A DNA stretch of 64,000 nucleotides, taken from positions 32,001 to 96,000 of IMG/VR virus record IMGVR_UViG_3300049792_000048; one strand, given 5' to 3'. This document shows positions 1 to 64,000 of this stretch, piece after piece; within the stretch, counting starts at the first letter, position 1; the number at the start of each line of letters is the position of its first letter. This stretch comes from a virus (lineage: Duplodnaviria > Caudoviricetes). A program made the translations under genes and the position numbers. The notes under the pieces were generated by a model. The model was not told the DNA's origin, did no database searches, and saw nothing but the letters and a program-made list of their open reading frames with translations.

Positions 1-2
1 TC

Positions 3-461
3 GCAGCTCCAGTGATCGACACTGCCGGCAAGTTCACCAAAGGTGTCGTGAACACCAAGGGTGGCATCGCTCCTCGAATCGCAGGAGGGATCAAGGAGGT
101 CGGCCAGCACACCGTTGGAGATCTCGCAGCGAAGGCAGTGACCTCCGGTCTTGGAGGTGGCGTTCTCGCCGCGGCGAAGGAGGGCATCGAGCTACATCAT
201 GCTCGCAAGGCCATCCACAGCTACTTGGCTGAGAACAAGCTGAGCAGCCTCTTCGGAGGACCCCCTTCGGGCCCCGGTACCCCGAAGGTCACGGTCCCTT
301 CAGCGCCCACGCTCGGCGTGCTACGTGGCAGCTCGAACAAGTCGCAGCGTGTCGGCAACACCCCGATCGCCGCGAAGTCTGGTGTGACACGATCGTCGAG
401 CGGTGATCCCATGAATCCACGCCGCAATCTCAGCGACGCAATGCAGGCGTATAAGGCCTGA
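3..461 (+). CDS. Gly/Ala/Lys-rich hypothetical protein, probably 5'-truncated by the window edge (possible internal virion protein)
   Basis: Frame is open from the window start; composition resembles the 42964 ORF. Confidence 0.6.
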   Translation, partial: AAPVIDTAGKFTKGVVNTKGGIAPRIAGGIKEVGQHTVGDLAAKAVTSGLGGGVLAAAKEGIELHHARKAIHSYLAENKLSSLFGGPPSGPGTPKVTVPSAPTLGVLRGSSNKSQRVGNTPIAAKSGVTRSSSGDPMNPRRNLSDAMQAYKA

Positions 462-488
462 ATCCCCTATCAGATCGATGAGGACAAC

Positions 489-821
489 ATGATCAGGAAG
501 CTCGCTCTCGAACTCGCAGGGGACCTCACCGCTCGTGGTGGTGACAGCCCGCTCATCTCCGGTCCGAACGACCTCCGTCCCGCGGACCCGACCTCCTTCC
601 CGCTCAGCTTGAAGGCCGACACGCAGGGTCCGCTGACCGACCTCACCGTCGAGCGCCATCGCGAGACGATGCAGGGCGAGCTCGCCCGTACATTCGACAA
701 CTATATCCCGAGCGTCAACGACTTCCGCTCCTCCATCGGAGGTCTCATGCACGCGAAGATCGACGAGATCTCTGGCTCGACTGCGGCGTCGCAGGCGCTG
801 ACGCGTCACCGCTCGGCATGA
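489..821 (+). CDS. Hypothetical protein
   Basis: GAGGA RBS upstream; ATGA overlap with the sigma gene; begins MIRKLA. Confidence 0.7.
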   Translation: MIRKLALELAGDLTARGGDSPLISGPNDLRPADPTSFPLSLKADTQGPLTDLTVERHRETMQGELARTFDNYIPSVNDFRSSIGGLMHAKIDEISGSTAASQALTRHRSA

Positions 822-1606
822 CGACGAAGCGAAGCCCGTTCGACAAGTTCAACCGGGACGCGCGACCAATCACTGGAGGAGGGAGTAACGACCCTCACCG
901 CGCGCTCTGGAAGACTTGGCACGACAGCGGGAAGAAGCCGGAACACCTCGAACCTCTTCTCGATGCTCTCGAACCGACCATCCAGTCGTTCGCAAAGCGC
1001 AAGCTGAATGGCCTCGGAGGCTCGATCCCCTATTCAGCGTTGGAGCAGCAGCTCCGTATCGCTGCGAAGAAGGGGTTGGAGTCCTACGATCCAACGAGGG
1101 GGACGAAGGTCCGTACGCACATCATCACGAACTTCCAACGCATCACCGACTTCGTCGGAGGCAACCGGAACTTCGCGTATGTGCCGAAGCCTCGTGTGGA
1201 GAAGTTCCAGCGCTTCATGAACGCCAGGCACGAGTTCATGGAGCAGCATGGACACGAGCCCATGTTCAACGACATGAAGAAGCTGCTTCCCGATATTCCG
1301 GCCAACGACCTTCGGCCGATGATGTCGGAGTTTCGTACCGAGCACTTCATCGGAGGCAACCCGAACCCAGACGCCGAAGATGGAAGTCTCGGGCATGCTC
1401 CCAGCCAAGTGCGGAGCATCATTTCGCTCATGCCGGCGTTGCTGACGAGTGAGGAGCAGAAGGTCTTCGATCAGCTCTTCCCGACGGTGGGGGATCCCCC
1501 GAGCATCGCGCAGATCGCGAAGAAGACGGGGATGAACCAGAACCAGGTCTACAGGCTCCGTGGAGCCATCTACAAGAAGGTGAAGCCACATCTCGGTGGC
1601 GTCTGA
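818..1606 (+). CDS. Sigma70-family RNA polymerase sigma factor (compact, regions 2-4)
   Basis: Region 2-like YDPTRGTKVRTHI (cf. FDPxRGxKFSTYA); region 3-like HGHEP; C-terminal HTH PSIAQIAKKTGMNQNQVYRLRGAIYKKVK. Confidence 0.85.
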   Translation: MTTKRSPFDKFNRDARPITGGGSNDPHRALWKTWHDSGKKPEHLEPLLDALEPTIQSFAKRKLNGLGGSIPYSALEQQLRIAAKKGLESYDPTRGTKVRTHIITNFQRITDFVGGNRNFAYVPKPRVEKFQRFMNARHEFMEQHGHEPMFNDMKKLLPDIPANDLRPMMSEFRTEHFIGGNPNPDAEDGSLGHAPSQVRSIISLMPALLTSEEQKVFDQLFPTVGDPPSIAQIAKKTGMNQNQVYRLRGAIYKKVKPHLGGV

Positions 1607-1609
1607 GGG

Positions 1610-1631
1610 AGGCGGCTACGGCCGCCTTTTT
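1610..1631 (+). terminator. Rho-independent terminator after the sigma gene
   Basis: AGGCGGC-TACG-GCCGCCT followed by a T run. Confidence 0.85.
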
Positions 1632-1646
1632 CCTTTGCCCGTCTCA

Positions 1647-1661
1647 GCGTAGACTTCAGCG
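1647..1661 (+). promoter_or_regulatory. Putative -10 element (TAGACT) of a leaderless transcript
   Basis: TAGACT at 1650-1655, 6 nt before GTG 1662; 16/18 identical to 50437-50454. Confidence 0.6.
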
Positions 1662-1883
1662 GTGTCCGACGACCGCACTGCCGACCGCAACGCGAAACTG
1701 GATCGCCTCCAGTCCGCGTTCAACGAGTACTACGACCACGAGCACTCACGGCTCACGGACGAGTCCACATACCTGAAGTCGGTCCTTCGCGGTCGTACCG
1801 GCTCCGAGCGGCTGTCCCGTCAGAACACGGCGGAGGCAGAGGTGCTCGTGACCAATGACATCGAGAGCTTCCTCGCGGGGTGA
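1662..1883 (+). CDS. Small hypothetical protein
   Basis: 73-aa ORF with typical codon bias, between the terminator and the next gene. Confidence 0.7.
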   Translation: MSDDRTADRNAKLDRLQSAFNEYYDHEHSRLTDESTYLKSVLRGRTGSERLSRQNTAEAEVLVTNDIESFLAG

Positions 1884-1884
1884 C

Positions 1885-2847
1885 ATGCCAATCACGAATA
1901 TGCTGTTGACGCTCTCTCAGGTGGTGGTCGACCCGGCCACCGCTGTCACGACGTACGACTCGATCCGGTGGTCTCGCTCGATCACTGGTGCAAACGGCGT
2001 GTACGAGGAGATCTCGGCGTACACCGCTCAGCCGGCAGTCCTGACCGGAATGTTCCGTGAGCCTCACGCCCTCAATGGCAAGACCATGCTGTTCAAAGTG
2101 AACGGGGCCACGGTCGTCTCTGTCACGTTCTCAGGTTCCGACCCCTACAGCACCGCATCCGTGATCACGGACATCAACGGGGCCACGGGACTGGTGGTCG
2201 CTTCCGCCGACAGTCTTTCACAGCTAGTGCTGACGACGGTGCTGACAGGAACGGCGGCGTCGATCGAGATCTTGGAGTCTGAGGGAGCCCTCGCTCTCGG
2301 CTTCCAGACCGGAGACTTCGCGATCGGCAAGGGCGTGGACAACACCCTTGGCAGCACGCAACACGAGTACTTCTTCACCGACAGCAATGCCTCGAAGGAG
2401 TACTGGTACAAGACGCAGCTCCGGCATCACACGACGATGGCAGTGGCCCCGCAGAGCGTTCCGATCCCGGGCTCTGAGGTTCCCGTCATCGCGTACGACC
2501 TCCTGATCTCCGCATACGTGAAAGTCATCGACATGCGTGGGCGTCCCATCGAGGGCCGCAACATCGTCATCGCGAACGTCTTTCTCCCCAACACCGTGGG
2601 GGCGTACAACATCTTCCGGCACTACGAGGATGTCGCAACTGACGAGACTGGCTATGCCGTGATCCGTCTGCTGCGTGGCGCCACCATCGACGTGCACGTC
2701 GAGGGAACGAACTTTACTCGCCGTGTGAAGCTCCCTCTAGCTGGGGACCCTGTCGACCTCATCAACCTGTTCGACCCGGTGCTCAGCGACGAGGACGAGT
2801 TCGGTATCCAGCAGCCCGACATCAACTTCGCTATCCGTTTGAGCTGA
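1885..2847 (+). CDS. Putative virion structural protein (beta-rich, Thr/Val/Gly-rich)
   Basis: Composition; sheath/baseplate-like segment LVLTTVLTGTAASIEI...ALALGF; start moved to ATG 1885. Confidence 0.6.
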   Translation: MPITNMLLTLSQVVVDPATAVTTYDSIRWSRSITGANGVYEEISAYTAQPAVLTGMFREPHALNGKTMLFKVNGATVVSVTFSGSDPYSTASVITDINGATGLVVASADSLSQLVLTTVLTGTAASIEILESEGALALGFQTGDFAIGKGVDNTLGSTQHEYFFTDSNASKEYWYKTQLRHHTTMAVAPQSVPIPGSEVPVIAYDLLISAYVKVIDMRGRPIEGRNIVIANVFLPNTVGAYNIFRHYEDVATDETGYAVIRLLRGATIDVHVEGTNFTRRVKLPLAGDPVDLINLFDPVLSDEDEFGIQQPDINFAIRLS

Positions 2848-4353
2848 GTGATGAAGAAGCTCTCGGAGATCATCACAGAGCTGAAGCCGCATCAGCAGCG
2901 GGTGGTCGACCGTATCCAAAAACAGCCAGGGCTGGTTGTCGCTCACGGTATGGGCTCGGGCAAGACCCTGACCTCGATCGCCGCCGCAGAGCGCCTTGGT
3001 GGCAACACGACCGCGGTCGTCCCGGCATCGCTTCAGAGCAACTACCAGAAGGAGCTCGACAAGCATCTCAAGGGGACGCCGAACTCCAGCTACGACATCC
3101 AGAGCCTCCAGCGACAGGCCCTCCAGGGCAGCATCGCGCCCACGGATAATCTGATTGTCGACGAGGCTCACCGGATTCGTGACCCCTCCTCGATGTCGAG
3201 GAAGGTGGTCCGTGGAGCCGAAGCGAAGAAGCGGATGCTGCTGACCGGTACCCCGCTCTACAATCGTCCCTACGACATCGCATCGCTGGTCAATGTCGCC
3301 GCCGGCGAGAACGTCCTTCCTCCAGCCCAAGCCGACTTCGAGAAGCGCTACATCGGAGAGCGGAAGGTCGATCCAGGCTGGATTGCGCGCACGTTCCGTG
3401 GCGTGAAGCCTGGCTCGGTGGCGGAGCTGAAGCGCAAGGACGAGCTCTCGAAGATCTTGGGGCAGTGGGTCGACTTCCACGAGAACACGACCGAGAACTT
3501 CCCGACACGTCACGATGAAGTCGTGAACACCCCGCTTGGGAAAGAGCAGCAGAACGTCTACAACGCGTTGATGGGCGAAGCCCCTTCATGGATCAAGTAC
3601 AAGGTCCAACATGGACTTCCTCCGAGCAAGCAAGAGTCGAAGGACCTCAACGCGTTCTCCAGTGGTGTTCGTCAGGTCTCCCTGAGTCCTGCTGGCTTCC
3701 AGGAAGGGGTTACGCCCGATCAAGCCGCGGCGATGAGTCCGAAGCTTCAGACGGCCTACCAGCGGCTCTCTGATCAGATCGAGAAGAACCCGCAGCATCG
3801 AGCACTCGTGTACTCGAACTTCCTGGAATCAGGTCTTCATCCGTACGAGACGATGCTCCAGCAGGGGAAGATCCCCTACGGCAAGTTCACGGGAGAGCTC
3901 TCGAAGAGTGAGCGCGACCAGATGGTCACCGACTACAACTCCGGCAAGCTGAGAGCTCTGATGCTGTCGAGCGCGGGAGGCGAAGGACTCGACTTGAAGG
4001 GGACTCGACAGATTCAGGTTCTGGAGCCCCACTTCAACAAGGAGAAGCTGGAGCAGGTGATCGCTCGTGGTATCCGTTATGGCAGCCACGCCCATCTCCC
4101 GGAAGACCAACGAAACGTCGCCGTCGAGCACTACGTCTCGCAGCTCCCGAAGCCAGGTATCATTCGCAGGGCGTTCGGCGCGAAGCGTCCTGGCAGTATC
4201 GATGAGTACCTGCGCACGCTCTCCTCGCAAAAGGATGAGCTCAACCAGCAGGTGCGAGACATCCTGAAGACGACGACCGAGCAGCACTCTAAGACTTCGG
4301 GTCTCATGGATGTGGTGGTGTCGTACAGCGACTTGATGACGACTGTGTGTTAG
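2848..4353 (+). CDS. SNF2/SF2-type helicase/ATPase
   Basis: HGMGSGKT, IVDEAH, LLTGTP, SAGGEGLDL, QVIARGIRYGSH motifs. Confidence 0.9.
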   Translation: MMKKLSEIITELKPHQQRVVDRIQKQPGLVVAHGMGSGKTLTSIAAAERLGGNTTAVVPASLQSNYQKELDKHLKGTPNSSYDIQSLQRQALQGSIAPTDNLIVDEAHRIRDPSSMSRKVVRGAEAKKRMLLTGTPLYNRPYDIASLVNVAAGENVLPPAQADFEKRYIGERKVDPGWIARTFRGVKPGSVAELKRKDELSKILGQWVDFHENTTENFPTRHDEVVNTPLGKEQQNVYNALMGEAPSWIKYKVQHGLPPSKQESKDLNAFSSGVRQVSLSPAGFQEGVTPDQAAAMSPKLQTAYQRLSDQIEKNPQHRALVYSNFLESGLHPYETMLQQGKIPYGKFTGELSKSERDQMVTDYNSGKLRALMLSSAGGEGLDLKGTRQIQVLEPHFNKEKLEQVIARGIRYGSHAHLPEDQRNVAVEHYVSQLPKPGIIRRAFGAKRPGSIDEYLRTLSSQKDELNQQVRDILKTTTEQHSKTSGLMDVVVSYSDLMTTVC

Positions 4354-4356
4354 CCT
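4348..4356 (+). promoter_or_regulatory. Putative extended -10 (TGtTAGCCT), leaderless
   Basis: 6 nt before ATG 4363; no SD. Confidence 0.5.
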
Positions 4357-4362
4357 CCGGCC

Positions 4363-5286
4363 ATGGCAGTCGAAGTCGTCGATGTCTTGGTGCGGAGCGT
4401 CGCCGTTCCGAACCCGCCCACATCTGGAGTGTTGGTACGGGTCTATGACGTCACGGGCACGACGCTGATCACGGCCGGCATTACCGACGTCGATGGTCAT
4501 GTATCGTTCATGCTGGATGGAGGCAGCAGCAGCCACATCCGATATCAGCTTCGGACGTTCAAGATCGGGATGGCGCTGCCGCAGCCCGTGTACATCGACG
4601 TCTACTCGCCACCTGCGAGCTCACCGACCGGGACGAACAACTTTCGCCTCGATGCCGAGGTCTTCACGCTCCCGCCCGCAGTCGACCCTGCCCTGTGTCG
4701 CCTCAGTGGCTTCGTCCGTGACCCCGCCGGCCGAGCTCGTCGCGGCCTCGACATCCACTTCATCCACCGCTTCAAGCCCCTGATCGTGGGCGAGGGCGAC
4801 GACTCTGTCGGGGTCTTGGGTGAACGTATCGCAATCCGGACCGACAAGGATGGCTTCCTCCAAGTCGATCTTTATCGGAAGGGCTGCTACCACGCGATCG
4901 TGCAGAGCCACGAGAACGTAGCTCGTGATGTCTTCGTCCCGGACCTTGGGGCTGCGAACATCAACCTCGTTCTCTTTCCGCGCGTCTATGGGGTCGTGTT
5001 CACCCCCTCTACTTTGACGGTGGACGTGGGCACAACCCTCACGGTCAACGTGCAGGTTCAGCTCACCTCGGGGTACGTCATCAACGGCACGGCCTCCGAC
5101 GACATCGACTACAGCCAGCCAGATGGAAACCCGTCCGTTGATCTCCAGGTACTCGATGATCGACTCCTTCTTCGTGGACTCACAACCGGCGCTTCTACCC
5201 TCTTCGTCAAACGGAAGGACACAAGCCTCGCGTATGAACCCGACTCCCCCATCGTCGGCGATGCTACGACAATCCTCGTCGTATGA
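4363..5286 (+). CDS. Putative virion structural protein with beta-sandwich/Ig-like domains
   Basis: GVLVRVYD...TDVDG and TDKDG prealbumin-like fold motifs; C-terminal Big-2-like segment. Confidence 0.6.
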   Translation: MAVEVVDVLVRSVAVPNPPTSGVLVRVYDVTGTTLITAGITDVDGHVSFMLDGGSSSHIRYQLRTFKIGMALPQPVYIDVYSPPASSPTGTNNFRLDAEVFTLPPAVDPALCRLSGFVRDPAGRARRGLDIHFIHRFKPLIVGEGDDSVGVLGERIAIRTDKDGFLQVDLYRKGCYHAIVQSHENVARDVFVPDLGAANINLVLFPRVYGVVFTPSTLTVDVGTTLTVNVQVQLTSGYVINGTASDDIDYSQPDGNPSVDLQVLDDRLLLRGLTTGASTLFVKRKDTSLAYEPDSPIVGDATTILVV

Positions 5287-5605
5287 AGTCGAGGCGGAAG
5301 AGCCACTTCCGCGTGATCCTGGGCAGCGGCTGCTGACCGCAATCCTGGTGCGTGCCATCAGGGACTTCGTCAACTACCGCGAGGCCAGCAAGGGCACCGA
5401 TTCGATTCGGATCGCCGAAGACGCCGCGGGTTGGATCTTCTGGGACGGCAAGGAGGACATGACCTTCCGGCACGTCTGCACCTCCCTCAACATGAACTAC
5501 AGGGACGTCCGCCGTCGCATCCTCACGCTGACGAAAGAGGACCTGGTTCGCATGACTCCTCCGGAGAACGACGAGGCAGTTGGCTCCGACGAAGATGAAG
5601 ACTGA
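5261..5605 (+). CDS. Hypothetical protein (possible small DNA-binding protein)
   Basis: QRLLTAILVRAIRD...AAGWIF...TFRHVCTSLNM pattern; start uncertain (5234 or 5261). Confidence 0.6.
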   Translation: MLRQSSSYEVEAEEPLPRDPGQRLLTAILVRAIRDFVNYREASKGTDSIRIAEDAAGWIFWDGKEDMTFRHVCTSLNMNYRDVRRRILTLTKEDLVRMTPPENDEAVGSDEDED

Positions 5606-8136
5606 TGGCGGGATACACCTCAGAAGAGCTCCAGGCGAGCATCGATCAGTTCCTCTTGAGCACGGTCACGACCCCCAAGACGAACCTTGGTGCACGCGAC
5701 GTGCTGGCTGCACGGTCGGACATCTATGCCCTTCTGACGACCACGCTTCTTCTTCGCCCTGACAGCTACTTCTACGTGATCTGGCTGGCGAAGAATCGGC
5801 TCGAAGCTCTTCGTCGACAGCAGGCCGCAGCCCTCGCTGTCATCCTGGATCCCGCAACCACAGCGTCCCTTCGTCGACGAGGAAAGCCGGTGACCTCCAC
5901 CGCTGAGCTGACGAATGCTCAGGCGGCGCTGGTGAATGTCACTGCGGGCATCAATCAGGGTCAGGGTGTTCAGACCCGGGATCTCGGTCCCGAAGTGACT
6001 CGCTTCCGAAACAGCGTCGAGCGTTTCATCAACACGCAGATCAAGAGCAACGTCGTCAGCAACGGCGTGCCCACGGAGACCGCCGGCGAGACACGAGCTC
6101 GCATCGCGTCCTCGTGGGCGACCGTGAAGACGACACACGAACAGATGCTGGTGCTCTGCACGGCAATCATCGATGCCGTCAGCAACTTGAACTCGGTGAA
6201 GTTGCCGGAGCAGGCGGTCACGGGAGTCGTCTCGAAGCTTCAGGCCCGACTCACCGAGCTCACGGCTCAGCTTCAGGCGGACAAGGATGTCTCCACGCAC
6301 CGCGAGGCCATGCTCGACCTCTTGACGATGCGCACTCTGTTGGCCCGCGTGTCGTCCTTCCGTACGCCCCAACAGCTCCTGGCCCCTCTTGTCGGAGACT
6401 CCTCGCAGCTCACAGGCACTGGAGGAGTGAGTCCTGCGGCAATCGTTGGGACGAACAGTGGTCCCTTCAACGTGGCTCCGGCAGCCACGCTCGACTTCGA
6501 GTCAGGTAGTCCGATCGTCCCGTCGAGCATCACAATCGGGGCCTATAGCAACGCAGAAGCCCCCTCCCGTCAGTTCACCACCCTTCCCATCGTCTTCCCT
6601 GCGGGCGCGGCGCTCCGTCTCCGTGTCGATGGGGTCCTGTACCCGTCGGACGGGTCCTTCAGTAGCGCTTCTTACGCGTCGGTCGCGCTGTTCCTCACCG
6701 CCATTCAGAGCTACCTGACGGCGAACGTGGTGCCGGCAACGGCCTTCAGCGTCGGTACCCAGGTCTTCATCCGCAGCAACAGCTCTGCGGATGTCAGCAG
6801 CATCGAGGTGGTATCGGCAACGCTGGGACAGGCCGCGTTCCTCGTGGTCTCCGGCTTTGCTCCATACTCGGTGTGCCGTGGTGTCGAAGCGAAGACGATC
6901 ATCTCCGCAGCCACGTCTTCGCCAGGGGTACGGCTGTCTGAGATCAGGACCGAGTACTTCACGGGAAACGGAGTGACCCAGGCATCGTCGGTCATTCGCG
7001 TCGCAACCGTCCTCGGAACTGTGGATACGGCTGGCGGAGGGAGTTCGTTCTCTGCGGCTGAGAACATCGAGAATGCAGGAGTGAAGGTCAACGACTTCAT
7101 CATCATCGATCCGACGGGCACCGCACAGGTCGGAAAGATCACGCGGGTCTCGGGGGCCAGTTTTGATGTTGATGTTGATGTCTCCGACGTCGGGATCGTG
7201 GCCTACCGGGTCGGTCCGGATTTTCGCGGAGTTCCGGCTGGAGCTCGGGTGTTGGTCGGGTCGCCCACCGTCCCACTCAACCGAGGCCCCTATCGTGTCA
7301 TGTCGGGGACGATTGGTCAGATCACTGTCAACAGGACCTTCTTCACCACAAGCGACCCGATCTCCCTGACCGTCTTCACGTCGTACTTGCAGGCCACTGC
7401 CCCAGCTGCGACATCAGCCGATGGCATCACGGCTAACCCGTCCAGCGGAGGAGCGACGGCGGTCGGCTACACGGTCACGCCCACACAGACGAAGCCTGGG
7501 CTCACAGACTTCGTCTCGGGCGGGACGATCGACTTCTTCTCCCGAGGTGTCGGGGTTGGCGACTTCCTCACCCTGCTGACGGCTCCTTCGGCTGCGGTGA
7601 CCACCATCACCGAGGTCTTCATGGACGAGCTCATCGTCGAGCCGACCCCGTTCTTCGCAGGGTCGATTGGCTTCACCGTACAGAGCGCTCGCTACGCGTC
7701 GTGGACTATCTTGGTCAACGCCATCACGTCGTTCGTGAACGGCGCCGACTTCGGGGCAGCCGACTTCGCCATTACGCGCATTCTCAGTGGAGCAGACCCA
7801 CAGGTCCTGCTTTCGTCTTTTGGTCCGGTGGGCTTGTTTTCGACACAGGTCACATCTCTGGCGAGCATTCAGAACTACGTCGTTCCATTCGAGCGTACCG
7901 TCGACAACATCTTGAGGATGTTGGTCGAGCAGGGGTTCGATCGTGCCGCCGACCTCTTCACCACGCTTCAGGTGGTCGAGTTCTTCAGCATGCATCCTGA
8001 TGGCTCGTCCTATTCGACGAACCTGATCCGCGTCGCTGCGGATGTCACCAGGCAGGTCGCCCCGGTGTCCCGTTTCGCGAAGTCTGTGATCAACAGCCCA
8101 GAAGTGCGCCTACGCTCTCGTCGGATGACGACCTGA
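5605..8136 (+). CDS. Large virion structural protein (baseplate/tail associated)
   Basis: 843 aa; helical N-terminus, beta-rich body with GVxxGD modules; lies next to baseplate genes. Confidence 0.65.
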   Translation: MAGYTSEELQASIDQFLLSTVTTPKTNLGARDVLAARSDIYALLTTTLLLRPDSYFYVIWLAKNRLEALRRQQAAALAVILDPATTASLRRRGKPVTSTAELTNAQAALVNVTAGINQGQGVQTRDLGPEVTRFRNSVERFINTQIKSNVVSNGVPTETAGETRARIASSWATVKTTHEQMLVLCTAIIDAVSNLNSVKLPEQAVTGVVSKLQARLTELTAQLQADKDVSTHREAMLDLLTMRTLLARVSSFRTPQQLLAPLVGDSSQLTGTGGVSPAAIVGTNSGPFNVAPAATLDFESGSPIVPSSITIGAYSNAEAPSRQFTTLPIVFPAGAALRLRVDGVLYPSDGSFSSASYASVALFLTAIQSYLTANVVPATAFSVGTQVFIRSNSSADVSSIEVVSATLGQAAFLVVSGFAPYSVCRGVEAKTIISAATSSPGVRLSEIRTEYFTGNGVTQASSVIRVATVLGTVDTAGGGSSFSAAENIENAGVKVNDFIIIDPTGTAQVGKITRVSGASFDVDVDVSDVGIVAYRVGPDFRGVPAGARVLVGSPTVPLNRGPYRVMSGTIGQITVNRTFFTTSDPISLTVFTSYLQATAPAATSADGITANPSSGGATAVGYTVTPTQTKPGLTDFVSGGTIDFFSRGVGVGDFLTLLTAPSAAVTTITEVFMDELIVEPTPFFAGSIGFTVQSARYASWTILVNAITSFVNGADFGAADFAITRILSGADPQVLLSSFGPVGLFSTQVTSLASIQNYVVPFERTVDNILRMLVEQGFDRAADLFTTLQVVEFFSMHPDGSSYSTNLIRVAADVTRQVAPVSRFAKSVINSPEVRLRSRRMTT

Positions 8137-8162
8137 CGCGAGGGCCCAGGGAGTGATAGATT
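8133..8162 (+). promoter_or_regulatory. Putative promoter CTGACG-N18-TAGATT (extended TG), leaderless
   Basis: -10 at 8157-8162, 6 nt before ATG 8169. Confidence 0.55.
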
Positions 8163-8168
8163 CTCGTC

Positions 8169-8495
8169 ATGCCCGAGCAGACCTCTGCTGAAGCGTCACG
8201 AGAGACCATGCAGCACTACCGTGAGGTAGTGGCGGACGTGGTTGGCGTTCTTCGGTCGCAAGAGGTCACGCGGAGCTTCACCAGCATCAGCCTCGAAGAA
8301 CTGATCGATCGGCGTATCGATCGCATCGAGGCCCCGGCGAGCGGAGAGAGACCAGGGCTCATCGCCCGCCTCGACAAGATCAAGAACGACTTCACGGCTG
8401 CAATCGACGGTATTCGGGAGACCCCCGCAGACGCCTTCCGTCAGCCGGACCCGGACACAGACGCCAACACCCCTGACACGGGAACGACCACGTGA
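8169..8495 (+). CDS. Hypothetical protein
   Basis: 108-aa ORF with GTGA overlap into the next gene. Confidence 0.7.
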   Translation: MPEQTSAEASRETMQHYREVVADVVGVLRSQEVTRSFTSISLEELIDRRIDRIEAPASGERPGLIARLDKIKNDFTAAIDGIRETPADAFRQPDPDTDANTPDTGTTT

Positions 8496-9145
8496 TCGAC
8501 ATCCAGGTCGTGCGTCTGAGCGATGTGCTCCCCATCACAGGCATCACTGCTGTGCCTGGGGTTCGTCCGCGTACAGTGCGGCTCACGGGACGTGACTTCA
8601 AGAACGTCGAGTCCGTCTACATCAATGGCTCGCCATCTCCCGAGTTCGTCATCCTGTCGGACTCGGAGATCTTGGCTCAGGTCCCGGCCGATCGAGTCCA
8701 GCAGTCCATCACCGAGGCCTACGTCCTCTCGACCCGCATCAGCTTCACAAGCCGCAGTTTGGTGGAGCTGAGCGTGGGGACCCGCCCACAGACGGTGGAG
8801 GGGACGCTCTCACTCGTACAGTCGTTCACCCGCATGCTGCTGCGAACCCCGGGCTCGAACATCTTTCATCGACAGAGTGGTGGTGGGCTCTTCAAGAACA
8901 TCGGTAAGGTCATCGGCACCAACGCCCGTGATCGTGTCGGTGCTGAAGCCGTCGTCGCTGTTGCGCGGACCCGGCAGTTGATGATTGCGTCGCAGACGCC
9001 TGACCGTAGGATCCCTCCCGAGGAGCGCCTTCTCACAGCAGAGATCATCGGTCTCGGGATCCAGCCCCGCGAGGGAACAGTGACTCTGTCTGTCAAAATC
9101 GACTCCGCCGCGGGCACAGCAGCTGCGGCAACGATCATCAGGTGA
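8492..9145 (+). CDS. Baseplate protein: N-terminal IPT/TIG-like domain plus gp25/W-like domain
   Basis: VRLTGRDFKNVESVYING (TIG-like); VEG...LVQ...MLLRTPGSNIFH..GGGL (gp25-like). Confidence 0.7.
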   Translation: MIDIQVVRLSDVLPITGITAVPGVRPRTVRLTGRDFKNVESVYINGSPSPEFVILSDSEILAQVPADRVQQSITEAYVLSTRISFTSRSLVELSVGTRPQTVEGTLSLVQSFTRMLLRTPGSNIFHRQSGGGLFKNIGKVIGTNARDRVGAEAVVAVARTRQLMIASQTPDRRIPPEERLLTAEIIGLGIQPREGTVTLSVKIDSAAGTAAAATIIR

Positions 9146-9148
9146 ACC

Positions 9149-12100
9149 ATGGCCCAGACTGACATCAAGACCTTCTTGCAGGACCTGCTGGTTCGCTTCG
9201 ACCCGTCGATCGACTTGTCGGACGGCAGTCGTGCGCAGACCGAGATCATCGAGCCGATCCTGGGCCGCATCGGTACCGATCCGTTCGACACCGACATCGA
9301 GACCTTCGTCCGTGAGCGAATCACGCAGGCGTTCCCCAAGCTCAACATCACGCAGACCGCGGCCCTCGAAGACACTCTCATCAGTCCGATGCGAGTGCTG
9401 CTGGAGCCGATCGTTCGTGAGGTGAAGCTGGTCAAACTTCGACAGTCCGCAATCGCGAATGCGGAACGTGTCGGGGATGATGAAGTTGATGCTGTCATCG
9501 CGAACTTCTTCGAGGGCCGCAAGACCGGCGGCTACGCTCGTGGTGTCGTGCGGGTGAACTTCCAGGCCCCCACGACGGTCTCCTTCACACTGATCCAGGT
9601 CGCTTCCACCCGAAGCGGGCTTCGCTTCCTGCCATCGCCGGCGCAGACGATCACTGCCGACCAGATGCTCCTGAACCGTGATGGTCAGGAGTTCTACTGC
9701 GACATCAGCTACGTCGCAGAGAAGCGTGGTGACGAGTACAACGTCGACCGCGGAGAGATCATCACGATTGCGAACCTGTCATCGGCGTCGAGGGTTCGGA
9801 ACCTCAATCGGTTCGACAGTGGTGTTCCCCGCGAGAACAGTATCGACCTCGTTGCTCGCGTCGAGTCGAAGCAGGGCGATCGGACCCTCACCACCTCGCG
9901 CGGCATCATCTCCGAGCTCACGGACAACTTCCCTGCGGTCCGCAGGATTCAGGTGATTGGGTTCAAGGACCCCGAGATGCTTCGCGACATCGTGAAGGGT
10001 GGCGGTCTCGGTCCGGCTCTCCCTCCTGACACCTTCGGTCCCGTCTACGGTGCAGCTCAGGCTGTCGATGATGGTGATGGTAACGTCACCACCAAGCGCC
10101 TCTCGGCGTCGACGGGTCACTTCGTGTCGCGCATCGGCTCGGCGGGCTCGGATCCCTCCGCATTCTTCCTCACTCTCGTCTACGAAGACTCGGGACCCGT
10201 GTTGGTGGATGCGCGGGTGTTGGAGGTCATCTCCGACACCGACGTGCTGGTCGACTACGAGTTCCCATCGTTCCCGCTCAACGTGAGCTGGATGCTTCGC
10301 AAGCGCGAGCTGACGATCTCCGACATCCCCGGAGGCATCACCTTGCCGGACACGCCTGATGGACAGCTCATCATCAGGTCCGACGAAGTGCACATCGGTG
10401 GCAAGACCGATCTCTACATCGCGGGTGCTGTGGTTGCACAGACCGTGGCCATCGAGGGCATCTCGGACGAGCAGCCCATCGCTCGCGGCTCGAACGCACA
10501 GACCGGTGTCGCCCTCGGCTCTCCTCCTGCGCTTGACTGGATCATCATCAACGATCCTCCGGGAGGCGCCGCAGCACTCCAGGCCCTCATCTCGGACGGC
10601 AGCTTCAGCATCGTGCTCGATGAAGGAGTCGACGTCGGAAGCTATGACGTCCGCGACAGTGTGGTCTCGGGCTCCACGCTCCAGGTTCGGGTTCCAGTCG
10701 CACTCACGGGTGTCGTGGCAAACCTGCTCTGGAAGATCGTCGATGAAATCAACATCGAGCTGACCGAGACGAAGGACATCAAGGTCGAGGGTGCAGACCT
10801 AGTGATGGTGGCCGGCAACGCTCTGATCACCACTCTCTCTTCAACAAACTTCATCGATGCAAACGTGCAGCAGAACGACATCGTTCGTGTCGATGCGGAT
10901 GAGGCTGGTGGCGACTTCACCGTGCAGGTCGTCGGTGCCGTGTCTCTTCAGGTGTCGCCGGTGCCCATCCGCACTCTGTCGAATCTGAGCTACACGATCT
11001 TTCGTCCGAGTGGCAACGTGCTCACGCCCGTGGTCCGCATCACCGCTCTCGATCTCCTCGACAGCGGTGGCGCTCCGAACGGTGTGAAGATCCCGTACCG
11101 TGACCCGGTCGCGATCATCACCCGCGGCTTCCAGAACGAGGGCTCTGGAGTCGAGTTCGAGGGTTTCCCGCGCTCGATCGGACTCGTTACGGGGGCGATC
11201 GTCACGAGTGTCAACTTCGGCGGAGGGGCCACACTCCTCTTCAACTTCCGCAAGCCGTTGAAGGTCTTCGCTGGTCTGTCGGTGAAGCCTCTGACTCCCG
11301 GCGGCACGTACACCCTGAACCTCGTGGGTATCCTGACTCCGTCTGCGATCGCCACCATCATCAACACCACGGCTGAGCTCGTGGAGCGTCAGGTTCGCGC
11401 TTCCGTGCTGACCTACAACGGAAGCACGTACGTCGGCATCTACTGTCCCGAGTTCGTGGTGATGGGCATCGGTGGCACCGCCAACGCACTGTTGGGCCTC
11501 CCGACGAGTGGGAGGGGTGCAACGAACGCCGACATCGGGCTCCCCACGTTCAATCCACGTCAGGGCGACCTCATCGAGTTCGTCGACGGCAACAACCGCG
11601 GGACGACCCGAGTCTTGCGGGGACACGAGACGTCGTATCTCGCAGCTCTCGTGGGCCTCGGTCCCACGGACGAGGCCTATTCGCTGCCCCTGCATCAGGT
11701 GCAGGTTCTTCTTCCCGAGGTGGGTGTGCGCATCCGTATCGGGCGCCCCTCCGTCGGCTCGGCCCGGGTCTACTTCCTCGCTCCGACATCGGCGGAGTTC
11801 CGCTACCTCACGGCGCAGTTCTCGGTGCTGGTCGGCACGGACACGCTGCTCTATCGCCCTGACCCTGAGAACGATCGCGTCATCCAGCCGCCCCCGCCAC
11901 TCACCGCCCTCCCCGACAATGGGACGACCTCCCTGGGCGCCGTCACGACTGCATTCGAGGATACGACGGTGAACTTCCAGGCTCTCGGGGTACAGGAAGG
12001 GGACTACCTCGACGTCCTCTACCGCCCCATCAAGTCGACTTCTCCTCTCCCGTCTCCAGGAACAATCTCGGCGATCGTGGGCAAGAACTTGATCCTGCGG

Positions 12101-13180
12101 CTCGACGAGAACCCGTGGATCACCGTCGCCTTCCCGATCGCGCTCACACGCAGCGACCTGGTCGACTACATCAACACGCAGGTCGGTACCGACATCGCAA
12201 CGATTGATGGCTCGGGCTATCTGGTCTTCCAGAGCTCCTCGCTCATCACCTTCCGTGAAGACAGCACGATCTTCTCCCCGGACACGCTGTTCCTCAACGG
12301 TGCCCCGAGGAGCTCTGCCCACCCGCGTGCTGGGACATACATCATCAACGCGGTCGAGCCCACCGTGCTGACACTCTCGGTCGACACCCCCTTCGGGAGC
12401 TCAAGTGCCGTCGCTGACACCAGCTACCGGATCCGGCGAGCGTTGCAGCGCATCAGCTCGACGGAGATGAACAACAACCAAGACGAGACCGGCCTCTACT
12501 ACGTGGATGTCGAGCTCCTCTCGTTGGCCCCCGGCGATCGAAACAACGCCCCGTCCATGCTCGTCATGGATGCCGTCGGTGTGGTGTCGGATGGCTACCG
12601 GCTCTATGCAAACAACAACACGCTTTCGTACAGTCGCGCGGAGCGTTTGTTCGCTGGGATCAGCAGGACCATCCTCCTCGTCGGCTCGTCCGACAGCCCC
12701 TCGGAGTATGTCCAGCTCAGTCGTCAGAACGTGCAGGTCAGCTACGACCAAAGTCAACTCGTCGATGACGTGCAGAGCTTCTGCGACTCCGACTTCCATC
12801 GCGTCGTGAACGAGGAGATCTTGGTCCGGCATCTCCTGCCGCACTATGTGAACGTCTCCTGGCGCTACGCCGGCGGCGACACCGAGACGACGATGCGGGC
12901 CGCCCTCAACACGGCGCTGGAGACCGTCGAGGCGAACGAGCAGCTCGAAGTCATCGACGTGACGCGAGTCATGACGGCCCGTGGTGCGACCAGCATCTAC
13001 AGCCTCGATCCCGAGTCCCCGACGGGACGTAACGCTCCGGTGATGATCGTCATCTATCACGACGTCGATCGGAACGTGCGGGTCGCGATCGTTCGCGACT
13101 ACGTGCAGACCAGCCGTACACAGCGCTTCATCGGTGACAACCTCGCCATCGTCCGCATCGCTCCTGGAGGTCTGCGTTGA
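9149..13180 (+). CDS. Baseplate wedge protein (baseplate J/gp6-like) with large insertions
   Basis: N-terminal RKTGGYARGVVRV...VAEKRGDEYNV...NLNRFDSGVPRE typical of baseplate J; follows the gp25-like gene. Confidence 0.75.
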   Translation: MAQTDIKTFLQDLLVRFDPSIDLSDGSRAQTEIIEPILGRIGTDPFDTDIETFVRERITQAFPKLNITQTAALEDTLISPMRVLLEPIVREVKLVKLRQSAIANAERVGDDEVDAVIANFFEGRKTGGYARGVVRVNFQAPTTVSFTLIQVASTRSGLRFLPSPAQTITADQMLLNRDGQEFYCDISYVAEKRGDEYNVDRGEIITIANLSSASRVRNLNRFDSGVPRENSIDLVARVESKQGDRTLTTSRGIISELTDNFPAVRRIQVIGFKDPEMLRDIVKGGGLGPALPPDTFGPVYGAAQAVDDGDGNVTTKRLSASTGHFVSRIGSAGSDPSAFFLTLVYEDSGPVLVDARVLEVISDTDVLVDYEFPSFPLNVSWMLRKRELTISDIPGGITLPDTPDGQLIIRSDEVHIGGKTDLYIAGAVVAQTVAIEGISDEQPIARGSNAQTGVALGSPPALDWIIINDPPGGAAALQALISDGSFSIVLDEGVDVGSYDVRDSVVSGSTLQVRVPVALTGVVANLLWKIVDEINIELTETKDIKVEGADLVMVAGNALITTLSSTNFIDANVQQNDIVRVDADEAGGDFTVQVVGAVSLQVSPVPIRTLSNLSYTIFRPSGNVLTPVVRITALDLLDSGGAPNGVKIPYRDPVAIITRGFQNEGSGVEFEGFPRSIGLVTGAIVTSVNFGGGATLLFNFRKPLKVFAGLSVKPLTPGGTYTLNLVGILTPSAIATIINTTAELVERQVRASVLTYNGSTYVGIYCPEFVVMGIGGTANALLGLPTSGRGATNADIGLPTFNPRQGDLIEFVDGNNRGTTRVLRGHETSYLAALVGLGPTDEAYSLPLHQVQVLLPEVGVRIRIGRPSVGSARVYFLAPTSAEFRYLTAQFSVLVGTDTLLYRPDPENDRVIQPPPPLTALPDNGTTSLGAVTTAFEDTTVNFQALGVQEGDYLDVLYRPIKSTSPLPSPGTISAIVGKNLILRLDENPWITVAFPIALTRSDLVDYINTQVGTDIATIDGSGYLVFQSSSLITFREDSTIFSPDTLFLNGAPRSSAHPRAGTYIINAVEPTVLTLSVDTPFGSSSAVADTSYRIRRALQRISSTEMNNNQDETGLYYVDVELLSLAPGDRNNAPSMLVMDAVGVVSDGYRLYANNNTLSYSRAERLFAGISRTILLVGSSDSPSEYVQLSRQNVQVSYDQSQLVDDVQSFCDSDFHRVVNEEILVRHLLPHYVNVSWRYAGGDTETTMRAALNTALETVEANEQLEVIDVTRVMTARGATSIYSLDPESPTGRNAPVMIVIYHDVDRNVRVAIVRDYVQTSRTQRFIGDNLAIVRIAPGGLR

Positions 13181-13530
13181 TCGCGAACTATCCCAATCGC
13201 ACTTCGTCCAGCACGGGTTGGTACGTCACGGTCTACAGCAACGGGACGTACGGCACTGGAGATGGCTATGGCTACGCGTCCAACCTGCCGTACCCGCCGC
13301 TGCCCACGACGCGTCGTGAACGGAAACTGGCGGCTTTGCTGAGGGAGTTCGACGGAGCGGTGAAGCAGGTCGAGCATCGACTTCAGGTCGAGGCGGCTTT
13401 CCAGAAGGTCCTCTCCGACACGAGGTCGCGGGAGCGTCGACCACACCCGTCAGTGCGTAGGGGCAAGGAGCGCCGGATGCAGACGTACACTGCTGCACTC
13501 GCAGCACGGATGGCGTCGCGGCGGCCCTAG
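13177..13530 (+). CDS. Hypothetical protein
   Basis: TTG start overlapping the upstream stop; fills the gap; basic C-terminus. Confidence 0.45.
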   Translation: MIANYPNRTSSSTGWYVTVYSNGTYGTGDGYGYASNLPYPPLPTTRRERKLAALLREFDGAVKQVEHRLQVEAAFQKVLSDTRSRERRPHPSVRRGKERRMQTYTAALAARMASRRP

Positions 13531-13832
13531 TCCTTCTTCTGCCCAACGAGCGGGAGAGCTTCCTCGACCTTCGCCGGGTTACCAGTGTTGATCACGATTC
13601 CGGACTGCGTGTCGATCTCGTAGGAGCAGTCGACGCAGCGGGCCACCGTACGAGGAAGCACGCTCTCCGCCGTGAACGTGCGGGCGGCCAGGTGCTGGTG
13701 CATCGCTCCGCCGCAGCGCGGACAGGGGGTCGAATACTTCGCAGCCCTCGCTGTCGCCAGAGGCGTCAGGATGTCGGGCTGTTTCTCGATCAGCTTTCGG
13801 CGGACGCTGAGCGGTAGCGTGCGGAGTCTCAT
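13527..13832 (-). CDS. Small zinc-ribbon protein
   Basis: CPRC...CVDC. Confidence 0.7.
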   Translation of the reverse strand: MRLRTLPLSVRRKLIEKQPDILTPLATARAAKYSTPCPRCGGAMHQHLAARTFTAESVLPRTVARCVDCSYEIDTQSGIVINTGNPAKVEEALPLVGQKKD

Positions 13833-13834
13833 TT

Positions 13835-13843
13835 TGTTAGCAT
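13835..13843 (+). promoter_or_regulatory. Putative extended -10 (TGtTAGCAT), leaderless
   Basis: 7 nt before ATG 13851. Confidence 0.5.
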
Positions 13844-13850
13844 GCCATGT

Positions 13851-14402
13851 ATGAAGAAGGTCTGCACCGGATGTCTACGTCTTCTTCCACGAAAAGACTT
13901 CTGGGCTAACAAGACTCGTCCTGATGGCCTCCAGTTTCGATGCAAGCGCTGTCACACAGCGAGGATGCTCGCTCTGAGGGAGAAGTGGAGGAAGGGCTCC
14001 GGAACTGTATTCCCGACGAGCAAGACATGCCGGCGATGTACTCAACTGAAGAGCCCCGAGCATTTCCATAAGAATCAGTTTTCTCCGGATGGGCTGTGCA
14101 CGTACTGCAAGTTGTGCATCAAGGAAATGCATACGAAGAAAAACTATCGGGCCGCGAACCGTTTGTCGCAGTACGGGCTCACAGAAATCGCTTATGAGAA
14201 GATGAAGAAGCGAGCAAAGGGCAAGTGCGAGATCTGCCAGGAGCCCTTCAAGAAAAGCCCTTCGATCGATCATTGTCACAAGAGTCAGAAGGTGCGTGGG
14301 CTGCTTTGTCGACGCTGCAACCTCGGACTTGGTCAGTTTCAGGACAACTTGACTACTCTTCGTCGTGCTCTCGTGTATCTGCATAAAAATACGGTAGGCT
14401 AG
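13851..14402 (+). CDS. Endonuclease VII-family free-standing (homing-type) endonuclease
   Basis: CEIC...IDHCHKSQKVRGLLCRRCNLGLG; two N-terminal CxxC...F...DGL..CKxC repeats; visibly more AT-rich than its flanks. Confidence 0.9.
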   Translation: MKKVCTGCLRLLPRKDFWANKTRPDGLQFRCKRCHTARMLALREKWRKGSGTVFPTSKTCRRCTQLKSPEHFHKNQFSPDGLCTYCKLCIKEMHTKKNYRAANRLSQYGLTEIAYEKMKKRAKGKCEICQEPFKKSPSIDHCHKSQKVRGLLCRRCNLGLGQFQDNLTTLRRALVYLHKNTVG

Positions 14403-14410
14403 CGACGTCC

Positions 14411-17400
14411 ATGGCGATTCCGACATCAGCTACTTGGAACATCGCAGACTTCAACGTCTCCACGATGCCTCTCCTGCTCGGGCTTGGTCCGTCGGACCTT
14501 TCGCTTGTGCCTGGAGCCGCTCCGTACTTCACGTACGACGCAGATCGCCAGGTCCTCGTCGTTGCGAGTGATGATGGCACCGCCGCCTATGCCGACTTCA
14601 ACGTCGCGATGCCGGCCGAGTACACGATCGACTTCGTGGTTCGCTTCCCGTCGTTGCCTCAGGATGTAGCCGACCTCTCGGACCACCACGCCGGCATCCA
14701 GCTCGCAGATGATGCTGGTCGCGGCGTCGCCATCTACTTCTCTCAGACCGGAATCGCGATTGCTCGCATCGACGACTTCGGCAGCGTCGCTCCTCTACCG
14801 GACAGCACTACCTACACGGAAGAGATCGCAACGTTCTTCCATCGAGTTCGTGTTGCAGTGAACTCGGGAGCAGGGCGTGCCTATGTCTTCATCGGCAGGG
14901 AGAGCGACCCGTTCCCTCCTCTCCGCTTCATTCTGCCTGTGGAGGCAACTCCTCCGGGCGTGAACGATCGCTTCCGCATCGTTGCGAAAGGAACCCCTTC
15001 GCAGCCGGTGTCGATCGAGTACCGCATCATCGAGGTCGCGGGAGCTCTGCTTCTGCCGAATCTTCCGCCAGTCGCGAACCCGGGGGCAGACCGCGTCATC
15101 GCGGCAGGCAACTCAGCCCGTCTGGATGCACGTGCCAGCTTCGACCCCGAAGGCGCCCCGCTCTCCTACCGGTGGCTCGCGATCGATGCTCCGTACCGAT
15201 CACAGTTCGCATACGACGCTTCCTCGGGCTCGACCGTGGATGATGGCGACACGGATGGGGTGACCCACCTGCTGTCCTTCCCACCGTCATCGCTCCCGGC
15301 GTGGGTGGCTCACGGAGACGTTCTGATCATCGCGGGGACGAGGCACGTCATCGACACCGTGAACAACGGTGCAGGGACGCTTCTGGTCGAGACCGACACG
15401 ATTCCCGACAACCTCACCGGCACTCCGTTCCGCATCATCCGACAGAGCGTGCTCATCGGAGAGACCACGGAGACCCCGATTGTTGTCCCCGACATCCCTG
15501 GCATCTATCGATTCACTCTCGTCGTGAACGATGGTGAAGTCGACTCCGAGGAGGCTGAGGTGCTGGTGAACGTCGTCGGAGCGCGAGCTCCGCTTGGCGT
15601 AGAGCCTTCGGTGGAGTTCCTCTGGGATGTGCTCGGCGACGAGTGGCGCCTGGTCGAGAACAAGGAGATCTTCACAGAGTTCTGGCGGGGCACGACTCAG
15701 ATCTTGGGAGCTCGCCTTCTGGAGGTCTGGCAGCACCACTACAACATGAGTCTCCGTGATGCCCAGCGAGTCTTCCAGAGGAAGTGGATGGCTTTCCGGA
15801 CGATGATTGCGGAGACGCTGCCCGACTTCGCCACCATCAGCCCGCGCTACGGCAAGCTCGAAGGTACCCACGACTTCAACACGGGGCCGGTGTCTGTCTC
15901 GGGCTCGACGATCGTGATCGAGACTCCGAATGTCGATGATACCTTCACTCAGCGGGAGATAACCCTCGGCTCTGGAACGCTGTCGGCTGTACTCGCGAGC
16001 TTGACCGCAGGCCTCGCCGGTCTCGACATTCAGGCCTACAGCGTGGTGGATGGTCCGAAGCTGCTCTTGCTGCTGAGCTCGGAGACGCTCGCCTTCAGGC
16101 TGGGTCTGACCTCTTCGGCTGCGGCAGTGTTGGGAATCCCGACGGGGGTCTACAACTACTTGAGTGGCGTTCGTGGTGCGAAGGTCACTGACAACACCTA
16201 CCGCGTCGACAACGGAGTCGACTTGATCGCCCAGGGTGTGAAGCATGGCGACCTGTTGGTGTTGAACAACGGTCAGTCCTTTCGGATCGACCGTGTGCTG
16301 AACGACCCGCGTGATACTGGCATCAATCAGCGACTACTGCTGGTCGATCCACTTCCTTTCGATGCAACGAACGTCTGGGAGATCCCGAGCGTTCTCACAA
16401 GCGTGGAGATCGACTACGAGGTGGGGGGCTCCTATCCGGGCGACTTGATCAAGGTGGAGTCGTTCGACCCGCGAACAAATACCTTCATCGACCACAAGGG
16501 CTACGTCGTCGCTCAAAAGGGAACCGTCGTCGCTGGGAACTTGGACGGCCTCTTCGCTGTGTTGCAGGACCCTCTGTTCGAGCTTCGCTGGCTAGGCGTG
16601 AAGCGTCGCAAGGGCGTCGAGCTGCCTGTCGATGTGGTGGGCATCCCACGTCTTCAGGACATCATCCCGAAGAGCCAGAACCCGACGATGTGGCTGGAGA
16701 ACATCGACTACGTCTTGGAGCCCTTCTACCGGGCCGACCTGGAGCAGCCAATCCCCCAGCTTCAGTTCCGGGATGAGGTCTTCATCATCCCGGACATCGA
16801 GCCTCCAGACATCCTCTGGGCCGAGCTCGTCAACTTCAGCAACGACCAGAACATCGAGGACCTCTTCGGTCGTCTGGTGGGCTTCCTGCGCGAGGATGCT
16901 GCTCCTCTTGGGGAGAACTTCTCGTATCTGAGCGGTACTGCGGGATTGATGTACGCGATGCAGCGTGGCCCGACCCCCTATGCGATGCGGGTCGGCGCTC
17001 AGATCCTCTTCGGTCAGCCCTTCGCTGAGGTCGCTGGCTTCGTCACAGAAGTTCGAGACGACTACAGTCCCGAGTTCTCGCGCATCCTCATCCAAGATGA
17101 TGATGGCAACGTACCATCGCGGTCTGAGATCATCCGCAGCTATGTCTATCGCAAGGACCCTCTCGACCCGTCAGAGACTTCCGGGCTCGAAGTGAATCCG
17201 GTGACCGGGGTCCCGTACGTCGTGGGTGACCGCATCGAGCAGTTTGCCCCCATCGGAACCGGCATCCGGATCGAGGACTACAAGAACAACCCGAAGTGGT
17301 TCATCCCGTTCGTGAGCTCGGGTCTGCTTACGGAACTGGAGAAGTTCTTCTACTTCCTGGTCACGTTCAACCTGGACCTCGTGTCCTTGGCGAACATCGC

Positions 17401-17863
17401 TCTGATCTCTCAGCTCATCTTGCGCATCAAGCCGACGTACACGCACCCGATCCTTTTGGGGGCAAAGGATGTCGTGGATGATGTCGACGTTGTCGATGTC
17501 CTGAACATGGGCGTCACCCTCCACCTCTACGACAGCGCATGTGGCTCGGGTCGGGCGTTCATGTACGACGACTATCGGGGCGACGGTACGATCTGGTCGA
17601 GCTTCGATGATGGCGTCACTTGGTACGACGGCTACGTCGACTGCCCCCAGGACTGGATTCAGTTCTGCCTCGTCATGGCGTGGCCGGGTGGCCCCATCAC
17701 CTACGACTCGGTTTTCTTCCTCGATATTGACGTCACCGACATCGATGGAGCATTCACTGGGATCCCCGGGGACACATTCACCCCGACCTATGATATGACT
17801 CTCCCAGCAGGGACGTATGAGGTCTGCCCCGTGATCGACCCCGGAAACCAGGTACTGCCGTGA
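14411..17863 (+). CDS. Large baseplate/tail structural protein with a PKD-like domain
   Basis: PVANPGADR...LDARASFDPEGAPLSYRW and PGIYRFTLVVNDG; C-terminal RIKPTYTHP as in wedge proteins. Confidence 0.7.
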   Translation: MAIPTSATWNIADFNVSTMPLLLGLGPSDLSLVPGAAPYFTYDADRQVLVVASDDGTAAYADFNVAMPAEYTIDFVVRFPSLPQDVADLSDHHAGIQLADDAGRGVAIYFSQTGIAIARIDDFGSVAPLPDSTTYTEEIATFFHRVRVAVNSGAGRAYVFIGRESDPFPPLRFILPVEATPPGVNDRFRIVAKGTPSQPVSIEYRIIEVAGALLLPNLPPVANPGADRVIAAGNSARLDARASFDPEGAPLSYRWLAIDAPYRSQFAYDASSGSTVDDGDTDGVTHLLSFPPSSLPAWVAHGDVLIIAGTRHVIDTVNNGAGTLLVETDTIPDNLTGTPFRIIRQSVLIGETTETPIVVPDIPGIYRFTLVVNDGEVDSEEAEVLVNVVGARAPLGVEPSVEFLWDVLGDEWRLVENKEIFTEFWRGTTQILGARLLEVWQHHYNMSLRDAQRVFQRKWMAFRTMIAETLPDFATISPRYGKLEGTHDFNTGPVSVSGSTIVIETPNVDDTFTQREITLGSGTLSAVLASLTAGLAGLDIQAYSVVDGPKLLLLLSSETLAFRLGLTSSAAAVLGIPTGVYNYLSGVRGAKVTDNTYRVDNGVDLIAQGVKHGDLLVLNNGQSFRIDRVLNDPRDTGINQRLLLVDPLPFDATNVWEIPSVLTSVEIDYEVGGSYPGDLIKVESFDPRTNTFIDHKGYVVAQKGTVVAGNLDGLFAVLQDPLFELRWLGVKRRKGVELPVDVVGIPRLQDIIPKSQNPTMWLENIDYVLEPFYRADLEQPIPQLQFRDEVFIIPDIEPPDILWAELVNFSNDQNIEDLFGRLVGFLREDAAPLGENFSYLSGTAGLMYAMQRGPTPYAMRVGAQILFGQPFAEVAGFVTEVRDDYSPEFSRILIQDDDGNVPSRSEIIRSYVYRKDPLDPSETSGLEVNPVTGVPYVVGDRIEQFAPIGTGIRIEDYKNNPKWFIPFVSSGLLTELEKFFYFLVTFNLDLVSLANIALISQLILRIKPTYTHPILLGAKDVVDDVDVVDVLNMGVTLHLYDSACGSGRAFMYDDYRGDGTIWSSFDDGVTWYDGYVDCPQDWIQFCLVMAWPGGPITYDSVFFLDIDVTDIDGAFTGIPGDTFTPTYDMTLPAGTYEVCPVIDPGNQVLP

Positions 17864-18510
17864 GCAAAGCTGCGAAGAAGTTCCTGATGCTCCCGCCCGA
17901 TGCCATCATCGGACTGGTCAACATTGAGTTGGATGTCCGTGAACGCGGCAAGATCGTGCAGCGTTCACGCTCACACAACATCGTCACGAACATCGGTCGG
18001 CAGATGCTGGCCGAGGTCATCGTCTCGGACACTCCGGCTCCGGTCATCACGCGGCACCAGAACACGGTCATCCGCTACATCGGCTTCGGTATCGGCGGCA
18101 GTCGACAGAACTCGTCGATTGCGAACTCGCCGCCCTTCAGCACCGACTACCCGGGTGTCAACACCCAGACCGACACCAACCTTGCCGTCACCGGACTCCA
18201 GCGTCCGGTGAAGGTCACGAGCGCTCCGTTGTGGGTACGTGAGATCACAGCCCCTTCGAGCTTCCCCACCGCCACCTCGGTGCGCTTCACCGCAATCTTC
18301 TCGGAGACCGACATCAACTTCGGATCGTATGCCAGCGTCCCGCTCTCCGAGATCGGCCTCTTCACGAGTGCCGCAAACCCGGCCCTGCCGAACGGTGCGA
18401 GCGGTTCGTACCCCGGTGCCGGTGGCCTCATGGCCGCCTACGACACCTTCAACACGATCCACAAGTCCGGCCTCTTCAGTATCGAAGTGCGCTGGGAGTA
18501 CCGTTTCTGA
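17860..18510 (+). CDS. Tail collar/fibre-attachment-like protein
   Basis: HNIVTNIGR...YIGFGIG...SEIGLF...AYDTF..IHK...EVRWEYRF pattern. Confidence 0.7.
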   Translation: MSKAAKKFLMLPPDAIIGLVNIELDVRERGKIVQRSRSHNIVTNIGRQMLAEVIVSDTPAPVITRHQNTVIRYIGFGIGGSRQNSSIANSPPFSTDYPGVNTQTDTNLAVTGLQRPVKVTSAPLWVREITAPSSFPTATSVRFTAIFSETDINFGSYASVPLSEIGLFTSAANPALPNGASGSYPGAGGLMAAYDTFNTIHKSGLFSIEVRWEYRF

Positions 18511-18519
18511 GGAGCGCAC

Positions 18520-20796
18520 ATGTCCTTCTTCACCTCCGCACAGCTCTTCGGTGACAACGCGGGCTACGGCACGCAGGTGCCGATCAGCATGTCCAACCCC
18601 GCCGGCTACGGTGCAGCGAACCGTGGCATCGGCTTCGGGGAGCAGCTCTCGTCAGCGATCGCGAACCGCTCCCACTACGCTCTCGGACTGAACACCGACG
18701 ACTTGAACACACGTCTTGCGTTGTTCGAGACTGGTGGCCTCGATGCGGCGTACGACCAGGGTGTCGTCGCTGTCGCCGGCGGCGGTCGTGTCATCACCAA
18801 GGATGGCGGAGCTGTCGAGACACAATCCTCTCTCGCTGCGATGTTCGCCGACGACATCGCCAACGCTCACTTCCGAGCCAACGCGATGGGGGATGTCGTT
18901 CCTGGTGGAGGCTTCGACTTCAAGGGGACGAGGGAGACCGTCGATCCGGCGTACGGATTCCTGGCGCGGGTGAACTCCGTCGCCGCGCTCGTCAACAGCA
19001 ACATCAGCTACCTCGAAGCTGCGACGCTCAATCCGGGAGGCCTCGGCACCGATCTTCTGCGTTTCACTTCCGCCACTGCATACACGAGCACGGACACCGA
19101 CGTTCAGCTCGACTTCGACATGGTGGAGATCAGTGGAGCCTCCGTGGGGGTCAACGGCCTCTACTACATCCACACATTCGGTCCGGCGGCATCGGACTTC
19201 CATCTCCGTAAGATCGACGGGTCTTCCCCCACGTTCGGGTCCGGGGTCGCAGTCTCGGTGCGTCTCTTCCGCGCATCGTTCATGTCGCCGGCGAACATGC
19301 CTTCGGGAGGTTTCGGCGCCATGGTCGCCGCCGTCGAGGGCAACCAGGCCGCTCTCGCGATCTTCACCCACGACTACAACGGCTACCTCGGTACCGGCAC
19401 CGACAAGGCCATCGAGTTCCACGCTCGCACCAAGACGGGTGCCAACCTCACCGCAGGCTCGATCACGGGCTTGGCTCAGCTTCGCTCGTCGCTGAGTTCG
19501 GCGTATCTCGACGTCAATGCTGATGTGGAGATGCGGCTCCTCGGTGGCATCGCGAACATGATCTTCGACCACTCTGGTGCAGCTGCGGGCTCGCACGAGG
19601 CTGGTCTGATCTTCAAGGACTCCCTCAATGCTGTCACCTCTCGCGCCGCAGCCGAGAACTGGCAGCGCATCACCGAGACCACGGTTCTCGGCATCAACCC
19701 ATCGATCAACGGCACGTTCGCTTCTCCAGCGGGACGCATTCTCCTGCCGGACTCGGACGGCACTCCGGCGGCCCCGACGGGCCAGCTGAAGTGGGTATGG
19801 CCTCTCGTGCTGGTCCCTGGAGTGACCGTCGTCGAGATGCTCACCGGCTCGAATGCGGGTCAGTTCTACTTGCTGAACCGCTGCACGCTGACGGGCGCAA
19901 GTAGTGTGGATCCCGTCGCCGACGAGTTCCGTGTCACCGATCTCGATGGCGGTACTCCCATCCTGCCGACGTCGGGTGCCTTCACGTTCCGCTTCCTGGG
20001 CCGCGACATGTTCGGCTTCAAGATGCCGGCATCGCAGCTCAAGAGCAGCCCGGATCCCGTCGTCGTGGCGAACGACCCGGTGTCGTACGGTCACGTGTTC
20101 GGTCAGAGCACCACCACGGCTACGAGGAAGCGTGGTGCCGGCTTCACGGGAGCTCTCGCCGGCTTCAGTGTCGATCAGACCGCCGCCGCCGGCGATCTCT
20201 ATCTCCAGGAGAACTGGTTCCTCGACATCGATGGCGAGTTCCGCACGAAGGGCCGCATCCACACCGCCGGCCTGACGCTGACGACGGATCCCGTCATCAC
20301 GATCCCGGAGACTGACACCGATATCCACCTCGACCTCAGCCTCGGGCAGTCCGAGGAAGATGCTGCTGGTGCACCGTACTGGCGTTGGGATCGTACGAAC
20401 CAGCGCTGGGAACTCATCACGCTCGGTGGTGGCGGTGATTCGGCGCTGTACATCCCGATCACCTTCAGCGGTGTCCTTCGGTTCACCACGGTGCAGGCCT
20501 TCGCAAGCTCCGGCAGTTCGCACAGCGTACTCGCCGCGCTGCGCATCACGGCCCCGGCTTGGGGTACCCCCGGTACTCCGCCGACGGTCACGAACGCAAA
20601 CGAAGCCACCATCGTTCTCGGCAACGGGGTATGGGGCGAGAACTTCATCACCCACGGTGGTGGTGGGACCACGGTTTCGCATGAGACTGCCGGATACGCG
20701 ATCCGCATCCGTGGTCAGCGGGTCGGTGACCGGCTACAGGCAGTGAAGTGCCAAGTGCGCTACGGCGAAATCGGGCCGGGCGGGATGGGAACTTGA
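18520..20796 (+). CDS. Putative tail fibre/receptor-binding protein
   Basis: GGAG RBS; Gly/Thr/Ala-rich; N-terminal ANRSHYALGLNTDDL anchor-like motif; last gene of the tail block. Confidence 0.6.
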   Translation: MSFFTSAQLFGDNAGYGTQVPISMSNPAGYGAANRGIGFGEQLSSAIANRSHYALGLNTDDLNTRLALFETGGLDAAYDQGVVAVAGGGRVITKDGGAVETQSSLAAMFADDIANAHFRANAMGDVVPGGGFDFKGTRETVDPAYGFLARVNSVAALVNSNISYLEAATLNPGGLGTDLLRFTSATAYTSTDTDVQLDFDMVEISGASVGVNGLYYIHTFGPAASDFHLRKIDGSSPTFGSGVAVSVRLFRASFMSPANMPSGGFGAMVAAVEGNQAALAIFTHDYNGYLGTGTDKAIEFHARTKTGANLTAGSITGLAQLRSSLSSAYLDVNADVEMRLLGGIANMIFDHSGAAAGSHEAGLIFKDSLNAVTSRAAAENWQRITETTVLGINPSINGTFASPAGRILLPDSDGTPAAPTGQLKWVWPLVLVPGVTVVEMLTGSNAGQFYLLNRCTLTGASSVDPVADEFRVTDLDGGTPILPTSGAFTFRFLGRDMFGFKMPASQLKSSPDPVVVANDPVSYGHVFGQSTTTATRKRGAGFTGALAGFSVDQTAAAGDLYLQENWFLDIDGEFRTKGRIHTAGLTLTTDPVITIPETDTDIHLDLSLGQSEEDAAGAPYWRWDRTNQRWELITLGGGGDSALYIPITFSGVLRFTTVQAFASSGSSHSVLAALRITAPAWGTPGTPPTVTNANEATIVLGNGVWGENFITHGGGGTTVSHETAGYAIRIRGQRVGDRLQAVKCQVRYGEIGPGGMGT

Positions 20797-20798
20797 AC

Positions 20799-20996
20799 AT
20801 GAAGCTCGTCGTCGTCCAGTGCAGCACCCCGGACTGCACCAACACCTTCGATCACTCCGACTCGCTTTCGGAGGACGAGCTCGTCGAGCACGTCTTCCAG
20901 AACGGCTGGACCAAGAACGCCGATGGCACCTGGAGCGGCTGCTCCAAGGCCGAGGCATGTCCCTGTGTCGTGAAGTCGAAGAAGGAGAAGTCATGA
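20799..20996 (+). CDS. Small Cys-rich protein
   Basis: ATG 20799; CSTPDC...GW...CSKAEACPC. Confidence 0.6.
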   Translation: MKLVVVQCSTPDCTNTFDHSDSLSEDELVEHVFQNGWTKNADGTWSGCSKAEACPCVVKSKKEKS

Positions 20997-21505
20997 ATCC
21001 CTTGGACATCCTCTACTGCTGGCAGGCCGTTCTCGTCGCATGCTCAGCCACGGGCTTGACTCAGCTCGTCAAGGTCACCCTCGATGTCCTGCTCGGCCAC
21101 ACCGACGTGATCCCGACGCCCACGCTCAAGGACATGACGGCCGTGGGTAAGGATGTCCGCAAGCGCAACATGATCCTGAACAAGATCGTATTCCCGGGAC
21201 TGCCCATCGTGTTCGGTGTGCTTTGCGCGATCATCGTGCCGGCTCGTCCAGACTCCATCACGGCCTTCGTCACCGAGAAGGGCATCGTCGGCTGGGGAGC
21301 CACTCTCATCTACGCAAGCTGGGGTGGCGCCTGTGGCCAGTTCGCGGACTACATTTTCAGCAAGGTGAAGGGCGTCATGGAAGCCCTTGCTCCGAAGACG
21401 ACGACAAAGACGGAGACGGCAGTCGTTGCTGTCGCTGAGGTCGTCGCCACCGTCGAACCACAAGATGTGGTCCCGCCCGAAGAGGGCGCGGGCTCGGGGA
21501 ACTGA
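20993..21505 (+). CDS. Putative holin
   Basis: AGGAG RBS, ATG 20993; 2-3 hydrophobic segments; position after the tail genes. Confidence 0.55.
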   Translation: MNPLDILYCWQAVLVACSATGLTQLVKVTLDVLLGHTDVIPTPTLKDMTAVGKDVRKRNMILNKIVFPGLPIVFGVLCAIIVPARPDSITAFVTEKGIVGWGATLIYASWGGACGQFADYIFSKVKGVMEALAPKTTTKTETAVVAVAEVVATVEPQDVVPPEEGAGSGN

Positions 21506-21507
21506 AC

Positions 21508-21846
21508 ATGGAGTCGCTCAAAAAGGCCTGGGAGTGGGTGAAGCTGCACTGGCAGTGGATCCTGTTCCCCGTCGGTATCGTCCTCTTCGTCATCGGGCGC
21601 ATCAGCACCCAGCGTGACGTCATCACGGTCGACCCGACGGCCAAGGCCGACGACCGTGCCAAGGTGGAAGAGGAGACCCGCCGTCAGCAGCAGGCGGCAG
21701 CTGATGCCCAACTCCGAGCTCAGCTCGATGCTGTACGTGCCGAGCACGCTCAGAAGCTCCAGCAGCTCACAAGCGAGCAGCTCGACCACGCTGCGACGCT
21801 CGAAGAGGATCCCGAGGCCCTGAACAGCTGGCTGAAGTCGCTGTGA
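21508..21846 (+). CDS. Membrane-anchored coiled-coil protein (i-spanin/Rz-like candidate)
   Basis: N-terminal TM WQWILFPVGIVLFVIG followed by a coiled coil. Confidence 0.55.
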   Translation: MESLKKAWEWVKLHWQWILFPVGIVLFVIGRISTQRDVITVDPTAKADDRAKVEEETRRQQQAAADAQLRAQLDAVRAEHAQKLQQLTSEQLDHAATLEEDPEALNSWLKSL

Positions 21847-22331
21847 GGGCCCTATCGGTCCTTCTGGTGGTTCTGCTGATTGCGGCCCCTGTACAGGCCC
21901 AGGAGGGCGCTCCGGTGCCCGAGGGGGACGTGGATGTCCCGACAGGCCCCGATGTCATCGTGGTGGCACGGGAGGGCGTGGCTGCTCCCTTCACGGGGCA
22001 GCTCTTCGACCAAGCCACGGCCCTGCGCTGGGGAAATCGGCTCGTCCGCTACCGGATGCGCATCCATCTCCTCGAAGAGGAGCTGAACATGACCAGGGCG
22101 GCGTATGACGCCTCGATCGCTCAGCGTCTCGATCTCCAAGCTCAGTCCTATGGCCGGGAGATCGACGGGCTGAGGACCGACCTTCGAGATCAGGCGACGA
22201 GGTACGAGAGCGAGCTGGCGCGGTACAGGAACCAGCCGTTCTGGGAGTCCTGGGGCTTCGCGTTCGGCATGGGCGCTCTCGTCGTCGCGATCGTCGTTGC
22301 GGTCGTTGGGGCTGCCATCTTCGCGCACTAG
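21843..22331 (+). CDS. Signal-peptide protein with coiled coil and C-terminal TM (spanin-like candidate)
   Basis: MRALSVLLVVLLIAAPVQA signal peptide, no lipobox Cys; C-terminal TM. Confidence 0.55.
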   Translation: MRALSVLLVVLLIAAPVQAQEGAPVPEGDVDVPTGPDVIVVAREGVAAPFTGQLFDQATALRWGNRLVRYRMRIHLLEEELNMTRAAYDASIAQRLDLQAQSYGREIDGLRTDLRDQATRYESELARYRNQPFWESWGFAFGMGALVVAIVVAVVGAAIFAH

Positions 22332-23008
22332 CTCTTGTAGATGTTGTAGACCTTGCGATAGAGCGGGTCCTGCAACACTGCATGCGTGCGGATGTCGATG
22401 GCCTTCATCTTCAGCCGATTCATGATGTCGTCACGGAACGGCCACATGAAGTAGTACGCCGAGCCCGTGAACTCGTTGGCGTAGAAGGTGTAGTCCGCCT
22501 CCACGAACTCGCCGCCTGTCCAGTAGCGGATGGCCATCATCATGGCGTAGCCGCGTAGCTCGACATCACGCCGGCTCGGAGACGGCAGAGGCAGAAGGGC
22601 GAGCAAGAAGATCAGCGCGAGGAGGAACCAGGGGCTCCAGAGCGCAATCAATGCGAAGAGGGCGAGCGCCGCCAAAATCTGCGGAAACGCGTTGCGCAGA
22701 AACATGAGCACTACACCATCTTTCTGCGCCTCCTTCATGTGGACGAGCTCGTGGGCGAGGACCCCGGCGACTGCCTCCTGATTGTCGAGGAGGTACTGGC
22801 GAGAGGGGATGTACACCGTGGCTCCTGCGGTCGTCGTGAACCGCGTCATGAAGCCCTTGTTGAAGAGCTGGGCGAAGAGGTTGAGGAACTTCATCCAGTC
22901 CGATTCGTTCTTGAACGTGAGCTCGAACCCGGGGATCTCCTCGTCGCAGAGGTCGATCATGCCGAGGAGTCTCTTGTTCGTGATGCCATCGATCATGGGC
23001 TTCATCAT
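22328..23008 (-). CDS. Membrane-associated HExxH zinc metallopeptidase-like protein
   Basis: LAHELVH, TM hairpin, downstream ELRGY; AGGAG RBS before ATG 23008. Confidence 0.75.
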   Translation of the reverse strand: MMKPMIDGITNKRLLGMIDLCDEEIPGFELTFKNESDWMKFLNLFAQLFNKGFMTRFTTTAGATVYIPSRQYLLDNQEAVAGVLAHELVHMKEAQKDGVVLMFLRNAFPQILAALALFALIALWSPWFLLALIFLLALLPLPSPSRRDVELRGYAMMMAIRYWTGGEFVEADYTFYANEFTGSAYYFMWPFRDDIMNRLKMKAIDIRTHAVLQDPLYRKVYNIYKS

Positions 23009-23023
23009 GTCTCCTGAGAGGGG

Positions 23024-23062
23024 CAAAAGAAACGGGGCACTACGACGAATCGTAGCACCCCA
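23024..23062 (-). terminator. Rho-independent terminator ending the replication operon
   Basis: Minus strand GGGGTGCTACGA-TTCG-TCGTAGTGCCCC-GTTTCTTTT. Confidence 0.85.
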
Positions 23063-23072
23063 TTTCCCCCCA

Positions 23073-23300
23073 TCACGTCTCGTGGACGTGCTGCATGATC
23101 TCGGTGAGGAGCTTGCCGCGCTCCGCTTGCACTTTTTGGACGTTGATGCCGACCTGGTAGGCGAGACCTACCAGGTCCTGCATCGACATCTCACGCAGCT
23201 CCTCAACCGAGAAACTGATGAGCTGGTCGGCGTCGAGTGGTGTCAGCCCTTCAATGGCTGCTGCAACATCGACTTGCGGAGCCGACGGCTCGCTCAGCCG
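23073..23300 (-). CDS. -1 frame extension of the 23836 ORF (75 aa, Rho-N/HeH-like helical domain)
   Basis: Open frame RLSEPSAPQ...SVEELREMSMQDLVGLAYQVGINVQKVQAERGKLLTEIMQHVHET*; no RBS plus start at its 5' end; entered at the slippery site GGGAAAC. Confidence 0.65.
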   Translation of the reverse strand, partial: RLSEPSAPQVDVAAAIEGLTPLDADQLISFSVEELREMSMQDLVGLAYQVGINVQKVQAERGKLLTEIMQHVHET

Positions 23301-23836
23301 TTTCCCGAGGCGAGCTCACCGATGCTCTTCCCCGCGAACTCGGCGAGGACGTCGGCGTCCGCCGCGAGCTGGAGGCTGTCCGCCATGCTCGGGTTCAGGA
23401 GGATGAGCTTCAGGAGCGTCTCGACGTTCGTGGACGTGACCGCGAGGCTGTCGAGCTTCGCGTCCATCTCCGCGAGCTTGGCGATGACGGGACCGAGGTC
23501 GACGCTGCCACCTCCTCCGCCCGTGCTCGCCGTCGTGGTGGTCTTGGCGCCCGCAGCAGCGGCCGGTGCCGCCGCCTTCTTCGCCCCCGCGGGAGCCGCA
23601 GCCGTCTTCTTCGCCCCCGTCGTCGAACCCGGGACGCGCTCCTCCTGGATCTGCGCGATCCGCTGCGCCCGCTCCGTCGGCTGCATGCGGGCGTACTCCG
23701 TCGCCGGCACCTTCAGCTCCTTCAGCGCGGCCACGATCGCCTCGCGGGAGTCCTTCTCGGTCCAGGTGGCACCGAGCTGCTCCCACTCGGTCGCCGTGCG
23801 CATCGGGATGTTCTCCGGCCATTTCGCGTTGCTCAT
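23294..23836 (-). CDS. Hypothetical protein with an Ala/Lys-rich (histone H1-like) linker; probable nucleic-acid binder
   Basis: GAGGA RBS; AKKTAAAPAGAKKAAAPAAA; strong codon bias; ends ...GGA AAC GGC TGA. Confidence 0.8.
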   Translation of the reverse strand: MSNAKWPENIPMRTATEWEQLGATWTEKDSREAIVAALKELKVPATEYARMQPTERAQRIAQIQEERVPGSTTGAKKTAAAPAGAKKAAAPAAAAGAKTTTTASTGGGGGSVDLGPVIAKLAEMDAKLDSLAVTSTNVETLLKLILLNPSMADSLQLAADADVLAEFAGKSIGELASGNG

Positions 23837-24186
23837 GTCGTCGATCCTCTCTTCTTTGTGTCCAGAACCAGATTACGGTGATTGTCCAACGTGCACTCCG
23901 CGACCTGAACATCAGGACACGAAAAGCACGCATGGGGCTTGCGCGACTTCATGGGGCACGAGATCAGGGGAGACACCTGATCCCAGTGCGAGTCGCAGTA
24001 CTTGAAGATGGTCGCCCTCCAGATGTCAATGTGACGTTCCGGAAGTTCGACTTCCTCGCCTCGGATGATGGCGTAGAGCACTTCACGCGGAAGTCCGCGA
24101 TGGGCTCCCGGGTTCATGTACCAGGCCATCATCCCGAGCTCCGACGCATTGAGCTCGTCGAGGAAACTCCAACTTGCGTCAGCCAC
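23833..24186 (-). CDS. Cys-containing hypothetical protein
   Basis: Overlapping operon gene; C...CFSC...C. Confidence 0.7.
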   Translation of the reverse strand: MADASWSFLDELNASELGMMAWYMNPGAHRGLPREVLYAIIRGEEVELPERHIDIWRATIFKYCDSHWDQVSPLISCPMKSRKPHACFSCPDVQVAECTLDNHRNLVLDTKKRGSTT

Positions 24187-24430
24187 CGGCCGCTCCAGTT
24201 GCGACGAGCGTGAGCTCGCCTTGGCTGAACGGACAGTGCTGGCACCGCGACTTGAAGTACTGCGTCACGCACAGCGTGCGACTGACGAGGCGCCTCTTGC
24301 CGCTTTCCACGACGAATGTCGTGGCTCCTTTGCCCGTTGGCTTGAACGTGGACCCACTTGCGTAACAGACGCCGTACTTGGGCGAGGTCTGCTCCGCAGC
24401 CAGGTCAACGATCTCGGTGGTCTTGCTCAT
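24179..24430 (-). CDS. Small Cys-containing hypothetical protein
   Basis: C...C...CQHC; coupled to its neighbours. Confidence 0.65.
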   Translation of the reverse strand: MSKTTEIVDLAAEQTSPKYGVCYASGSTFKPTGKGATTFVVESGKRRLVSRTLCVTQYFKSRCQHCPFSQGELTLVATGAAGG

Positions 24431-24973
24431 TCAGGGGTGCACGATGTAGATCAACTCGGTCCTCGGCCTCTTGGGGTCTTCGCCCTTGTGGATAAGGTGG
24501 TTGATGTTGTTGCAGTCGTCGATTCCACAGCCTCTGGCCACGGCGTCCTCGGCGAGCTTGATGTAGTTGGACGAGTCTTGCTTCTTGTGGGGCTGCGCGA
24601 GCCCACCTTTCTCAGTCTTTGCGTTCGGCTTCCAGGACTTGTTCTTCATCTGCTCGAAGTACAGTGCGAGGAGCAAGGTGGCCCCTCCACCTTCCTGATA
24701 GACCAGCCGGTGTGCCGATTTCCAATCGTGCGTGGATCGCGCCACAGCAGAGGCCAAAGCGTCTCTATAGGCCTTCCCGGCGTTGGTCAAGGCCTTCTTG
24801 CCGTGGAAGGTGGAGTACAGCAGGTTGATGCTGACTGGCTGGGGGTCTTCGATGACAGCGCCCACGAAAACAGCGTTCCCGTAGGCCAACATGAAGTGGT
24901 TCAGGAGGGCATCCAGAACCGGGTTCGGCGTGATCATGTTGAGGTCGCCGTGACCTTGAACTACGAGACTCAC
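24431..24973 (-). CDS. rusA: RusA-like Holliday junction resolvase
   Basis: PVSIN; DSSNYIKLAEDAVA..CGIDD matches the DxDNxxKxxxD...DD motif; PRTEL. Confidence 0.75.
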   Translation of the reverse strand: MSLVVQGHGDLNMITPNPVLDALLNHFMLAYGNAVFVGAVIEDPQPVSINLLYSTFHGKKALTNAGKAYRDALASAVARSTHDWKSAHRLVYQEGGGATLLLALYFEQMKNKSWKPNAKTEKGGLAQPHKKQDSSNYIKLAEDAVARGCGIDDCNNINHLIHKGEDPKRPRTELIYIVHP

Positions 24974-25617
24974 CGCTTCTTCCCGGCGCCGAAGCCTCCG
25001 GGGGTGGCCGGCCGCTTCCCCCCGAACCCGATGTTGCCATCCCGACGAACCTGCTCGAAGTCGAGCTTGCGGAGCTCGATGGTTCGGGACAGGGCGGCCG
25101 CCTTCGAGACGTAGCCCCGGTAGCGCCTCTTCATGATGGCCTTCATGAAGAAGAGCCGCATGTGCTCCAGGTCGAGGGCTCGGTAGAGCTCGTCGCTGAT
25201 CGCCGCGGAAGTGGCCTCGGGACCCTTCAGGCCGCGGACGAATGCAGCCTCCTTCAGCTCGGCGAGGGTGTCCCTCAACAGCTTCTTGGCGGACTCCTCC
25301 ATGCCCTCGATCTTGGCGAGCTCGTCCCCGATGTACGAGGCATAGGCCACGTACTGCGTGTAGAGCGAACCGAGGTCGGCGTTCGTGAGTAGAGCGGTGT
25401 CCATGTCCGCGAGCTCGGCAGGATGGTTCTTCGGCCGAGGAGGTTCAGGGATGCCACGGCGAAGCAAATCGGCTTCGACGTCACGCAGGATGTTGTCGAT
25501 CTTCTCCTTGGCGTGGCGCACCTTCCCCTCGTCGATGATGGGGGTGCGGCCCAGGTTGAGGCCACCCGGCTGGGCTTCCTCTTCCTCCTCGTTCTCCAAC
25601 TCGTCTTCGTCGCTCAT
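24970..25617 (-). CDS. Helical hypothetical protein (possible recombination mediator)
   Basis: Coiled-coil character; lies in the recombination cluster. Confidence 0.65.
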   Translation of the reverse strand: MSDEDELENEEEEEAQPGGLNLGRTPIIDEGKVRHAKEKIDNILRDVEADLLRRGIPEPPRPKNHPAELADMDTALLTNADLGSLYTQYVAYASYIGDELAKIEGMEESAKKLLRDTLAELKEAAFVRGLKGPEATSAAISDELYRALDLEHMRLFFMKAIMKRRYRGYVSKAAALSRTIELRKLDFEQVRRDGNIGFGGKRPATPGGFGAGKKR

Positions 25618-26429
25618 TTACGACCGAACCCTTTCCTGCGAACCTGCGCGAGTTTCTGTTGGTTGCGTACCTTCTCCAAGGTGTCGGGCTTGCAGGTGTG
25701 TCCGTACTCGCAACGAGGACACATGTAGAAGCTCTCCTCGCGGTCGGGGAGCGTCCCGGCATCAGCATGCCCACGCTGATTGATGAACCTGTCGATGGCC
25801 GCGTTGAGACTGTCGTCGCTGGCGGCGCTGCGGAACACCTTACGGCGGCTGTTGTTCTTGTTGTAGTACCAGAACCACAGGATGGGCATGTCGTAGCGGA
25901 AGGCGTAGAGATTCGCCTGCATGAGGTGGTCCGGCTTCGGCTTCCTCAACGCATTGAAGTGCTCGTCCTTGATTGTCTTGATCTCGACGATTCCACGCTG
26001 CGTCCAGCCCTCGATGGTGTGGTGGAGCTCCAGGATGCCGTCTGTCGTCCCGCCAATCCCGAGGTCTTGGTACAGTGTGTCGGTGTCGTGGTCGAAGGGG
26101 ACTTCCGGCCTGAAGGTGTACTCGATGCCTTGCGGCGTGAGCACACGGTCCAGGTCCCCGAGGATGGTCTGGACAAGATGATGTACGGCGTGCCCGATTC
26201 GGAAGATCTCCATGTCCTCGGCCTTGGCGGCTTGGACGCGGGGTGTCCCGATGTACTCGTAGACGTTCCGACGAGGGCACATTCCCACCGCGGAGGGATG
26301 GAAGTGCCCACGACGATCATCTTGGGGCTGGCTCTCCACCCAGTCGACGTACGACTTCTCCAAGTCGAAGACCTGGGTCTCGGTGTCCGTGATGGAGAAG
26401 CGATCTGCTCGCGTGATGGCGTTCAGCAT
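25614..26429 (-). CDS. Cas4-like PD-(D/E)xK exonuclease
   Basis: HPSAVGMCPR, GHAVH, GTTDG, VEIKT, QANLY, CPRCEYGHTC (four-Cys Fe-S pattern). Confidence 0.85.
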   Translation of the reverse strand: MLNAITRADRFSITDTETQVFDLEKSYVDWVESQPQDDRRGHFHPSAVGMCPRRNVYEYIGTPRVQAAKAEDMEIFRIGHAVHHLVQTILGDLDRVLTPQGIEYTFRPEVPFDHDTDTLYQDLGIGGTTDGILELHHTIEGWTQRGIVEIKTIKDEHFNALRKPKPDHLMQANLYAFRYDMPILWFWYYNKNNSRRKVFRSAASDDSLNAAIDRFINQRGHADAGTLPDREESFYMCPRCEYGHTCKPDTLEKVRNQQKLAQVRRKGFGRK

Positions 26430-26935
26430 GCGTCCTCCGAGAGGCTGATGAATGTGGTGGCGGGCATGGCGACGAAGTGGTGCAGGATCCTATGGGTATC
26501 CTGGATGGCGAAGTGGAGACGGTCCGCCTCGGTCAGGACTGACAGCCACCCCTCCTTCGAGAAGGTGCGGCCCTTCTTCACCCCCAGCTCGATCTTCATC
26601 GTCGCCAGGCTGTTGGGCCAGAGCCCGATGTAGTCCTCCATCCGCAGCACGACGAACTCGGCGCCATGCAACTTCATGTGGAAGACTGCGATCTCGTTCG
26701 CCGAGATAGCGGCATTGCGGAGCTTCTCCCATTCCACGTACATGAACCTGTACTTACCCGTGGGAGGGCACTTCGTCTCGATCCGGAACCTGCCAGGGAC
26801 TCGTCCATCGGCTTTCTCCAGACCTGACCCCGACGCGGCCGTGGGCCTCCCTCCGAGCTGTGACACGAACTTCTTCGTGGCTCGGAGGGACCCGCGGACG
26901 GTCTGTTTCGCCGTCTTCTTCACACGAACCTGCAC
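26423..26935 (-). CDS. PD-(D/E)xK nuclease (Holliday junction resolvase-like)
   Basis: GGRPTAASGSG..KADG....IETK. Confidence 0.7.
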   Translation of the reverse strand: MQVRVKKTAKQTVRGSLRATKKFVSQLGGRPTAASGSGLEKADGRVPGRFRIETKCPPTGKYRFMYVEWEKLRNAAISANEIAVFHMKLHGAEFVVLRMEDYIGLWPNSLATMKIELGVKKGRTFSKEGWLSVLTEADRLHFAIQDTHRILHHFVAMPATTFISLSEDAC

Positions 26936-28245
26936 GAGATCTTCGCGGCAGCGATGACCTTCTGATAGATCGCCGCCGACACGTCGGGCTTCGTGAGAGG
27001 GGTGCGGGCGGCATTGGCGCCCTGGACGTGGAAGGAGAGCTCGGCGTTCTCGTCTTCGTACGAGTACCAGGCGCCAGCTTGCTCGATGATCCCGAAGCGG
27101 ACGCCAGCCGAGAGGAGGCTGGAGGGGATGTCCGCACCGAAGTCGTAGTAGAACTCGTACGACCCTTTCAGGCCGTCGTGAGTCCCGAGCTTGCCCTTGG
27201 TGAGCTCCCAGTTGATGGTGCGGCCGATCTGCGTAGGCGGATCATCGGCCTTGTCGACGATGGTGGGGCCCTTGTGCAGCATCAAGTCGATGGCCTTGCC
27301 ATGGGCGAGAGCACGCGACCCGCTGCCGGGCTGATACTTCATGTGCTGCGGGACCGGGACACCCGGCTTCATCCGCACTTGATCACGATTCGCACGAACC
27401 TGGTTCGTCGCGATGAGAGTGGTCTCGTTCCTGCCGCCGAGCTCGGTGGTCCGATTCAGCAACATGAACATCTTCGGGATGAAGCGGGAGAGGAGCTGAG
27501 CCTCGCTGCTCTGGATGGCGTGCTCGGACACACTCTCAGTGTCCTCCTTCGCCTGCGTCTCGAAGACGCCGAGGGAGTTGATGGCGATCATCTGGAACAT
27601 GCCTGTGGAGAGGCACTCCAAGACCAAGTCGAGACCGTGGTCCACGATGAGACCCTGAATGAGGTAGATGTTGCCTACCTGCGTCTGGAGCTCGGTGATC
27701 TCCTCGTCCGTGAGAGGAGGCTGCCCGCGTTGCAGGCGGGAGAGCTGCTTCTCTGCGATCTCCTCGTCGGTGTCCGCAACCCTGACTCCGCACTTCTCAC
27801 GTGCGAAGTCCTTGTCATACGGAAACTCGGTCGAGAAGATCGCGACCTGCATGTTCTCGCCGTAGTTCTTCTGGAGCTCGCGGATCAGGCAGTTCAGGAT
27901 GTAGTCCTTGCCGGCACCATCTGGACCCGTGATGACGCTGAGAGCCCCTTCCGGGAAACCGCCGGCGAGGGCGATGTCCAAGTCGGGGATCCCAGTGGGA
28001 CGACGCAGCGAGTGGGAGGTCATGGCCTCCGACGCCCGTCGAATGACGACTGACTCGTGCTTGGCGTTCGTCGCCGCGATGATCTGGTTGATGCGTTCGC
28101 TTGGAGTGACCTGAGCCTTCTTGTCGGCCGCCTTCTTCTTGGGGACCGCCGGCTTCTTGCCCGCGTTCACCATCTCGGCAACCTTCGCCTTGGCCTTCTC
28201 ATTGTCCCTCTTCGCTTGCTTCCTCTGCTGTGTTTTCGACGCCAT
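26920..28245 (-). CDS. recA: RecA/UvsX-like recombinase
   Basis: PTGIPDLDIALAGGFPEG, GPDGAGKD, TNQVR, GSRALAH, GIIEQAGAWYSY. Confidence 0.9.
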   Translation of the reverse strand: MASKTQQRKQAKRDNEKAKAKVAEMVNAGKKPAVPKKKAADKKAQVTPSERINQIIAATNAKHESVVIRRASEAMTSHSLRRPTGIPDLDIALAGGFPEGALSVITGPDGAGKDYILNCLIRELQKNYGENMQVAIFSTEFPYDKDFAREKCGVRVADTDEEIAEKQLSRLQRGQPPLTDEEITELQTQVGNIYLIQGLIVDHGLDLVLECLSTGMFQMIAINSLGVFETQAKEDTESVSEHAIQSSEAQLLSRFIPKMFMLLNRTTELGGRNETTLIATNQVRANRDQVRMKPGVPVPQHMKYQPGSGSRALAHGKAIDLMLHKGPTIVDKADDPPTQIGRTINWELTKGKLGTHDGLKGSYEFYYDFGADIPSSLLSAGVRFGIIEQAGAWYSYEDENAELSFHVQGANAARTPLTKPDVSAAIYQKVIAAAKISCRFV

Positions 28246-28251
28246 CTTTCC

Positions 28252-30252
28252 TCACTTTGCTTCGTTCCAACGATGTGCCCGACCGATGTCGGGCGTGATG
28301 GGCACGGGGTACTCCATCTGGAGAGGCCCCCACTGAATCGGCTTGCCCATCAACTGCGCCATCACCTCAGCGCAATCCTTGGACGTGTCCTTCGGTGCTT
28401 CGCCTACCAACTCATCGTGAACGGTGAGCAGGAGCTCTCCACCGAGGCTCTTGAAGTTGGGGTCGTTGTCGACGAGCAGCATGGCGAGCTTCATCAGCTC
28501 AGCGGCGCTGCCCTGCACGTGCATGTTGTACGCCTGACGTTGTTCCTGAGCGATGATGCGGCCGTTGCTCAGGGGGCTTCCAATACGATGCAGTCGGCGC
28601 ATACGGCCGAACATCGTGAAGGAGTGCCCATTCTCCATGGCGTACCCATGGCAGAACATGATGTTGTCGTAGATCTTGGGGTAGGCGGAGAAGAAAGCAC
28701 TCTTCAGCTCGCCAGCGCGTTCCTTCGAGATGTTGAGTTGCAAGGCCATCTTGGTCTCTCCCTCTCCGAAGAGGGTGCCGAGACCGACGGTCTTTGACTC
28801 ATTTCGACGTGCGAGAACTTCCAGGTCGTACTTGGTCAGCTCTGACTTGGACTTCTTCTTGGCCGCAGCGACATCCTCATACGGGATGCCGAACATGTTC
28901 GTCGTGTTCGCATTGTGGATGTCCCAACCCCGATGGACTGCTTCCATCATCGACTCTTCTTGGGCTTGGACAGCAGCAACACGGAACTCGATCTGCGGAT
29001 AGTCACCGTCCAGGAGATCCTTGCCAGGAGACGACACGAACATCCCACGGATACCGTAGGGGTCGCTCTTCGGGTCGGGCCGCGGCAGGTTCTGCATGTT
29101 CGGGTCGGACGAGCTCAGACGTGATGTCCGAGCGCCGGCCTGGTTGTACCGGGTGTGAATACGTCCATCAGGACCGAGGTGGTCACCGATGTTCTTGACA
29201 TAGGTGCCGTGTAGCTTGACCAGCTTCTTCAGCTCCAGGAGCTTGAAGATGAACTTGCCGGCCATGCTATTGGAGCTTCGCTCCATGAGGATCTTGAGGG
29301 ACTTTTCGTCGGTACCCTCGACAGCTGCCTTCTTGCCGCCCTTCGTGTACTTCACGGGCTTCAAGTTGAACGTGCTGTTCCCTCCGTAGAGGATTTCTCG
29401 GAGCTGGTCCGAGGACTTCGGGTTGAACTGTCTCCCGATCATGTCGTGCAGCTCACGTGTCGCGGCAGCGATGCCGTTGCGCATGGGCTCATCGATCTTC
29501 TTCACGTAGTCGAGGTCGACGAGGATACCGCGGCGCTCCAAGTTCCAGAGCGTGCGGGTCATCGGGACTTCTAAAACCCGGAAGTAGTCGTACAGAGTCT
29601 CGAAGCCAGGAGCGATGTCCACGGGGAGCATCTCGCTCGCAAGCTGGTTCGCAAGGTCCTGATGCAAGAGGAACGTGAAGTAGGCGTCGCAGCTCGCGTA
29701 GTCGATGAGCAACTGCGGAGCCTGGTTGTAGACGTACAGGAGCTTGTCGCCCCCGGTCATCTTCTTGAAGTCGCGGAACGCGTTCTTGTCGAGCCCGAGC
29801 TTCTGACTCACCACGAGCGGGTCGAGGAAGAGCTCCTTGAACTCACCCCACTTCGCTTCGTAGGACAGCCATGCCTGGTCCTTGAGACCGTGCGGGCGTG
29901 TGTCGTCCATCATCGCGTCCATGACGATGATGTCGAAGACCTCTCCGGCGATGACGATGCCGGCATTGCGAAGCAGATGCAGGTCGTACTTCGCATTCGC
30001 CATGCACCAACTGACGTCGGTACGGGCGAACAGAGGCTCGAATGCGTAGATGAACTCCGCGGGGAAGCACCACCGATTGTCCTCGGTAGCCATCGACCAG
30101 AAGAGGATTCGATCCTCCATGATCTTCAGACCGGTCGTCTCGGTGTCGATGGCGATGGTACCCCCGCGCTGCATCAGGAGACGCAACACGGGGATACATC
30201 CCTCCCACGACCGGACTTCCTCTACCGGGGGCAGCAGACGAAGCCTGGGCAT
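28252..30252 (-). CDS. polA: Family A DNA polymerase (3'-5' exonuclease plus polymerase)
   Basis: IDTETTG, NAKYD, YASCDA, RLSSSDPNMQNLP, DYPQIEFR, QGSAAE, TVHDEL. Confidence 0.95.
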   Translation of the reverse strand: MPRLRLLPPVEEVRSWEGCIPVLRLLMQRGGTIAIDTETTGLKIMEDRILFWSMATEDNRWCFPAEFIYAFEPLFARTDVSWCMANAKYDLHLLRNAGIVIAGEVFDIIVMDAMMDDTRPHGLKDQAWLSYEAKWGEFKELFLDPLVVSQKLGLDKNAFRDFKKMTGGDKLLYVYNQAPQLLIDYASCDAYFTFLLHQDLANQLASEMLPVDIAPGFETLYDYFRVLEVPMTRTLWNLERRGILVDLDYVKKIDEPMRNGIAAATRELHDMIGRQFNPKSSDQLREILYGGNSTFNLKPVKYTKGGKKAAVEGTDEKSLKILMERSSNSMAGKFIFKLLELKKLVKLHGTYVKNIGDHLGPDGRIHTRYNQAGARTSRLSSSDPNMQNLPRPDPKSDPYGIRGMFVSSPGKDLLDGDYPQIEFRVAAVQAQEESMMEAVHRGWDIHNANTTNMFGIPYEDVAAAKKKSKSELTKYDLEVLARRNESKTVGLGTLFGEGETKMALQLNISKERAGELKSAFFSAYPKIYDNIMFCHGYAMENGHSFTMFGRMRRLHRIGSPLSNGRIIAQEQRQAYNMHVQGSAAELMKLAMLLVDNDPNFKSLGGELLLTVHDELVGEAPKDTSKDCAEVMAQLMGKPIQWGPLQMEYPVPITPDIGRAHRWNEAK

Positions 30253-30263
30253 GCCCCTTCAGC

Positions 30264-31517
30264 TCAGCTCGACGCGTCGTCGCTGAAGGACATCTGATCG
30301 GCGTCGCCCTCTTCCTGGCCGTAGGGCTGGCTCTCCTTCTTCTGGAGGTGGTAGCCCGCATCGACGGCCTTGAGATCGTCCGGCAGCGTCCAGGCCTGCT
30401 GGTCGATGTTGTCCGGGGCCAGGATCGTCACGATGTCGAGAGGGCTCATGACGAGCTCCGAGATGCGCTCCGCCCAGGTCGGGTTCTTCTCGAAGATCTG
30501 GACGTAGTTCGGAACGCGGAAGCCTTCCAGCTTCAGGTCCGACTTCTTGTCGTCGATCGGCACCGTCTTCAGGCGCAGGTCGAACTTGAGGATCGACCCT
30601 TCCTCCGGAGCATCGCAGCCGGTGCACAGGATGACCGGCAGGCAGCACTCCTCGGTGCCGCATGCGTTGCACTTGATCTTCTGTTCGCGAAGAGCACGAA
30701 GATCCGAGCCCGTGACGCCCTCTGGGATCTCGAAGGTGACGGCGTCGCACTCCGAGCAGTGCATCTCCGTGGTCATGAGGTCGCTTGCGCAGTTCGCGCA
30801 GGAGTTCCAGAGGTCCATGTCCATCTCCGCGAGCTGCGCGAGGTGGACGGGGCCGAAGCTCCAGTGGAAGTTGCGCCCGAACTCGTAGGGCATCGTTGCG
30901 TGCTTCGTGATGGGGACACCACTGAGCGGGGCCGGCAGGAACGTGGTGAGGTCCTGGCCGTTCTTGCTCTTGCGGGGCTTGCCATCCTTCATGAGCGGCA
31001 TCTCGAAGATCTTCTCGACGCACGTCGTCGCCATGCCGTAGCGCGTGCTGGCCTGGACCGGCGGGGACTTCCGCTTCTCCTCATCTTTCACGGACGTCGC
31101 CTTCTCCTGTTCACGCAGGATGTCGTAGAACTTCGCGCGGATCGCACAGCCGCGGCATGGCATGTCACGGCCGGGGCCGGACGAGCAGATGAACGGACGC
31201 TTGCGCGCCACGACGTAGTGCCCGGTGTACTCGAACCAGGGACGAGCCGGGTAGTCCGGCGTCGGGTTCTCCTGCGTCGGAGCCTTCGTCTCGATGAGCG
31301 TCTTGTCCTCACGGCTGTAGAGGAGCTGCTCGTAGAGCTGGTCGGGGTTGAGCCGCACCCAGATCGGCGAGGTGCCGAGCACGAGACGGTCGAATGCCCC
31401 ATCGGGGCGCTTGAACTGCGTACGGGCCGAGGCCGCCTTCGCCGCCTTCGCCGAGTTGGCGAACCGGGCCTGGGGGACGTGACCGCGCATGCGGGGCTGG
31501 AAGCTGTTGTTGCTCAT
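30264..31517 (-). CDS. Putative single-stranded DNA-binding protein with multiple zinc fingers
   Basis: H...FICS...CRGC (gp32-like); four further CxxC pairs; acidic C-terminal tail; lies between primase and polA. Confidence 0.55.
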   Translation of the reverse strand: MSNNSFQPRMRGHVPQARFANSAKAAKAASARTQFKRPDGAFDRLVLGTSPIWVRLNPDQLYEQLLYSREDKTLIETKAPTQENPTPDYPARPWFEYTGHYVVARKRPFICSSGPGRDMPCRGCAIRAKFYDILREQEKATSVKDEEKRKSPPVQASTRYGMATTCVEKIFEMPLMKDGKPRKSKNGQDLTTFLPAPLSGVPITKHATMPYEFGRNFHWSFGPVHLAQLAEMDMDLWNSCANCASDLMTTEMHCSECDAVTFEIPEGVTGSDLRALREQKIKCNACGTEECCLPVILCTGCDAPEEGSILKFDLRLKTVPIDDKKSDLKLEGFRVPNYVQIFEKNPTWAERISELVMSPLDIVTILAPDNIDQQAWTLPDDLKAVDAGYHLQKKESQPYGQEEGDADQMSFSDDASS

Positions 31518-32527
31518 GATGTTCTCTTTTCTCTGTTCTCTGATTTCCACTGCACGTAGTACGAGGCACTGCTTATCGAGGACTGAATCTCTGCTTCTTG
31601 AAGTTGATCTGCTTGTTGTCTTAGGTCTGGGTACTTAGCGACTTTTACGATGTTCTTGCTTACGAGTAGTTTCCCTGCGGCGTGCGTTCCTTTGTGTCCT
31701 GCTTCGTTGTTGTCGAGGAAGAGCGTGACTTCACTCGCAGTGCGGGCGAGGAGCTCTGCCTGGAGTTTGGTTAGGTGTGCTCCGATGAGAGCGACGACGT
31801 TGTGGTAGCCCATCTGCCAGATCCACATCGCGGCCTTGAAGCCCTCGCACACGATGATGGGAGAGCGGTCCCGAAAGCAGATCGGGAAGATGAGGTGGGC
31901 ATGCCAGAGGAGCGCACCCTTGATAGACGCCATCGAGTACTTCGGACTGACACCGAACCGGGCCAGGTCCTTCTCGGAGTAAATCTTGTACCGAGGTTCG
32001 AGCCCCTGGACCATCGTGCGGCCGGATACACCAACGAGCTCACCGTACAGGTTGCGAAGGGGGAAGGTCACACGAGCCATCGTGTGGTCGACCCCGACCT
32101 CGAAGTGCCGGAGCGTACGCTCCTTGAAGCCGGCTCGGTAGAGGGTTTCAGGCCTCAGACGCCACCCATCCAGAATCTCGTCGTCCAGGACGAACTTGCC
32201 TCGAAACGGGTTCGCTCCTGTGAAGATGGAGTGGGCGCTCTTGCCATCTCCGTACTCGCTGTAGTCGTAGCTGATCTTCTCCACCACCGACTTCGCGATG
32301 TCGGTGGGAGCTCCTACCTGACGTAGGAACTTGCTGATGTGCCCGGCGACGCTGCAACCGTGGCAGAAGAATACCGGCTTCACCCGGGACACAGAGCACG
32401 ACGGAGTACGCTCAAGACCGCCGCCGTGGAACGGGCAGCGGACCATCACGTAGTTGGTCGAGAGGACTGCACCTGCGAGAGACTGCGGAGCTAGCTCCCG
32501 CAGGACGTCTTCAATGCTCTGCGGCAT
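31514..32527 (-). CDS. dnaG: DnaG-type primase
   Basis: CPFH...ERTPS...FFCHGC (CHC2 finger); VGVSGR; VCEG; LFLDNNEAG (TOPRIM). Confidence 0.92.
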   Translation of the reverse strand: MPQSIEDVLRELAPQSLAGAVLSTNYVMVRCPFHGGGLERTPSCSVSRVKPVFFCHGCSVAGHISKFLRQVGAPTDIAKSVVEKISYDYSEYGDGKSAHSIFTGANPFRGKFVLDDEILDGWRLRPETLYRAGFKERTLRHFEVGVDHTMARVTFPLRNLYGELVGVSGRTMVQGLEPRYKIYSEKDLARFGVSPKYSMASIKGALLWHAHLIFPICFRDRSPIIVCEGFKAAMWIWQMGYHNVVALIGAHLTKLQAELLARTASEVTLFLDNNEAGHKGTHAAGKLLVSKNIVKVAKYPDLRQQADQLQEAEIQSSISSASYYVQWKSENREKRTS

Positions 32528-34058
32528 CTACTTCCTCTTCCTCACCATTGCCTCCCAGCGCTTCGGGACGGATGAGCTTGACTGACGGGAGGCCTGGGTT
32601 CGCATCGGCCAACTTCTTCTTCATCCCGCTGTTCGCACGGTTCCCGAAGTTCTTCGGCTGTCCCCGCTTCGCTGCTTCAGCATCGGAGGCCTCTTTCTCG
32701 GCCGTTGCTTCTGCATCCTCTTCCGAAGCGAGCATCGACAACAACTTCTTCTTGGTTCCTGGGAGGATCGGCTCGATCTCCCCGAAGTTGTTGCAGGGCT
32801 CGTTGTGGATGATGACGCCCTCACATTCGGTCTCACGACCGCCGAGGACGTACAGAGCGGAGCGATCTCCACTCTTTCGCTTCGCTGTGATGACGCGGAG
32901 AGCCATGTCGCAGTCCTGCGCGATGGCATCCGAGTATCCGAGGTTGGCCAGCGTTCCGACCTTCTCTTCCGCGTCACGGTTGAGCTGGTGCGTTCCGATG
33001 AGCGCAACTTCATGCTCCATCGCCATGTCCTTCAACAGTCGGCTGACGGAGGTCAACGCTTTCCAGTCCGAGTCGTACTTTTGCCCGCCCGTCACACCGA
33101 GGCGGTAGAACGAGTCGACAATGACGACGTGAGGGCGGTGCTCCTTGATCTTCGCCTCGATGAACGTCACCGGTTGTCCGGTGGCCTTCGTGACGATGAA
33201 CGCGCCCTGGCTGCCCGGTGCCTGGATCGCAGAAGCTTCATCCGTGTAGGACGTGAAGTCGGGATCGAGCGAGCCCTGAAGCTCGTCGAGGAACATGCCG
33301 ATGATGTCGAAGAGCTGCTGCTCCTCGAACTCGTCGAGCTCGCCCTTCTTGAACTGGCTGTAGTGGACCTCCGCGAGGAAGGCCATGAACCGCAACATGA
33401 TCTGTCGCGGAGGCATCTCAGGCGAGATGAACAGGATGCGCAGCTTGTGGTAACGCATCATGTACGCTGCGATGTAGAGGGCGACGAAGGTCTTCCTCGA
33501 CTTCGGGCGTCCCGAGATGATGTAGAACTCTCCGGCGTGCAGGCCTTGGGTGGAGTCGTTCAACCCCTTCCATGGCCATGGGAGGCCTTGCTTGAGGATC
33601 GTCTTGTTGCTGTAGTCCTCCAAGATCTCGAAAGCGGACTCGTGGAAGTCCATGTCGCGGCTCGACCCCGCGTCCTTCATGATCTCGTCGAACTCGGCTC
33701 GGACGATGCGGAGTTCACCAATGGGGTCGATGGCATCCATGGCCGCGACCATCTTCTCGGTGAGGGCTTGGATGCTCAGCTTTGTCCGGTACGACCTGGC
33801 CTCGTACACGAGAGCAGGTAGGTCGATGGTTTCTGCGGTCTCCGGCAGGTTGATGTGCTGGAAACGTTCCTTGATGACGGACATCGCCGGAACGTGTCCC
33901 TGGCCATCGGTGATCTGTCGGTAATGCGAGAGGAAGTCGAACAGCGACTCCGAGCCCGCGTCTGTGCAGTGCTCCTTGCGGAACTCTCCGCGGTGAATCG
34001 GACCGATGTCACCGACCTTGATCATGGCGGCGATGAGCTCAAGAGCGATCGTTGACAC
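32511..34058 (-). CDS. dnaB: DnaB-like replicative helicase
   Basis: GLHAGE, GRPKSRKT, SPEM, VIVDS, HQLNR, SDAIAQDCD. Confidence 0.9.
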   Translation of the reverse strand: MSTIALELIAAMIKVGDIGPIHRGEFRKEHCTDAGSESLFDFLSHYRQITDGQGHVPAMSVIKERFQHINLPETAETIDLPALVYEARSYRTKLSIQALTEKMVAAMDAIDPIGELRIVRAEFDEIMKDAGSSRDMDFHESAFEILEDYSNKTILKQGLPWPWKGLNDSTQGLHAGEFYIISGRPKSRKTFVALYIAAYMMRYHKLRILFISPEMPPRQIMLRFMAFLAEVHYSQFKKGELDEFEEQQLFDIIGMFLDELQGSLDPDFTSYTDEASAIQAPGSQGAFIVTKATGQPVTFIEAKIKEHRPHVVIVDSFYRLGVTGGQKYDSDWKALTSVSRLLKDMAMEHEVALIGTHQLNRDAEEKVGTLANLGYSDAIAQDCDMALRVITAKRKSGDRSALYVLGGRETECEGVIIHNEPCNNFGEIEPILPGTKKKLLSMLASEEDAEATAEKEASDAEAAKRGQPKNFGNRANSGMKKKLADANPGLPSVKLIRPEALGGNGEEEEVDAAEH

Positions 34059-34178
34059 TCACGGGCCTCCGTTTTTGGGGAAGGGCATCTTGTTGATCGT
34101 CCCCGCCAACCGCAAGGCCTTCGTGAGCACCACCACCCGTAGTGATGGTCACGTCACGCATGGCACAGGCGGCAGCGG

Positions 34179-35216
34179 CTAGAAGACGAGGCGGTAGAGG
34201 ACGGCGCCGGCGATGGCTCCGACCTCATAACTCTCGTCTCGGTTGGTATACGAGGCGCAGGCCTCGGTGATTGTCTCGAAGATGTCGAGCGCGGTGTGTG
34301 ACCGGTTTTGGGACCGGTAGGTGTCTCGGCACAGGTCGATGAAGTCCTTCCTGGACAGACACGACGCGAGGAGGCGCTCCATGGAGGCCACAGCATCGTC
34401 ATCATTCAAGTAGGACTTCGAGGCGAGCATCGGGATCTTCGTTGCCATATCGGTCCAGGAGGCAGCGCACTTCTCGAACGCTTCCTTGAACTTGGCAGGG
34501 AGGTCGACCTTGCCACGGTGGATTCTCCGCAGCACGGCTTGGCTCTCGATGACGACGGGCACCCCGTACGCTCGAACGATGAGCGAGGGGATCACCCACA
34601 ACGAGGTGTACCCGACCTCACTGTTCTTCACGACAGCACCCGGGTACGCGAAGAACTTCGTGTTGGGGATCGTGATTGGGGTCGGGGAAACGATGTATGC
34701 ATAGAACGCCCGGTCGGTGATGCCACTGGCATACCGCAGAGCCATCGAGGTGTCGGGGATGGTTTCGACCACCGCCTTCATGATCTCGGTGTTGGGGATG
34801 TCTGCATACTCTCGGCTCACCAAGCCACGGATGAGCTTCGCAGGGAAGACATCGTCAGCCGCGCTTTGGGTGCGGAAGTTGTAGTTGCTCAGCCCATGGA
34901 GACGAGCGTTGAGCTCATCGGCTTGGCGTTCGAGCCCGACGAGACTGAACCACTTCTCTTTCGTTCCCAATAGGGAAAGAAGTTGCGAGCGGCTCCAGCG
35001 CGTGAAGATGTACTTGTCCTCCCGCTTGGTGTCGGTATCCCGATCGCGCTCGATTGCAGCCCCGACCACGTCCTGCTCTTCCTCGCCAAGAAGCGTGGAG
35101 AGCAGGATCGGCTCGAAGCGCAGGCTGTGACTTTCACTGCTGACGTCGTAGATGAGGTCGGGAAGATGAAGAGCAGCGTCGGCGTCGACGTTACCCTTGA
35201 GTTCCGTCAGGCTCAT
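34179..35216 (-). CDS. DUF932-like phage protein
   Basis: IRGLVSREY..IPN, VKNSEVGYTSL, RRIHRG; start moved to ATG 35216. Confidence 0.6.
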   Translation of the reverse strand: MSLTELKGNVDADAALHLPDLIYDVSSESHSLRFEPILLSTLLGEEEQDVVGAAIERDRDTDTKREDKYIFTRWSRSQLLSLLGTKEKWFSLVGLERQADELNARLHGLSNYNFRTQSAADDVFPAKLIRGLVSREYADIPNTEIMKAVVETIPDTSMALRYASGITDRAFYAYIVSPTPITIPNTKFFAYPGAVVKNSEVGYTSLWVIPSLIVRAYGVPVVIESQAVLRRIHRGKVDLPAKFKEAFEKCAASWTDMATKIPMLASKSYLNDDDAVASMERLLASCLSRKDFIDLCRDTYRSQNRSHTALDIFETITEACASYTNRDESYEVGAIAGAVLYRLVF

Positions 35217-35517
35217 CAGACGTCTGGCCGGTATTTCCCAGGGACTCGCCGATTCCACGCGGTCCTCCGATCGCTGAGGGTAGAGCGCCGTCCGTGGGCG
35301 ACGCGAAGTGCATACCCTCCGCACGCTTGCGGAGGATATCCAAGAGCTCGTTGGCCTTGAGGCTGATCTCGGATTCGTTGTCGAGCGGAACGCCGTGCCG
35401 CATGATGCCGTGCACAACTCCATCTTCGTCGACGAACTGAATCTCGTAGGTCAGTGAGGTGTTCTCGATGGTGGCCTTCGTGACTCCGACGCGAGACCCT
35501 TTGTATCCGGAGTTCAT
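35191..35517 (-). CDS. Hypothetical protein
   Basis: GAGG RBS; ATG 35517 overlaps the upstream stop. Confidence 0.65.
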   Translation of the reverse strand: MNSGYKGSRVGVTKATIENTSLTYEIQFVDEDGVVHGIMRHGVPLDNESEISLKANELLDILRKRAEGMHFASPTDGALPSAIGGPRGIGESLGNTGQTSDEPDGTQG

Positions 35518-35885
35518 TCCTCTCGAAGCCCCAAGGTCTTGCGGTGCGCCTTCAGGCCCTCGAAAGCTTTCAGGATCGCTTCCTCGTTGAGGATGGTACA
35601 CTCGGCCATCGTCGCGTCGGCGGCGGACTTGATGGAGAGCTCGTGCTGGTCGCAGGCAACTTCGATGCTGGTCGAGACCTGGATCGAGCTGTAGCCGGGA
35701 CCCCCGATCTTCTCGGAGATCTCACGACGAACACGAGCGAGCTTGTTGCCTGCGGTCAGCGAGGCGAACTTGTCGGTGGACATGTACAGGTCTTTCTCGG
35801 TCAAGTAGGACTTCGAGCAGAGCTCCTCGATGGGCTCTCCCTCGACATCCCACACTTCGACCAACTGGATGATCTCGTAGCTCAC
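35514..35885 (-). CDS. Hypothetical protein
   Basis: Coupled ORF within the operon. Confidence 0.7.
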   Translation of the reverse strand: MSYEIIQLVEVWDVEGEPIEELCSKSYLTEKDLYMSTDKFASLTAGNKLARVRREISEKIGGPGYSSIQVSTSIEVACDQHELSIKSAADATMAECTILNEEAILKAFEGLKAHRKTLGLREE

Positions 35886-36301
35886 CGCTGGAAGATCGAC
35901 GGCGGCTTCGGGCCACCGGAAATGCGGGGAGTGCCAGAACCGACGACGGCCTCTTCGACCGAGCGATCGATCAGGCCCTTCTCGACGGCTTCCTCGAACC
36001 TCTTGCTGTCGACGCTCTCGACGGTCTTCACGAACGGGTCGGCCTTCTTGCCGAGGCTCTTGCGAAGGGCTTCCACGTCGTAGATGCGTGGCACCGAGAT
36101 CGTGAACGAGCTGAACTTCTTGCCGACCGTGGCGGCGTTGTCACGCAGCTCGTTCTTCAGAACTTCGAGTGACTCGGACAGGCTGACGGCGAGATGGTCG
36201 TGCTCGTCGAGGACGTCCGTGTGCTGCAAGCGGAACGCCTCGTACGTGGCGAGTGAGCTTTCGTATGCCGCCTGAGCGGCGTACAGGGACTGTCGGGACA
36301 T
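35882..36301 (-). CDS. Hypothetical protein
   Basis: ATG 36301 (MSRQSLY...) coupled TGATG to the upstream gene; the longer ORF call overlaps the UDG gene. Confidence 0.7.
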   Translation of the reverse strand: MSRQSLYAAQAAYESSLATYEAFRLQHTDVLDEHDHLAVSLSESLEVLKNELRDNAATVGKKFSSFTISVPRIYDVEALRKSLGKKADPFVKTVESVDSKRFEEAVEKGLIDRSVEEAVVGSGTPRISGGPKPPSIFQR

Positions 36302-37026
36302 CAGGAACCTCTCATCGTGGCGTGCTCGTTCTGCAAGACGAACTCCGCGGTGTCGTGAGCACGGCGCAGGGTTCGGATCGCAACGTTGTGCGGACCGTGT
36401 GCAGCTGTGCTCGGGTTGTTGATGATGGCGAACATGTCGGGGATCGCGAACACCGGGTACGTCAGGTCGTGGTAACGACCCTTTCCCCGAATGTTCCCGT
36501 CGGTGTGGTCTTCCGCAGTGGCTGCCGGAAGCATCGACATGAACTGCTTGCCGACGACCTCCGAGAACTTGGGGAGTCGACCGCGGACCATGGACTTCGT
36601 GGCAACCTCTCCGAGAGTGATGATTGCGCGTGGGTCGACCTGGTAGAGGATTTCGTAGAGCCGGGGACGGCATGCCACGACTTCATCTTTGCCAGGAGCT
36701 CGACCCTCGACACGTTCATCTTCGGTATCCGTCGCCGGGATGAAGACCTTCGGACGACACGCCACGGTGTACGTGAAGTGGCAATCCGCCAAGGAGATGC
36801 CGACCTCCTTCATCAACGCGAAGAGGAGGTCACCTTCATCACCAGAAAAGAGACCGTTGAAGATCTCGTCGCTGTCCGTCGGCACTGAGCCGACGATGAG
36901 GTACTTCGCGGGAGTCGTTCCGTGGCTGAAGAAGATGCCGGGCCCGTTGCGCGTTGTATGGAGCCCGCAGCGAGTGCACCCGTGCCACTCTGCTGCGAGC
37001 ACCTTCAGGCGATGACTCGGAGTCAT
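36301..37026 (-). CDS. Family 4 uracil-DNA glycosylase-like protein (Fe-S), divergent active site
   Basis: CTRCGLH.TR, VACRP twice, IITLGEVA. Confidence 0.8.
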   Translation of the reverse strand: MTPSHRLKVLAAEWHGCTRCGLHTTRNGPGIFFSHGTTPAKYLIVGSVPTDSDEIFNGLFSGDEGDLLFALMKEVGISLADCHFTYTVACRPKVFIPATDTEDERVEGRAPGKDEVVACRPRLYEILYQVDPRAIITLGEVATKSMVRGRLPKFSEVVGKQFMSMLPAATAEDHTDGNIRGKGRYHDLTYPVFAIPDMFAIINNPSTAAHGPHNVAIRTLRRAHDTAEFVLQNEHATMRGS

Positions 37027-37487
37027 CCGGGAATCACGAGCTGCGGCGTCGCGACCTTCACCTTCGGCGGCGCGATGATCTGCATGAGGAGGGCCGCCAT
37101 CAGCTTCTGGAACGGCTCGGCCTGCTCACGCACGAAGATCCACGAAGGACACTGCGCACCGACATGGATGTCGAGCGGCGTGATCATGTCGTAGGGGAGC
37201 ACGAGCTTCGGCCCCTGGAGAACACGGGTCTGACCAGAAGCATCCGGCTTGTCGAAGCCGACGGACCCGATGTAGCTGAACGTCCCGAAGAGCATGAACG
37301 GCTTGACGTTGATGTCCTTCTCCGCATCGGGATGGATGAACCCGATCATGCGTGATGGCGTTGTCCAGGGGAGAAAGAGAAGGTGTTTCATCCAGCTCAG
37401 CTCACGGTCGAGCGGGTCGAACTTGAGGACGATCTCGGTGGATTCGGGGTGGGTGAGCGTGACTGAGGGGGAATCGTCGTTGTCCAT
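37023..37487 (-). CDS. Hypothetical protein
   Basis: ATG 37487 (MDNDDS...) after AAGGA. Confidence 0.65.
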   Translation of the reverse strand: MDNDDSPSVTLTHPESTEIVLKFDPLDRELSWMKHLLFLPWTTPSRMIGFIHPDAEKDINVKPFMLFGTFSYIGSVGFDKPDASGQTRVLQGPKLVLPYDMITPLDIHVGAQCPSWIFVREQAEPFQKLMAALLMQIIAPPKVKVATPQLVIPG

Positions 37488-37489
37488 GT

Positions 37490-38884
37490 TCACTTGTCCT
37501 TGAAACGTATGCGCCCGCCTTTGTGGGCGGGCCAGTTGCTCAAGCGGCGGCGGATGGCCCGACACAACTTGAACATCGCCTCGATGAGCGAGTCCTCGTA
37601 GAACACCACGACTGGCTCCTTCTTGCCAACGTAGATGCGCAAGATGCGCCCCATCGTCTGCTGAAGGATTGCGTCCTTGCGGAAGGGCTCGCAGACGTAG
37701 AGCGTATCGAGGCTCGGTTTGTTCAGCGCCTGCTTTCCGAGGCGCATGATCGCAATCACAGGATTCATTGTCTTGATACGGCGAAGGCGTTCCTTTTCCC
37801 CAACGCCTCCATGACACACGCCAGCCGTAGGGAGTTTCGCGTGTAGGGCGTCGCACATCGCACGGCTGTGCGTGAGGATGAGGATCTGTCGACCCTCCTT
37901 CATCGCTGCCTTCACGTCCTCTGCGATCTTGCTGACACGCGCATCGATCGTCGAGAAGTAGTCGTAGAGCCGACCGAAGTGCAGAGCTCGCGTCGAGTCG
38001 TGCGTCTTCTGAACGATATCTTCGTCGCTGAGGTCGAGCGTTGTCGGCAACTTCCTGAAGTACACGAAGGGCATGAGAGCCGGCTTCAGGTACCGGTACA
38101 CGACGTTGCCGAATGTGTAGCTGAGCAGAGAGTCGAACCCGTCCTCGCGGGAAGGAGTCGCGCTCAAGCCGATGCGACGGCCATGAAACGGAGGGACCGC
38201 CAAGTTGAAGAAGGGGGCGGCCATGAGGTGCGCTTCATCGCAGATGATTGTCCCGAAGTAGTGCGTCATCTCAGGAGGAAGCGTTCCGTCCTGCACCCGT
38301 AGAGCGATCGTGTTCACGATTGCGATCGTGATCTTCGTGTTCTTCCACACGAATGGGGAACGGTCACCGCCGATGCGTCCGATCTCCTTCTCCGGGATGC
38401 CGAGGAACTGTTCGATCTCGTCCACCCACTGCTTGGCGAGACCCTTGTCCTGCACGATGACGAGGATGGGGTGCTGGAAGGCCGCAGCAACATGAAGTGC
38501 CACGACAGTCTTACCTGCCCCACACCGCAGCGTGAGGATGCCATCGTAGGTCTGGAAGAGAGCAGCCGCAGCTTCGCGCTGGAAGGTCTGCGTGGAATCT
38601 TGGAAGTCGAGCACGACGTTGCTGTTGAACGTGACACGCGGGAAGTTGGTGAAGCGCGCGTCGTACACCTTGTATGGGAGCTTGGTGAACGCTCCCCAGG
38701 ACAAAAAGTTACGAGGCACCTTGAAGTGGCTCGGCATCTCGACGTACGTCTCGATCAACTCACCAGTCCTGGGGATGAAGTACTGGAGCGCCGCCTTGAG
38801 TTGGGCGTCGCTCCAGTACTTCTTCGGGAGCCAGAGGTGCGTGTCGAGGTACGCGGCCTCGGGGTCGCGAAGAAGAAACTCCAT
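37490..38884 (-). CDS. SF2 helicase (XPB/UvsW-like)
   Basis: FQREA, CGAGKT, DEAH, GLSATP.REDG, QTMGRILR. Confidence 0.9.
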   Translation of the reverse strand: MEFLLRDPEAAYLDTHLWLPKKYWSDAQLKAALQYFIPRTGELIETYVEMPSHFKVPRNFLSWGAFTKLPYKVYDARFTNFPRVTFNSNVVLDFQDSTQTFQREAAAALFQTYDGILTLRCGAGKTVVALHVAAAFQHPILVIVQDKGLAKQWVDEIEQFLGIPEKEIGRIGGDRSPFVWKNTKITIAIVNTIALRVQDGTLPPEMTHYFGTIICDEAHLMAAPFFNLAVPPFHGRRIGLSATPSREDGFDSLLSYTFGNVVYRYLKPALMPFVYFRKLPTTLDLSDEDIVQKTHDSTRALHFGRLYDYFSTIDARVSKIAEDVKAAMKEGRQILILTHSRAMCDALHAKLPTAGVCHGGVGEKERLRRIKTMNPVIAIMRLGKQALNKPSLDTLYVCEPFRKDAILQQTMGRILRIYVGKKEPVVVFYEDSLIEAMFKLCRAIRRRLSNWPAHKGGRIRFKDK

Positions 38885-39471
38885 CAGTCCTCGTCATCCT
38901 TGTGAGGGAAGATATCCACGTGCTGCGTGAAGTCGTGGGTGTGCCATCCGAATGCGTTCAACGCACCCTGGAGCACGTTCTTGCCGAGACGCAGAAGCCA
39001 GTTCTCGTTCTTCTTCGGCAGGAATGTCGGTGAGTGCATGCCAGGACGCGTCGGTGTCAGGACTCGCGGCGTGTTGAGGTGCGGGTTCGTGCTCTCGGGC
39101 GTGATGATTGTCGCAGGTCCGCCCAGAGGCTTCTGCGGCAAGCTGGTCGGAGCTCCGAGAGAGGTCATCGGGCGAGGTCCGCCGACGAAGTTGACGCTCG
39201 ACCGCGGCATCATCGGGAGATGCGTCGTCTGCGTTGCTCGCTGGCGAGCATCACTGAGGACGCGTTCGTTCTTCGCCTTTCGACACTCCTCTTTCGATGG
39301 GCACGGTGCCCACAGTCGGCCTTCGCCATCGTCTCCTGTGACGATGCCTCCGCTGCACAGTGCTGCGGTCTCGGAAGTGCCGGGCGCCTCGTAGGTGCCC
39401 CAGCTATTGCAGTTCATCGGCTTGCCTGCCGGACTCTCGTCTCCACCTACCAGACCTTCTACGTTCGACAT
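38884..39471 (-). CDS. Hypothetical protein, first gene of the minus-strand replication operon
   Basis: Strong AAGGAGG RBS; N-terminal Cys cluster. Confidence 0.75.
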   Translation of the reverse strand: MSNVEGLVGGDESPAGKPMNCNSWGTYEAPGTSETAALCSGGIVTGDDGEGRLWAPCPSKEECRKAKNERVLSDARQRATQTTHLPMMPRSSVNFVGGPRPMTSLGAPTSLPQKPLGGPATIITPESTNPHLNTPRVLTPTRPGMHSPTFLPKKNENWLLRLGKNVLQGALNAFGWHTHDFTQHVDIFPHKDDED

Positions 39472-39505
39472 AAACCTCCTTCTTCTTCATCTTCCTGATA
39501 GCGGA

Positions 39506-39535
39506 TTGACCGCCCCACCTTTGCCGCCGTACTCT
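39506..39535 (+). promoter_or_regulatory. Sigma70-like promoter TTGACC-N18-TACTCT, leaderless
   Basis: -10 ends 7 nt before ATG 39543; no SD. Confidence 0.65.
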
Positions 39536-39542
39536 TGACCCC

Positions 39543-40847
39543 ATGCACCTGTCTGATGTGGTCCTCGACATCTACGATGATCCGACGGCAATGGTCCTGC
39601 GGGCCAAGCTCGCCGGGCAGGAGCTCCCTCCGGTGCTCAGCGACTCGACGCTGCTCGATCCGGCCGATCTCGCCGTGCTTCCGGACCGTCTCTTCGCCCT
39701 CGTCGCCACGAACGGCGACGGAGTCGTTCGCAAGTACGCGATGCACGATGGCGCTCACGTCACGACGTCGATCGTCTACTTCCTGGAGAAGGGTCACCTC
39801 CTCCCCGAGACGATGCAGAAGAGTGCCGCCCGCAATCTCATCGCGGCGTGTCAGTGGTACGACCTCCAACCGCCCGACGAGCTCGTGAAGCGTGCCAGCG
39901 TGATCGATGCCGCCTTCGGAGCTCTCGACGTGAAGAGTCGCATGGAGGGCGCGCACGCCCAATCGAAGGCGAACATGGACGGCTTCCGGGCGGCGCAGGC
40001 TGGGATGTCCTCAGACATGCAGAAGCGTGCAGACCTGAACGGCACCGAGATGATGCCGATGTCAGGTTCGATCTCGACACTGCCAGCTCCTCGAAGTACG
40101 GCGAAGGGGAGCTCCAGCTCTTCGAGCTCGAAGCAGGGAGCCTGGGAGCACGCCGGGGACCTCACCTCGCATCGCCCGGTCGACAAGACCGCACAGCCCG
40201 TGTCGAAGTACGCGATGCCGTCCACGCATCGCTACCCCATCGACTCGTATGGAGATGTGAAGACCGCGGCGGCATACTTCGATGAGAACTGGGAGAAGTT
40301 CGAGCTCGACGACCGTCGCGAGTTCGCCGTCCACGTCTCGAATCGCCTGGAGGAGCTCGGTCTTCCGGTCGACGGCTTCATCGCGAAGTACGCCGGCCAC
40401 GAGTACGGCCCGAACATCGACGTCGAGCTCATGGCCCGCGTCCACAACTTCGAGGGTACCGGCCACGAGGCCGTCTACCAGGTCATGCTGGAGAAGCGGG
40501 CTTCCACGCCTGCCCACGTGATGGTCGAGATGCTGTACGAAGCAGACCTCGCCACCGGGGCCTCGGCGAAGTACGATGCCTCCCTCGGATTCCGTGATCC
40601 TTTCCAAGCCGTCTTCGGAAAGGTCGCGGAGAACAAGACGATGTGGTCCTGGTCGGAGGGCAACGAGTACGTCAACGACACGATGTTGACGGACCTCGCG
40701 GTCAACCGGTACCAGAGCCTCGATCGAGCTTTCGGAATGGACGTCCGGAAGAGCTTCCAAAAAGACCCCATCGGGACCTTCGTCTCGATGCCGGACCCGC
40801 AGAAAATCGTCATCGCGCGTCTCGCCGCGGACGATTCCAAGAGCTGA
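39543..40847 (+). CDS. Putative head morphogenesis/internal protein rich in K-x-A motifs
   Basis: Same strand and block as the portal; about 11 of 23 Lys are followed by Ala at +2. Confidence 0.6.
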   Translation: MHLSDVVLDIYDDPTAMVLRAKLAGQELPPVLSDSTLLDPADLAVLPDRLFALVATNGDGVVRKYAMHDGAHVTTSIVYFLEKGHLLPETMQKSAARNLIAACQWYDLQPPDELVKRASVIDAAFGALDVKSRMEGAHAQSKANMDGFRAAQAGMSSDMQKRADLNGTEMMPMSGSISTLPAPRSTAKGSSSSSSSKQGAWEHAGDLTSHRPVDKTAQPVSKYAMPSTHRYPIDSYGDVKTAAAYFDENWEKFELDDRREFAVHVSNRLEELGLPVDGFIAKYAGHEYGPNIDVELMARVHNFEGTGHEAVYQVMLEKRASTPAHVMVEMLYEADLATGASAKYDASLGFRDPFQAVFGKVAENKTMWSWSEGNEYVNDTMLTDLAVNRYQSLDRAFGMDVRKSFQKDPIGTFVSMPDPQKIVIARLAADDSKS

Positions 40848-40868
40848 GCGAGTCGAGGAGAGAGCACC

Positions 40869-41951
40869 ATGAGTTTGGCATTCAGCAGGGGTCCGCGGGT
40901 CGAGCACATCGTTCGCGGTCAGAGTGGCGTTTCTGGCGAGGTCTCCAAGCTTCGCAAGGACGTTTCGGACGCCTTCGACGTCATCGAAGTCGGCAGCATC
41001 CACATGATGAAGTTCACGGGGCCCTCGTCTGGCCTCGCGCTCACGGCCGGCATCAAGGCGGCGTTCGCTTCGGCGGCGACCCCGGTCACCCTCACGGGTA
41101 CCGACTTCGATGGTGTCCTCGCGCCCGGCACCGGCGCGGCCATCATCAACACCCCGAAGAAGGTGACGCTCATCGTCGCCGGCTCGGGTACGCCGGCCGA
41201 CTGGCTCGGTGGCACGGTCGAGTTCACCGGCACAGACTCGGACGGCAACGTCCTGGTCGAGGACGTCGTGTCGGCTGCGGGTGCGGGCACCACGACGACC
41301 ACGCACTACTTCGCGTCCATCACGCAGGTCGCTCTGCCGGTCGCGACGTCGACGGGCGCGTCGCTCACGCTCGGCGTGGCGGCGGACACGGCCTCGATCG
41401 CGACGTTCACTTCGGACACGGTGGCTCAAGTCATCGATGGCACCGACAACACGAAGTTCAACCGGACCCGCAAGGGCAACCGTGCGCTTCGCTACGCGCG
41501 TCGCATCTCGTTCATCTTCAACAGCCACGCGGACTGGGATGCGACCACGATCGTGGTTCGTGGACGCGATGTCCGTGGCAACCAGATCAGCTCGAACATT
41601 CTCGTCGCGAATGGCGGCGGGACGACGGTGACGACCGACAAGTTCTTCAAGTCGATCGAGCGCGTCACGATCCCGGCTCAGTCGGGCACGAACGGCACGG
41701 TCGCAGTCGCTCCGTTCGAGACCTCGCTCGGACTCGACCTCGACGCGATCAGCGACGTCGAGGCGGTGGCGGTGGTCCGTGAGGCGAGCCGGGCGGACAG
41801 CGCGAGTGCGTGGTCGGTCCCGACGGCCGGTGCGGTCGATGACTCGTCGGTCGCGAACGCGCTCCCGTACGGCGCGTACACGCCGCACAGCTCGGTCCCG
41901 ATGAACGGCGTGCGCGAGTACGTGCTCACGTACATCCCCAAGGCGGCGTGA
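40869..41951 (+). CDS. Abundant virion structural protein (decoration-like, internally duplicated beta domain)
   Basis: GAGGAG RBS; extreme codon bias; two copies of DW...T....G.D..GN........FxSI..V.xP. Confidence 0.65.
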   Translation: MSLAFSRGPRVEHIVRGQSGVSGEVSKLRKDVSDAFDVIEVGSIHMMKFTGPSSGLALTAGIKAAFASAATPVTLTGTDFDGVLAPGTGAAIINTPKKVTLIVAGSGTPADWLGGTVEFTGTDSDGNVLVEDVVSAAGAGTTTTTHYFASITQVALPVATSTGASLTLGVAADTASIATFTSDTVAQVIDGTDNTKFNRTRKGNRALRYARRISFIFNSHADWDATTIVVRGRDVRGNQISSNILVANGGGTTVTTDKFFKSIERVTIPAQSGTNGTVAVAPFETSLGLDLDAISDVEAVAVVREASRADSASAWSVPTAGAVDDSSVANALPYGAYTPHSSVPMNGVREYVLTYIPKAA

Positions 41952-41957
41952 TCGTAG

Positions 41958-42923
41958 ATGTCCCTGGAGCACACGAGCATGATGCGATGGCCGCATCCGA
42001 CGGCCGTCGCTGACCCGCAGCTCGGGGACATCGAGAAGCGCGCGGAGATCAGCTACGAGGACCACACCCCGGAGGAACTCCTTCAGGGTGTGGTCGCGGA
42101 GCTTCCCGAGATGCAGGCTGACCTCCCGCCAGGCATCTCGAAGTTCGCCGCTGCTCGGCTAGGAACGGAAGAAGCCCTCCCATCGGTGACGGAGAAGAAC
42201 ATCTGGCGCCATCCCAATGCGCACCCGATGATCCTCACGCTCATGCTCGTGGACCGGTATGGCACCGAGTACGCGACGTGGGAGCCCGAGACTCTGCGCG
42301 GCATGCTGAAGCGCGACAACATCCTCATCTCGGACTCGGTCTGGACGAAGGTGCTTGCCTCTCGCGTCGTGCTGATGAGTCCAGCTCCGTGGCGTCAGTG
42401 GGAACAGTTTCACTGGGTGGTGACTGGCCTGGCAGGTCGTCCTCCGAGCTTCGTGTACATGGAACGCCCCGAGATCGGATTCATCATGTCCGGGGTCGAC
42501 ACCATGAAGATGATGGACCGCAAGCGTCCATTCGCCGAAGACATCGACAAGTTCACTGCGGCCGTGCTGCGGGACCGTGGCATCGCGTACGCCCCTCCGC
42601 CGATCCAGTTCGCCCAGGAGGAGCTCGACGACCGGCACATTCTCTGTGGCAACTGCGGCACGAGAGACAAGGACGACCACGACATCAAGTGCATCGCTTG
42701 CGGGTCGAAGGACTTGAAGCGTCTGCCAGGGGTGTTTGAGTCGTTGAGGGACCAAACCTCGAAGCTCTTCAACGAGCGCCGTCGACTTCCGCTCGAACAA
42801 GCAGTGGATGGTCTCAGCACTGACGCCTCTGGTGAGGCCGCTTACAAGCTCCTCACGCACAACGAGTATCGCAACCAGGTGCGGGCTCAGCTTCTCGAAC
42901 AGCTCCACATGCTGAAGGGCTGA
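41958..42923 (+). CDS. Hypothetical protein with a C-terminal zinc ribbon
   Basis: CGNC...CIAC. Confidence 0.7.
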   Translation: MSLEHTSMMRWPHPTAVADPQLGDIEKRAEISYEDHTPEELLQGVVAELPEMQADLPPGISKFAAARLGTEEALPSVTEKNIWRHPNAHPMILTLMLVDRYGTEYATWEPETLRGMLKRDNILISDSVWTKVLASRVVLMSPAPWRQWEQFHWVVTGLAGRPPSFVYMERPEIGFIMSGVDTMKMMDRKRPFAEDIDKFTAAVLRDRGIAYAPPPIQFAQEELDDRHILCGNCGTRDKDDHDIKCIACGSKDLKRLPGVFESLRDQTSKLFNERRRLPLEQAVDGLSTDASGEAAYKLLTHNEYRNQVRAQLLEQLHMLKG

Positions 42924-42963
42924 TCCTCACGGATGGGCCGTGGCGTGGTACAAGAGGCACACG

Positions 42964-43917
42964 ATGCTGAAGGTTTCCATGCCCAGTCTGGCGAGCGTCG
43001 GTCGTCTCATCGCCAAGAATCCCGGTGCAACCGCCGGCGTTGGTGCAGGCATCGGAGCCGCAGTCGGTGCCGGACGTGAAGCGCTGAAGGGCGAAGGTGA
43101 TCGCGACTACCTCGGGGGAGCTCTTCGTGGAGCTGCTGTTGGTGGTGCAGTCGGTGGTGTCGGTGGCGGTATCGCACACGCAGCACGAGATACGATGCTT
43201 CTGCATCCCCGGCTCCAGGGGATGGATGTTGCGAAGAAGACCGTCTCCCGTGCCGGTGAAGGTCTGTCGAACTTCGCGGAGCGTCAGGTTCATGGTCTGA
43301 CGGGGCGTGGTGCCGATGACTCGGCGTACCTCGACCGCATCGGCATCGCCGGCTCTGGCCCCTCTTCACGTCAAGCCCGTCTGCTGAATCTGCGAGCTCA
43401 GGACGACCTCCAGCATCTTCCACAGGGTGCATCGATGAAGGACTTCGTTGCTCGGCAGAAGGGCACCGAAGCCATCCACAACGAGCTCCATCAGCAGGTG
43501 CGCGGTCTGGCTGCGGAGGGTGCCGTCGGTGACCGCTTCCGAGAGCTCGGGATGACGCACGCTCCTGGTGCCGTGAAGGCGATGGTCACGAACCCGCGTG
43601 AAGCCTCGAAGGCGATCTGGAACCAGGTTCGTGCAGGAGGACGCACAAGCGTCGCTCTCGGTCTCGGTGTTCCCGTAGCTGCCACAGCAGCTTCTCTCGC
43701 CAAGGGTGACGAGCGTGCGACCGGTGGTGCCTCGATGCAGGAGAAAGCAGTCCGTGGAGCCGCGAACATCGGCAGCGGTCTCGTCTTCGGTGGGCTCCCC
43801 ATCGCTGCCGGCAATGTTGTCGGTGGCTTGACGGACTTCGCTGCAAGTCGTCTTGGCCGCATCGGTCAGAAGCCGATCGCAAACGCAACAGCGGGATCGG
43901 GTAGGATCGTGCCATGA
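42964..43917 (+). CDS. Gly/Ala-rich protein with glycine-zipper-like hydrophobic segments (possible ejected/membrane-interacting protein)
   Basis: GATAGVGAGIGAAVGAG, GAAVGGAVGGVGGG; AAGAGG RBS before ATG 42964. Confidence 0.6.
   Translation: MLKVSMPSLASVGRLIAKNPGATAGVGAGIGAAVGAGREALKGEGDRDYLGGALRGAAVGGAVGGVGGGIAHAARDTMLLHPRLQGMDVAKKTVSRAGEGLSNFAERQVHGLTGRGADDSAYLDRIGIAGSGPSSRQARLLNLRAQDDLQHLPQGASMKDFVARQKGTEAIHNELHQQVRGLAAEGAVGDRFRELGMTHAPGAVKAMVTNPREASKAIWNQVRAGGRTSVALGLGVPVAATAASLAKGDERATGGASMQEKAVRGAANIGSGLVFGGLPIAAGNVVGGLTDFAASRLGRIGQKPIANATAGSGRIVP
43902..43907 (+). promoter_or_regulatory. Putative -10 (TAGGAT), leaderless, for the portal gene
   Basis: 6 nt before ATG 43914. Confidence 0.45.
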
Positions 43918-45872
43918 CGTTCTTCGGCGGACCCATGGGGATGGCGGAGAATCGCGGAGCCTCCCTCGGCGGTTCCTTCAACCGCACCAACATCCTCGGG
44001 CGGCAGTACCAGTCGTTTGCAAACCCGTTCTTCGATCAGGCGTCGACATACACGCCGCAGACGGTTCGCAGTCTCTTCGGCTTCTGCCGGTACTACTTCC
44101 TCACGCACGGTGTCATCAACGCCATCTGCACGAAGGCAGCCGAGTACCCGATCACCGACATCATCTTCACGCACAAGGACCGCGGTGTCGTCGATCGCTG
44201 GCGGAACCTGATGCTGGGCGACCTCAACTACCGCATGCACCAGTTTGAGGTGAACCTCGACTACTACGTGTACGGCAATGCGCTGGTCTCGCCCTCGTTC
44301 CCGTTCCGCAAGATGATCATCTGCGGGCCCTGTAACGCCCGCATCGATGCGATCAACTTCCGCCGGCACTGGCGGTACACCGATCACCGCTTCTACTTGA
44401 CGTGTCCGAAGTGCGGTCAGAGCGACTTCGCACAGGCCACTGACGACTATCAGCCGAAGCCCAGCGAGATCAACATGGTCCGCTGGAACCCGGAGAACGT
44501 CTCCATCTTCCACAATGAGACGACTGGGCGGATGGATTACGCCCTCGACCTCTCGGGGAAGTTCCGCAGCCTCGTGGCCATGGGTCGCAAGGACATCATT
44601 GCCACGACCCCGCAGCTCTTTCTCCAAGCCGTCAAGGAGAAGCGCTCGCTCGTGTTCGACAAGCGCGAGGTGTTCCACATGCGCCGTCCGGCCCTGTCCA
44701 GCATGGACCAGGGCTGGGGTGTTCCGCTCCTCATGCCGGTCATGAAGGACGCCTTCTACATGCAGTTGATGAAGAAGTCTCAGGAGACCGTGCTGCTCAC
44801 GCACATGGTCCCGCAGATCTTCTTGTACCCGCAACCAGCAACCAGTGGCGCCGACCCGTTCAGCACGATCAACCTTGCTGATTGGCGTGGGCACATCCAG
44901 CGCGAGCTCGCTCGTCAGCGCGTCGACCCGAGCTACTACGGCATCCTGCCGTTCCCGCTTGGTCACCAGATCATCGGAGAGAACGGCAAGGCTCTTTTGC
45001 TGATGCAGGAGATCCGCATGATTGCGGAGCTCATTGCGATCGGCATGGGGTTCCCGTCTGACCTCGTCTTCGGCCAGGGCACGTACGCCGGTACGTCGGT
45101 CTCGATGCGCATGGTCGAGAACTTCTTCTTGTCGAACGTCCAGAACCACTACCGGCTCATCCACTGGTTCATGGGCCGCACCAGCCACTACTTGAACTGG
45201 AGCGTCCCGACGGCACGCTTCAAGCCGTTCAAGATGGCCGATGACCTTCAGCGTATGGCCCTCGCAGCTTCGCTGAACCAGCAGTCGAAGATCAGCGACA
45301 CGTCGTTGCTCGCGATGATGGACTTCAACGTCGAGGACGAGTCCAGTCTCCAGGTGAAGGAGACGCAGATCCGTGCCGAGGCTCTGAAGAAGCAGCAGCT
45401 CATCCAGGCGGAGATCCAGGGCGAGGCGATGGTTGTGCAGGCGCGCTACCAGGCTCAGGCCCAGGAGATCATGGCGGAAGCTCAGTTGAAGTTGCAGCAG
45501 AAGGGCTTGCTGCCTCTGCCCATGGACCCGAACAACCCAGGCGCAGCAGCCGGTGCAGCCGGCGGTGGGATGGGCACGGCACCCTCGACCCCGTTCACGG
45601 ACGAGATGGGCTCTGGTCTCGCTGCGGCTCCTACAGGCATCCCACTCGACCAGGTCGCAGCCGGGCTGGCGAATCAGATCTCGGCCCAACCTCGCGAGAT
45701 GCAGTCGCAGTCGATCGATCACCTTGCACAGACTCAGCCCGAGCTCGCCGAGCTCGTGAAGCAGCATATCGTCGGTCAGTCTGCGGCCCCCGATACCGGT
45801 GGTGTCGACATGCGGCCGATGCCGAACCAGAAGCCGCCCCGTCGTCTCTCGCTCGGCGGAGCGGGTGGGTAA
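43914..45872 (+). CDS. Portal protein
   Basis: DYYVYGNA, VFHMR...GWGVPLL, IAIGMGFP..LV.G.GTYAG, SDTSLL; Gln-rich tail. Confidence 0.8.
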   Translation: MTFFGGPMGMAENRGASLGGSFNRTNILGRQYQSFANPFFDQASTYTPQTVRSLFGFCRYYFLTHGVINAICTKAAEYPITDIIFTHKDRGVVDRWRNLMLGDLNYRMHQFEVNLDYYVYGNALVSPSFPFRKMIICGPCNARIDAINFRRHWRYTDHRFYLTCPKCGQSDFAQATDDYQPKPSEINMVRWNPENVSIFHNETTGRMDYALDLSGKFRSLVAMGRKDIIATTPQLFLQAVKEKRSLVFDKREVFHMRRPALSSMDQGWGVPLLMPVMKDAFYMQLMKKSQETVLLTHMVPQIFLYPQPATSGADPFSTINLADWRGHIQRELARQRVDPSYYGILPFPLGHQIIGENGKALLLMQEIRMIAELIAIGMGFPSDLVFGQGTYAGTSVSMRMVENFFLSNVQNHYRLIHWFMGRTSHYLNWSVPTARFKPFKMADDLQRMALAASLNQQSKISDTSLLAMMDFNVEDESSLQVKETQIRAEALKKQQLIQAEIQGEAMVVQARYQAQAQEIMAEAQLKLQQKGLLPLPMDPNNPGAAAGAAGGGMGTAPSTPFTDEMGSGLAAAPTGIPLDQVAAGLANQISAQPREMQSQSIDHLAQTQPELAELVKQHIVGQSAAPDTGGVDMRPMPNQKPPRRLSLGGAGG

Positions 45873-45899
45873 AAGAAGAGGGGGTTCACCCCTCTTCTC
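45871..45899. terminator. Hairpin terminator between the convergent portal and MoxR operons
   Basis: AGAAGAGGGG-GTTCA-CCCCTCTTCT; U tract on the minus strand. Confidence 0.75.
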
Positions 45900-47349
45900 A
45901 AAGAGTCCCCTCGTTCTTGTAGAACTCGGGCATCTTCTGGAATGCCTCTTCGATGAGGCTGATGCTGTGGTGGGATCGCAGCACGCTGGTGATCGCTGGT
46001 CGTGGTACCGGATCTGTTGGCTGTGAGGCCCACAACATCAACGCGAGGAAGATGACCGCGGGCTCTCCGAGTTCGATGATGTGGTGTCTCCAGTCCCGGG
46101 CCCGGATGTAGTCCTCGATCAAGGGCTTCATCTGTGCATCCCAGGTCTCACGAGGCGTCTTGCTGGAAGAGTCGAAGGCTTCCACGTTCCCTTCTGGAGT
46201 GTCGGGATGCCATGCCTTCGCACGCCCGGCATGCGGCGACATCGAGTTCATCACCATCGGCAAGTCATTCTTGCCAGTGAGGGTGAAGAACAACGCACCC
46301 AGCTCTTCGCTGTGATGCTCGATGAGCGACCGAACGACCTCGTAGTTCACCGAATAGAGAGTCAGCAATGCAGTCTTCGGGGTGAGGGCACGGAAGTCCT
46401 CGATCGTCAGAGCCCGCCCGATGAGTGTGTAGTAGTCGTCGTTCCTGGCTGACCCCACGATTGCCTTGAGTCCCGAAGCCATCGTTTCGACCGAAGCATC
46501 GTGACGAACGATGCGAAGCCCCTCTCGGACTCCGGTGAGCCTGCGGAAGTAGTCCTCCGCATTACCTGCCGGCAAGTTTCGTATGTACCTCGCTGCACCG
46601 CTCGCTCGGTCGTGCTTCGTTGGGCCATACAACATCTTGTATGAAGCACTGCCCACCATGTCCGTCCACTGTCCGAACTGTGTGTTGAGACGGCAGAGGT
46701 GTCCGTACCACAGCGGAACTTCAACTTGGTGAAGCATCTTCTTCAAGTACTCCTTGGGGAACCAGGCAGCACTTCCCAGCGAGTCGAGCGGGATCGGCCG
46801 CTGCTCGTGATCCAGTAGAAGCTCGATCGGATACGGCTGAAGCCCGAAGCGGGTTGGAGCGTAGGGGTTGCTGGTCACAGCGCTGACGAACTGCTGTGCG
46901 CTGTGGTTCTTGTAGAACTTTCGCAAGAACTCGAACTGTAGGATCTCCTCTGCCTCTAGCTCTTCGATCACGGTGCCATGCTCCATGAGTCCCGTGGCTA
47001 TCTGGATCGGCGTGTGCAGGGAGGTGTAGCCGCGAACGGCTTCGATCTGCATCACCTCCTTCAACGGGATGCCAAGGCGCAGAGTCCTGTCGATCGTGTA
47101 TGTCGGGAAGTTATACGGGGCTGGCCTGTTCGGTACAGCAGGCAACCCCATCTGAGCTGGCAGCTCGCTGAGCTTCTCGCCGTACGCAGCCAGCAGCCAC
47201 CTCCACATCTTCGTGCTGAAGCCGTAGAGGGTGTTGCTGAAGCTTGTGCCCGTGAAGAGTCCTCGACCGTGCTCGTTGAGAAGGGCGTGGGCGAGGGACT
47301 CGTAGACTGTCATCACCAGGGATGCTCCATGACGTATGTCGTCCCCCAT
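45898..47349 (-). CDS. Hypothetical protein in the MoxR operon
   Basis: 483-aa ORF; start uncertain (47349 or about 47313). Confidence 0.7.
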   Translation of the reverse strand: MGDDIRHGASLVMTVYESLAHALLNEHGRGLFTGTSFSNTLYGFSTKMWRWLLAAYGEKLSELPAQMGLPAVPNRPAPYNFPTYTIDRTLRLGIPLKEVMQIEAVRGYTSLHTPIQIATGLMEHGTVIEELEAEEILQFEFLRKFYKNHSAQQFVSAVTSNPYAPTRFGLQPYPIELLLDHEQRPIPLDSLGSAAWFPKEYLKKMLHQVEVPLWYGHLCRLNTQFGQWTDMVGSASYKMLYGPTKHDRASGAARYIRNLPAGNAEDYFRRLTGVREGLRIVRHDASVETMASGLKAIVGSARNDDYYTLIGRALTIEDFRALTPKTALLTLYSVNYEVVRSLIEHHSEELGALFFTLTGKNDLPMVMNSMSPHAGRAKAWHPDTPEGNVEAFDSSSKTPRETWDAQMKPLIEDYIRARDWRHHIIELGEPAVIFLALMLWASQPTDPVPRPAITSVLRSHHSISLIEEAFQKMPEFYKNEGTL

Positions 47350-48554
47350 GGAGGCTTCAGGCCTCCGGTTGGGATCACGAACGTCGTCTTCTTGACCGGC
47401 TTATCCGGCAACTTGATGTGGCCATCAGTCAGGATGCAGATCGCGCTCGGCTTTTCCTTTGCTGCGATCTCGAACAACTCGATGGCTGATGTGTACGAGT
47501 GTTCTCCGCTCTTAAACTTGACGTGGTCGAAGATGTGGCGAGGCTGGGTGGTCGTGTACTGCTCGCGAACCACAGCATCGAAGGTGACAACGATTACCTT
47601 CGTGGCTCGATGCGCTGCCGCCTGTACGTTCGTGATGAAGATGCGGATGAGGGCATCGGTGACGCTTGTGCTGACGTCAATGCCGAGGAGGAGGATGCGC
47701 TCCTTCACAACTCGCGTCTGCGGCAAGATGATCGGGTAGTACTTCATCTTGGGTGGCGCATACGTAGCTTCATCCCACCCGAGGTCTGAGCTGAGCCCGC
47801 CCCGAATGAGGGAGCCCCACGGAAGAGTCGGTCGCAAAACCTTCTCCATCCGCTCTCGTACGACGTTGGGGAGCGCCTTGTGCATCGAACTCGTCTCCGA
47901 CAACGCCTTGGCGTGCGCGATATCTTGACGAAAGGCTTCTTGGAAGTCCTTGTTGGCTTGTTGCGGTCCGGTGTCTACGCCGTCCTCTACCTTTCCCGGG
48001 GCGGCGGGGGGTTCTCGCATGTCAGTACCATTGCCGACCTCGTCGTCTTGTCCCTTCTCCGGGAGGTACTTGCTGGTCGATCCAGCCTTGGCCTCTTCCT
48101 CCTTCTTCAAGATGACGTAGATCTCCTCGACCGTCTTTCCATCAGCCCACGACTGGTATTGAATGAAACGTGGAGGAACCGGCCAGCGGATGAGCTGGGA
48201 CCTCGAATCGAGGGTACCGAGCAGTTCTCCGCACTGCCCGTTGACGAAGATGTCGGCCGCGATGTTCCACAGCTTCGGGTCGCGGGTCTCTCGACGCCCA
48301 TGGTGGTTGAAGTAGATGTGGAGCAGCTCATGAAGTAGCCCAAACATCACGATCTCGAAGTCTTCGGCGATCACGAACTTCCTGCCGCAGAAAATCCCGA
48401 CACCATCAGTCTCCATCGTATTGCAGCTGTCGGCGTGCACCTTCACGGAGCTGCCGAACAGCAGATACCCGAAAAAAGGAAACCGGATGACTAGTGACGT
48501 AACCGCCTTCGTCATCCGTTTGTTGTACGTGGGATCTGCGTCGCTGAAGATCAC
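47313..48554 (-). CDS. DUF2201-type metallopeptidase plus VWA domain protein
   Basis: TMETDG, LHELLH, WNIAADIFVN; MIDAS-like IDVSTS, FDAVV, LTDG. Confidence 0.88.
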   Translation of the reverse strand: MIFSDADPTYNKRMTKAVTSLVIRFPFFGYLLFGSSVKVHADSCNTMETDGVGIFCGRKFVIAEDFEIVMFGLLHELLHIYFNHHGRRETRDPKLWNIAADIFVNGQCGELLGTLDSRSQLIRWPVPPRFIQYQSWADGKTVEEIYVILKKEEEAKAGSTSKYLPEKGQDDEVGNGTDMREPPAAPGKVEDGVDTGPQQANKDFQEAFRQDIAHAKALSETSSMHKALPNVVRERMEKVLRPTLPWGSLIRGGLSSDLGWDEATYAPPKMKYYPIILPQTRVVKERILLLGIDVSTSVTDALIRIFITNVQAAAHRATKVIVVTFDAVVREQYTTTQPRHIFDHVKFKSGEHSYTSAIELFEIAAKEKPSAICILTDGHIKLPDKPVKKTTFVIPTGGLKPPWGTTYVMEHPW

Positions 48555-49675
48555 GACGAAGAATCCTTGATGATGGTGCCCATGATCTTGCCCGAGGACT
48601 TCGGATAGAAGTTCTTGAACTCGCGCTTCACAGTCTCGCGAAGCTGAAGAAGGAAGGCGACACGAAGTTCGGGAGACAAGCTCTCGATGAAGAGGTCCAG
48701 CCCCTTGTGCTTCGACGACATCTTCTTGTTGAGGCGATCCGTGACCGCGAAGACTCCCGCGAACTCCGCCATTTTCTGCACGACCTCCACGGGTACCTTC
48801 GGGTCGGTGCTCTTGATGGGCTCCTTGAAGGTTCCGTGTTCGAGGATGTGATCGACATCAACCTTCGAGAGGATGCTGTACCAAGCCCAGAAGTCATTTG
48901 CTGCCCCCTGGCCGATTTTGCGCGTCAGGGTACGAAGCCACAGCTTTGGGTCTGTGAACTCCTGCATGTGCAGCGATGCCTCCCGATAGCCACGTGGTGT
49001 CGGGAAGCGGATGACGTTCTCCTCGTGTTTGTGTAGGAGCTCGGGCTTGCTGTTGAGGAACCCGAGGATGACGGGCACGATGCGCGAGGGCTTCCCGTCC
49101 TCCACGTTGTTCGCCCATTCGACGAAGTCGTTGAAGTCAGCGTCCACTTCGATGGCTGTGACACGGGTCTTGAGGGACTCCGACATCGCGTTGGCGTGGA
49201 TGTCGTCGGTGGTGCGGTTGCCGGCACACATCATCAAGGACTTCGGGTGCAGAGCGAAGTCCTTGAACCGGCGATGCACGAAGAGGTGCAGCAGCGAGTT
49301 CGTGACGATTGGAGTGGCTTTGTCGATGTCGTCGAAGAGCAGCATCGTCGGGCGATGGCAGGCGTCGAACGCCGCACGATTCAACGCCCACAGGACTCGG
49401 AAGTCTTTCTTGGAGAGGTCCGAGGTCTCGACCGGAATGACCCATGGGATGCCCGCAGTGTCGGTCGGATCGGAGGCCTCACCCGTGGGGATGGCCTCGA
49501 AGACGAGAGCGTCCTCGATGACCTTCTCGCCCATCTCGATTGCGAGCTCGGCGGCCATCTCGGTTTTCCCGATGCCCACACCTCCGAGCAGACAGGGGAT
49601 GCTGAGGTATCGGTGCTTGTACTGGACGGTCAGCTCCTGAAGAGCTTCCTGTCGAGCTTCTGAGAACTTCGGCAT
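48551..49675 (-). CDS. MoxR-like AAA+ ATPase
   Basis: GGVGIGKT, DTAGIP, LLFDDIDKA, CAGN, FPTPR. Confidence 0.88.
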   Translation of the reverse strand: MPKFSEARQEALQELTVQYKHRYLSIPCLLGGVGIGKTEMAAELAIEMGEKVIEDALVFEAIPTGEASDPTDTAGIPWVIPVETSDLSKKDFRVLWALNRAAFDACHRPTMLLFDDIDKATPIVTNSLLHLFVHRRFKDFALHPKSLMMCAGNRTTDDIHANAMSESLKTRVTAIEVDADFNDFVEWANNVEDGKPSRIVPVILGFLNSKPELLHKHEENVIRFPTPRGYREASLHMQEFTDPKLWLRTLTRKIGQGAANDFWAWYSILSKVDVDHILEHGTFKEPIKSTDPKVPVEVVQKMAEFAGVFAVTDRLNKKMSSKHKGLDLFIESLSPELRVAFLLQLRETVKREFKNFYPKSSGKIMGTIIKDSSS

Positions 49676-50154
49676 CAGTCTCTCCTCACGATCATGTTGT
49701 CATCCTTGTCCCACTCGACACCTTCGAGGTCGCGATCGAAATCGCGCTCCATGGCATCGTGCATCTCCTGGCTCATCTCATCGAGATGGTCGTCCGGAGG
49801 GAGCACCTCTTCGTCGTCATCGTCATCGATTGAGAGCTCGTCGGTGACACATTCGGCGTGCGCTGGCACGATGGGCTCAGGGGACGGTGTGTTGATCACC
49901 AGGGCGTACTGAGGCTGGCCGGGCCCAAGGGCGTCAGGCAGCTCGATGAACTGGAGCTTCGTGTCCGGATCGAGCACGAACATGGAGTAGCCCTCGTTCT
50001 TCATGTAGAAGAACTGACCACGAAGCATGAGCATCGCATCGGTGTGCTCTCCGACGTGCTCGCTACAGATCGCACAAAGCGGCGTCTCGCCGTCGTTCTC
50101 ACTCACATAGGCCTCCACGATCGTTCTGGAGTGGTAGATGGGCTTGTTCCTCAT
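49675..50154 (-). CDS. Acidic hypothetical protein with a CxxC...HxxC zinc motif
   Basis: CAIC, HAEC; Asp-rich tail. Confidence 0.7.
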   Translation of the reverse strand: MRNKPIYHSRTIVEAYVSENDGETPLCAICSEHVGEHTDAMLMLRGQFFYMKNEGYSMFVLDPDTKLQFIELPDALGPGQPQYALVINTPSPEPIVPAHAECVTDELSIDDDDDEEVLPPDDHLDEMSQEMHDAMERDFDRDLEGVEWDKDDNMIVRRD

Positions 50155-50261
50155 GCGGGCACCGCTGCCTGGGCTTGCGCTCGCATGAGAAGTATCGTCA
50201 GGTAGGCGTTGAGGCCGAGAACAAGACCAGTCGCCACGCTAAGCAGCAGCAGGCTCCACAT
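50151..50261 (-). CDS. 36-aa single-TM microprotein (not in the ORF track)
   Basis: MWSLLLLSVATGLVLGLNAYLTILLMRAQAQAAVPA; GAGGAG upstream; ATGA overlap with the next gene. Confidence 0.55.
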   Translation of the reverse strand: MWSLLLLSVATGLVLGLNAYLTILLMRAQAQAAVPA

Positions 50262-50361
50262 TCTTGTCGGTCTCCTCGATGGATTCTGTGATGGCGCCCT
50301 GAACGAACTCTTCGTACTGCGTCAGGGTGTCCCTCAGATCGTCGTCTTCTTCGTTGGGCAT
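50239..50361 (-). CDS. 40-aa acidic microprotein (not in the ORF track)
   Basis: MPNEEDDDLRDTLTQYEEFVQGAITESIEETDKNVEPAAA; GGAG RBS. Confidence 0.55.
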   Translation of the reverse strand: MPNEEDDDLRDTLTQYEEFVQGAITESIEETDKNVEPAAA

Positions 50362-50415
50362 GGGCTTCTCCATCATGTTGATAGGTCTGTGTAGAGGCTA
50401 TTTCCGTGGGGTTCG

Positions 50416-50445
50416 TTGACCCACCGTGATGCGTGCGCGTAGACT
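50416..50445 (+). promoter_or_regulatory. Sigma70-like promoter TTGACC-N18-TAGACT, leaderless, for the RNAP gene
   Basis: -10 ends 6 nt before GTG 50452; same architecture as 39506-39535. Confidence 0.65.
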
Positions 50446-50451
50446 TCGACG

Positions 50452-53400
50452 GTGCTGAACACCGATCCGAACCGGCAGTACGAGGACCTGAAGCATCGGT
50501 TCCTCGCGGAAATCCAGGCCACGTTCCCGGTCTCGGACCCGAAAACGGGGATCGAAGTCCGGGTGAAGAACTTGGAGGTGTCGGACTCCACGCTCGGGAC
50601 AGACGACATCAAGGGCCAGATGCAGGCCCGGCTCACCGGACGTTCATACACGGCACCTGTCATCGCTGATGTCGAAGTCGTTGATCGTGCCGGCAAGCCG
50701 TTGGTCGGTCGTCGGATGAAGATCGCGGACATCCCGAAGCTGACGCGGCACTACACCTTCATCCACGGCGGGCAAGAGAAGTCGGTCACGAACCAGTGGC
50801 GTCTTCGTCCTGGCGCCTACGTGAAGGCGACCGAGAAGGCTGGCGAGTTCGAGGCACAGTTCCAGCTTGCGAAGGGGCGCCCCTTCGATGTGCAGATGGA
50901 ACCGGGCAGCGGCTACCTCTTCGTGAAGACTGGAGCTCGGAAGATCCCGCTCTACTCAGTCCTCAAGGCCACCGGCGTCACCGATGACGAGATGAAGAAG
51001 GCCTGGGGCGACAAGAACTTCGATGCGAACTTGAAAAAGGCCCGCTACGCACAGGACCTCAACTCGTTCTACACAGCGATGAAGGATGCGAACGTTCCGA
51101 CGGGTACCGACCTTCCGGCAGCGATCGTGAAGTACTTCAGCGAGACGAAAATGGACCCGGCCGTTACGAAGACGACGCTGGGAAAGGGCTTCGATCAGGT
51201 CTCGGGAGAAGCTCTCCTTCGAGCCAGTGGCAAGCTCATCGACGTCAGCGCGGAACGGGTTCGTCCTGATCCCATCGACTCGCTGGAGTTCAAGGAACTG
51301 TGGACTCCGGCCGATCACTTCATCGAACGTCTGCGTGCCTCGAAGAATGACATCCACGGGCGAGTGCTGAAGTCCCTCGGCAAGAAGTCGACACAGGAAG
51401 CGTTGTCGACTGGCTCGACGTCGATCCTCCGTGACATCGTCATGCCCGATTTGATCCAGAAGCCGATCAATCACGTCTTCGGCATCACGGGTCTGACCTC
51501 GACCCCCAAGCAGACGAACCCCGTGTCGATGTTGGCGGACCGTAGCCAGACAACGATCATGGGTCCTGGAGGCATCAAATCGGAGCACCAGGTCACGCTG
51601 TCGAATACAAGCGTCGATCCCTCGCAGCTCGGCTTCGTCGATCCTGTCTTCACTCCCGAAGGTTCTCCGGGAACGACCACCCACCTCACGTCCGGAATCG
51701 TGGTGCGTGACCGCAAGCCGTACACGAAGCTGTACAACTTGAAGACCGGGAAGATCGAGGAGCTCACGCCGGCGGAAGCGGCAAAGGCGATTGTAGTCCT
51801 CCCCGATCAGATCACGTGGCATGGGGGTGTGCCTCGTGCGATCAACGAGAAGGTTCGTGTCTCGAATCAGCATGGCGATATCGAGGAGCGCCCGCTGAAG
51901 GATGCTCACTACGCCCTCATCTCTTCGACACAGGTGTTCTCCACGGAGACCAACCTCGTCCCGTTCATGCAGAACGATGCTGCCGGCCGCACGACCATGT
52001 CGGCGCGACACATGGCACAGGCTCTTTCGCTGACGGGCCGGGAAGCTCCGCTTGTTCAGGTGCAGGCTGCTCCTGGCGCATCGTTTGAGAAGCGGATCGG
52101 TGAGACCTTCCTCTCGCACAAGGCTCCAGCAGCCGGCTTCGTGACGAAGGTATTGGCGGACGAGATCGTGGTGAAGGATCCGGCAGGGCGTGAGCACTCC
52201 GTCCACATCTACGATCACTACCCGCTCAACGAAAAGAAGACGATGTTGCACTCGACGCCCCTCGTGAAGGTGGGTGATCGGGTGCACACCGGGCAGGTCT
52301 TGGCCGATCATTCCTTCACGAAGAACGGGACACTTGCTCTCGGAACAAACGTCCGCGTCGCGTACCTGGCGAACGGTGCGAACCACGAGGATGGCATCGC
52401 CCTCTCCGAGTCGGCGGCGAAGAAGATGGGGACCGAGCATCTCCTGAAGCCGTCATTCTACGTCACCGACGACCATGTTATCGACAAGGGCCGCTTCGTC
52501 GCTCACAAGGGCACGGCCTTCCAACCCACGCAGTACAACCACATCGGCGATGATGGTGTCGTGAAGGAGGGGGCCACGGTCCATCCTGGTGACCCGCTCG
52601 TTCTGGCTCTTCGTGAAGAGAAGAACCCCGACACGATCGACGCGAAGATGCTCGACCGGCTCACCAAGAAGGGCCGCCTCGACTACACGAACGCGGCTCT
52701 GACGTGGGACCACGAACATACCGGAGAGGTTGTTCGTGTGGTCCGCTCCGGCAAGAACATCACTGTTCACGTCAAGACGAAGGAGCCGATGATCGTCGGG
52801 TCCAAGGTCTCGACGCGTCACAGTGCGAAGGGCATCGTCACGCAGATCCTGCCCGACAACGAGATGCCGTACTACATGAAGAATGGCAAGCACGAGCACG
52901 TCGAGATGCTGATCAACCCGGTCTCCGTGCCGGGACGCATGAATCCGGGTCAGATCTTGGAGACTGCCGCAGGCAAGATCGCCGAGAAGACTGGGCAGCC
53001 CTACATCGTCAAGAACTTCGACGGACAGACCGACTACCTGAAAAAGATCCAGAACGAGCTGAAGCATCACGGCCTCAAGGAGACCGAGCTCCTCGTCGAC
53101 CCCAAGACCGATCGCAAGCTCGGCGAGGTGACAGTCGGTCCGCACTACGTGTTCCAGCTCGAACATCAGATCGACAAGAAGACGCACGTCCGACACGGCG
53201 GCGCCTACATCAAGTCGACTGGGATGCCGCACATCCAGTACGACACCAATCTCGTTCCTCGGGGTGGTGGTGAGAGCGGAGCTCAGAGCTTGGGCTCTCT
53301 CGGCATCTACGGCGCTCTTGCTGCTGGTCTCCGTCAGAACCTCGGTGAGATGCAGACCCTCAAGTCCGATCGTCCGCAGGCCGAAGCTCTGTGGGCTGCT

Positions 53401-56400
53401 CTCGCGAACGGCCGGATGATCCCGCCTCCGCAGGTCCCCTACGTCTACAGCAAGTTCGGAGCTCTGCTTCAGGCCACGGGCTTGAACCTGGAGAAGAAGG
53501 GCAGCCTGCTCAGCCTCGTTCCGCAGACCGATGCAGAGACGCTGAAGTGGGCCGGAGGCAAGAGCGGCAAGGTCACCGAGCCATCCCTCACCGTGGCAGC
53601 CAAGAACATGAAGCCGAAGAGCGGAGGCATCTTCGACCCGCACATCTTCGGCCCGGACAAGCAGCGTTGGGGCTACATCGAGCTCGCAGCGCCGATGCCG
53701 AACCCGATCTTCGCTGACTCGATTTCCTCGCTGCTGGGCATCCAGAAGCAGGACATCCAGAAGATTATCTCTGGTGAGATGAAGTTGAACGGCAAGATCG
53801 GGGGCGAGGCGATCCGCGAGGGTCTCGCCAAGATCAACGTCGATCAGAAGCTGAAGCACTACAAGGCGATGATCGACGATCCGAAGGTGAAGAGCAGCGA
53901 GCTCAACAACGCCATCTTCGCGTACAAGTCGCTGCGTGCGCTGAAGGAGCACGGCAAGACGCCTTCCGAGGCGTACACGATGAAGTTGCTCCCGGTGCTT
54001 CCTCCGATCTACCGTCCCTTCCAGGAGAGTGCGGAGGGCACCGACCGCATCGATCCGCTGAACCAGCTTTACCGCCGACTCGGTATGGTGAACTCGTCGT
54101 TGGAGGCCTCGAAGAAGGAAGGCATCCCCGACCGCCGTCTCCTTCAGGCGCAGGGTGATCTCTACCAGGAGATGCAGAACCTTTTTGGCACGACCCCGAA
54201 GGGGAAGAAGGCGCTCGACATCGACTTCCAGGGCAACCCTGTGCGAGGTCGTTTCCTGCCCGGCATCTTGCACACCATCGCGGGTGACTCGCCGAAGGAT
54301 GGCTTCTTCCAGGACAAGGTCATCGGCAAGAAGCAGGACTACACAGCACGAGCCACGATCGTCGCTGACCCAGGTCTCGGTGCCGATGAGATTGGCGTGC
54401 CGAAGAAGATCGCCTTCGAGCTCTTCCGGCCTGTGGTGGGGCATCGCCTCGTGCAGATGGGCTACAACCCGATCCAGGCGCAGCAGGAGATCTCGAAGCG
54501 CTCCGCGGTGGCCGAGGCTGCTCTCCAGCGAGAGATCGAAGAGCGTCCGGTCTTGATGAAGCGTGACCCCGTGCTCCACCAGTACGGCATCATCGGTCAG
54601 AAGGTGAAGCTGACGGATTCGCGAGCCATCAAGGTGAGCCCGCTCGTTCTCCCTCCGATCGGTGGAGACATCGATGGCGATACGGTGGCGCTGTTGCTCC
54701 CCATCCAACACGCCGCAGTCCAGGAAGCGTACAAGCTCCTCCCGTCGAACCGGTCCATCTCGGCAAGTACGGGAGAGGTCCTGTTCACTCCGACGAACGA
54801 GGCGATGCTGGCCCTCTACCGCATGTCCCTCAAGAAGCGGGAGACGAACCAGACGTTCGCATCGTCGAAGGAGGCAGAGGCCGCCTTCGTCAACAACAAG
54901 GTGAACCTCGACGACGTCATCACAGTCGGTGGGCACCGCACCACGCTCGGTCGTGTGCGTATCTCCCACGTCGTACCCGAGCAGTACAAGACGAAGGTCC
55001 TCACTGACATCGACACCCCCATCTCGAAGAAGTTCGTCACGGACATGCTGCGTCAGACGGCGCAGCACTCGCCGGCGACCTTCGAGCCGTTCACGCGCAA
55101 CCTCACCCAGCTCGGCTTCAAGATGGCGTTCGAGAGCGGGCACACTGTGCGGCTGTCGGACTTGGAGCCGATGCGGGTCGAGCGCGCAAAGATCATCGCA
55201 GCTGCGAAGGGACGTGCCGAAGGCAAGCCCGACGCAGAGCGGACGCAGATCTGGATCGACGCCACCAAGAAGCTGCACGAGACGTACGACGAGCACTTCA
55301 AGAAGCACCCCACCAACATCTCGGACATGCGGGCCTCGGGCATCAAGGCCAAGAAGGAGCAGTTCCAGGGCTTGGTGATTGCTCCGATGCTTGTGGAGAA
55401 CCACCTCGGGCATGCCTCGAAGGTGCCGATCACTCGCTCGTTCTCAGAAGGCATCGACGTCGGCGGCTACTTCCTCCAGGCAGCAGGAGCTCGGAAGGGC
55501 ACCATTCAGAAGGTCGACGCTGTCCGTGATCCCGGCGTGCTGACGAAGGAGCTCATCCAGTCCAACATCGACTCGCCCATCACGGCGATGGACTGCGGAA
55601 CCCACTCGGGCATCAGCCTCGGCGTCAACGACCGCGACCTCGTCGACCGCTACCTCGCTTCTCCCGTCACAGCCGGTGGCAAGACGATCCCTGCTGGCAC
55701 CGTCATCACCCCCGGGCTTCAGCAGACCTTCTCGAAGTCGGGTGTCACGAACCTGTTCGTGCGGTCTCCGCTGAAGTGCCGCATGCCGCACGGTATTTGT
55801 TCGACCTGCATGGGCAAGCACCCCTCCGGAGTCAACTACGACTTGGGTGACAACGTCGGCATCATGGCGGCTCAGGCCATCGGTGAGCGTGCTGCACAGC
55901 TCATGCTGAAGCAGACGCACAACCAGGGCATCGTCCCGACGCAGCGTGGTGCCGTCGACGAGTTCAGCACAGTCGAGCGGGTGTTCGGGGTGGCGAAGCG
56001 CTCGCCAGTTGATGCGATCATCGCTCCGCGTGCAGGCCTCATCACCCGTGTCGAGGCTCAGCCGCAGGGTGGCCACAAGATTCGCTTCGCGGAGAGCAAG
56101 GTCGATCTCTACTCTCGGCAGCCGCTTCTTCCGCACGTGAAGGCCGGCTACAGGTTCCAGCGCGGTGAGCAGCTCTCAGAGGGCGACCCGAACCTCAACA
56201 TGCTGCTCAAGACCCGTGGTCTCGAAGCGACACAGGACCACATGGTCGATCGCATCGGGAAGATCTACGAGAAGGAGGACGTCCTTCGTCGTCACGTCGA
56301 GCTTACGGTCCGCAATGCAACCAGCACGGTTGAGGTGTCGGACCCGGGCGACCACCCGACCATCCTCCGTGGGGACCATATGCAGTTCCCCATGATCGAG

Positions 56401-56649
56401 GAAATCAATCGAACCGTGCTCAAGGGCCGGAAGCCGATCGAAGTGCGCCCGGTACTGAAGGCCACGGAGACCACGACCGCGCTGAAGCAGCACGACTGGA
56501 TGGCACGACTTCAGTCGAATCGCCTCCAGGAGCACATCATGACGGCGGCGGCTCTCAACGAGAAGTCCGACGTCCACGGCTTGCACCCAATCCCGGGCTT
56601 GGCGATGGGCAGCGAGTTCGGTAAAGGTCGTGGTGTAGCCAAGTACTGA
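50452..56649 (+). CDS. rpoBC: Two-barrel DNA-directed RNA polymerase, beta-beta' fusion in one polypeptide
   Basis: Beta motifs TPEG, NHED, GSKVSTRHSAKG, NPVSVPGRMNPGQILE; beta' motifs PVLPP.YRP, GKKQDY, RDPVLH, GGDIDGD, GARKG, RSPLKC..C..C, QAIGE. Confidence 0.95.
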   Translation: MLNTDPNRQYEDLKHRFLAEIQATFPVSDPKTGIEVRVKNLEVSDSTLGTDDIKGQMQARLTGRSYTAPVIADVEVVDRAGKPLVGRRMKIADIPKLTRHYTFIHGGQEKSVTNQWRLRPGAYVKATEKAGEFEAQFQLAKGRPFDVQMEPGSGYLFVKTGARKIPLYSVLKATGVTDDEMKKAWGDKNFDANLKKARYAQDLNSFYTAMKDANVPTGTDLPAAIVKYFSETKMDPAVTKTTLGKGFDQVSGEALLRASGKLIDVSAERVRPDPIDSLEFKELWTPADHFIERLRASKNDIHGRVLKSLGKKSTQEALSTGSTSILRDIVMPDLIQKPINHVFGITGLTSTPKQTNPVSMLADRSQTTIMGPGGIKSEHQVTLSNTSVDPSQLGFVDPVFTPEGSPGTTTHLTSGIVVRDRKPYTKLYNLKTGKIEELTPAEAAKAIVVLPDQITWHGGVPRAINEKVRVSNQHGDIEERPLKDAHYALISSTQVFSTETNLVPFMQNDAAGRTTMSARHMAQALSLTGREAPLVQVQAAPGASFEKRIGETFLSHKAPAAGFVTKVLADEIVVKDPAGREHSVHIYDHYPLNEKKTMLHSTPLVKVGDRVHTGQVLADHSFTKNGTLALGTNVRVAYLANGANHEDGIALSESAAKKMGTEHLLKPSFYVTDDHVIDKGRFVAHKGTAFQPTQYNHIGDDGVVKEGATVHPGDPLVLALREEKNPDTIDAKMLDRLTKKGRLDYTNAALTWDHEHTGEVVRVVRSGKNITVHVKTKEPMIVGSKVSTRHSAKGIVTQILPDNEMPYYMKNGKHEHVEMLINPVSVPGRMNPGQILETAAGKIAEKTGQPYIVKNFDGQTDYLKKIQNELKHHGLKETELLVDPKTDRKLGEVTVGPHYVFQLEHQIDKKTHVRHGGAYIKSTGMPHIQYDTNLVPRGGGESGAQSLGSLGIYGALAAGLRQNLGEMQTLKSDRPQAEALWAALANGRMIPPPQVPYVYSKFGALLQATGLNLEKKGSLLSLVPQTDAETLKWAGGKSGKVTEPSLTVAAKNMKPKSGGIFDPHIFGPDKQRWGYIELAAPMPNPIFADSISSLLGIQKQDIQKIISGEMKLNGKIGGEAIREGLAKINVDQKLKHYKAMIDDPKVKSSELNNAIFAYKSLRALKEHGKTPSEAYTMKLLPVLPPIYRPFQESAEGTDRIDPLNQLYRRLGMVNSSLEASKKEGIPDRRLLQAQGDLYQEMQNLFGTTPKGKKALDIDFQGNPVRGRFLPGILHTIAGDSPKDGFFQDKVIGKKQDYTARATIVADPGLGADEIGVPKKIAFELFRPVVGHRLVQMGYNPIQAQQEISKRSAVAEAALQREIEERPVLMKRDPVLHQYGIIGQKVKLTDSRAIKVSPLVLPPIGGDIDGDTVALLLPIQHAAVQEAYKLLPSNRSISASTGEVLFTPTNEAMLALYRMSLKKRETNQTFASSKEAEAAFVNNKVNLDDVITVGGHRTTLGRVRISHVVPEQYKTKVLTDIDTPISKKFVTDMLRQTAQHSPATFEPFTRNLTQLGFKMAFESGHTVRLSDLEPMRVERAKIIAAAKGRAEGKPDAERTQIWIDATKKLHETYDEHFKKHPTNISDMRASGIKAKKEQFQGLVIAPMLVENHLGHASKVPITRSFSEGIDVGGYFLQAAGARKGTIQKVDAVRDPGVLTKELIQSNIDSPITAMDCGTHSGISLGVNDRDLVDRYLASPVTAGGKTIPAGTVITPGLQQTFSKSGVTNLFVRSPLKCRMPHGICSTCMGKHPSGVNYDLGDNVGIMAAQAIGERAAQLMLKQTHNQGIVPTQRGAVDEFSTVERVFGVAKRSPVDAIIAPRAGLITRVEAQPQGGHKIRFAESKVDLYSRQPLLPHVKAGYRFQRGEQLSEGDPNLNMLLKTRGLEATQDHMVDRIGKIYEKEDVLRRHVELTVRNATSTVEVSDPGDHPTILRGDHMQFPMIEEINRTVLKGRKPIEVRPVLKATETTTALKQHDWMARLQSNRLQEHIMTAAALNEKSDVHGLHPIPGLAMGSEFGKGRGVAKY

Positions 56650-57215
56650 TGGCGAATCACCGTCGAGATGTTACTGGCCAGGAACTTGGCCACCTCACGG
56701 CGTTACACCCGACGGGGAAGACCACGCGCTACGGGGTGGTGTGGCTGATTCAGTGTCGATGCGGCAAGAAGATCAAGATGTCGTTGTCGGAGTTCGTACG
56801 GGGACACAACAAACACTACCCGCGAACCTGCGGGTGCGTGCGCAAGAGGATGCGTAGCTCGAAATACAAGGGCATCGGAGACCTCTCACACACACGTTGG
56901 AGGAACATCACGAAGACTGCTGACCGACGTGGGTATGAGATCGGCATCACGATATCTGGTGCCTGGAAGCTTTTCGAGAAGCAAAAAGGTCTATGTGCTC
57001 TGACCGGTCTTCCGATTCAGCTTGCACCGACCACGATGAAGGCCGGAACCTCTACTGCATCGCTAGATCGCATCGACAGCAAGAAGGGCTATATCAAGGG
57101 CAACGTGCAGTGGGTTCACCGCGACATCAACTTCATGAAGCAGGCATTCCCGCAAGATGTCTTCGTGGAGTGGTGCGTCCGTGTCGCTCGACATAGCCAT
57201 AGGGGACGTCGATGA
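56649..57215 (+). CDS. HNH-type free-standing (homing-type) endonuclease
   Basis: WLIQCRCG...TCGC; CALTG...SLDRIDSKKGYIKGNVQWV...NFMK. Confidence 0.8.
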   Translation: MANHRRDVTGQELGHLTALHPTGKTTRYGVVWLIQCRCGKKIKMSLSEFVRGHNKHYPRTCGCVRKRMRSSKYKGIGDLSHTRWRNITKTADRRGYEIGITISGAWKLFEKQKGLCALTGLPIQLAPTTMKAGTSTASLDRIDSKKGYIKGNVQWVHRDINFMKQAFPQDVFVEWCVRVARHSHRGRR

Positions 57216-58312
57216 GCGACGGGCACTACAGCGCTAGCGGTCCCTCGACGGACGCCTTCTTCCCCGCCGTCATCGAGGAAGCGATGGTGACGAACGTCAA
57301 CAAGGCGAACTTCACTGTCAGCGTCGTCACACGTCACACCCAGAAGCCGTTTCAAGACCTTCAGTGCGCTCTGCCATACTTCCACAACGAGAACGGTGAG
57401 GGCATCTACTTCCTCCCCGAGGTTGGGGCTCGCTGCCAGATCTTCCGAGGCAACGACACTACGCCGCCGTTCATCCTCGGCTTCATCGCAATCCCGTCGG
57501 TCATCGAGAGCGACGACGGTACCCCTACCCGAAGCACGTCCGCGGGTGGGAGCACGACCGATGTCTCGTTCCGTGGGCGGCGGCTCGACATCCAGCCCGG
57601 AGACATCTTCATGACGACGCGAGATGAGAACTTCATCTTGCTTCGTCGTGGTGGTGTTCTTCAGCTCGGCTCTACGGAGCTTGCGCAGCGCATCTACATC
57701 CCGATCAACAACTACGTCCGCGACTTCGCGGAGAACTACACGATGGACACCTTTGGCGGGAACATCCGCTGGACGGTGGAACGCCAAGAGAACGATCCGG
57801 GAGGTGATGCTCCCGCGTCGTATGTCTTCCACATGAACGAACATGCGCAGGACGAGAAGGCCTCGTTCCGCATCCGACACTTCCCGCTCCGAGGTCCCGC
57901 AGGAGGCGATGCCCAGGTCTGGGAGATCATGGTTGCATCGCAGGGCATCAATACGGAGACGGGCGAGGTCACGAGCGCCACGTACAGCATGCTCTTGAAA
58001 ATGGACGGCACGAAGACCGAGATGATTGGGGCGAACTACTCGCTTCGTGTGAAGGGCAACTACGACGTTCAAGTAGATGGTGATCTCACCATGAAGGCCA
58101 ACGGCAAGGCACGTGTCGAAGGCGGCTCCGAGGCTCGGGTGAAGGCCACTCAGGTCATCCTCGACGGTGATGTCGTCGCTGGCGGAGCTGGGGCCACTGA
58201 ACCGGGCGTGCTGGGCACCCAGCTCATGACGTACCTGACCACTCTCGGTAGTGCCGCAGGCGTGGGACCGCCCCCTCCCACGATCTTGGCGCAGAAGTTC
58301 AAGCTTCTCTGA
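57212..58312 (+). CDS. Baseplate spike/hub protein (gp5/gpV-like)
   Basis: OB-fold-like YFLPEVGARC...ILGF; beta-helix-like VKGNYDVQVDGDLTMKANG; C-terminal VLG..L...L. Confidence 0.7.
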   Translation: MSDGHYSASGPSTDAFFPAVIEEAMVTNVNKANFTVSVVTRHTQKPFQDLQCALPYFHNENGEGIYFLPEVGARCQIFRGNDTTPPFILGFIAIPSVIESDDGTPTRSTSAGGSTTDVSFRGRRLDIQPGDIFMTTRDENFILLRRGGVLQLGSTELAQRIYIPINNYVRDFAENYTMDTFGGNIRWTVERQENDPGGDAPASYVFHMNEHAQDEKASFRIRHFPLRGPAGGDAQVWEIMVASQGINTETGEVTSATYSMLLKMDGTKTEMIGANYSLRVKGNYDVQVDGDLTMKANGKARVEGGSEARVKATQVILDGDVVAGGAGATEPGVLGTQLMTYLTTLGSAAGVGPPPPTILAQKFKLL

Positions 58313-58342
58313 AGGCAGCTCTCCTCCTGAACACGTTTTCGA

Positions 58343-58351
58343 TGTTAGGAT
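58343..58351 (+). promoter_or_regulatory. Putative extended -10 (TGtTAGGAT), leaderless
   Basis: 7 nt before ATG 58359. Confidence 0.5.
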
Positions 58352-58358
58352 GCACACC

Positions 58359-60437
58359 ATGGACCTCTTCACGAACGTCGCCCCCATCTTCCAGGACAAG
58401 GTCGCTGCCGTCCCGCTCGACGAGGATGCGGCGAAGTGGGGGCCGCAGATCCTCCAGGAGCTCTTCCGCCAGGTCCCCGAGGCCTCGGAGTACAACCCGC
58501 AGGTCGTGATGCTCCGGCAGGACGATGAGCAGGGCTTCGCTCTCGGAGTCATCGTCATCTCGGGACAGACGGACTCCGCCCTCTCGATGGCCGGCAACGA
58601 GCAGCCGACGTCGAAGAAGGCGTTGATTCCCGTGATCATCAAGAATACCGAGCTGTGTCCGCTCGATATCGTGATGACGCAGGACAAGCGCGTGTACCCG
58701 CTCAACGGCATCCGTCTCCGCGAAGCGTTGTTCCGCCCGAACACCTTCGACATGATGACGGACGACTCGGGCGACCAGAGTCTCTACTCGATGTTCTATC
58801 CGCCGGGACGCTCCTCGAACTCCCCCGGCTCGGGCTTCAGTGGCGGCGCAGGTGACAGCGTCAACTACGTCATGGGTCCGGGCATGAAGTCAGCCTCGAA
58901 GGTCGCCGCGGCCGTCGAGGAGTCGCTGCTGCATCGCATCGCGCCGACGCTGTCACAGGCCGACCTCGACATGCTCGGTGAGAAGATCTCGTCGCTGGGT
59001 CTGGAATCGCAGCTCAAGGAGAACCCGGCCTTCCTCGCGGTCGTGTCGCACCTGGCCAACTTCGATGGCCGTCTCCTCACGGAGGGGGATGCCGATCTTC
59101 TCATCGACAAGGCCGCCAGCTACGCCCCGATCGAGGTCGCTCAGTTCGGCTGGGACGAGGCACGCAGCACGTACTGGATGAAGACGGCGTCGCGCTCGAT
59201 CTTCGGCCTCAGCCGCGACGACATCGATCGTGGGCAGATGCTGAAGTTCGCGGGCCCCGAGCTCACGAAGAAGGTCGACACCGAAGGCACCGTCACCGTC
59301 TCCGAGCCGGCGAAGGACACTGCTCCTCTCGACACGACGAACGACCGCTGGGAGGTCATCGAGAAGCCGGGCGTCTATCGCGTCCGCGACATCAACGGGC
59401 AGGAGATGATGGGTTGGGTTCTCCCCTCGCTCGTCGACTTCGATGGCACCCGCGTTCCGATGGCCGTGTTCACGAACGGTGCGACGGCTGCGGTCCAGGG
59501 CTCGATCATCGGCGCGAAGATCTCGGACGCCTCGATGGGCCTTCCCGAGGACAAGCCGACGGGTTCGGGTCTCTTCTACGTGGTGACCCCCAGTGGCATC
59601 GAGGCGACCGTGCCGTTCAAGATCGAGGGCCGTGAGGCTTCGATGGATGGTGGCGACCTCGTCCACGTCACCACGCTCACCGGGCAGCCTCACACGGTCC
59701 GTCTCGTCCCGGGGCTTCAGCACATGATGCCCGGGGAGCAGGAGTGCTCGCTGCCTGCCTCGGCACGCTTCCTCGCACTGAACAAGGAGACGGCGGTGCC
59801 CCTCGTCGATGACCTCGAAGCGGCCAAGACCTCGGCTCTCAGCCAGCCGTTCATCGCCCTTCGTCACGGTGGCGACGTCATCGACCTCACCTTTCACAAG
59901 CTGCCGGGGTTCGAGGCTACGGTCCCGAAGCTCGCCTCGATCGAGGACACCATCTTCGTGCTCTGTGCTGCTGGCATGACTCCGCTGAAGGCGCACGAGA
60001 TCATCAAGCATGCCTCGCACACGATGCGCACCGAGCACGTGATCGGCGTGCACGACGTCCGCACGGTCGAGACGTTCATGCAGGACATCGAGAAGACGGC
60101 GTCCGAGAAGGTCGCGCAGGTCCGTGCTCTCCGGCAGGACCTCATCAAGGAAGCTTCGGTGCTGCCCGACATCCAGACCGTCGACAGCGTCCTCTCGCTC
60201 AACTTCCTGAATCCCGAGAATCTGCGGGTGTACGTCGGCAAGCTGCCGTACCTCGATCGAGCGCTCAACACCGTCTGCGAGCTCACGCTGTTCTCTCGCC
60301 TCGGTATGACCGAGGTTCCGGAGACGGCTGCGGCTCGTGCGGCTCGTGCGCTCGACGAGGTCATCCAGGGCCTCAAGGGCCTCGCGATGCGCACCGCAGA
60401 TGCCGACGGGACGCCGTCGGCTGCTGCCGCATCGTGA
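58359..60437 (+). CDS. Putative head-associated protein rich in K-x-A motifs
   Basis: Start moved to ATG 58359; about 12 of 31 Lys are in K-x-A; strong codon bias. Confidence 0.65.
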   Translation: MDLFTNVAPIFQDKVAAVPLDEDAAKWGPQILQELFRQVPEASEYNPQVVMLRQDDEQGFALGVIVISGQTDSALSMAGNEQPTSKKALIPVIIKNTELCPLDIVMTQDKRVYPLNGIRLREALFRPNTFDMMTDDSGDQSLYSMFYPPGRSSNSPGSGFSGGAGDSVNYVMGPGMKSASKVAAAVEESLLHRIAPTLSQADLDMLGEKISSLGLESQLKENPAFLAVVSHLANFDGRLLTEGDADLLIDKAASYAPIEVAQFGWDEARSTYWMKTASRSIFGLSRDDIDRGQMLKFAGPELTKKVDTEGTVTVSEPAKDTAPLDTTNDRWEVIEKPGVYRVRDINGQEMMGWVLPSLVDFDGTRVPMAVFTNGATAAVQGSIIGAKISDASMGLPEDKPTGSGLFYVVTPSGIEATVPFKIEGREASMDGGDLVHVTTLTGQPHTVRLVPGLQHMMPGEQECSLPASARFLALNKETAVPLVDDLEAAKTSALSQPFIALRHGGDVIDLTFHKLPGFEATVPKLASIEDTIFVLCAAGMTPLKAHEIIKHASHTMRTEHVIGVHDVRTVETFMQDIEKTASEKVAQVRALRQDLIKEASVLPDIQTVDSVLSLNFLNPENLRVYVGKLPYLDRALNTVCELTLFSRLGMTEVPETAAARAARALDEVIQGLKGLAMRTADADGTPSAAAAS

Positions 60438-60440
60438 AAC

Positions 60441-61340
60441 ATGAACATCAACATCGAACACCCAGCCCGCAACTACATCGCCTTCCTCCTCTCGCAACGC
60501 CGCTTCAAGGTCAATGAGCTGGTCGCCCAGCTCATGCGCCAGAACATGCCGGTGCCACGGGAGGAGAAGGTGCTCAGCGCCTTCATGGAGATCCTCCAGC
60601 TTGCGCAGCGTGGTCTTCAGTTCCCGGCGGGCTACGACCCCACCAACCTGAAGCACCAGCCGACGTCGCTGTTCCTGCACGCCCACCGCATCTATGACCT
60701 GTGGGCACGGGAACCCCACGTCATGTTTGCAATCGACATCCTGGACCAGCCTTCAGTTCGTCGAGAGCTGGAGATCATGCTGCTCGGTCCGCTCAACTAC
60801 CGCGACATCGCCAAGCGCCTCGCGATCGGACATGGTCTCGACCCCGAGGTGATGAACATCTCGACCGTCCGCTACTACGCTCACTACTTCTGGAACATCG
60901 AAGCAGTGCCGATGACGAAGTGGCCGATCCTGTTGGAGGGCATGCCCAACTCCATCGACTACTCGACGGTGTTCCTCGCTCCCCGCAGCCAGGTCGGTGC
61001 TGCGCTGAGTGTGTTCATCGCGTCACGTGGTGCCGGTGGCGTCCCCAAGGAATCGATCATGTTCCGGTACGTCCGGGACACCTCCTTCATGGAGTTCATC
61101 AAGCTGACGGCCACCCGCTATCCCGGCATGCAGAAGGCGACTGCGATGCAGGCGCTGGTGAACAGCCTCATCGCTGCTCAAGAGCAGGTCGACATGCGTC
61201 GTGGTGGTAGCGCCGAGCTCCTCGATGAGCTCCGGAAGATGGACACCAAGTTCGATCCCAAGCGCCTGACAAGCGTCGAGGAACTGCCCCTCTACAACAT
61301 GTTGGAGGCGCAAAACACAGAAAAGGGAAATGCGTCATGA
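60441..61340 (+). CDS. Hypothetical protein
   Basis: 299-aa helical ORF upstream of the terminase. Confidence 0.7.
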   Translation: MNINIEHPARNYIAFLLSQRRFKVNELVAQLMRQNMPVPREEKVLSAFMEILQLAQRGLQFPAGYDPTNLKHQPTSLFLHAHRIYDLWAREPHVMFAIDILDQPSVRRELEIMLLGPLNYRDIAKRLAIGHGLDPEVMNISTVRYYAHYFWNIEAVPMTKWPILLEGMPNSIDYSTVFLAPRSQVGAALSVFIASRGAGGVPKESIMFRYVRDTSFMEFIKLTATRYPGMQKATAMQALVNSLIAAQEQVDMRRGGSAELLDELRKMDTKFDPKRLTSVEELPLYNMLEAQNTEKGNAS

Positions 61341-61729
61341 CGAACCCCGCAACCGACGAGATCAAGAATATCGCGCAGCTCAGCGAGGAGGAGCGCATCC
61401 GCCCCGACCTCCCGGAGATGCAGGCGATCGCCCGGCCCCGCTACACCATGGAGTGGGGCGTCCGGGAGCGTGACAACGCGTTGGTCATCCACATCTTCCC
61501 GCAGATCGAAGGCGACAACGTCGCCGACAAGTGGGACGAGACGTACGCGATGGACAAGCGGCTCGACTACGCCATCCCGCAGATGTTCGAGGTCCCCAAC
61601 GTCCACGCCGGGTTCGAGGCCGAGTTCAACTCGTTCTTCATCATCGTCCAGGGCGTGATCGCGCCGGACCTGCGTCTGCTCGTCCAGCGGTTCCTGGAGC
61701 AGATCGAGGGGGCTCCGGTCTCTCACTGA
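61337..61729 (+). CDS. Hypothetical protein
   Basis: AAGGGA RBS; ATGA overlap. Confidence 0.7.
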   Translation: MTNPATDEIKNIAQLSEEERIRPDLPEMQAIARPRYTMEWGVRERDNALVIHIFPQIEGDNVADKWDETYAMDKRLDYAIPQMFEVPNVHAGFEAEFNSFFIIVQGVIAPDLRLLVQRFLEQIEGAPVSH

Positions 61730-61911
61730 GTCGAAGCACGAACGGCTTCGGGAAATGAATCTCGAAGCGGGTGTGGTGGTACTTGTTGTTCTGCTTTACG
61801 TAGTTCCGGAGAGCATCCTTGAGCTCCGGAGAATGTGAGCGGGACGTACGGTGCCACACACCTTCTGTAGTCGTGGCAGACTGAACGACGAGGGCATCGA
61901 GTGCCTTCAGG

Positions 61912-63756
61912 ATGGTTCCAGAGATGGCGGTCAGGGTTGGCTTCGACGAAGATGAAGATCGTGACATGGCCGTTGAGTACGGTGTACGTGTTAGCGACCT
62001 GGAGTACAAGCTGGCCCAGGCGAAACAGGCCAAGACCGGGAGGATCCAGCTCCTGACATCCGAGTGGGTCACCGCCTTCATCCGCATCAAGGATGGCGAC
62101 ACCGGCGCCGCAGTCCCTCTCGTGTTTGACGAGCGCAAGTACCTCAAGCGCATCTACGACACTCCCGCCCGCAAGGTGCTGCTCTTCACGAGCCGTCAGA
62201 CCGAGAAGTCGACGACGATCGGCAACCGCATCTTCGGCCGTGCCGGCATGCGCCCCGGGCACACGTCGCTGTTCGTGTCTCCCTCGGCGATGCAGACGGC
62301 CGTCTTCTCGAAGACACGCCTGAACGAGATCATCGACATCAGCCCGCTCATCAAGGCGCAGACCCACGAGGCGCTCACGAACAACCTGTTCGAGAAGCAC
62401 TTCGCGAATGGCTCGAAGATCTACCTCCGGTACGCCTTCCTCACTGCCGACCGTATCCGTGGTCTGTCCGTGAACGATCTCTTCCTCGACGAGATTCAGG
62501 ACTTGGTCTCGACGACCATGCCCGTCATTGAAGAGACGACGTCCCACCACCAGGACACCTTGTTCGTGTACTCGGGAACTCCCAAGAGCATGGACAACAA
62601 CATCCACCACTACTGGGCGGACAACTCGACCGCCAGTGAGTGGTGCATTCCGTGTGAGCACCATGGTCTGCCGAACATGCCGGCGACCTGGCACTGGAAC
62701 ATCCTCAGTGAGAAGAACCTGGGCAAGGATGGCCCCATCTGTGACCGCTGCGGGCACGCCATCAATCCCGAGCACCCGTACGCTCGCTGGGTGGAGATGC
62801 AGAAGCTCGACAACGAGCGCATCACCTTCGAGGGCTACCGCGTCTGTCGTCTGATGGTGCCCTGGTTCTGGAAGTCGCCCAAGAAGTGGAAGGAGATCCT
62901 CGCCGCCCGAGAGCGCTACCCCACGGCGCAGTTCATGAACGAGGTCCTTGCGATCTCCTACGACTCCGCCTCGAAGCCGATCTCCAAGCTGGAGCTCATC
63001 CAGACCTGCGAGCCGAAGATCGAGAACAATCTGGAGACGGCGTACAAAATCGCCCAGAACAACACCACGTTCTTCGGCATCGATTGGGGCAGTGGCGAGC
63101 GAGCCTTCACCGTGCTCACGATGGGTGCCTACTGTCGGGACGACGCCGCTTTCCAGATCTTCTTCATGATGCGTTTCGTCGGCCCGCTGACGGACCCGAT
63201 CGCACAGATGGATGAGATAGAGTCCCTCGTCACACGCTTCCGTCCAAAGTATGTAGGCACCGACTTCGGCTTCGGCTTCTACCAGAACAAGCGTCTGCTC
63301 TCGAAGTTCGGCATGCAGCGGATCTTCCCGTTCGAGTATGCGGCCCGCTTGAACATGAAGCTGAAGTATGTCCCGAAGCTTCACCGCACCGTTGCGTTCC
63401 GTACCCCACTCATGTCGGACATGTTCGTGGCGCTGAAGCGTCGTAAGGTGCGTCTACCGAAGTGGTCCACGATCGAGCGGCCGTACGGTGACGACTTCTT
63501 GAACATCCATGCCGAGGACTCCGACAACCTTCGGATGATCAAGTACGACAAGCCGAAGGGGAAGACTGACGACTCCTTTCACGCCTCCCTGTACTGTTTG
63601 CTCGCGTCCATGTTGGAGCACAAGCGTCCCGACATCATCGCTCCCTTCAAGGAAGAGGAAGAGTCGCGGCTCGCTGGCTATGTCAGTGACGATGCTTACG
63701 ACGGGGAGATCCCCTACTCGTACGGCGACCCAGGCGACGGCTTCAACAACACCTAG
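61912..63756 (+). CDS. terL: Terminase large subunit
   Basis: SRQTEKST (Walker A), RIRG, LFLDEIQD, SGTPK, GIDWG, DDSFHA; start uncertain (61912, 61924 or 61966). Confidence 0.9.
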   Translation: MVPEMAVRVGFDEDEDRDMAVEYGVRVSDLEYKLAQAKQAKTGRIQLLTSEWVTAFIRIKDGDTGAAVPLVFDERKYLKRIYDTPARKVLLFTSRQTEKSTTIGNRIFGRAGMRPGHTSLFVSPSAMQTAVFSKTRLNEIIDISPLIKAQTHEALTNNLFEKHFANGSKIYLRYAFLTADRIRGLSVNDLFLDEIQDLVSTTMPVIEETTSHHQDTLFVYSGTPKSMDNNIHHYWADNSTASEWCIPCEHHGLPNMPATWHWNILSEKNLGKDGPICDRCGHAINPEHPYARWVEMQKLDNERITFEGYRVCRLMVPWFWKSPKKWKEILAARERYPTAQFMNEVLAISYDSASKPISKLELIQTCEPKIENNLETAYKIAQNNTTFFGIDWGSGERAFTVLTMGAYCRDDAAFQIFFMMRFVGPLTDPIAQMDEIESLVTRFRPKYVGTDFGFGFYQNKRLLSKFGMQRIFPFEYAARLNMKLKYVPKLHRTVAFRTPLMSDMFVALKRRKVRLPKWSTIERPYGDDFLNIHAEDSDNLRMIKYDKPKGKTDDSFHASLYCLLASMLEHKRPDIIAPFKEEEESRLAGYVSDDAYDGEIPYSYGDPGDGFNNT

Positions 63757-63758
63757 GC

Positions 63759-63797
63759 AAAAGAAAAGGGACAGTGCTTTCGCACCATCCCTCTTCA
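63759..63797. terminator. Imperfect hairpin terminator between convergent genes
   Basis: GGGA.AGTGC-TTTC-GCAC..TCCC preceded by an A run (U tract on the minus strand). Confidence 0.55.
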
Positions 63798-63800
63798 GAC

Positions 63801-63998
63801 CTACTGCGGGCTCTTCCGCGTCGGGTGCGCCGCCGCGTTCATCGCCGCCTCGCGCCGCGCGAGGTAGCCACGCACGCTCTGCACGCCCTGGTAGCCACCG
63901 TAGCCGACCGCCACGAGGGCGCCCGTCACGCGCACGGCCGGGAGCGCACGCTTCAGCAGGGTGTCCGCCTGCACGATGAGCTTGCCGAACGTCGACAC
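63801..63998 (-). CDS. Small hypothetical protein, possibly truncated by the window edge
   Basis: ORF ends just before the terminator; hydrophobic VTGALVAVGYGG. Confidence 0.55.
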   Translation of the reverse strand: MSTFGKLIVQADTLLKRALPAVRVTGALVAVGYGGYQGVQSVRGYLARREAAMNAAAHPTRKSPQ

Positions 63999-64000
63999 CG

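Follow-up and report, generated by a model that had tools for sequence, protein, structure and literature searches.

We find that a 196-kb uncultured phage genome (IMG/VR record IMGVR_UViG_3300049792_000048) is the source of a divergent bacterial-type sigma factor, and that the most likely partner of this factor is the single-chain β-β′ RNA polymerase of the same genome. The window analysed is a 64,000-nucleotide stretch of that record (positions 32,001 to 96,000) and its features are collected in Table 1. By profile alignment and structural modelling, the ORF at 818-1606 is a real, very divergent three-domain protein of the sigma70 family that lacks region 1.1. We consider it probable that the phage polymerase has this protein as its dedicated subunit for promoter specificity.

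Table 1. Coordinates of the sigma factor, its domains, its transcription unit and related genes (positions in the window)
Feature	Position	Strand	Description
CCTATCAG motif at head of sigma unit, candidate promoter	466..473	+	22 nt before ATG at 489
Small ORF P0201, 110 aa	489..821	+	stop overlaps sigma start (ATGA, 818-821)
Sigma70-family factor P0001	818..1606	+	ATG-to-TGA ORF, 262 aa; family profiles, AF2, Foldseek
Sigma domain 2, residues 26-116	893..1165	+	profile alignment and AF2 model
Sigma domain 3, residues 124-171, three helices	1187..1330	+	profile alignment and AF2; Sigma70_r3 in relatives
Acidic region 3.2 finger/linker, residues 174-193	1337..1396	+	alignment and AF2 model
Sigma domain 4 with helix-turn-helix, residues 195-259	1400..1594	+	alignment and AF2; Sigma70_r4 in relatives
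Intrinsic-terminator-like hairpin and U-rich tail	1605..1637	+	GC core 1611-1616 pairs with 1621-1626, UACG loop
TAGACT box and 73-aa ORF P0202	1650..1883	+	box 12 nt before GTG; ORF 1662-1883
SNF2-family ATPase, 501 aa	2848..4353	+	SNF2-rel_dom 5.8e-18, Helicase_C; Arash Gp217 orthologue
Single-chain β-β′ RNA polymerase, 2065 aa	50452..56649	+	GGDIDGD catalytic loop, residues 1404-1410; putative sigma partner
Clamp helices of β′ part, residues 1200-1240	54049..54171	+	predicted dock for sigma region 2.2

Searched as a single sequence, the 262-residue protein has no match in Pfam or PHROG below E 0.01; its signals are weak (Sigma70_r2, E 0.099; Sigma70_r3, 0.28; FliA/WhiG, 0.0018) and the best E in the PDB is about 0.3. 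A profile of 26 family sequences matches RpoD/SigA chains (E 7e-10), in an alignment that spans profile positions 82-255 and covers regions 2.2-4.2, and a wider profile of 108 sequences (A2) matches RpoD/SigA at E 6e-19 and the FliA and SigF chains at ~1e-12. Among the 108 family members, Pfam finds Sigma70_r3 in 77 and Sigma70_r4 in 19. The sigma2 domain is recognized by RpoD/SigA alignments that run from region 2.2 through 2.4, even though the Pfam r2 model matches one member and fails in the other 107. In the AF2 model (pLDDT 75), residues 26-116 form four helices, residues 124-171 three and residues 195-259 four, and residues 174-193 are a disordered acidic loop. The protein has the sigma3 domain and region 3.2 that mark the sigma70 family, the 3.2 finger being among the best-conserved stretches of the family (IGGNPDP..DDGSLGHAPSQ), and it has the sigma4 helix-turn-helix, with an RpoD alignment that extends to residue 255. 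The top Foldseek matches of the model are all SigA/RpoS, with probability 1.0. The profile matches, the layout of the AF2 model and the Foldseek result together confirm the original prediction of a compact sigma with regions 2, 3 and 4. A Lys-x-Ala site of the type proposed for head-protease substrates is absent from the sequence when read by eye, so nothing points to processing.

The stretch THIITNF in region 2.3, noted originally for its lack of the usual aromatics, is real and occupies residues 100-106. In the alignment with RpoD, H101 falls at the position of Y430, W433 lies in a gap and W434 is opposite a threonine. The WW pair is commonly missing from alternative sigmas of groups 3 and 4. 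To read its loss as a sign of unusual promoter melting, as was done at first, is to overstate it: most close relatives have W, not H, at the Y430-equivalent position, and Q107 and T110 of the window’s sigma align with RpoD Q437 and T440. Judged by its sequence, the protein is not a primary sigma, differing from group 1 (RpoD-like) in the lack of region 1.1, an N-terminal extension of ~25 aa and changed 2.3 aromatics. With the group 3 sigmas (FliA/WhiG, SigB/F/G) it shares the sigma2-sigma3-sigma4 arrangement, the absence of region 1.1 and a length of ~250 aa, and the FliA/WhiG NCBIfam models give its best direct signals, weak as these are. However, it lies far below every curated cut-off, at 18.1 bits vs 189.6 for the FliA/WhiG subfamily (TIGR02479), it has QQLR for QEGN, and it comes from a phage with its own core enzyme.

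In metagenomes the family comprises hundreds of 50%-identity clusters, and in culture it is represented by four phages. The strong divergence of region 2, with its changed 2.3 aromatics and failing Pfam model, would fit a DNA-binding regulator or decoy that descends from a sigma and has ceased to be an initiation factor, but we regard such a role as highly improbable. Over these clusters the three domains are all retained and strongly conserved, as is the 3.2 finger, protein length is stable at about 250-290 aa, and the core-binding helix is confidently predicted to sit on the polymerase clamp helices.

The sigma and the polymerase travel together. Nine IMG/VR records with a completeness of 90% or more encode a relative of the polymerase, and every one of them encodes the sigma as well, two of them at only ~30% polymerase identity; the ten sigma-less records are all fragments (8-45% complete). 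The co-occurrence check proposed at the outset thus turned up no near-complete relative that has the fused polymerase without the sigma. Among 50,697 phage records, the only cultured carriers are Salmonella phage Arash and Vibrio phages D69, D181 and D148, and the nearest cultured relatives of the polymerase occur in these same four phages. Moreover, sigma and polymerase identities drop in parallel across the relatives (92/96, 56/74, 41/55 and ~26/32%, respectively). Polymerase-less carriers of the sigma family were looked for both in IMG/VR and among cultured phages, and a search of IMG/VR with the distant members P0129 and P0143 returned no related locus of any kind. Because the two genes are co-inherited, the sigma is most likely the promoter-recognition subunit of that enzyme. 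Co-occurrence could also arise if both were core genes of one phage lineage.

The inventory of the genome holds one polymerase and one sigma, and no α or ω subunit was found in it. A Sigma70_r4 signal at G000:25699-25824, considered as a second sigma, is the C-terminal helix-turn-helix of an HNH homing endonuclease. The polymerase lineages of Rhizobium RHph_Y65 and Cobetia Carin-5 have no member of this sigma family; Carin-5 carries a differently annotated sigma gene directly ahead of its polymerase genes.

Could the sigma instead act on the core RNA polymerase of the host and steer it to the promoters of the phage, leaving the phage polymerase to initiate by itself or with another factor? The genome does contain bacterial-type boxes that speak for host-type transcription in its programme: TAnnnT stands exactly 12 nt before eight start codons, and a near-canonical promoter, TTGACC-17-TAGACT, lies ahead of the polymerase gene, which indicates that host RNA polymerase is probably part of the programme. 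We nevertheless think it unlikely that the sigma acts in this way. The family is never seen apart from the phage polymerase among the 50,697 phage records, and both are present in all nine near-complete relatives; a search of the genome found no other candidate initiation factor for the phage enzyme; and this enzyme retains clamp helices, on which co-folding sets region 2.2 of the sigma. In region 2.2 itself (residues ~70-85), QQLR with an invariant R80 takes the place of the QEGN of cellular sigmas, a difference that points to an interface suited to a core other than that of the host.

In alignment, residues 1167-1333 of the polymerase correspond to the part of bacterial β′ that contains the lid, the clamp helices and the rudder. 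When sigma residues 26-122 were co-folded with polymerase residues 1040-1500, the score was 0.67, as compared with 0.01 for the best of three controls. Among solved complexes, 58 of 80 attained that mark, as did 2 of 110 mismatched pairs; both counts apply only approximately here, because the co-fold used our own alignments. At least 95% of contacts are shared between runs, the pLDDT of the partner is at least 81, and the contacts join sigma residues 70-85 to the clamp helices at polymerase residues 1200-1240. Region 2.2 on the polymerase clamp helices, the canonical interface, is therefore what the model predicts. Since sigma/β′ complexes have already been solved and the interface is a textbook one, this success of the co-folding check on the phage polymerase side is a measure of likeness and not of binding, may derive from those known complexes, and does not discriminate between phage core and host core.

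We propose that region 2.2 of the sigma docks on the β′ clamp helices, that the conserved acidic 3.2 finger would enter the active-site cleft and that regions 2.4 and 4.2 would read the phage promoters. The outcome would be a minimal holoenzyme of two polypeptides that dispenses with α and ω. By analogy with phage Arash, sigma and polymerase may be packed in the virion and injected, starting early transcription. We infer the binding of the sigma to the phage polymerase, the promoter class that it reads and its packaging from these comparisons. The idea of a self-contained pair of fused polymerase and sigma, raised in the original prediction, draws support, short of proof, from co-occurrence, the absence of α and ω, the predicted interface and the Arash virion preparations. 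Should the sigma indeed work with the phage core, the two would form a natural two-chain minimal holoenzyme that has no α dimer as an assembly scaffold, and it would be useful for defining what sigma and core require of each other, for studying fused-core assembly and as an orthogonal transcription system. With Arash and the Vibrio phages in culture, the question is directly testable.

Arash is the closest point of comparison. Its Gp10 is annotated ‘RNA polymerase sigma factor RpoS’ and is accompanied by a polymerase (Gp206 and Gp216) and a helicase (Gp217) (PMC10585845). The A2 profile places Gp10 in the same sigma family (E 5.8e-55), the gene order is shared (a Gp8-like large protein, a small ORF, the sigma and a Gp13-like protein), the polymerases are homologous at 30-35% identity and the SNF2 proteins are orthologous. 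However, Gp10 is only ~27% identical to the window’s sigma, over residues 30-148, and the Arash polymerase is split after ~residue 1492 into β plus β′N and β′C, where that of the window is one chain; Arash is also without the N-terminal FDxFN extension. Gp10 was detected in Arash virion preparations by mass spectrometry (100% coverage; 24 unique peptides), as were Gp206 and Gp216, in a paper that lists the proteins without functional study (PMC10585845). The particle preparation also held ribonucleotide reductases, a dNMP kinase and a pyrophosphatase, and its authors allow for carry-over of abundant proteins (PMC10585845), which leaves packaging of the sigma uncertain. The large ORFs that flank the window’s sigma resemble Arash Gp8 and Gp13, both found in particles by mass spectrometry, and to that extent the sigma is set among virion genes, as first described, by homology to Arash. 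A virion-packaged system like the virion polymerases of phiKZ/AR9 and N4, with polymerase and factor active early after infection, would likewise be suggested by way of Arash, through Gp10, Gp206 and Gp216 in its particle preparations.

The phage-encoded specificity subunits AR9 gp226 and phiKZ gp68 bind a phage multisubunit non-virion polymerase in a sigma-like manner (PMC9209446). The reported structure of gp226 shows elements that resemble sigma2, the finger and, in part, sigma4, and gp68 has been related to it (PMC9209446). They are sigma-like in structure only (9.6% identity), have large extra domains and no sigma4 helix-turn-helix, and serve the split, very divergent polymerases of jumbo phages. 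In contrast, the window’s sigma is a sigma70-family member by sequence profile with a complete sigma4 helix-turn-helix, and its core is bacterial-like and fused. T4 gp55, SPO1 gp28/gp34 and phiEco32 gp36 are, like it, phage proteins that belong to the sigma70 family or derive from it, and they change promoter specificity by reprogramming the host polymerase; but T4, SPO1 and phiEco32 do not bring their own polymerase, whereas the window’s genome has polymerase and sigma. Reviews describe two exclusive strategies, in which jumbo phages with a multisubunit polymerase are said to have no sigma homologue and polymerase-less phages bring a sigma with which they take over the host enzyme (PMC7824862, PMC13282480). 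The clade described here combines both, with its own polymerase and a sigma in one genome.

The SNF2-family ATPase lies where it was originally placed, ~1.2 kb downstream of the sigma, its ORF starting 1242 nt past the sigma stop codon. The suggestion that it is the third part of a machine with polymerase and sigma, as a RapA-like recycler or remodeller, fares less well and we judge it distinctly improbable. Besides the short distance to the sigma, it draws on Arash, in which Gp217 (39.5% identity over 481 aa) is encoded directly after the β′-C gene (Gp216) and is abundant in virion preparations, and on Iyer et al., who suggested that another SNF2 helicase, one associated with the polymerases of phiKZ-like phages, acts in a RapA-like way. 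Yet of the 11 genomes that encode both polymerase and sigma, only 3 have an orthologue (E<=1e-10); it is absent from G003, G010-G013, G017, G019 and Vibrio phage D69, and in L008 the gene does not adjoin the sigma. The only other cultured carrier, the cyanophage Pseudanabaena phage PA-SR01, has no polymerase and encodes the SNF2 protein a few genes from its capsid gene. SNF2 is thus not phyletically coupled to the polymerase. The protein is a bare 501-aa ATPase core that has neither the sequence signature nor the N-terminal polymerase-binding domains of RapA; its best NCBIfam matches are other SNF2 helicases, far below the cut-offs, and its PDB matches are ISWI, Rad54 and CHD.

Within the proposed mechanism, the sigma would be co-transcribed with the small ORF upstream of it from a conserved CTATCAG element, the transcript ending at the sigma’s own terminator. 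The genome has ~25 copies of CTATCA(G/A)-N3-4-(G/A)TGA(A/G)G, each ahead of an RBS and start codon, and we take the element to be a putative promoter. A CCTATCAG-type motif also precedes the sigma unit in L006, L007, L034, L035/L036 and L040, where the intervening ORF differs. An intergenic k-mer and gapped-dyad search for promoters gave nothing strong besides CCTATCAG. A window-wide search for CCTATCAG with one mismatch allowed gave no more matches than chance, the signal emerging only when orientation and distance to the start codon are taken into account. P0201, the ORF that follows the motif, overlaps the sigma start in a way that suggests translational coupling of the two. It has no Pfam, PHROG or NCBIfam match and is conserved only in the two closest relatives, and we rejected it as an anti-sigma or partner.

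The terminator that the original prediction assigned to the sigma is real: the hairpin at 1605-1632 has a six-pair GC core (dG -21.2 kcal/mol, z -2.5), and a tail of U5CCU3 comes after it. A hairpin and T-run are kept at the same place in L006 and L007, and the stem sequence of L007 differs. A simple promoter/terminator scanner run over positions 1-6000 reported no sigma70-type promoter and did not list the 1605 hairpin.

A more far-reaching version of the proposal, which we advance tentatively and hold to be rather doubtful as a whole, is that one β-β′ chain and one sigma70-family protein, with no α or ω, form the smallest known bacterial-type holoenzyme, that it is packed in the capsid, injected and reads the CTATCAG class for early and middle genes, and that late genes, served by the leaderless TAnnnT class, are transcribed by host polymerase in an N4-like programme. 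If true, this would contradict the textbook split between phages with a polymerase and no sigma and phages with a sigma and no polymerase. The TAGACT box that follows the sigma terminator precedes P0202, and a small protein of the P0202 type follows the sigma in all relatives of the fused-polymerase clade.

The virus record to which the window belongs (bases 32001-96000; GC about 61%) is 195,774 bp long with direct terminal repeats, and its sigma candidate P0001 is recognizable chiefly through its relatives. P0001 alone matched zero Pfam or PHROG families at E<0.01. At relaxed thresholds weak Pfam matches to Sigma70_r2 (E 0.099) and Sigma70_r3 (0.28) were found, the NCBIfam FliA/WhiG and RpoD models gave E about 0.002 (18 bits, cut-offs near 190), and a single-sequence PDB search retrieved SigA chains at E about 0.3 in an alignment that plausibly spans regions 2.2-3.0. 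The 90%-identity database contains 35 close relatives, several from contigs of 160-197 kb, and there are 522 relatives among the 50%-identity representatives at E<=1e-3 (169 at E<=1e-10). A profile of 26 relatives matched RpoD/SigA structures at E 7e-10 over profile positions 82-255, corresponding to regions 2.2 to 4.2, and the wider 108-sequence profile did so at E 6e-19 and also matched RpoS, SigB, FliA and SigF. The AlphaFold2 model (mean pLDDT 75) has four helices at 26-116, three at 124-171 and four at 195-259, with a disordered acidic loop at residues 174-193. Its top Foldseek matches in the PDB are all SigA, RpoS or SigB chains (probability 1.0), the low TM-scores being no surprise in a protein of several domains that is modelled apart from its core enzyme. 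The original prediction correctly described a compact sigma in which regions 2, 3 and 4 are present.

Coordinates of the features discussed (window positions unless another record is named; G000, whole phage genome)
Feature	Position	Strand	Remarks
Sigma P0001	818-1606	+	262-aa ORF
Small protein P0202	1662-1883	+	73 aa, helical, directly 3' of sigma; GTG start, TAGACT box 12 nt 5'
SNF2 ATPase	2848-4353	+	downstream of sigma
Phage polymerase	50452-56649	+	2065-aa beta/beta' fusion; Pfam Rpb2_6 (2.8e-49), Rpb1 domains 1, 2, 5
CCTATCAG motif	466-473	+	with RBS, ahead of 110-aa ORF 489-821
CTATCA-class copies, examples	466, 39501(-), 50384(-); genome 134989, 143052, 151683, 154838, 167039		
TAnnnT boxes	50440, 1650, 4351, 8157		50440: polymerase gene
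PA-SR01 SNF2 homologue	L052, MT234670.1 25081-26877		few genes from major capsid gene
NADAR protein	G000:24290-25474	-	394 aa, C-terminal NADAR domain (1.8e-26); upstream of window
HNH homing endonuclease	G000:25693-26370	-	5.6 kb ahead of window; CTATCAG 11 nt 5' of called start

Pfam recognizes Sigma70_r3 in 77 of the 108 family members, r4 in 19 and r2 in just one, which makes region 2 the part that diverges across the family. Region 2.3 of P0001 does read THIITNF, as had been noted: aligned with RpoD, the Y430 position is H101, while W433 is opposite a gap and W434 opposite a T. Q437 and T440 of RpoD, which contact position -12 in E. coli, align with Q107 and T110. Most close relatives have W at the Y430 position, not H (RTWVI.NF), and the wide-family consensus is THV. 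Since group 3 and 4 sigmas commonly do without the WW pair, its absence is nothing unprecedented and marks P0001 as an alternative-type sigma. In region 2.2 P0001 has QQLR, with an invariant Arg80, where cellular sigmas have QEGN.

P0001 and the fused polymerase are the only sigma and the only polymerase found in the genome. Alpha (PF01193) and omega (PF01192) were not found there, in searches that were positive in 14/14 control genomes. Among the 19 IMG/VR contigs encoding a polymerase relative, every one of the nine with a completeness of 90% or more has a sigma-family member (E 1e-45 to 1e-85), so that relatives with the fused RNAP that lack the sigma, named in advance as the case against the pairing, were not encountered among near-complete genomes; the ten contigs without it are fragments, 8-45% complete. 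Two of the nine carriers have merely ~30% polymerase identity to that of the window, and across relatives the identities of sigma and polymerase drop in parallel. Searches of 50,697 records of cultured or deposited phages with P0001 and with P0129, a distant medoid of the family, gave just four phages (Salmonella phage Arash; Vibrio phages D69, D181 and D148), the same four that give the top polymerase matches; the 108-sequence profile confirmed the sigma in Arash and D69. Neither Rhizobium RHph_Y65 nor Cobetia Carin-5, which represent other lineages of phage polymerase, has this family.

Within the window's clade the polymerase is a single polypeptide; in Arash, D69, G017, G019 and L029 it is split after about residue 1492. 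In the more distant clade the split form comprises beta+beta'N of ~1470 aa and beta'C of ~610 aa (loci compared with the window's polymerase: L029, L031, L033, Arash, D69). The split falls within beta', which implies that the beta to beta'N fusion is common to the whole group, and since sigma also accompanies split polymerases its association is older than complete fusion. Homing endonuclease genes lie near the polymerase in some Vibrio phages.

The lid, clamp-helix and rudder segment of bacterial beta' has its counterpart in polymerase residues 1167-1333 (alignment E 1e-13). Co-folding of sigma 26-122 with polymerase 1040-1500 scored 0.67, against 0.01 for the best of three controls, with contact agreement of at least 95% between runs and partner pLDDT of at least 81. 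Solved complexes reach this mark in 58 of 80 cases and mismatched pairs in 2 of 110, counts that are only rough as our own alignments were used. The confident contacts place sigma 70-85 (region 2.2, including Arg80) on the clamp helices, polymerase 1200-1240. Because this is a textbook interface and such complexes have already been solved, the pass shows that the phage proteins retain a likeness to the known interface, with binding only predicted. For the same reason it is compatible with the host core, and the sigma might act on the host polymerase instead, a live but less probable alternative. Co-occurrence, the presence of a sole sigma and a sole polymerase, and the co-fold together make pairing of the sigma with the fused polymerase the best explanation, and probably the right one.

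Polymerase-encoding group 1 jumbo phages have been described as having no sigma, and sigma-encoding phages as having no polymerase (Iyer et al., PMC7824862), a dichotomy restated in a 2026 review (PMC13282480). AR9 gp226 and phiKZ gp68 differ from P0001 in being sigma-like in structure only (PMC9209446). Beyond the Arash genome report, full-text searches turned up no analysis in which a sigma70-family factor is coupled to a bacterial-type core that the phage itself encodes. Phage polymerases that have a specificity subunit are a known kind; what would be new here is the combination of a genuine sigma and a minimal fused core. Cobetia phage Carin-5 (L046, PV155638.1 122613-126466) has a 196-aa 'RNA pol sigma factor' directly 5' of two polymerase subunit genes, outside the P0001 family and in a different polymerase lineage. 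The combination of a phage polymerase with a sigma of its own may have had more than one origin.

The original prediction also offered the SNF2 ATPase as a possible RapA-like third component. The gene is present as described and is orthologous to Arash Gp217 (39.5% identity over 481 aa), whose own gene is directly 3' of the beta'-C gene. Orthologues were detected in only 3 of 11 polymerase+sigma genomes (G001, G002 and Arash); a Pfam SNF2 scan of the remainder found only other, differently placed SNF2 proteins. Among the other phage records only that of Pseudanabaena phage PA-SR01 has a close homologue (37% identity); a beta-like domain was not found in its genome, and the position of the homologue near a capsid gene hints at a role tied to the virion and not to transcription. 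Given this patchy distribution, the PA-SR01 case and the lack of a RapA signature, the three-component model is not supported and an SNF2 extension of the sigma-polymerase pair is unlikely.

A virion link comes from mass spectrometry of Arash particle preparations, in which the sigma homologue Gp10, the polymerase proteins Gp206 and Gp216 and the helicase Gp217 were detected (PMC10585845). Window and Arash share a neighbourhood of a large Gp8-like protein, small ORFs, sigma and a large Gp13-like protein. Because the same preparation held ribonucleotide reductases and other enzymes, possible carry-over according to its authors (PMC10585845), packaging of sigma and polymerase in the virion is offered by analogy, as a hypothesis. 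P0202, which belongs to no known family, is encoded next after sigma in every relative from the fused-polymerase clade and is better conserved (57-92% identity versus 35-92% for sigma); its 48 relatives are largely on contigs sized like those bearing sigma relatives. Its role could be that of an additional accessory to polymerase or sigma, or of a virion protein.

The terminator predicted after sigma is real: at 1605-1632 a hairpin with a UACG loop and a six-pair GC core (dG -21.2 kcal/mol) runs into a U-rich tail, and in L007 a hairpin and T-run are kept at the same site with a different stem sequence. Upstream, the stop of the 110-aa ORF overlaps the sigma start codon (ATGA). CTATCA occurs in 38 copies genome-wide, about 25 of them in the extended form CTATCA(G/A)-N3-4-(G/A)TGA(A/G)G just 5' of an RBS and start codon. 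These lie 20-30 nt ahead of start codons, with AATC/AAAC a few bases 5', and often directly 3' of a terminator-like hairpin plus T-run. The element is kept ahead of the sigma unit in relatives (L006, L007, L034, L035/L036, L040) in which the intervening ORF varies or is missing, and thus constitutes a phylogenetic footprint. Judged from sequence, the CTATCA(G/A) copies resemble a class of promoters whose leader is conserved. Eight start codons, those of the polymerase gene and of the genes flanking sigma among them, have TAnnnT exactly 12 nt 5', with none at 13, one at 11 and almost no occurrences elsewhere, and this fixed spacing implies leaderless mRNAs. The polymerase gene itself has a near-canonical promoter-like arrangement, TTGACC-17-TAGACT-6-GTG. 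The C-terminal HTH of the HNH homing endonuclease upstream of the window scores as Sigma70_r4 (24.5 bits).

Follow-up and report, generated by a model that had tools for sequence, protein, structure and literature searches.

Probable leaderless sigma70/sigmaA-type promoters on virion-module and RNA polymerase genes of an uncultured 196-kb phage

A set of TAnnnT hexamers located just before start codons in an uncultured 196-kb phage (Caudoviricetes; IMG/VR record IMGVR_UViG_3300049792_000048; here G0) is probably best explained, from its sequence features, as a conserved regulon of sigma70/sigmaA-type promoters that are leaderless and read by the host (here class A). That these elements are real promoters yielding leaderless mRNAs is the most secure component and appears very likely; a role of host sigmaA as their reader is mildly favored, and the idea that the phage RNA polymerase (RNAP) is made late and packaged is plausible but tentative. 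The proposed class A consensus is TTGaCC-N18-(G)TAG(R)CT, members devoid of the -35 box presenting an extended -10 (TGn) instead. Since the last -10 base is found 6-7 nt before the ATG or GTG, transcription is predicted to start on the start codon itself and to give a leaderless mRNA without Shine-Dalgarno (SD) sequence. The regulon would be conserved, on the majority strand, and composed of virion-module genes together with the gene of a fused beta-beta' RNAP; its virion-module part would comprise the portal gene and neighbors of genes matching virion proteins of Salmonella phage Arash. Positions refer to the window, i.e. the 64,000-nt stretch analyzed (positions 32,001 to 96,000 of the record), unless given as genome sites.

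A positional signal before gene starts

The initial annotation listed eight plus-strand hexamers, and a sequence check found all eight 6-7 nt 5' of an ATG or GTG (Table 1). It was also correct in reporting a match of 16 out of 18 nt between 1647-1664 and 50437-50454, a TGn extension at four sites (4351, 8157, 13838, and 58346), and (T/C)TGAC 18 nt upstream of three (39530, 50440, and 8157); at 8157, this motif includes an upstream TGA stop and its spacing differs in relative G1.

Gene starts were called with a signal-blind gene caller, which ignores upstream sequence, in G0 and six relatives (G1 to G6). TAnnnT showed a sharp peak 6 nt before starts in these 7 genomes, each complete genome having 9-13 TAnnnT-led genes where 0.2-0.8 would be expected (background of 0.0016 per nt). 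With these starts, 11 genes of G0 had TAnnnT at a distance (d) of 6-7 nt, where the frequency at offsets 15-53 predicts 1.44 (Poisson P = 3.6e-7), and none of 500 mononucleotide shuffles reached 11 genes; P values for the peak ranged from 3e-5 to 1e-12 in the six relatives. A generic sigma70 consensus scan gave no excess (3 found, 3.0 expected): the class A signal is positional and comparative rather than an excess in a consensus scan. Full TTGAC-N17-19-TANNNT matches number six in the genome, four of which sit 6-7 nt before a start codon. Among pooled class A sites (n = 85), about half carry TTGnCC at N18, and a G is found at -13/-14. No class A site of G0 combines a -35 box with TGn, and sites 1650 and 43902 have neither. 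The TGn at 4351, 8157, 13838, and 58346 is mostly retained in relatives.

The claimed absence of a clear SD was verified at the sites generally, the 6-7 nt gaps of all eight being free of one, with the caveat that TAGGAT, at 43902 and 58346, itself contains AGGA. Because about half of the remaining genes in the genome have a clear SD, its absence at class A genes represents a contrast. No earlier start is possible in the ORFs beginning at 50452, 39543, 43914, 4363, and 8169, and the N-termini of class A homologs align from residue 1.

Table 1 Features discussed in the text (window coordinates).
Feature	Position	Strand	Details
Sigma70-family factor	818..1606	+	262 aa; candidate alternative reader of class A
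Class A site	1650..1664	+	-10 TAGACT, 6 nt, GTG 1662
Class A site	4348..4365	+	TGt, -10 TAGCCT 4351-4356, 6 nt, ATG 4363 (307 aa)
Class A site	8154..8171	+	TGa, -10 TAGATT 8157-8162, 6 nt, ATG 8169 (108 aa)
Class A site	13835..13853	+	TGt, TAGCAT 13838-13843, before HNH/endonuclease VII gene (Pfam, PHROG)
Class B element	39496..39501	-	CTATCA; heads minus-strand replication block
Predicted promoter of gene 39543-40847	39506..39545	+	-35 TTGACC 39506-39511, N18, -10 TACTCT 39530-39535, 7 nt, ATG
Class A site	43902..43916	+	-10-like TAGGAT, 6 nt, ATG 43914
Class B element	50379..50384	-	CTATCA; divergent from RNAP promoter
Predicted RNAP promoter	50416..50454	+	-35 TTGACC 50416-50421, 18-nt spacer, -10 TAGACT 50440-50445, 6 nt, GTG 50452
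Fused beta-beta' multisubunit-type RNAP gene	50452..56649	+	2065 aa
Class A site	58343..58361	+	TGt, -10 TAGGAT 58346-58351, 7 nt, ATG 58359

Conservation of the sites in related phages

Orthologous genes retain six of the eight sites, in which the TA, the final T, and the spacing are constant and the interior and flanks vary; at 4351, 8157, and 58346, as well as at genome sites 1078, 28205, and 133221, TANNNT stays at the same distance although its interior bases differ. The reading of these hexamers as -10-like elements at a leaderless distance is thus borne out by the fixed TA and final T, the fixed spacing, and the presence of a -35 or TGn.

The predicted promoter of gene 39543-40847 (434 aa, without recognized function) has the layout TTGACC-N18-TA(C/T)NNT-N6/7-ATG in all 7 genomes, with TACTCT, TATTCT, TACCCT, TACGCT, TATCCT, or TACGAT as -10. 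The gene of 73 aa starting at GTG 1662, whose site lies directly 3' of a terminator-like hairpin (1611-1631), is the first in a unit that includes helicase gene 2848-4353; the site is kept in G1 and corresponds to a hairpin and TATACT-N6-GTG in G3, and the gene is SD-led or operon-internal in G4-G6. Site 8157 precedes the first gene of a unit with gene 9149-13180, a homolog of Arash gp13; in 5 of the 6 genomes having that first gene, the hexamer is TAGATT, TAGCCT, TAAGGT, or TAGAGT (d = 6), with TGn in G0, G1, G3, and G5 and without it in G4. Gene 58359 (692 aa, without recognized function) shows TAGGAT, TAGTAT, TAGGCT, TACGAT, TACCAT, or TAAGGT at d = 6-7 in its orthologs; an alternative in-frame ATG lies inside the hexamer, and the orthologs, which keep the N-terminus MDLF, support the start at 58359. 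An SD precedes the gene in G6 (L033) and in a clade of 35% identity (L037-L039); L030 has a spacing of 10 nt. The weakest of the eight is site 13838, on a mobile HNH gene: the start is 13851 or 13842, the latter being an in-frame ATG inside the hexamer, a segment of ~570 nt with gene and hexamer is missing from G1, and no ortholog of the gene was found in G1-G4 or G6.

It is very improbable that the hexamers are not promoters but TAG stops lying 9 nt ahead of the next start codon, weak AGGA SDs, or chance occurrences, and for the class as a whole this reading is already largely refuted. It draws on the null result of the generic scan, on the AGGA of TAGGAT being 7 nt from the ATG, on three hexamers that include the stop codon of the upstream gene (4351, genome sites 31766 and 133221), and on a fourth case, at genome 161388, in which a TAG stop followed by a gap of 9 nt is part of TAGGAG, a true SD. 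Nevertheless, stop codons account for a minority of the sites, and the -35 and TGn signals would have no explanation. The positional P values are 1e-5 to 1e-12 across seven genomes, and orthologs exchange TAGGAT for TACCAT, TACGAT, TAGTAT, or TAAGGT, which do not match the SD, while keeping the T, the A, the final T, and the distance. At 4351, the TAG doubles as the stop of helicase gene 2848-4353; TANNNT is found at d = 6-7 in 5 of the 6 genomes having gene 4363, and since its ortholog in G4 and G6 heads a divergent unit beside a class B element (see below), with the hexamer kept, the latter is more than a stop codon. Site 43902 lies inside the 3' end of gene 42940-43917, before a portal homolog (43914-45872; match to Arash gp204, E = 2.5e-65). 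In G0-G3, the near subclade, it reads TAGGAT or TAGTAT (d = 6), and the gene is SD-led in G4-G6; in G0, AGGA might act here as an SD, a reading that the TAGTAT of G2 and G3 speaks against.

The RNAP gene, its predicted promoter, and class B elements

The RNAP shows Pfam domains RNA_pol_Rpb2_6, Rpb2_3, Rpb1_1, Rpb1_2, and Rpb1_5. As a beta-beta' fusion with Rpb2 and Rpb1 domains, the enzyme differs in type from the single-subunit vRNAP of N4, and in this respect the N4-like comparison made initially is not supported. At least 210 homologs were found, of ~2050-2100 aa or longer when carrying intein or endonuclease inserts. A comparable group is the 'mReC' lineage of RNAP-encoding Caudovirales (Weinheimer and Aylward 2020, PMC7481178), large uncultured tailed phages, many with contigs of 150-200 kb, whose beta and beta' subunits are of cellular type; it was described in a phylogenetic paper whose text, when searched, mentions neither promoters, sigma factors, nor virions. 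The complete genome has one RNAP gene, with a single beta'-like locus, which led us to reject a phiKZ/AR9-type system with two multisubunit RNAPs (virion and non-virion). The gene lies within the block of portal, terminase, and virion genes, on the same strand and with the same promoter class. The initial assignment of the class to morphogenesis and RNAP genes is right for RNAP and portal; most other class A genes have no recognized function; genes near class A sites match proteins from Arash virions (PMC10585845).

Among the 19 related loci examined (RNAPs of 53-96% protein identity), 17 have TTGACC-N18-TAGACT-N6-GTG before the RNAP gene, and the layout is found in 7 of 7 genomes. Spacer and discriminator vary, the former freely, whereas the boxes are invariant, including at positions that are normally free (GTTGACCC, TAGACT), at ~50% protein divergence.

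A second promoter-like class, class B (CCTATCAG), with the layout cCTATCAG-n-aaGaTGaaGG plus an SD, is found on replication and small genes. One such element, back to back with the 39530 promoter, precedes the block encoding a helicase, DnaB, PolA, and a RecA-like protein, and CTGATAG or GTTGATAG is kept 5' of the RNAP promoter in relatives.

Which holoenzyme reads class A?

We infer that class A is most likely read by the host housekeeping holoenzyme, in a host that is probably a high-GC soil bacterium with common leaderless translation (Myxococcota being a lead), and that the phage-specific class B would be read by the phage RNAP. TANNNT ~12 nt before the start is a signature of bacterial leaderless genes, which are predicted in Actinobacteria, Deinococcus-Thermus, Acidobacteria, and delta-proteobacteria (Zheng et al. 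2011, PMC3160421). Such genes, including those of Deinococcus deserti (PMC4007540), have the same hexamer pattern and start distance as class A, as well as ATG or GTG starts, no SD, and a low-information interior in high-GC genomes. In contrast to them, class A is phage-borne, predicted from sequence and confined to a conserved set of ~15-20 genes, and tied to one functional module beside a second, phage-specific class.

A phage precedent exists in Thermus phage P23-45, which lacks its own RNAP and switches promoter classes by means of gp39 and gp76. Many of its middle and late transcripts are reportedly leaderless, a finding ascribed to Berdygulova et al., 2011. Its middle and late promoters are used by the host sigmaA holoenzyme and have an extended -10 without -35 (PMC7403470), whereas the present phage has an RNAP and a sigma factor, and some class A promoters have a strong -35.

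This sigma factor provides the main alternative, which we consider rather unlikely but worth weighing: class A may be read by the phage sigma, whose partner would be either the beta-beta' enzyme of the phage or the core polymerase of the host, and the resemblance of class A to the housekeeping consensus would reflect shared sigma2/sigma3/sigma4 chemistry. Phage-encoded sigmas direct late transcription in other systems, e.g. SPO1 gp28/gp34 and T4 gp55. The protein encoded by 818-1606 is the only sigma-like one found in the genome, which likewise has one RNAP gene, and has as its ortholog Arash gp10, which carries a sigma-factor annotation (E = 4.5e-11). Its sequence gives only a weak Pfam Sigma70_r2 match (E ~0.1, below Pfam cut-offs). 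Its predicted model is of moderate quality (pLDDT 70.7); in a Foldseek search of the PDB, the 50 listed matches are sigma factors (E ~4e-6, ~230-320 columns aligned), nearly all of those listed being chains of RNAP holoenzyme complexes, and according to the model a sigma2-sigma3-sigma4 fold spans the whole protein. With its sigma2-sigma4-like architecture, such a factor could read a -35/TGn/-10 promoter. Moreover, the invariance of the RNAP promoter sequence appears to exceed what a housekeeping sigma requires, Arash virions contain both RNAP and sigma (PMC10585845), and the class A-like element of Arash, a uniform cCTAAAAT without -35 or TGn, looks factor-specific. However, the factor has diverged far from primary sigmas, yet the motif is canonically housekeeping, TGn included; the -10 interiors drift between orthologs, as the tolerance of sigmaA for TANNNT predicts; and class B would be left without an identified reader.

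The comparison with Arash (OQ632216) also favors host sigmaA. Arash, whose host is an enterobacterium and for which no promoter analysis has been published, is a distant member of the same family with homologous portal, terminase, sigma, helicase, and capsid proteins; its RNAP is ~31% identical and split instead of fused. Downstream of its class A-like element come a leader (~15-40 nt, in most cases 20-30) and an SD, whereas the genes are predicted to be leaderless here, and the class B-like motif of Arash is retained as GGTATAAG-nAAG-TGTAAAC. As Arash keeps the latter and alters the former, class A seems to track host habits and class B does not, contrary to what reading by the phage sigma would suggest.

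Timing of RNAP synthesis

The type of RNAP, the sigma factor of the phage, class B, and the Arash proteomics make the idea of an RNAP made late and packaged plausible but tentative; late timing and packaging are plausible from synteny and from the proteomics of a relative with ~30% identity. By mass spectrometry, RNAP beta, beta', and sigma were detected in Arash virions, beta giving the most spectra of any protein (PMC10585845). The Arash RNAP gene directly follows the portal gene.

If the RNAP is packaged, the program would match that of phage N4, in which early genes are read by an injected phage RNAP, and late genes, including the RNAP gene, by the host sigma70 holoenzyme. In N4, hairpin promoters are recognized by a giant T7-like vRNAP with a single subunit, a second phage RNAP reads middle genes, and late promoters require the N4 SSB. 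The present phage differs in that its only RNAP gene encodes a beta-beta' fusion of the multisubunit type and that it also has a sigma-like factor.

A T7-like order appears comparatively improbable: host RNAP would fire the strong, -35-bearing class A promoters (RNAP gene and gene 39543) immediately after infection, and the new phage RNAP would then transcribe class B, without being a functional virion component. TTGACC-N18-TAGACT indeed has all parts of a host-type promoter and does not obviously require an activator, no delaying feature is apparent in the sequence, and the 116 proteins of the Arash virion list include ribonucleotide reductase and dNMP kinase (PMC10585845), so abundant non-structural proteins may be carried over. 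In contrast, such an order would activate virion genes ahead of replication genes, and it fits poorly with the location of the RNAP gene in the virion block, on the same strand and with the same class (after portal in Arash), with the class A-type -10 that also heads the head module, with a leader there, and with RNAP beta having the top spectra in Arash particles.

Late synthesis and packaging could tentatively be extended to a clade of 150-200 kb phages with an 'inverted' program run by a cellular-type enzyme. The single-chain beta-beta' RNAP and phage sigma would be made late from host-sigmaA leaderless promoters, alongside virion genes; the RNAP would be packaged, injected, and would then read the family-wide class B motif (CCTATCAG here, GGTATAAG in Arash), leading to expression of early and replication genes. 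Class A and class B promoters, placed back to back with some overlap, would, as pairs, constitute the early-to-late switch. Both this phage and Arash have the two motif classes, with divergent pairs in each.

A positional class of promoter-like hexamers

The phage record spans 195,774 bp (GC 60%), of which the window covers bases 32001-96000, and its ends overlap by 127 bp, probably reflecting a circular assembly. We called genes with a program written for this analysis whose score rests on coding potential alone, which leaves the start calls blind to any signal upstream. Of the 253 genes called, 200 lie on the + strand; the minus strand carries 21% of genes. Six relatives were compared: G1 (84% nucleotide identity), G2 (a 49-kb fragment) and the complete genomes G3, G4, G5 and G6, whose RNAPs are 54-73% identical to that of this phage. 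No close phage emerged at the nucleotide level: megablast with the RNAP region gave no match among GenBank phages.

The initial annotation listed eight + strand genes preceded by a TAnnnT hexamer, here called class A (predicted sigma70-type -10 elements). All eight hexamers are present, each 6-7 nt 5' of an ATG or GTG; the 16/18 nt match between 1647-1664 and 50437-50454 is correct, and four of the eight sites carry the TGn extension as claimed. A (T/C)TGAC at N18 was found at three sites, but the CTGAC at 8134 overlaps the upstream stop codon; as it includes that TGA and its spacing is lost in G1, it was rejected as the -35 of site 8157. At site 4351 the TAG doubles as the stop codon of gene 2848-4353, site 43902 falls within the 3' end of gene 42940-43917, and sites 13838 and 58346 contain an alternative in-frame ATG within the hexamer.

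TAnnnT is rare in this genome (0.0016 per nt). Relative to the blind starts, it ends 6 nt upstream in 9 genes and 7 nt upstream in 2, against about 0.7 genes per offset at 15-53 nt (Poisson P = 3.6e-7 for the excess at 6-7 nt), and none of 500 mononucleotide shuffles reached 11 genes. An isolated peak at 6 nt recurs in every relative (9-13 genes per complete genome, 4 in the G2 fragment), with P from 3e-5 to 1e-12. A generic sigma70 consensus scan of 38600-58500 gave 3 matches versus 3.0 expected and was uninformative beyond having the RNAP promoter among them; because this is no excess, the class A signal is positional and comparative. The full TTGAC-N17-19-TANNNT occurs six times in the genome, four times at 6-7 nt 5' of a start codon. 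When 85 sites from five genomes were pooled, the -10 came out as TAG(R)CT with G at -13/-14, and roughly half of the sites had TTGnCC at N18; in this phage, the sites bearing a -35 and those bearing TGn do not overlap. Class A sites lie nearly all on the majority strand. Two further hexamers were rejected as members: TAGACT at genome 154812, which is followed by a class B element (the second motif class, see below) and an SD-led start, and TAGGAT at genome 167046, which belongs to a class B element. Explanations of the hexamer as a stop codon or as part of an AGGA SD were considered and rejected for class A as a whole.

Features of the phage genome (window positions unless marked genome, which refers to the whole record)
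Feature	Position	Basis or remark
Class A hexamers	1650, 4351, 8157, 13838, 39530, 43902, 50440, 58346	TAnnnT
RNAP	50452-56649
Sigma factor (annotated in Arash)	818-1606	match to Arash gp10
Helicase	2848-4353	match to Arash gp217
Structural protein	9149-13180	match to Arash gp13
Portal	43914	match to Arash gp204
Terminase	61912	match from Arash comparison
Cell-wall hydrolase	genome gene 28220	match to Arash gp8
Stop-overlapping -10 cases	4351-4365; genome 31766-31780, 133221-133235	TAG in frame with next start
Class B elements	467-488 (+), 39496-39501 (-), 50379-50384 (-)
Divergent class A/B gaps	39472-39542, 50377-50451; genome 17288-17328, 28137-28219, 126529-126579

Comparison with the distantly related Salmonella phage Arash identified several genes of known function. 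The proposed link of class A to morphogenesis and RNAP genes is supported for the virion module and the RNAP, but most of the remaining class A genes have no recognisable function in this genome.

Leaderless geometry

When the -10 of a sigma70 promoter ends 6-7 nt 5' of a start codon beginning with a purine, +1 falls on that codon. Such a distance is the signature of bacterial leaderless genes, which have been predicted in Actinobacteria, Deinococcus-Thermus, Acidobacteria and delta-proteobacteria (PMC3160421). Class A transcripts are thus predicted to begin on the start codon. Five of the eight starts are the earliest possible in their ORF, the RNAP homologues align from residue 1, and orthologues of gene 58359 share the N-terminus MDLF. 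No SD lies in the 6-7 nt gaps, as had been noted, whereas a clear SD precedes about half of the remaining genes. In annotation, start codons of these phages will be misplaced by gene callers that count on an SD. Three -10 hexamers have as their TAG the stop codon of the preceding gene, in frame with the next ATG or GTG 9 nt further on; read-through of this TAG would fuse the two proteins, e.g. the helicase and the product of 4363-5286.

Conservation of individual sites

We checked the RNAP promoter footprint at 19 related loci, with RNAPs 35-96% identical in protein sequence. At 17 of these loci, which span 53-96% identity, the sequence reads (G)TTGACC(C)-N18-TAGACT-N6-GTG, the -10 being rarely TAAACT or TAAGCT, while the 18-nt spacers and 6-nt discriminators are unrelated. 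Judged from these alignments, the predicted promoter of the RNAP gene is essentially invariant. Gene 39543 has TTGACC-N18-TA(C/T)NNT-N6/7-ATG in 7/7 genomes, with TACTCT, TATTCT, TACCCT, TACGCT, TATCCT or TACGAT as the -10. Orthologues of gene 58359 carry TAGGAT, TAGTAT, TAGGCT, TACGAT, TACCAT or TAAGGT at 6-7 nt, mostly preceded by TGn. The predicted class A promoters and their leaderless geometry are, on this comparative evidence, real and conserved. Three loci with about 35% RNAP identity (L037-L039) lack the leaderless -10 at both the RNAP gene and the 58359 orthologue, the latter being SD-led; somewhere within the family, therefore, the leaderless habit stops, at a boundary that presumably tracks the host.

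Sites 4351 and 8157 are each kept in five of the six genomes having the gene. The gene 4363 orthologue of G4 and G6 is the first in a divergent unit adjoining a class B element and still retains the hexamer, which is therefore not merely a stop codon. G1 and G3 share site 1650, which lies directly after a terminator-like hairpin. The portal site reads TAGGAT or TAGTAT in this phage and G1-G3, but G4-G6 have an SD-led portal gene. Downstream of site 13838 is an HNH/endonuclease VII gene; this gene with its own TGt-TAGCAT (13833-14406) is an insertion of about 570 nt, absent from G1, and looks like a free-standing homing endonuclease using the same expression signal.

A second motif class

Class B reads cCTAT(C/A)AG-n-aaGaTGaaGG, lies 16-21 nt upstream of the start codon and has about 24 copies before genes. 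It is conserved within the clade, and its copies are equal on both strands, compared with 21% of genes on the minus strand. Class B elements stand at the head of the replication block on the minus strand (helicase, DnaB, PolA and a RecA-like protein), of many small genes and of a small operon containing the sigma gene. A class B-like motif, GGTACAAG-tAGAGTAAC, was also seen at locus L037.

Arash has a clearly related class B motif, GGTATAAG-nAAG-TGTAAAC followed by an SD, in at least 14 copies within a stretch of 100 kb, with 13 copies on the minus strand. Its class A-like element is cCTAAAAT with a leader and an SD, before portal, beta' and structural genes, and the two element types are often back to back, as in this phage. 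Across very different hosts, class B is thus retained whereas class A shifts in composition and gains a leader, from which we infer that the phage enzyme reads class B and the host reads class A. Sharing of a class B-type motif by phages of such different hosts likewise suggests recognition by the phage RNAP.

To our knowledge, the transcription strategy of this large, mostly uncultured lineage of phages encoding cellular-type beta/beta' RNAPs has not been described. The two promoter-like classes differ in the functions and strands of the genes they precede, and each is kept over much of the lineage; together they amount to a regulon map. Since TANNNT leaderless promoters are textbook knowledge in high-GC bacteria, the novelty lies in the context rather than the mechanism: the element is known, and what is new is the regulon role that it has kept in a clade of phages with their own polymerase.

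The polymerase, the sigma-like factor and the programme

The sole RNAP of the genome is of the multisubunit type, with beta and beta' fused (Pfam Rpb2_6, Rpb2_3, Rpb1_1, Rpb1_2, Rpb1_5), so the N4 analogy fails as to enzyme type. The fused family has at least 210 homologues, many from 150-200 kb contigs. Many homologues are 2400-2980 aa long with intein or homing-endonuclease domains (PF14528, PF05204, PF14890), and homing endonuclease genes interrupt the RNAP gene of Vibrio phages D181 and D148.

The only sigma-like gene of the genome, 818-1606 (262 aa), is the orthologue of Arash gp10. Its model (pLDDT 70.7) matched sigma factors in all 50 PDB folds listed, nearly all of them chains of RNAP holoenzyme complexes, and the protein is accordingly predicted to fold as a sigma70-family member. 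Recognition of class A by this factor is a serious rival to the proposal of housekeeping-sigma-like promoters. The shift of class A across hosts argues for the host, and housekeeping-sigma-like remains the better reading.

The N4-like logic, in which the RNAP is made late, packaged and used for early genes, is plausible, if somewhat improbable on balance. Among Arash virion proteins detected by mass spectrometry, RNAP beta gave the most spectra, and beta', the sigma factor and helicase were also present (PMC10585845). The list may include carry-over proteins, because it comprises 116 proteins, metabolic enzymes included (PMC10585845). Arash offers a cultivable system in which the two-class model, rifampicin sensitivity and RNAP packaging are directly testable.

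As for the host, a search with the RCC1-like phage lipoprotein against genome contigs found no relative; its protein-atlas neighbours are mostly from Myxococcota and give no more than a lead. No relevant TSS data on leaderless genes of Myxococcus turned up in a search of the literature.

Back-to-back elements and the head module

Divergent gaps of 41-83 nt hold a class A and a class B element arranged back to back. The two shortest gaps have the class B core 10-12 nt 5' of the class A -10, and in gap 39472-39542 only 4 nt separate the class B core from the class A -35. Polymerase footprints would overlap at such gaps, which could work as an early/late switch whose two states exclude each other.

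Just past the window end, the head module opens with a gene that has a conserved TATCCT about 30-40 nt before its SD-led start (genome 98752-98831), reading TAGGCT or TAAGGT in G4 and G6. The element looks like a class A type of -10, but one with a leader. The same gap contains an inverted repeat, CTGATGCA...TGCATCAG.

Follow-up and report, generated by a model that had tools for sequence, protein, structure and literature searches.

A putative programmed −1 ribosomal frameshift at a conserved slip site in a recombination-module gene of large soil phages

Toward the end of a group of minus-strand genes in a soil phage of 196 kb, the open reading frame (ORF) of a 180-aa protein closes with TCG GGA AAC GGC TGA, and the −1 frame running beneath it remains open well past that stop. 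This raises the question of whether the locus encodes a programmed −1 ribosomal frameshift that appends a hidden C-terminal module to some copies of the protein, or whether two ordinary genes, a sequence error, or chance could account for the same arrangement. The DNA analyzed here, referred to as the window, is a stretch of 64,000 nt from a complete virus record of 195,774 bp having direct terminal repeats and 61% GC.

The locus and its reading frames

Pfam and PHROGs place genes for a RecA/UvsX-like protein, a Holliday-junction resolvase, a Cas4-like exonuclease, a RusA-like resolvase, and small proteins upstream on the same strand, and the gene order is kept in the DNA of relatives. With a RecA/UvsX-like protein, a Cas4-like exonuclease, and two resolvases as its neighbors, the gene sits in a recombination/repair module and, in the strict sense, not in the replication operon that a first-pass annotation of this DNA had proposed. 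The cassette and its immediate surroundings contain the following features:

23294–23836, minus strand: 0-frame ORF (P0002), 180 aa, ending TCG GGA AAC GGC TGA; it would yield the short isoform
23300–23306, minus strand: slippery heptamer G GGA AAC in X XXY YYZ phase, its first G being codon position 3
23294–23296, minus strand: 0-frame stop, TGA in the window, at the foot of the stem-loop
23214–23298, minus strand: long stem-loop of about 78 nt, with a fold of −35.9 kcal/mol in the window (z −2.63)
23076–23300, minus strand: −1 extension of 75 codons, a 12-residue Pro/Glu-rich connector (RLSEPSAPQVDV) and then a predicted helical module
23025–23070, minus strand: intrinsic terminator, a 21-bp hairpin of −30.4 kcal/mol (z −6.05) with a U tract after it

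The 0-frame ORF starts behind a conserved Shine-Dalgarno sequence (GAGAGGA), and the phase originally assigned to the heptamer near its end was confirmed. In the −1 frame, a stop at 23318–23316 is followed by an open stretch from 23315 to 23073, which holds 75 sense codons after the slip, starting RLSEPSAPQVDV and matching the count first proposed. Joined to 179 residues of the upstream ORF, these would give a long isoform of 254 aa (179 + 75). It had also been claimed that the extension has no good start of its own, and this agrees with the window, where no ATG, GTG, or TTG lies upstream of an ATG that leaves only 38 aa and where the position of a GTG found in relatives reads GTT. The extension stop codon (23075–23073) directly adjoins the terminator hairpin, again as claimed, and because this hairpin runs into a U tract, the extension is the final coding sequence of its transcription unit.

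Two further observations concern the region downstream. The terminator hairpin has an A-rich stretch (GGGGGGAAAU) on its 5' side as well as the U tract, and it could therefore work in both directions, between units that converge or lie next to each other; one relative (L001) has a closely similar element. The next gene (22328–23026, minus strand, 232 aa), whose synteny is kept in all relatives, contains hydrophobic segments and has a weak, sub-threshold match to peptidase M48 with an HExxH-like stretch (VLAHELVHM).

Taken by itself, the pattern of heptamer and open frame carries little information. GGGAAAC occurs six times in the window versus 5.7 expected, a canonical heptamer falls within the last 15 codons of 8 of the 860 open segments in the 196-kb genome, and five of those eight heptamer-ended segments have a −1 extension of at least 20 codons. 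Such configurations recur several times in this high-GC genome, and a bare heptamer with an open frame was rejected as evidence. Since the bare heptamer pattern is at chance level, the signal to look for is conservation, and the evidence must rest upon the relatives.

Several of the other occurrences merit a description of their own. At 60441–61729 (plus strand), a 299-aa ORF has GGGAAAT five codons before its stop, and a 130-aa ORF (61337–61729) in the −1 frame overlaps it by ATGA, just upstream of the large terminase subunit (61912–63756). Because the second ORF has its own ATG, this pair probably represents ordinary coupled genes; neither the 299-aa nor the 130-aa ORF has a PHROG match. Outside the window, the plus-strand segment at G000:C1:174051 has GGGTTTG nine codons before its stop and a −1 open frame of 195 codons, and the one at G000:C1:188652 (plus strand) has AAAAAAT four codons before its stop and a −1 open frame of 134 codons. 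One of these two could be a tail-chaperone frameshift. An in-phase GGGAAAC is also found at 6963–6969 (plus strand) inside an 845-codon open segment (5599–8136), where the −1 frame closes after three codons, so that a slip would only truncate the protein.

Conservation of the slip site and of the RNA downstream

A search of 5.8 billion proteins returned 16 relatives of 169–188 aa, having 40–83% protein identity, and their DNA was drawn from independent assemblies (IMG/VR, ENA, NCBI, Logan, and JGI). The order GGGAAAC, GGN, stop (TGA or TAG), RCGAGC is present in 17/17 sequences (the window plus the 16 relatives), with the 0-frame stop always exactly one codon after the heptamer. Conservation of the heptamer and the −1 ORF among homologues had been suggested as a check on the frameshift, and for the −1 ORF the result was equally uniform: the extension is exactly 75 codons long in all 14 relatives that reach far enough, there are no indels from the slip site to the domain, and 20 of its residues are invariant. 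No single fused ORF of ~254 aa was found either among the 99–315-aa candidates of the 5.8-billion-protein search or among 1.84 billion cluster representatives, an absence that fits a need for both forms of the protein. Sequence searches of INPHARED phage records with both parts returned nothing, and four more distant extension-like proteins (P0025, P0026, P0028, and P0036) were not found in IMG/VR.

The identity of the individual bases at the slip site can be set against the divergence of the genes around it. At 4-fold sites, pairs of sequences agree at a median of 55% and at most 79% of positions, where saturation would give 43%, and synonymous sites are close to saturated. Among the Gly codons elsewhere in these genes, GGA is the least used (12/220, or 5.5%), and 2% of 4-fold third positions carry A, versus 16/16 GGA at the slip site. 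The other invariant residues with 4- or 6-fold codons (17 columns) each use two or three codons. Likewise, the base before GGA is always G, though the residue to which it belongs varies among Ser, Gly, and Ala. From the alignment, nucleotide-level selection is evident on exactly the positions that would make the site slippery.

Downstream of the heptamer, the 88 nt that follow it were folded alone for the window and 14 relatives. The same architecture is the minimum-energy fold in 15/15 sequences. In the 14 relatives its energy lies between −37 and −50.5 kcal/mol and its z-score between −2.3 and −6.4, and for none of the 15 do more than 4 of 200 shuffles fold as well. An outer stem, (R)CGAGC/GCUCR, begins 5–6 nt after the heptamer, where the classical spacer between heptamer and structure is 5–9 nt (PMC5009743). 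This is followed by a middle stem, GUCGG/CCGAC, which is GCAGGAG/CUCCUGC, GGAGG/CCUCC, or CUCGGGA/UCCCGAG in other members, and then by a 6–9-nt internal loop on the 5' side and an inner hairpin (23273–23232) of at least 17 bp. Pairing is found in 82.8% of the alignment cells of this structure, versus 29–46% when the partners are slid, and 11 of its 29 pairs exhibit double changes, versus 4.9 ± 1.5 in shuffles (0/500 reach 11); the structure so scored includes outer helices that were drawn by eye from the same sequences. With RNAalifold alone, the inner hairpin was all that emerged, since the middle stem changes register from one member to the next. The stem-loop has no family match in Rfam.

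The first-pass annotation had placed a much smaller hairpin at 23293–23276. Although the window sequence allows that hairpin, the relatives do not preserve it, having GGAACC, GGAGCC, and others in place of GGCTCC, and it is absent from the minimum-energy fold of the window itself. Being unconserved, it was discarded as the stimulator. The outer stem of the longer structure includes its 5' arm, and it is this long conserved stem-loop that we consider the putative stimulator. A dnaX-type upstream stimulator resembling a Shine-Dalgarno sequence was also sought, and GGAG-like words were found 8 nt upstream in only some members.

Routes to translation of the extension

Gene callers represent the extension either as a 64-aa ORF, starting from a GTG 27 nt after the stop, or as a 38-aa ORF from a later ATG. 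The stretch ahead of the GTG thus precedes every possible start codon. Across the 24 nt between the 0-frame stop and the GTG, variability by −1 codon position is 0.42/0.64/0.93, and the same measure is 0.66/0.45/0.89 in the clearly coding part downstream of the GTG. The synonymous share of pairwise codon differences is 161/453 in the −1 frame versus 71/449 and 109/434 in the other two. A Pro codon (CCN) is kept in 14/15 sequences with a variable third base, and it is located in the internal loop, unpaired in every fold. The peptide that would be encoded here, R-L/V-x-E-x-x-x-P-x-V/I-D-V, looks like a Pro/Glu-rich inter-domain connector. Although the sample is small, these patterns point to translation of the 24-nt stretch in the −1 frame, in the same direction as the other evidence.

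The GTG itself is present in 13/15 sequences, the exceptions being the window and one relative (L002), which both have GTT. It lies in the 5' arm of the inner hairpin, with its third base (G42) paired to C68, and this RNA pairing alone would suffice to favor GTG over GTC. Predicted anti-Shine-Dalgarno pairing upstream of the GTG amounts to −1.7 to −3.5 kcal/mol in 9/15 sequences, a sign of at most a poor Shine-Dalgarno sequence, and it is about −7.9 kcal/mol at the start of the 180-aa gene, where the sequence is clear; a GGAG occurs about 12 nt upstream of the GTG in five sequences, and the start of the next gene has a clear Shine-Dalgarno sequence in most relatives. A Shine-Dalgarno-like GAGGAG stands 9 nt before the ATG in several sequences.

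A different arrangement is seen in a distant relative, a 201-kb contig (L019), in which the extension homologue is a 91-aa ORF in the +1 frame that overlaps the upstream gene by 44 nt. It has a GTG start with GGAG 6 nt ahead of it, and no XXXYYYZ site is found near the module. Judging from the sequence, L019 most likely encodes the module as a separate 91-aa protein, from which it would follow that the module can act unfused. In the same contig, a single 309-aa ORF (L019:1615–2544) comprises homologues of the 180-aa protein and of a 117-aa Cys-rich protein (C-P-M-x5-6-C-x2-C ... C), whose counterpart in the window is at 23833–24186 (minus strand). Their presence in one ORF suggests that these two proteins act together.

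These observations allow the competing readings to be weighed. The extension might simply be the second of two ordinary neighboring genes, yielding a separate protein of 64 aa (from the GTG) or 38 aa (from the invariant ATG), perhaps by translational coupling, with the heptamer and stem-loop kept for other reasons. The ORFs called in most relatives, the GTG in 13 of 15 sequences, the GAGGAG ahead of the ATG in several of them, and the separate ORF of L019 are all what this reading would predict. It fares poorly elsewhere: the GTG has been lost from the window and L002, its conserved third base is also explained by the pairing with C68, no Shine-Dalgarno sequence is conserved ahead of it, and a hairpin of at least 17 bp encloses it. 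The 36 nt upstream of it vary as coding sequence does and contain no indels, an ATG start would omit 37 conserved residues, and the invariance of the rarest Gly codon together with the preceding G would be left unexplained. We consider the reading unlikely, and the small share of belief that we reserve for it is owed mainly to L019. It is slightly less probable still that both routes operate. The 254-aa fusion would then come from frameshifting, and most relatives would additionally produce some of the 64-aa module in free form by starting at a GTG whose hairpin has been opened by ribosomes that slipped and translated through it. The geometry is suited to this, as the hairpin would be melted only by ribosomes already in the −1 frame, and both the retention of the GTG in 13/15 sequences and the free-standing module of L019 are in keeping with it; nonetheless, the window and L002 lack the GTG, the Shine-Dalgarno sequence is not conserved, and the additional assumption brings no added explanatory power.

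If the assembly were wrong by 1 nt, or if a recent frameshift mutation had split one 254-aa gene, the same bare two-frame arrangement would result, and this arrangement is the only point in favor of an artefact or gene decay. The same frames, heptamer, and stop recur in 17 independent assemblies from different samples that have diverged to 40% protein identity, and large protein collections hold no intact single-frame version; accordingly, this explanation is so improbable that we treat assembly error and pseudogenisation as excluded by the 17 independent, diverged copies. Transcriptional slippage was rejected, as the runs here are only three bases long.

We therefore favor, with considerable confidence, a programmed −1 ribosomal frameshift at G GGA AAC that would produce isoforms of 180 and 254 aa. 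The comparative evidence supports this part of the first-pass annotation, including the appended 75-residue module; its view of the protein as histone-like is not supported. The proposed mechanism is as follows. As ribosomes decode GGA (Gly178) and AAC (Asn179), the mRNA entrance would meet a very stable stem-loop 5–6 nt downstream, and a fraction of them would slip one base back into the −1 frame, with tRNA-Gly re-pairing on GGG and tRNA-Asn on AAA. Ribosomes that do not slip would read one more Gly codon and then the stop, giving 180 aa, while those that slip would add the 12-residue connector followed by a helical module of 63 residues, whose core is Rho_N/SAP/LEM-like, giving 254 aa. Further stimulation may come from the stop codon, which lies 3 nt past the shift site. 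We infer the slip, its efficiency, and the role of the protein from the signals and their conservation, and a fixed ratio of the putative isoforms is plausible. In E. coli, AAC is less slippery than AAG as the A-site codon (PMC5009743), which counts against the proposal.

Protein modules, known frameshift systems, and biological meaning

Structural models were used to describe the two parts of the protein, with the following assignments:

23294–23836, minus strand: 180-aa protein (model mbde47cbd2e21, pLDDT 68.5), predicted to have N-terminal helices, a linker (residues 76–110), a long helix (115–147), and short C-terminal helices
23624–23800, minus strand: predicted N-terminal domain, residues 13–71, matching 1a62_A with Z 4.1 and rmsd 1.8 over 48 residues
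23076–23213, minus strand: probable Rho_N/SAP/LEM-like helix-extended-helix module, extension residues 30–75 (model m1dd3c9398ad9, pLDDT 76)

Among 48,161 PDB representatives, the one that the extension model resembles most is the Rho N-terminal subdomain (1a62_A, residues 1–45; Z 5.8, rmsd 1.6, 45 residues), followed by YqbF (Z 4.5) and by the SAP domains of FAN1, SLX4, Hcc-1, and Ku70 together with the LEM domain of emerin (Z 3.6–4.5), although a helical arrangement that is common among proteins can be enough to produce Z values of this size. The resemblance extends to several Rho_N/SAP/LEM/HeH modules (1a62, YqbF 2hjq, and the SAP domains of SLX4 and FAN1), with core residues 30–75 superposing on Rho 1–45 at rmsd 1.6, as well as to the sequence pattern L..M....L..LA...G(I/V) ... 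RGKLL.EI of the Rho_N/SAP motif. Remote profile matches of the extension include multi-SAP/Rho_N proteins. Pfam Rho_N appears sub-threshold in 9/15 members (best E 0.0015, below the gathering score), and the window's own extension has no Pfam Rho_N match at E ≤ 1. Thus, the Rho-N/HeH resemblance put forward initially gains a best structural match to Rho, at a modest Z, but does not reach the Pfam threshold, and the models make the Rho_N/SAP/LEM-like fold a probable assignment.

The N-terminal domain of the 180-aa model consists of four helices, and its weak matches rank in the same way as those of the extension: Rho N-terminal subdomain, LEM, SAP. According to the models, and at modest Z, the long isoform would probably have a similar small helical module at each end, separated by an Ala/Pro/Lys linker that is disordered in the 180-aa model. 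When the profiles of the 0-frame protein and the extension were compared with each other, no internal duplication emerged (probability 0.6%). No significant family was returned for either part by Pfam or PHROGs, PDB sequence searches gave chance-level matches only, an ESM Atlas feature search found nothing, and Foldseek against the PDB produced no match at E ≤ 0.001 for either model. Homodimer prediction with two copies of residues 108–180 gave a score of 0.06 (mark 0.42), which speaks neither for nor against a dimer.

The label of histone-like protein was not borne out by composition. The 180-aa protein is acidic (pI 5.3, net charge −2.5) and has no HU, H-NS, or H1-like Pfam match, only its 40-residue Ala/Pro/Lys linker is basic (+4), and the extension is likewise acidic (pI 4.5; net −4 to −9 across the family). 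Since the protein and the extension are both acidic, and only the linker is basic, the earlier idea of a nucleoid or RNA-binding function is weak. The extension module is below the Pfam threshold and, unlike a typical nucleic-acid-binding SAP domain, acidic; nucleic-acid binding seems no more likely than protein docking.

Known frameshift systems provide several points of comparison. The E. coli dnaX gene, which encodes tau and gamma, is also a non-structural gene of DNA metabolism in which a heptamer and a stable 3' stem-loop at classical spacing yield isoforms differing in a C-terminal interaction module. In dnaX, slipping takes place on A AAA AAG with the help of a conserved Shine-Dalgarno-like stimulator upstream, whereas the family described here has no conserved upstream element of this kind. 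In addition, the −1 frame of dnaX stops almost at once, so shifting leads to the shorter form, while in the present gene it would lead to the longer one. A parallel for the site itself is offered by the phage tail assembly chaperone G/GT pair (lambda G GGA AAG, KL1), in which a −1 shift on G GGA AAx at the end of the upstream ORF produces short and C-terminally extended forms with a common N-terminal part, an arrangement kept among divergent relatives (PMC5009743, PMC3483164). In the tail chaperone of the Burkholderia phage KL1, the predicted shift site is likewise GGGAAAC directly before TGA (PMC3483164), and GGGAAAC before a stop is reported as a shift site in the archaeal virus HCTV-1 (PMC5009743). 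Unlike G/GT, which sits just upstream of the tape-measure gene, the gene in the window lies between recombination genes and a terminator rather than in a tail module, and no PHROG or Pfam match to the chaperone families was found for it. It also has a large conserved 3' stem-loop, which is not universal among phage frameshift sites (PMC3483164). As for the nearby stop, shifting in PEMV is reported to be efficient only if a stop codon, of any identity, stands 3 nt past the shift site (PMC5009743). The stop in the present family is at exactly the same distance and is either TGA or TAG; PEMV, in contrast, is a eukaryotic RNA virus with another heptamer and another stimulator, and the role of the stop codon in the phage gene is only putative.

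Annotated phage frameshifts belong with few exceptions to tail assembly chaperone genes, which account for 2397 of 2476 joined genes in the SEA-PHAGES set (PMC10885494). The gene described here has all of the classical signals, namely a heptamer, an adjacent stop, and a covarying stem-loop at canonical spacing, outside of the usual tail-chaperone genes, and large soil phages conserve them across a gene family located in an early module of recombination type. In every assembly the gene is called in two pieces, a 180-aa ORF and one of 64 or 38 aa, with the result that the predicted 254-aa product is absent from protein databases. The family offers a clean natural test case for frameshift predictors, could serve for studies of bacterial shifting on an AAC A-site codon, and may give a first handle on the function of a protein with a putative Rho_N/SAP-like module at each end.

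With regard to that function, both isoforms would share the N-terminal domain, the flexible linker, and the long helix, and the long form would gain a second docking module. The two forms may work together in the recombination/repair module, with the extra module serving as a docking domain for protein or DNA on only part of the molecules. We suggest, tentatively and with the odds against it, that the frameshift sets the share of subunits carrying a second, C-terminal Rho_N/SAP-like docking module, and that the protein acts as an adaptor in the recombination machinery of ~200-kb soil phages, as a phage counterpart of dnaX tau/gamma. Were this to be true, the separate +1-frame gene of L019 would indicate that split-gene and frameshift-fusion solutions interconvert in evolution.
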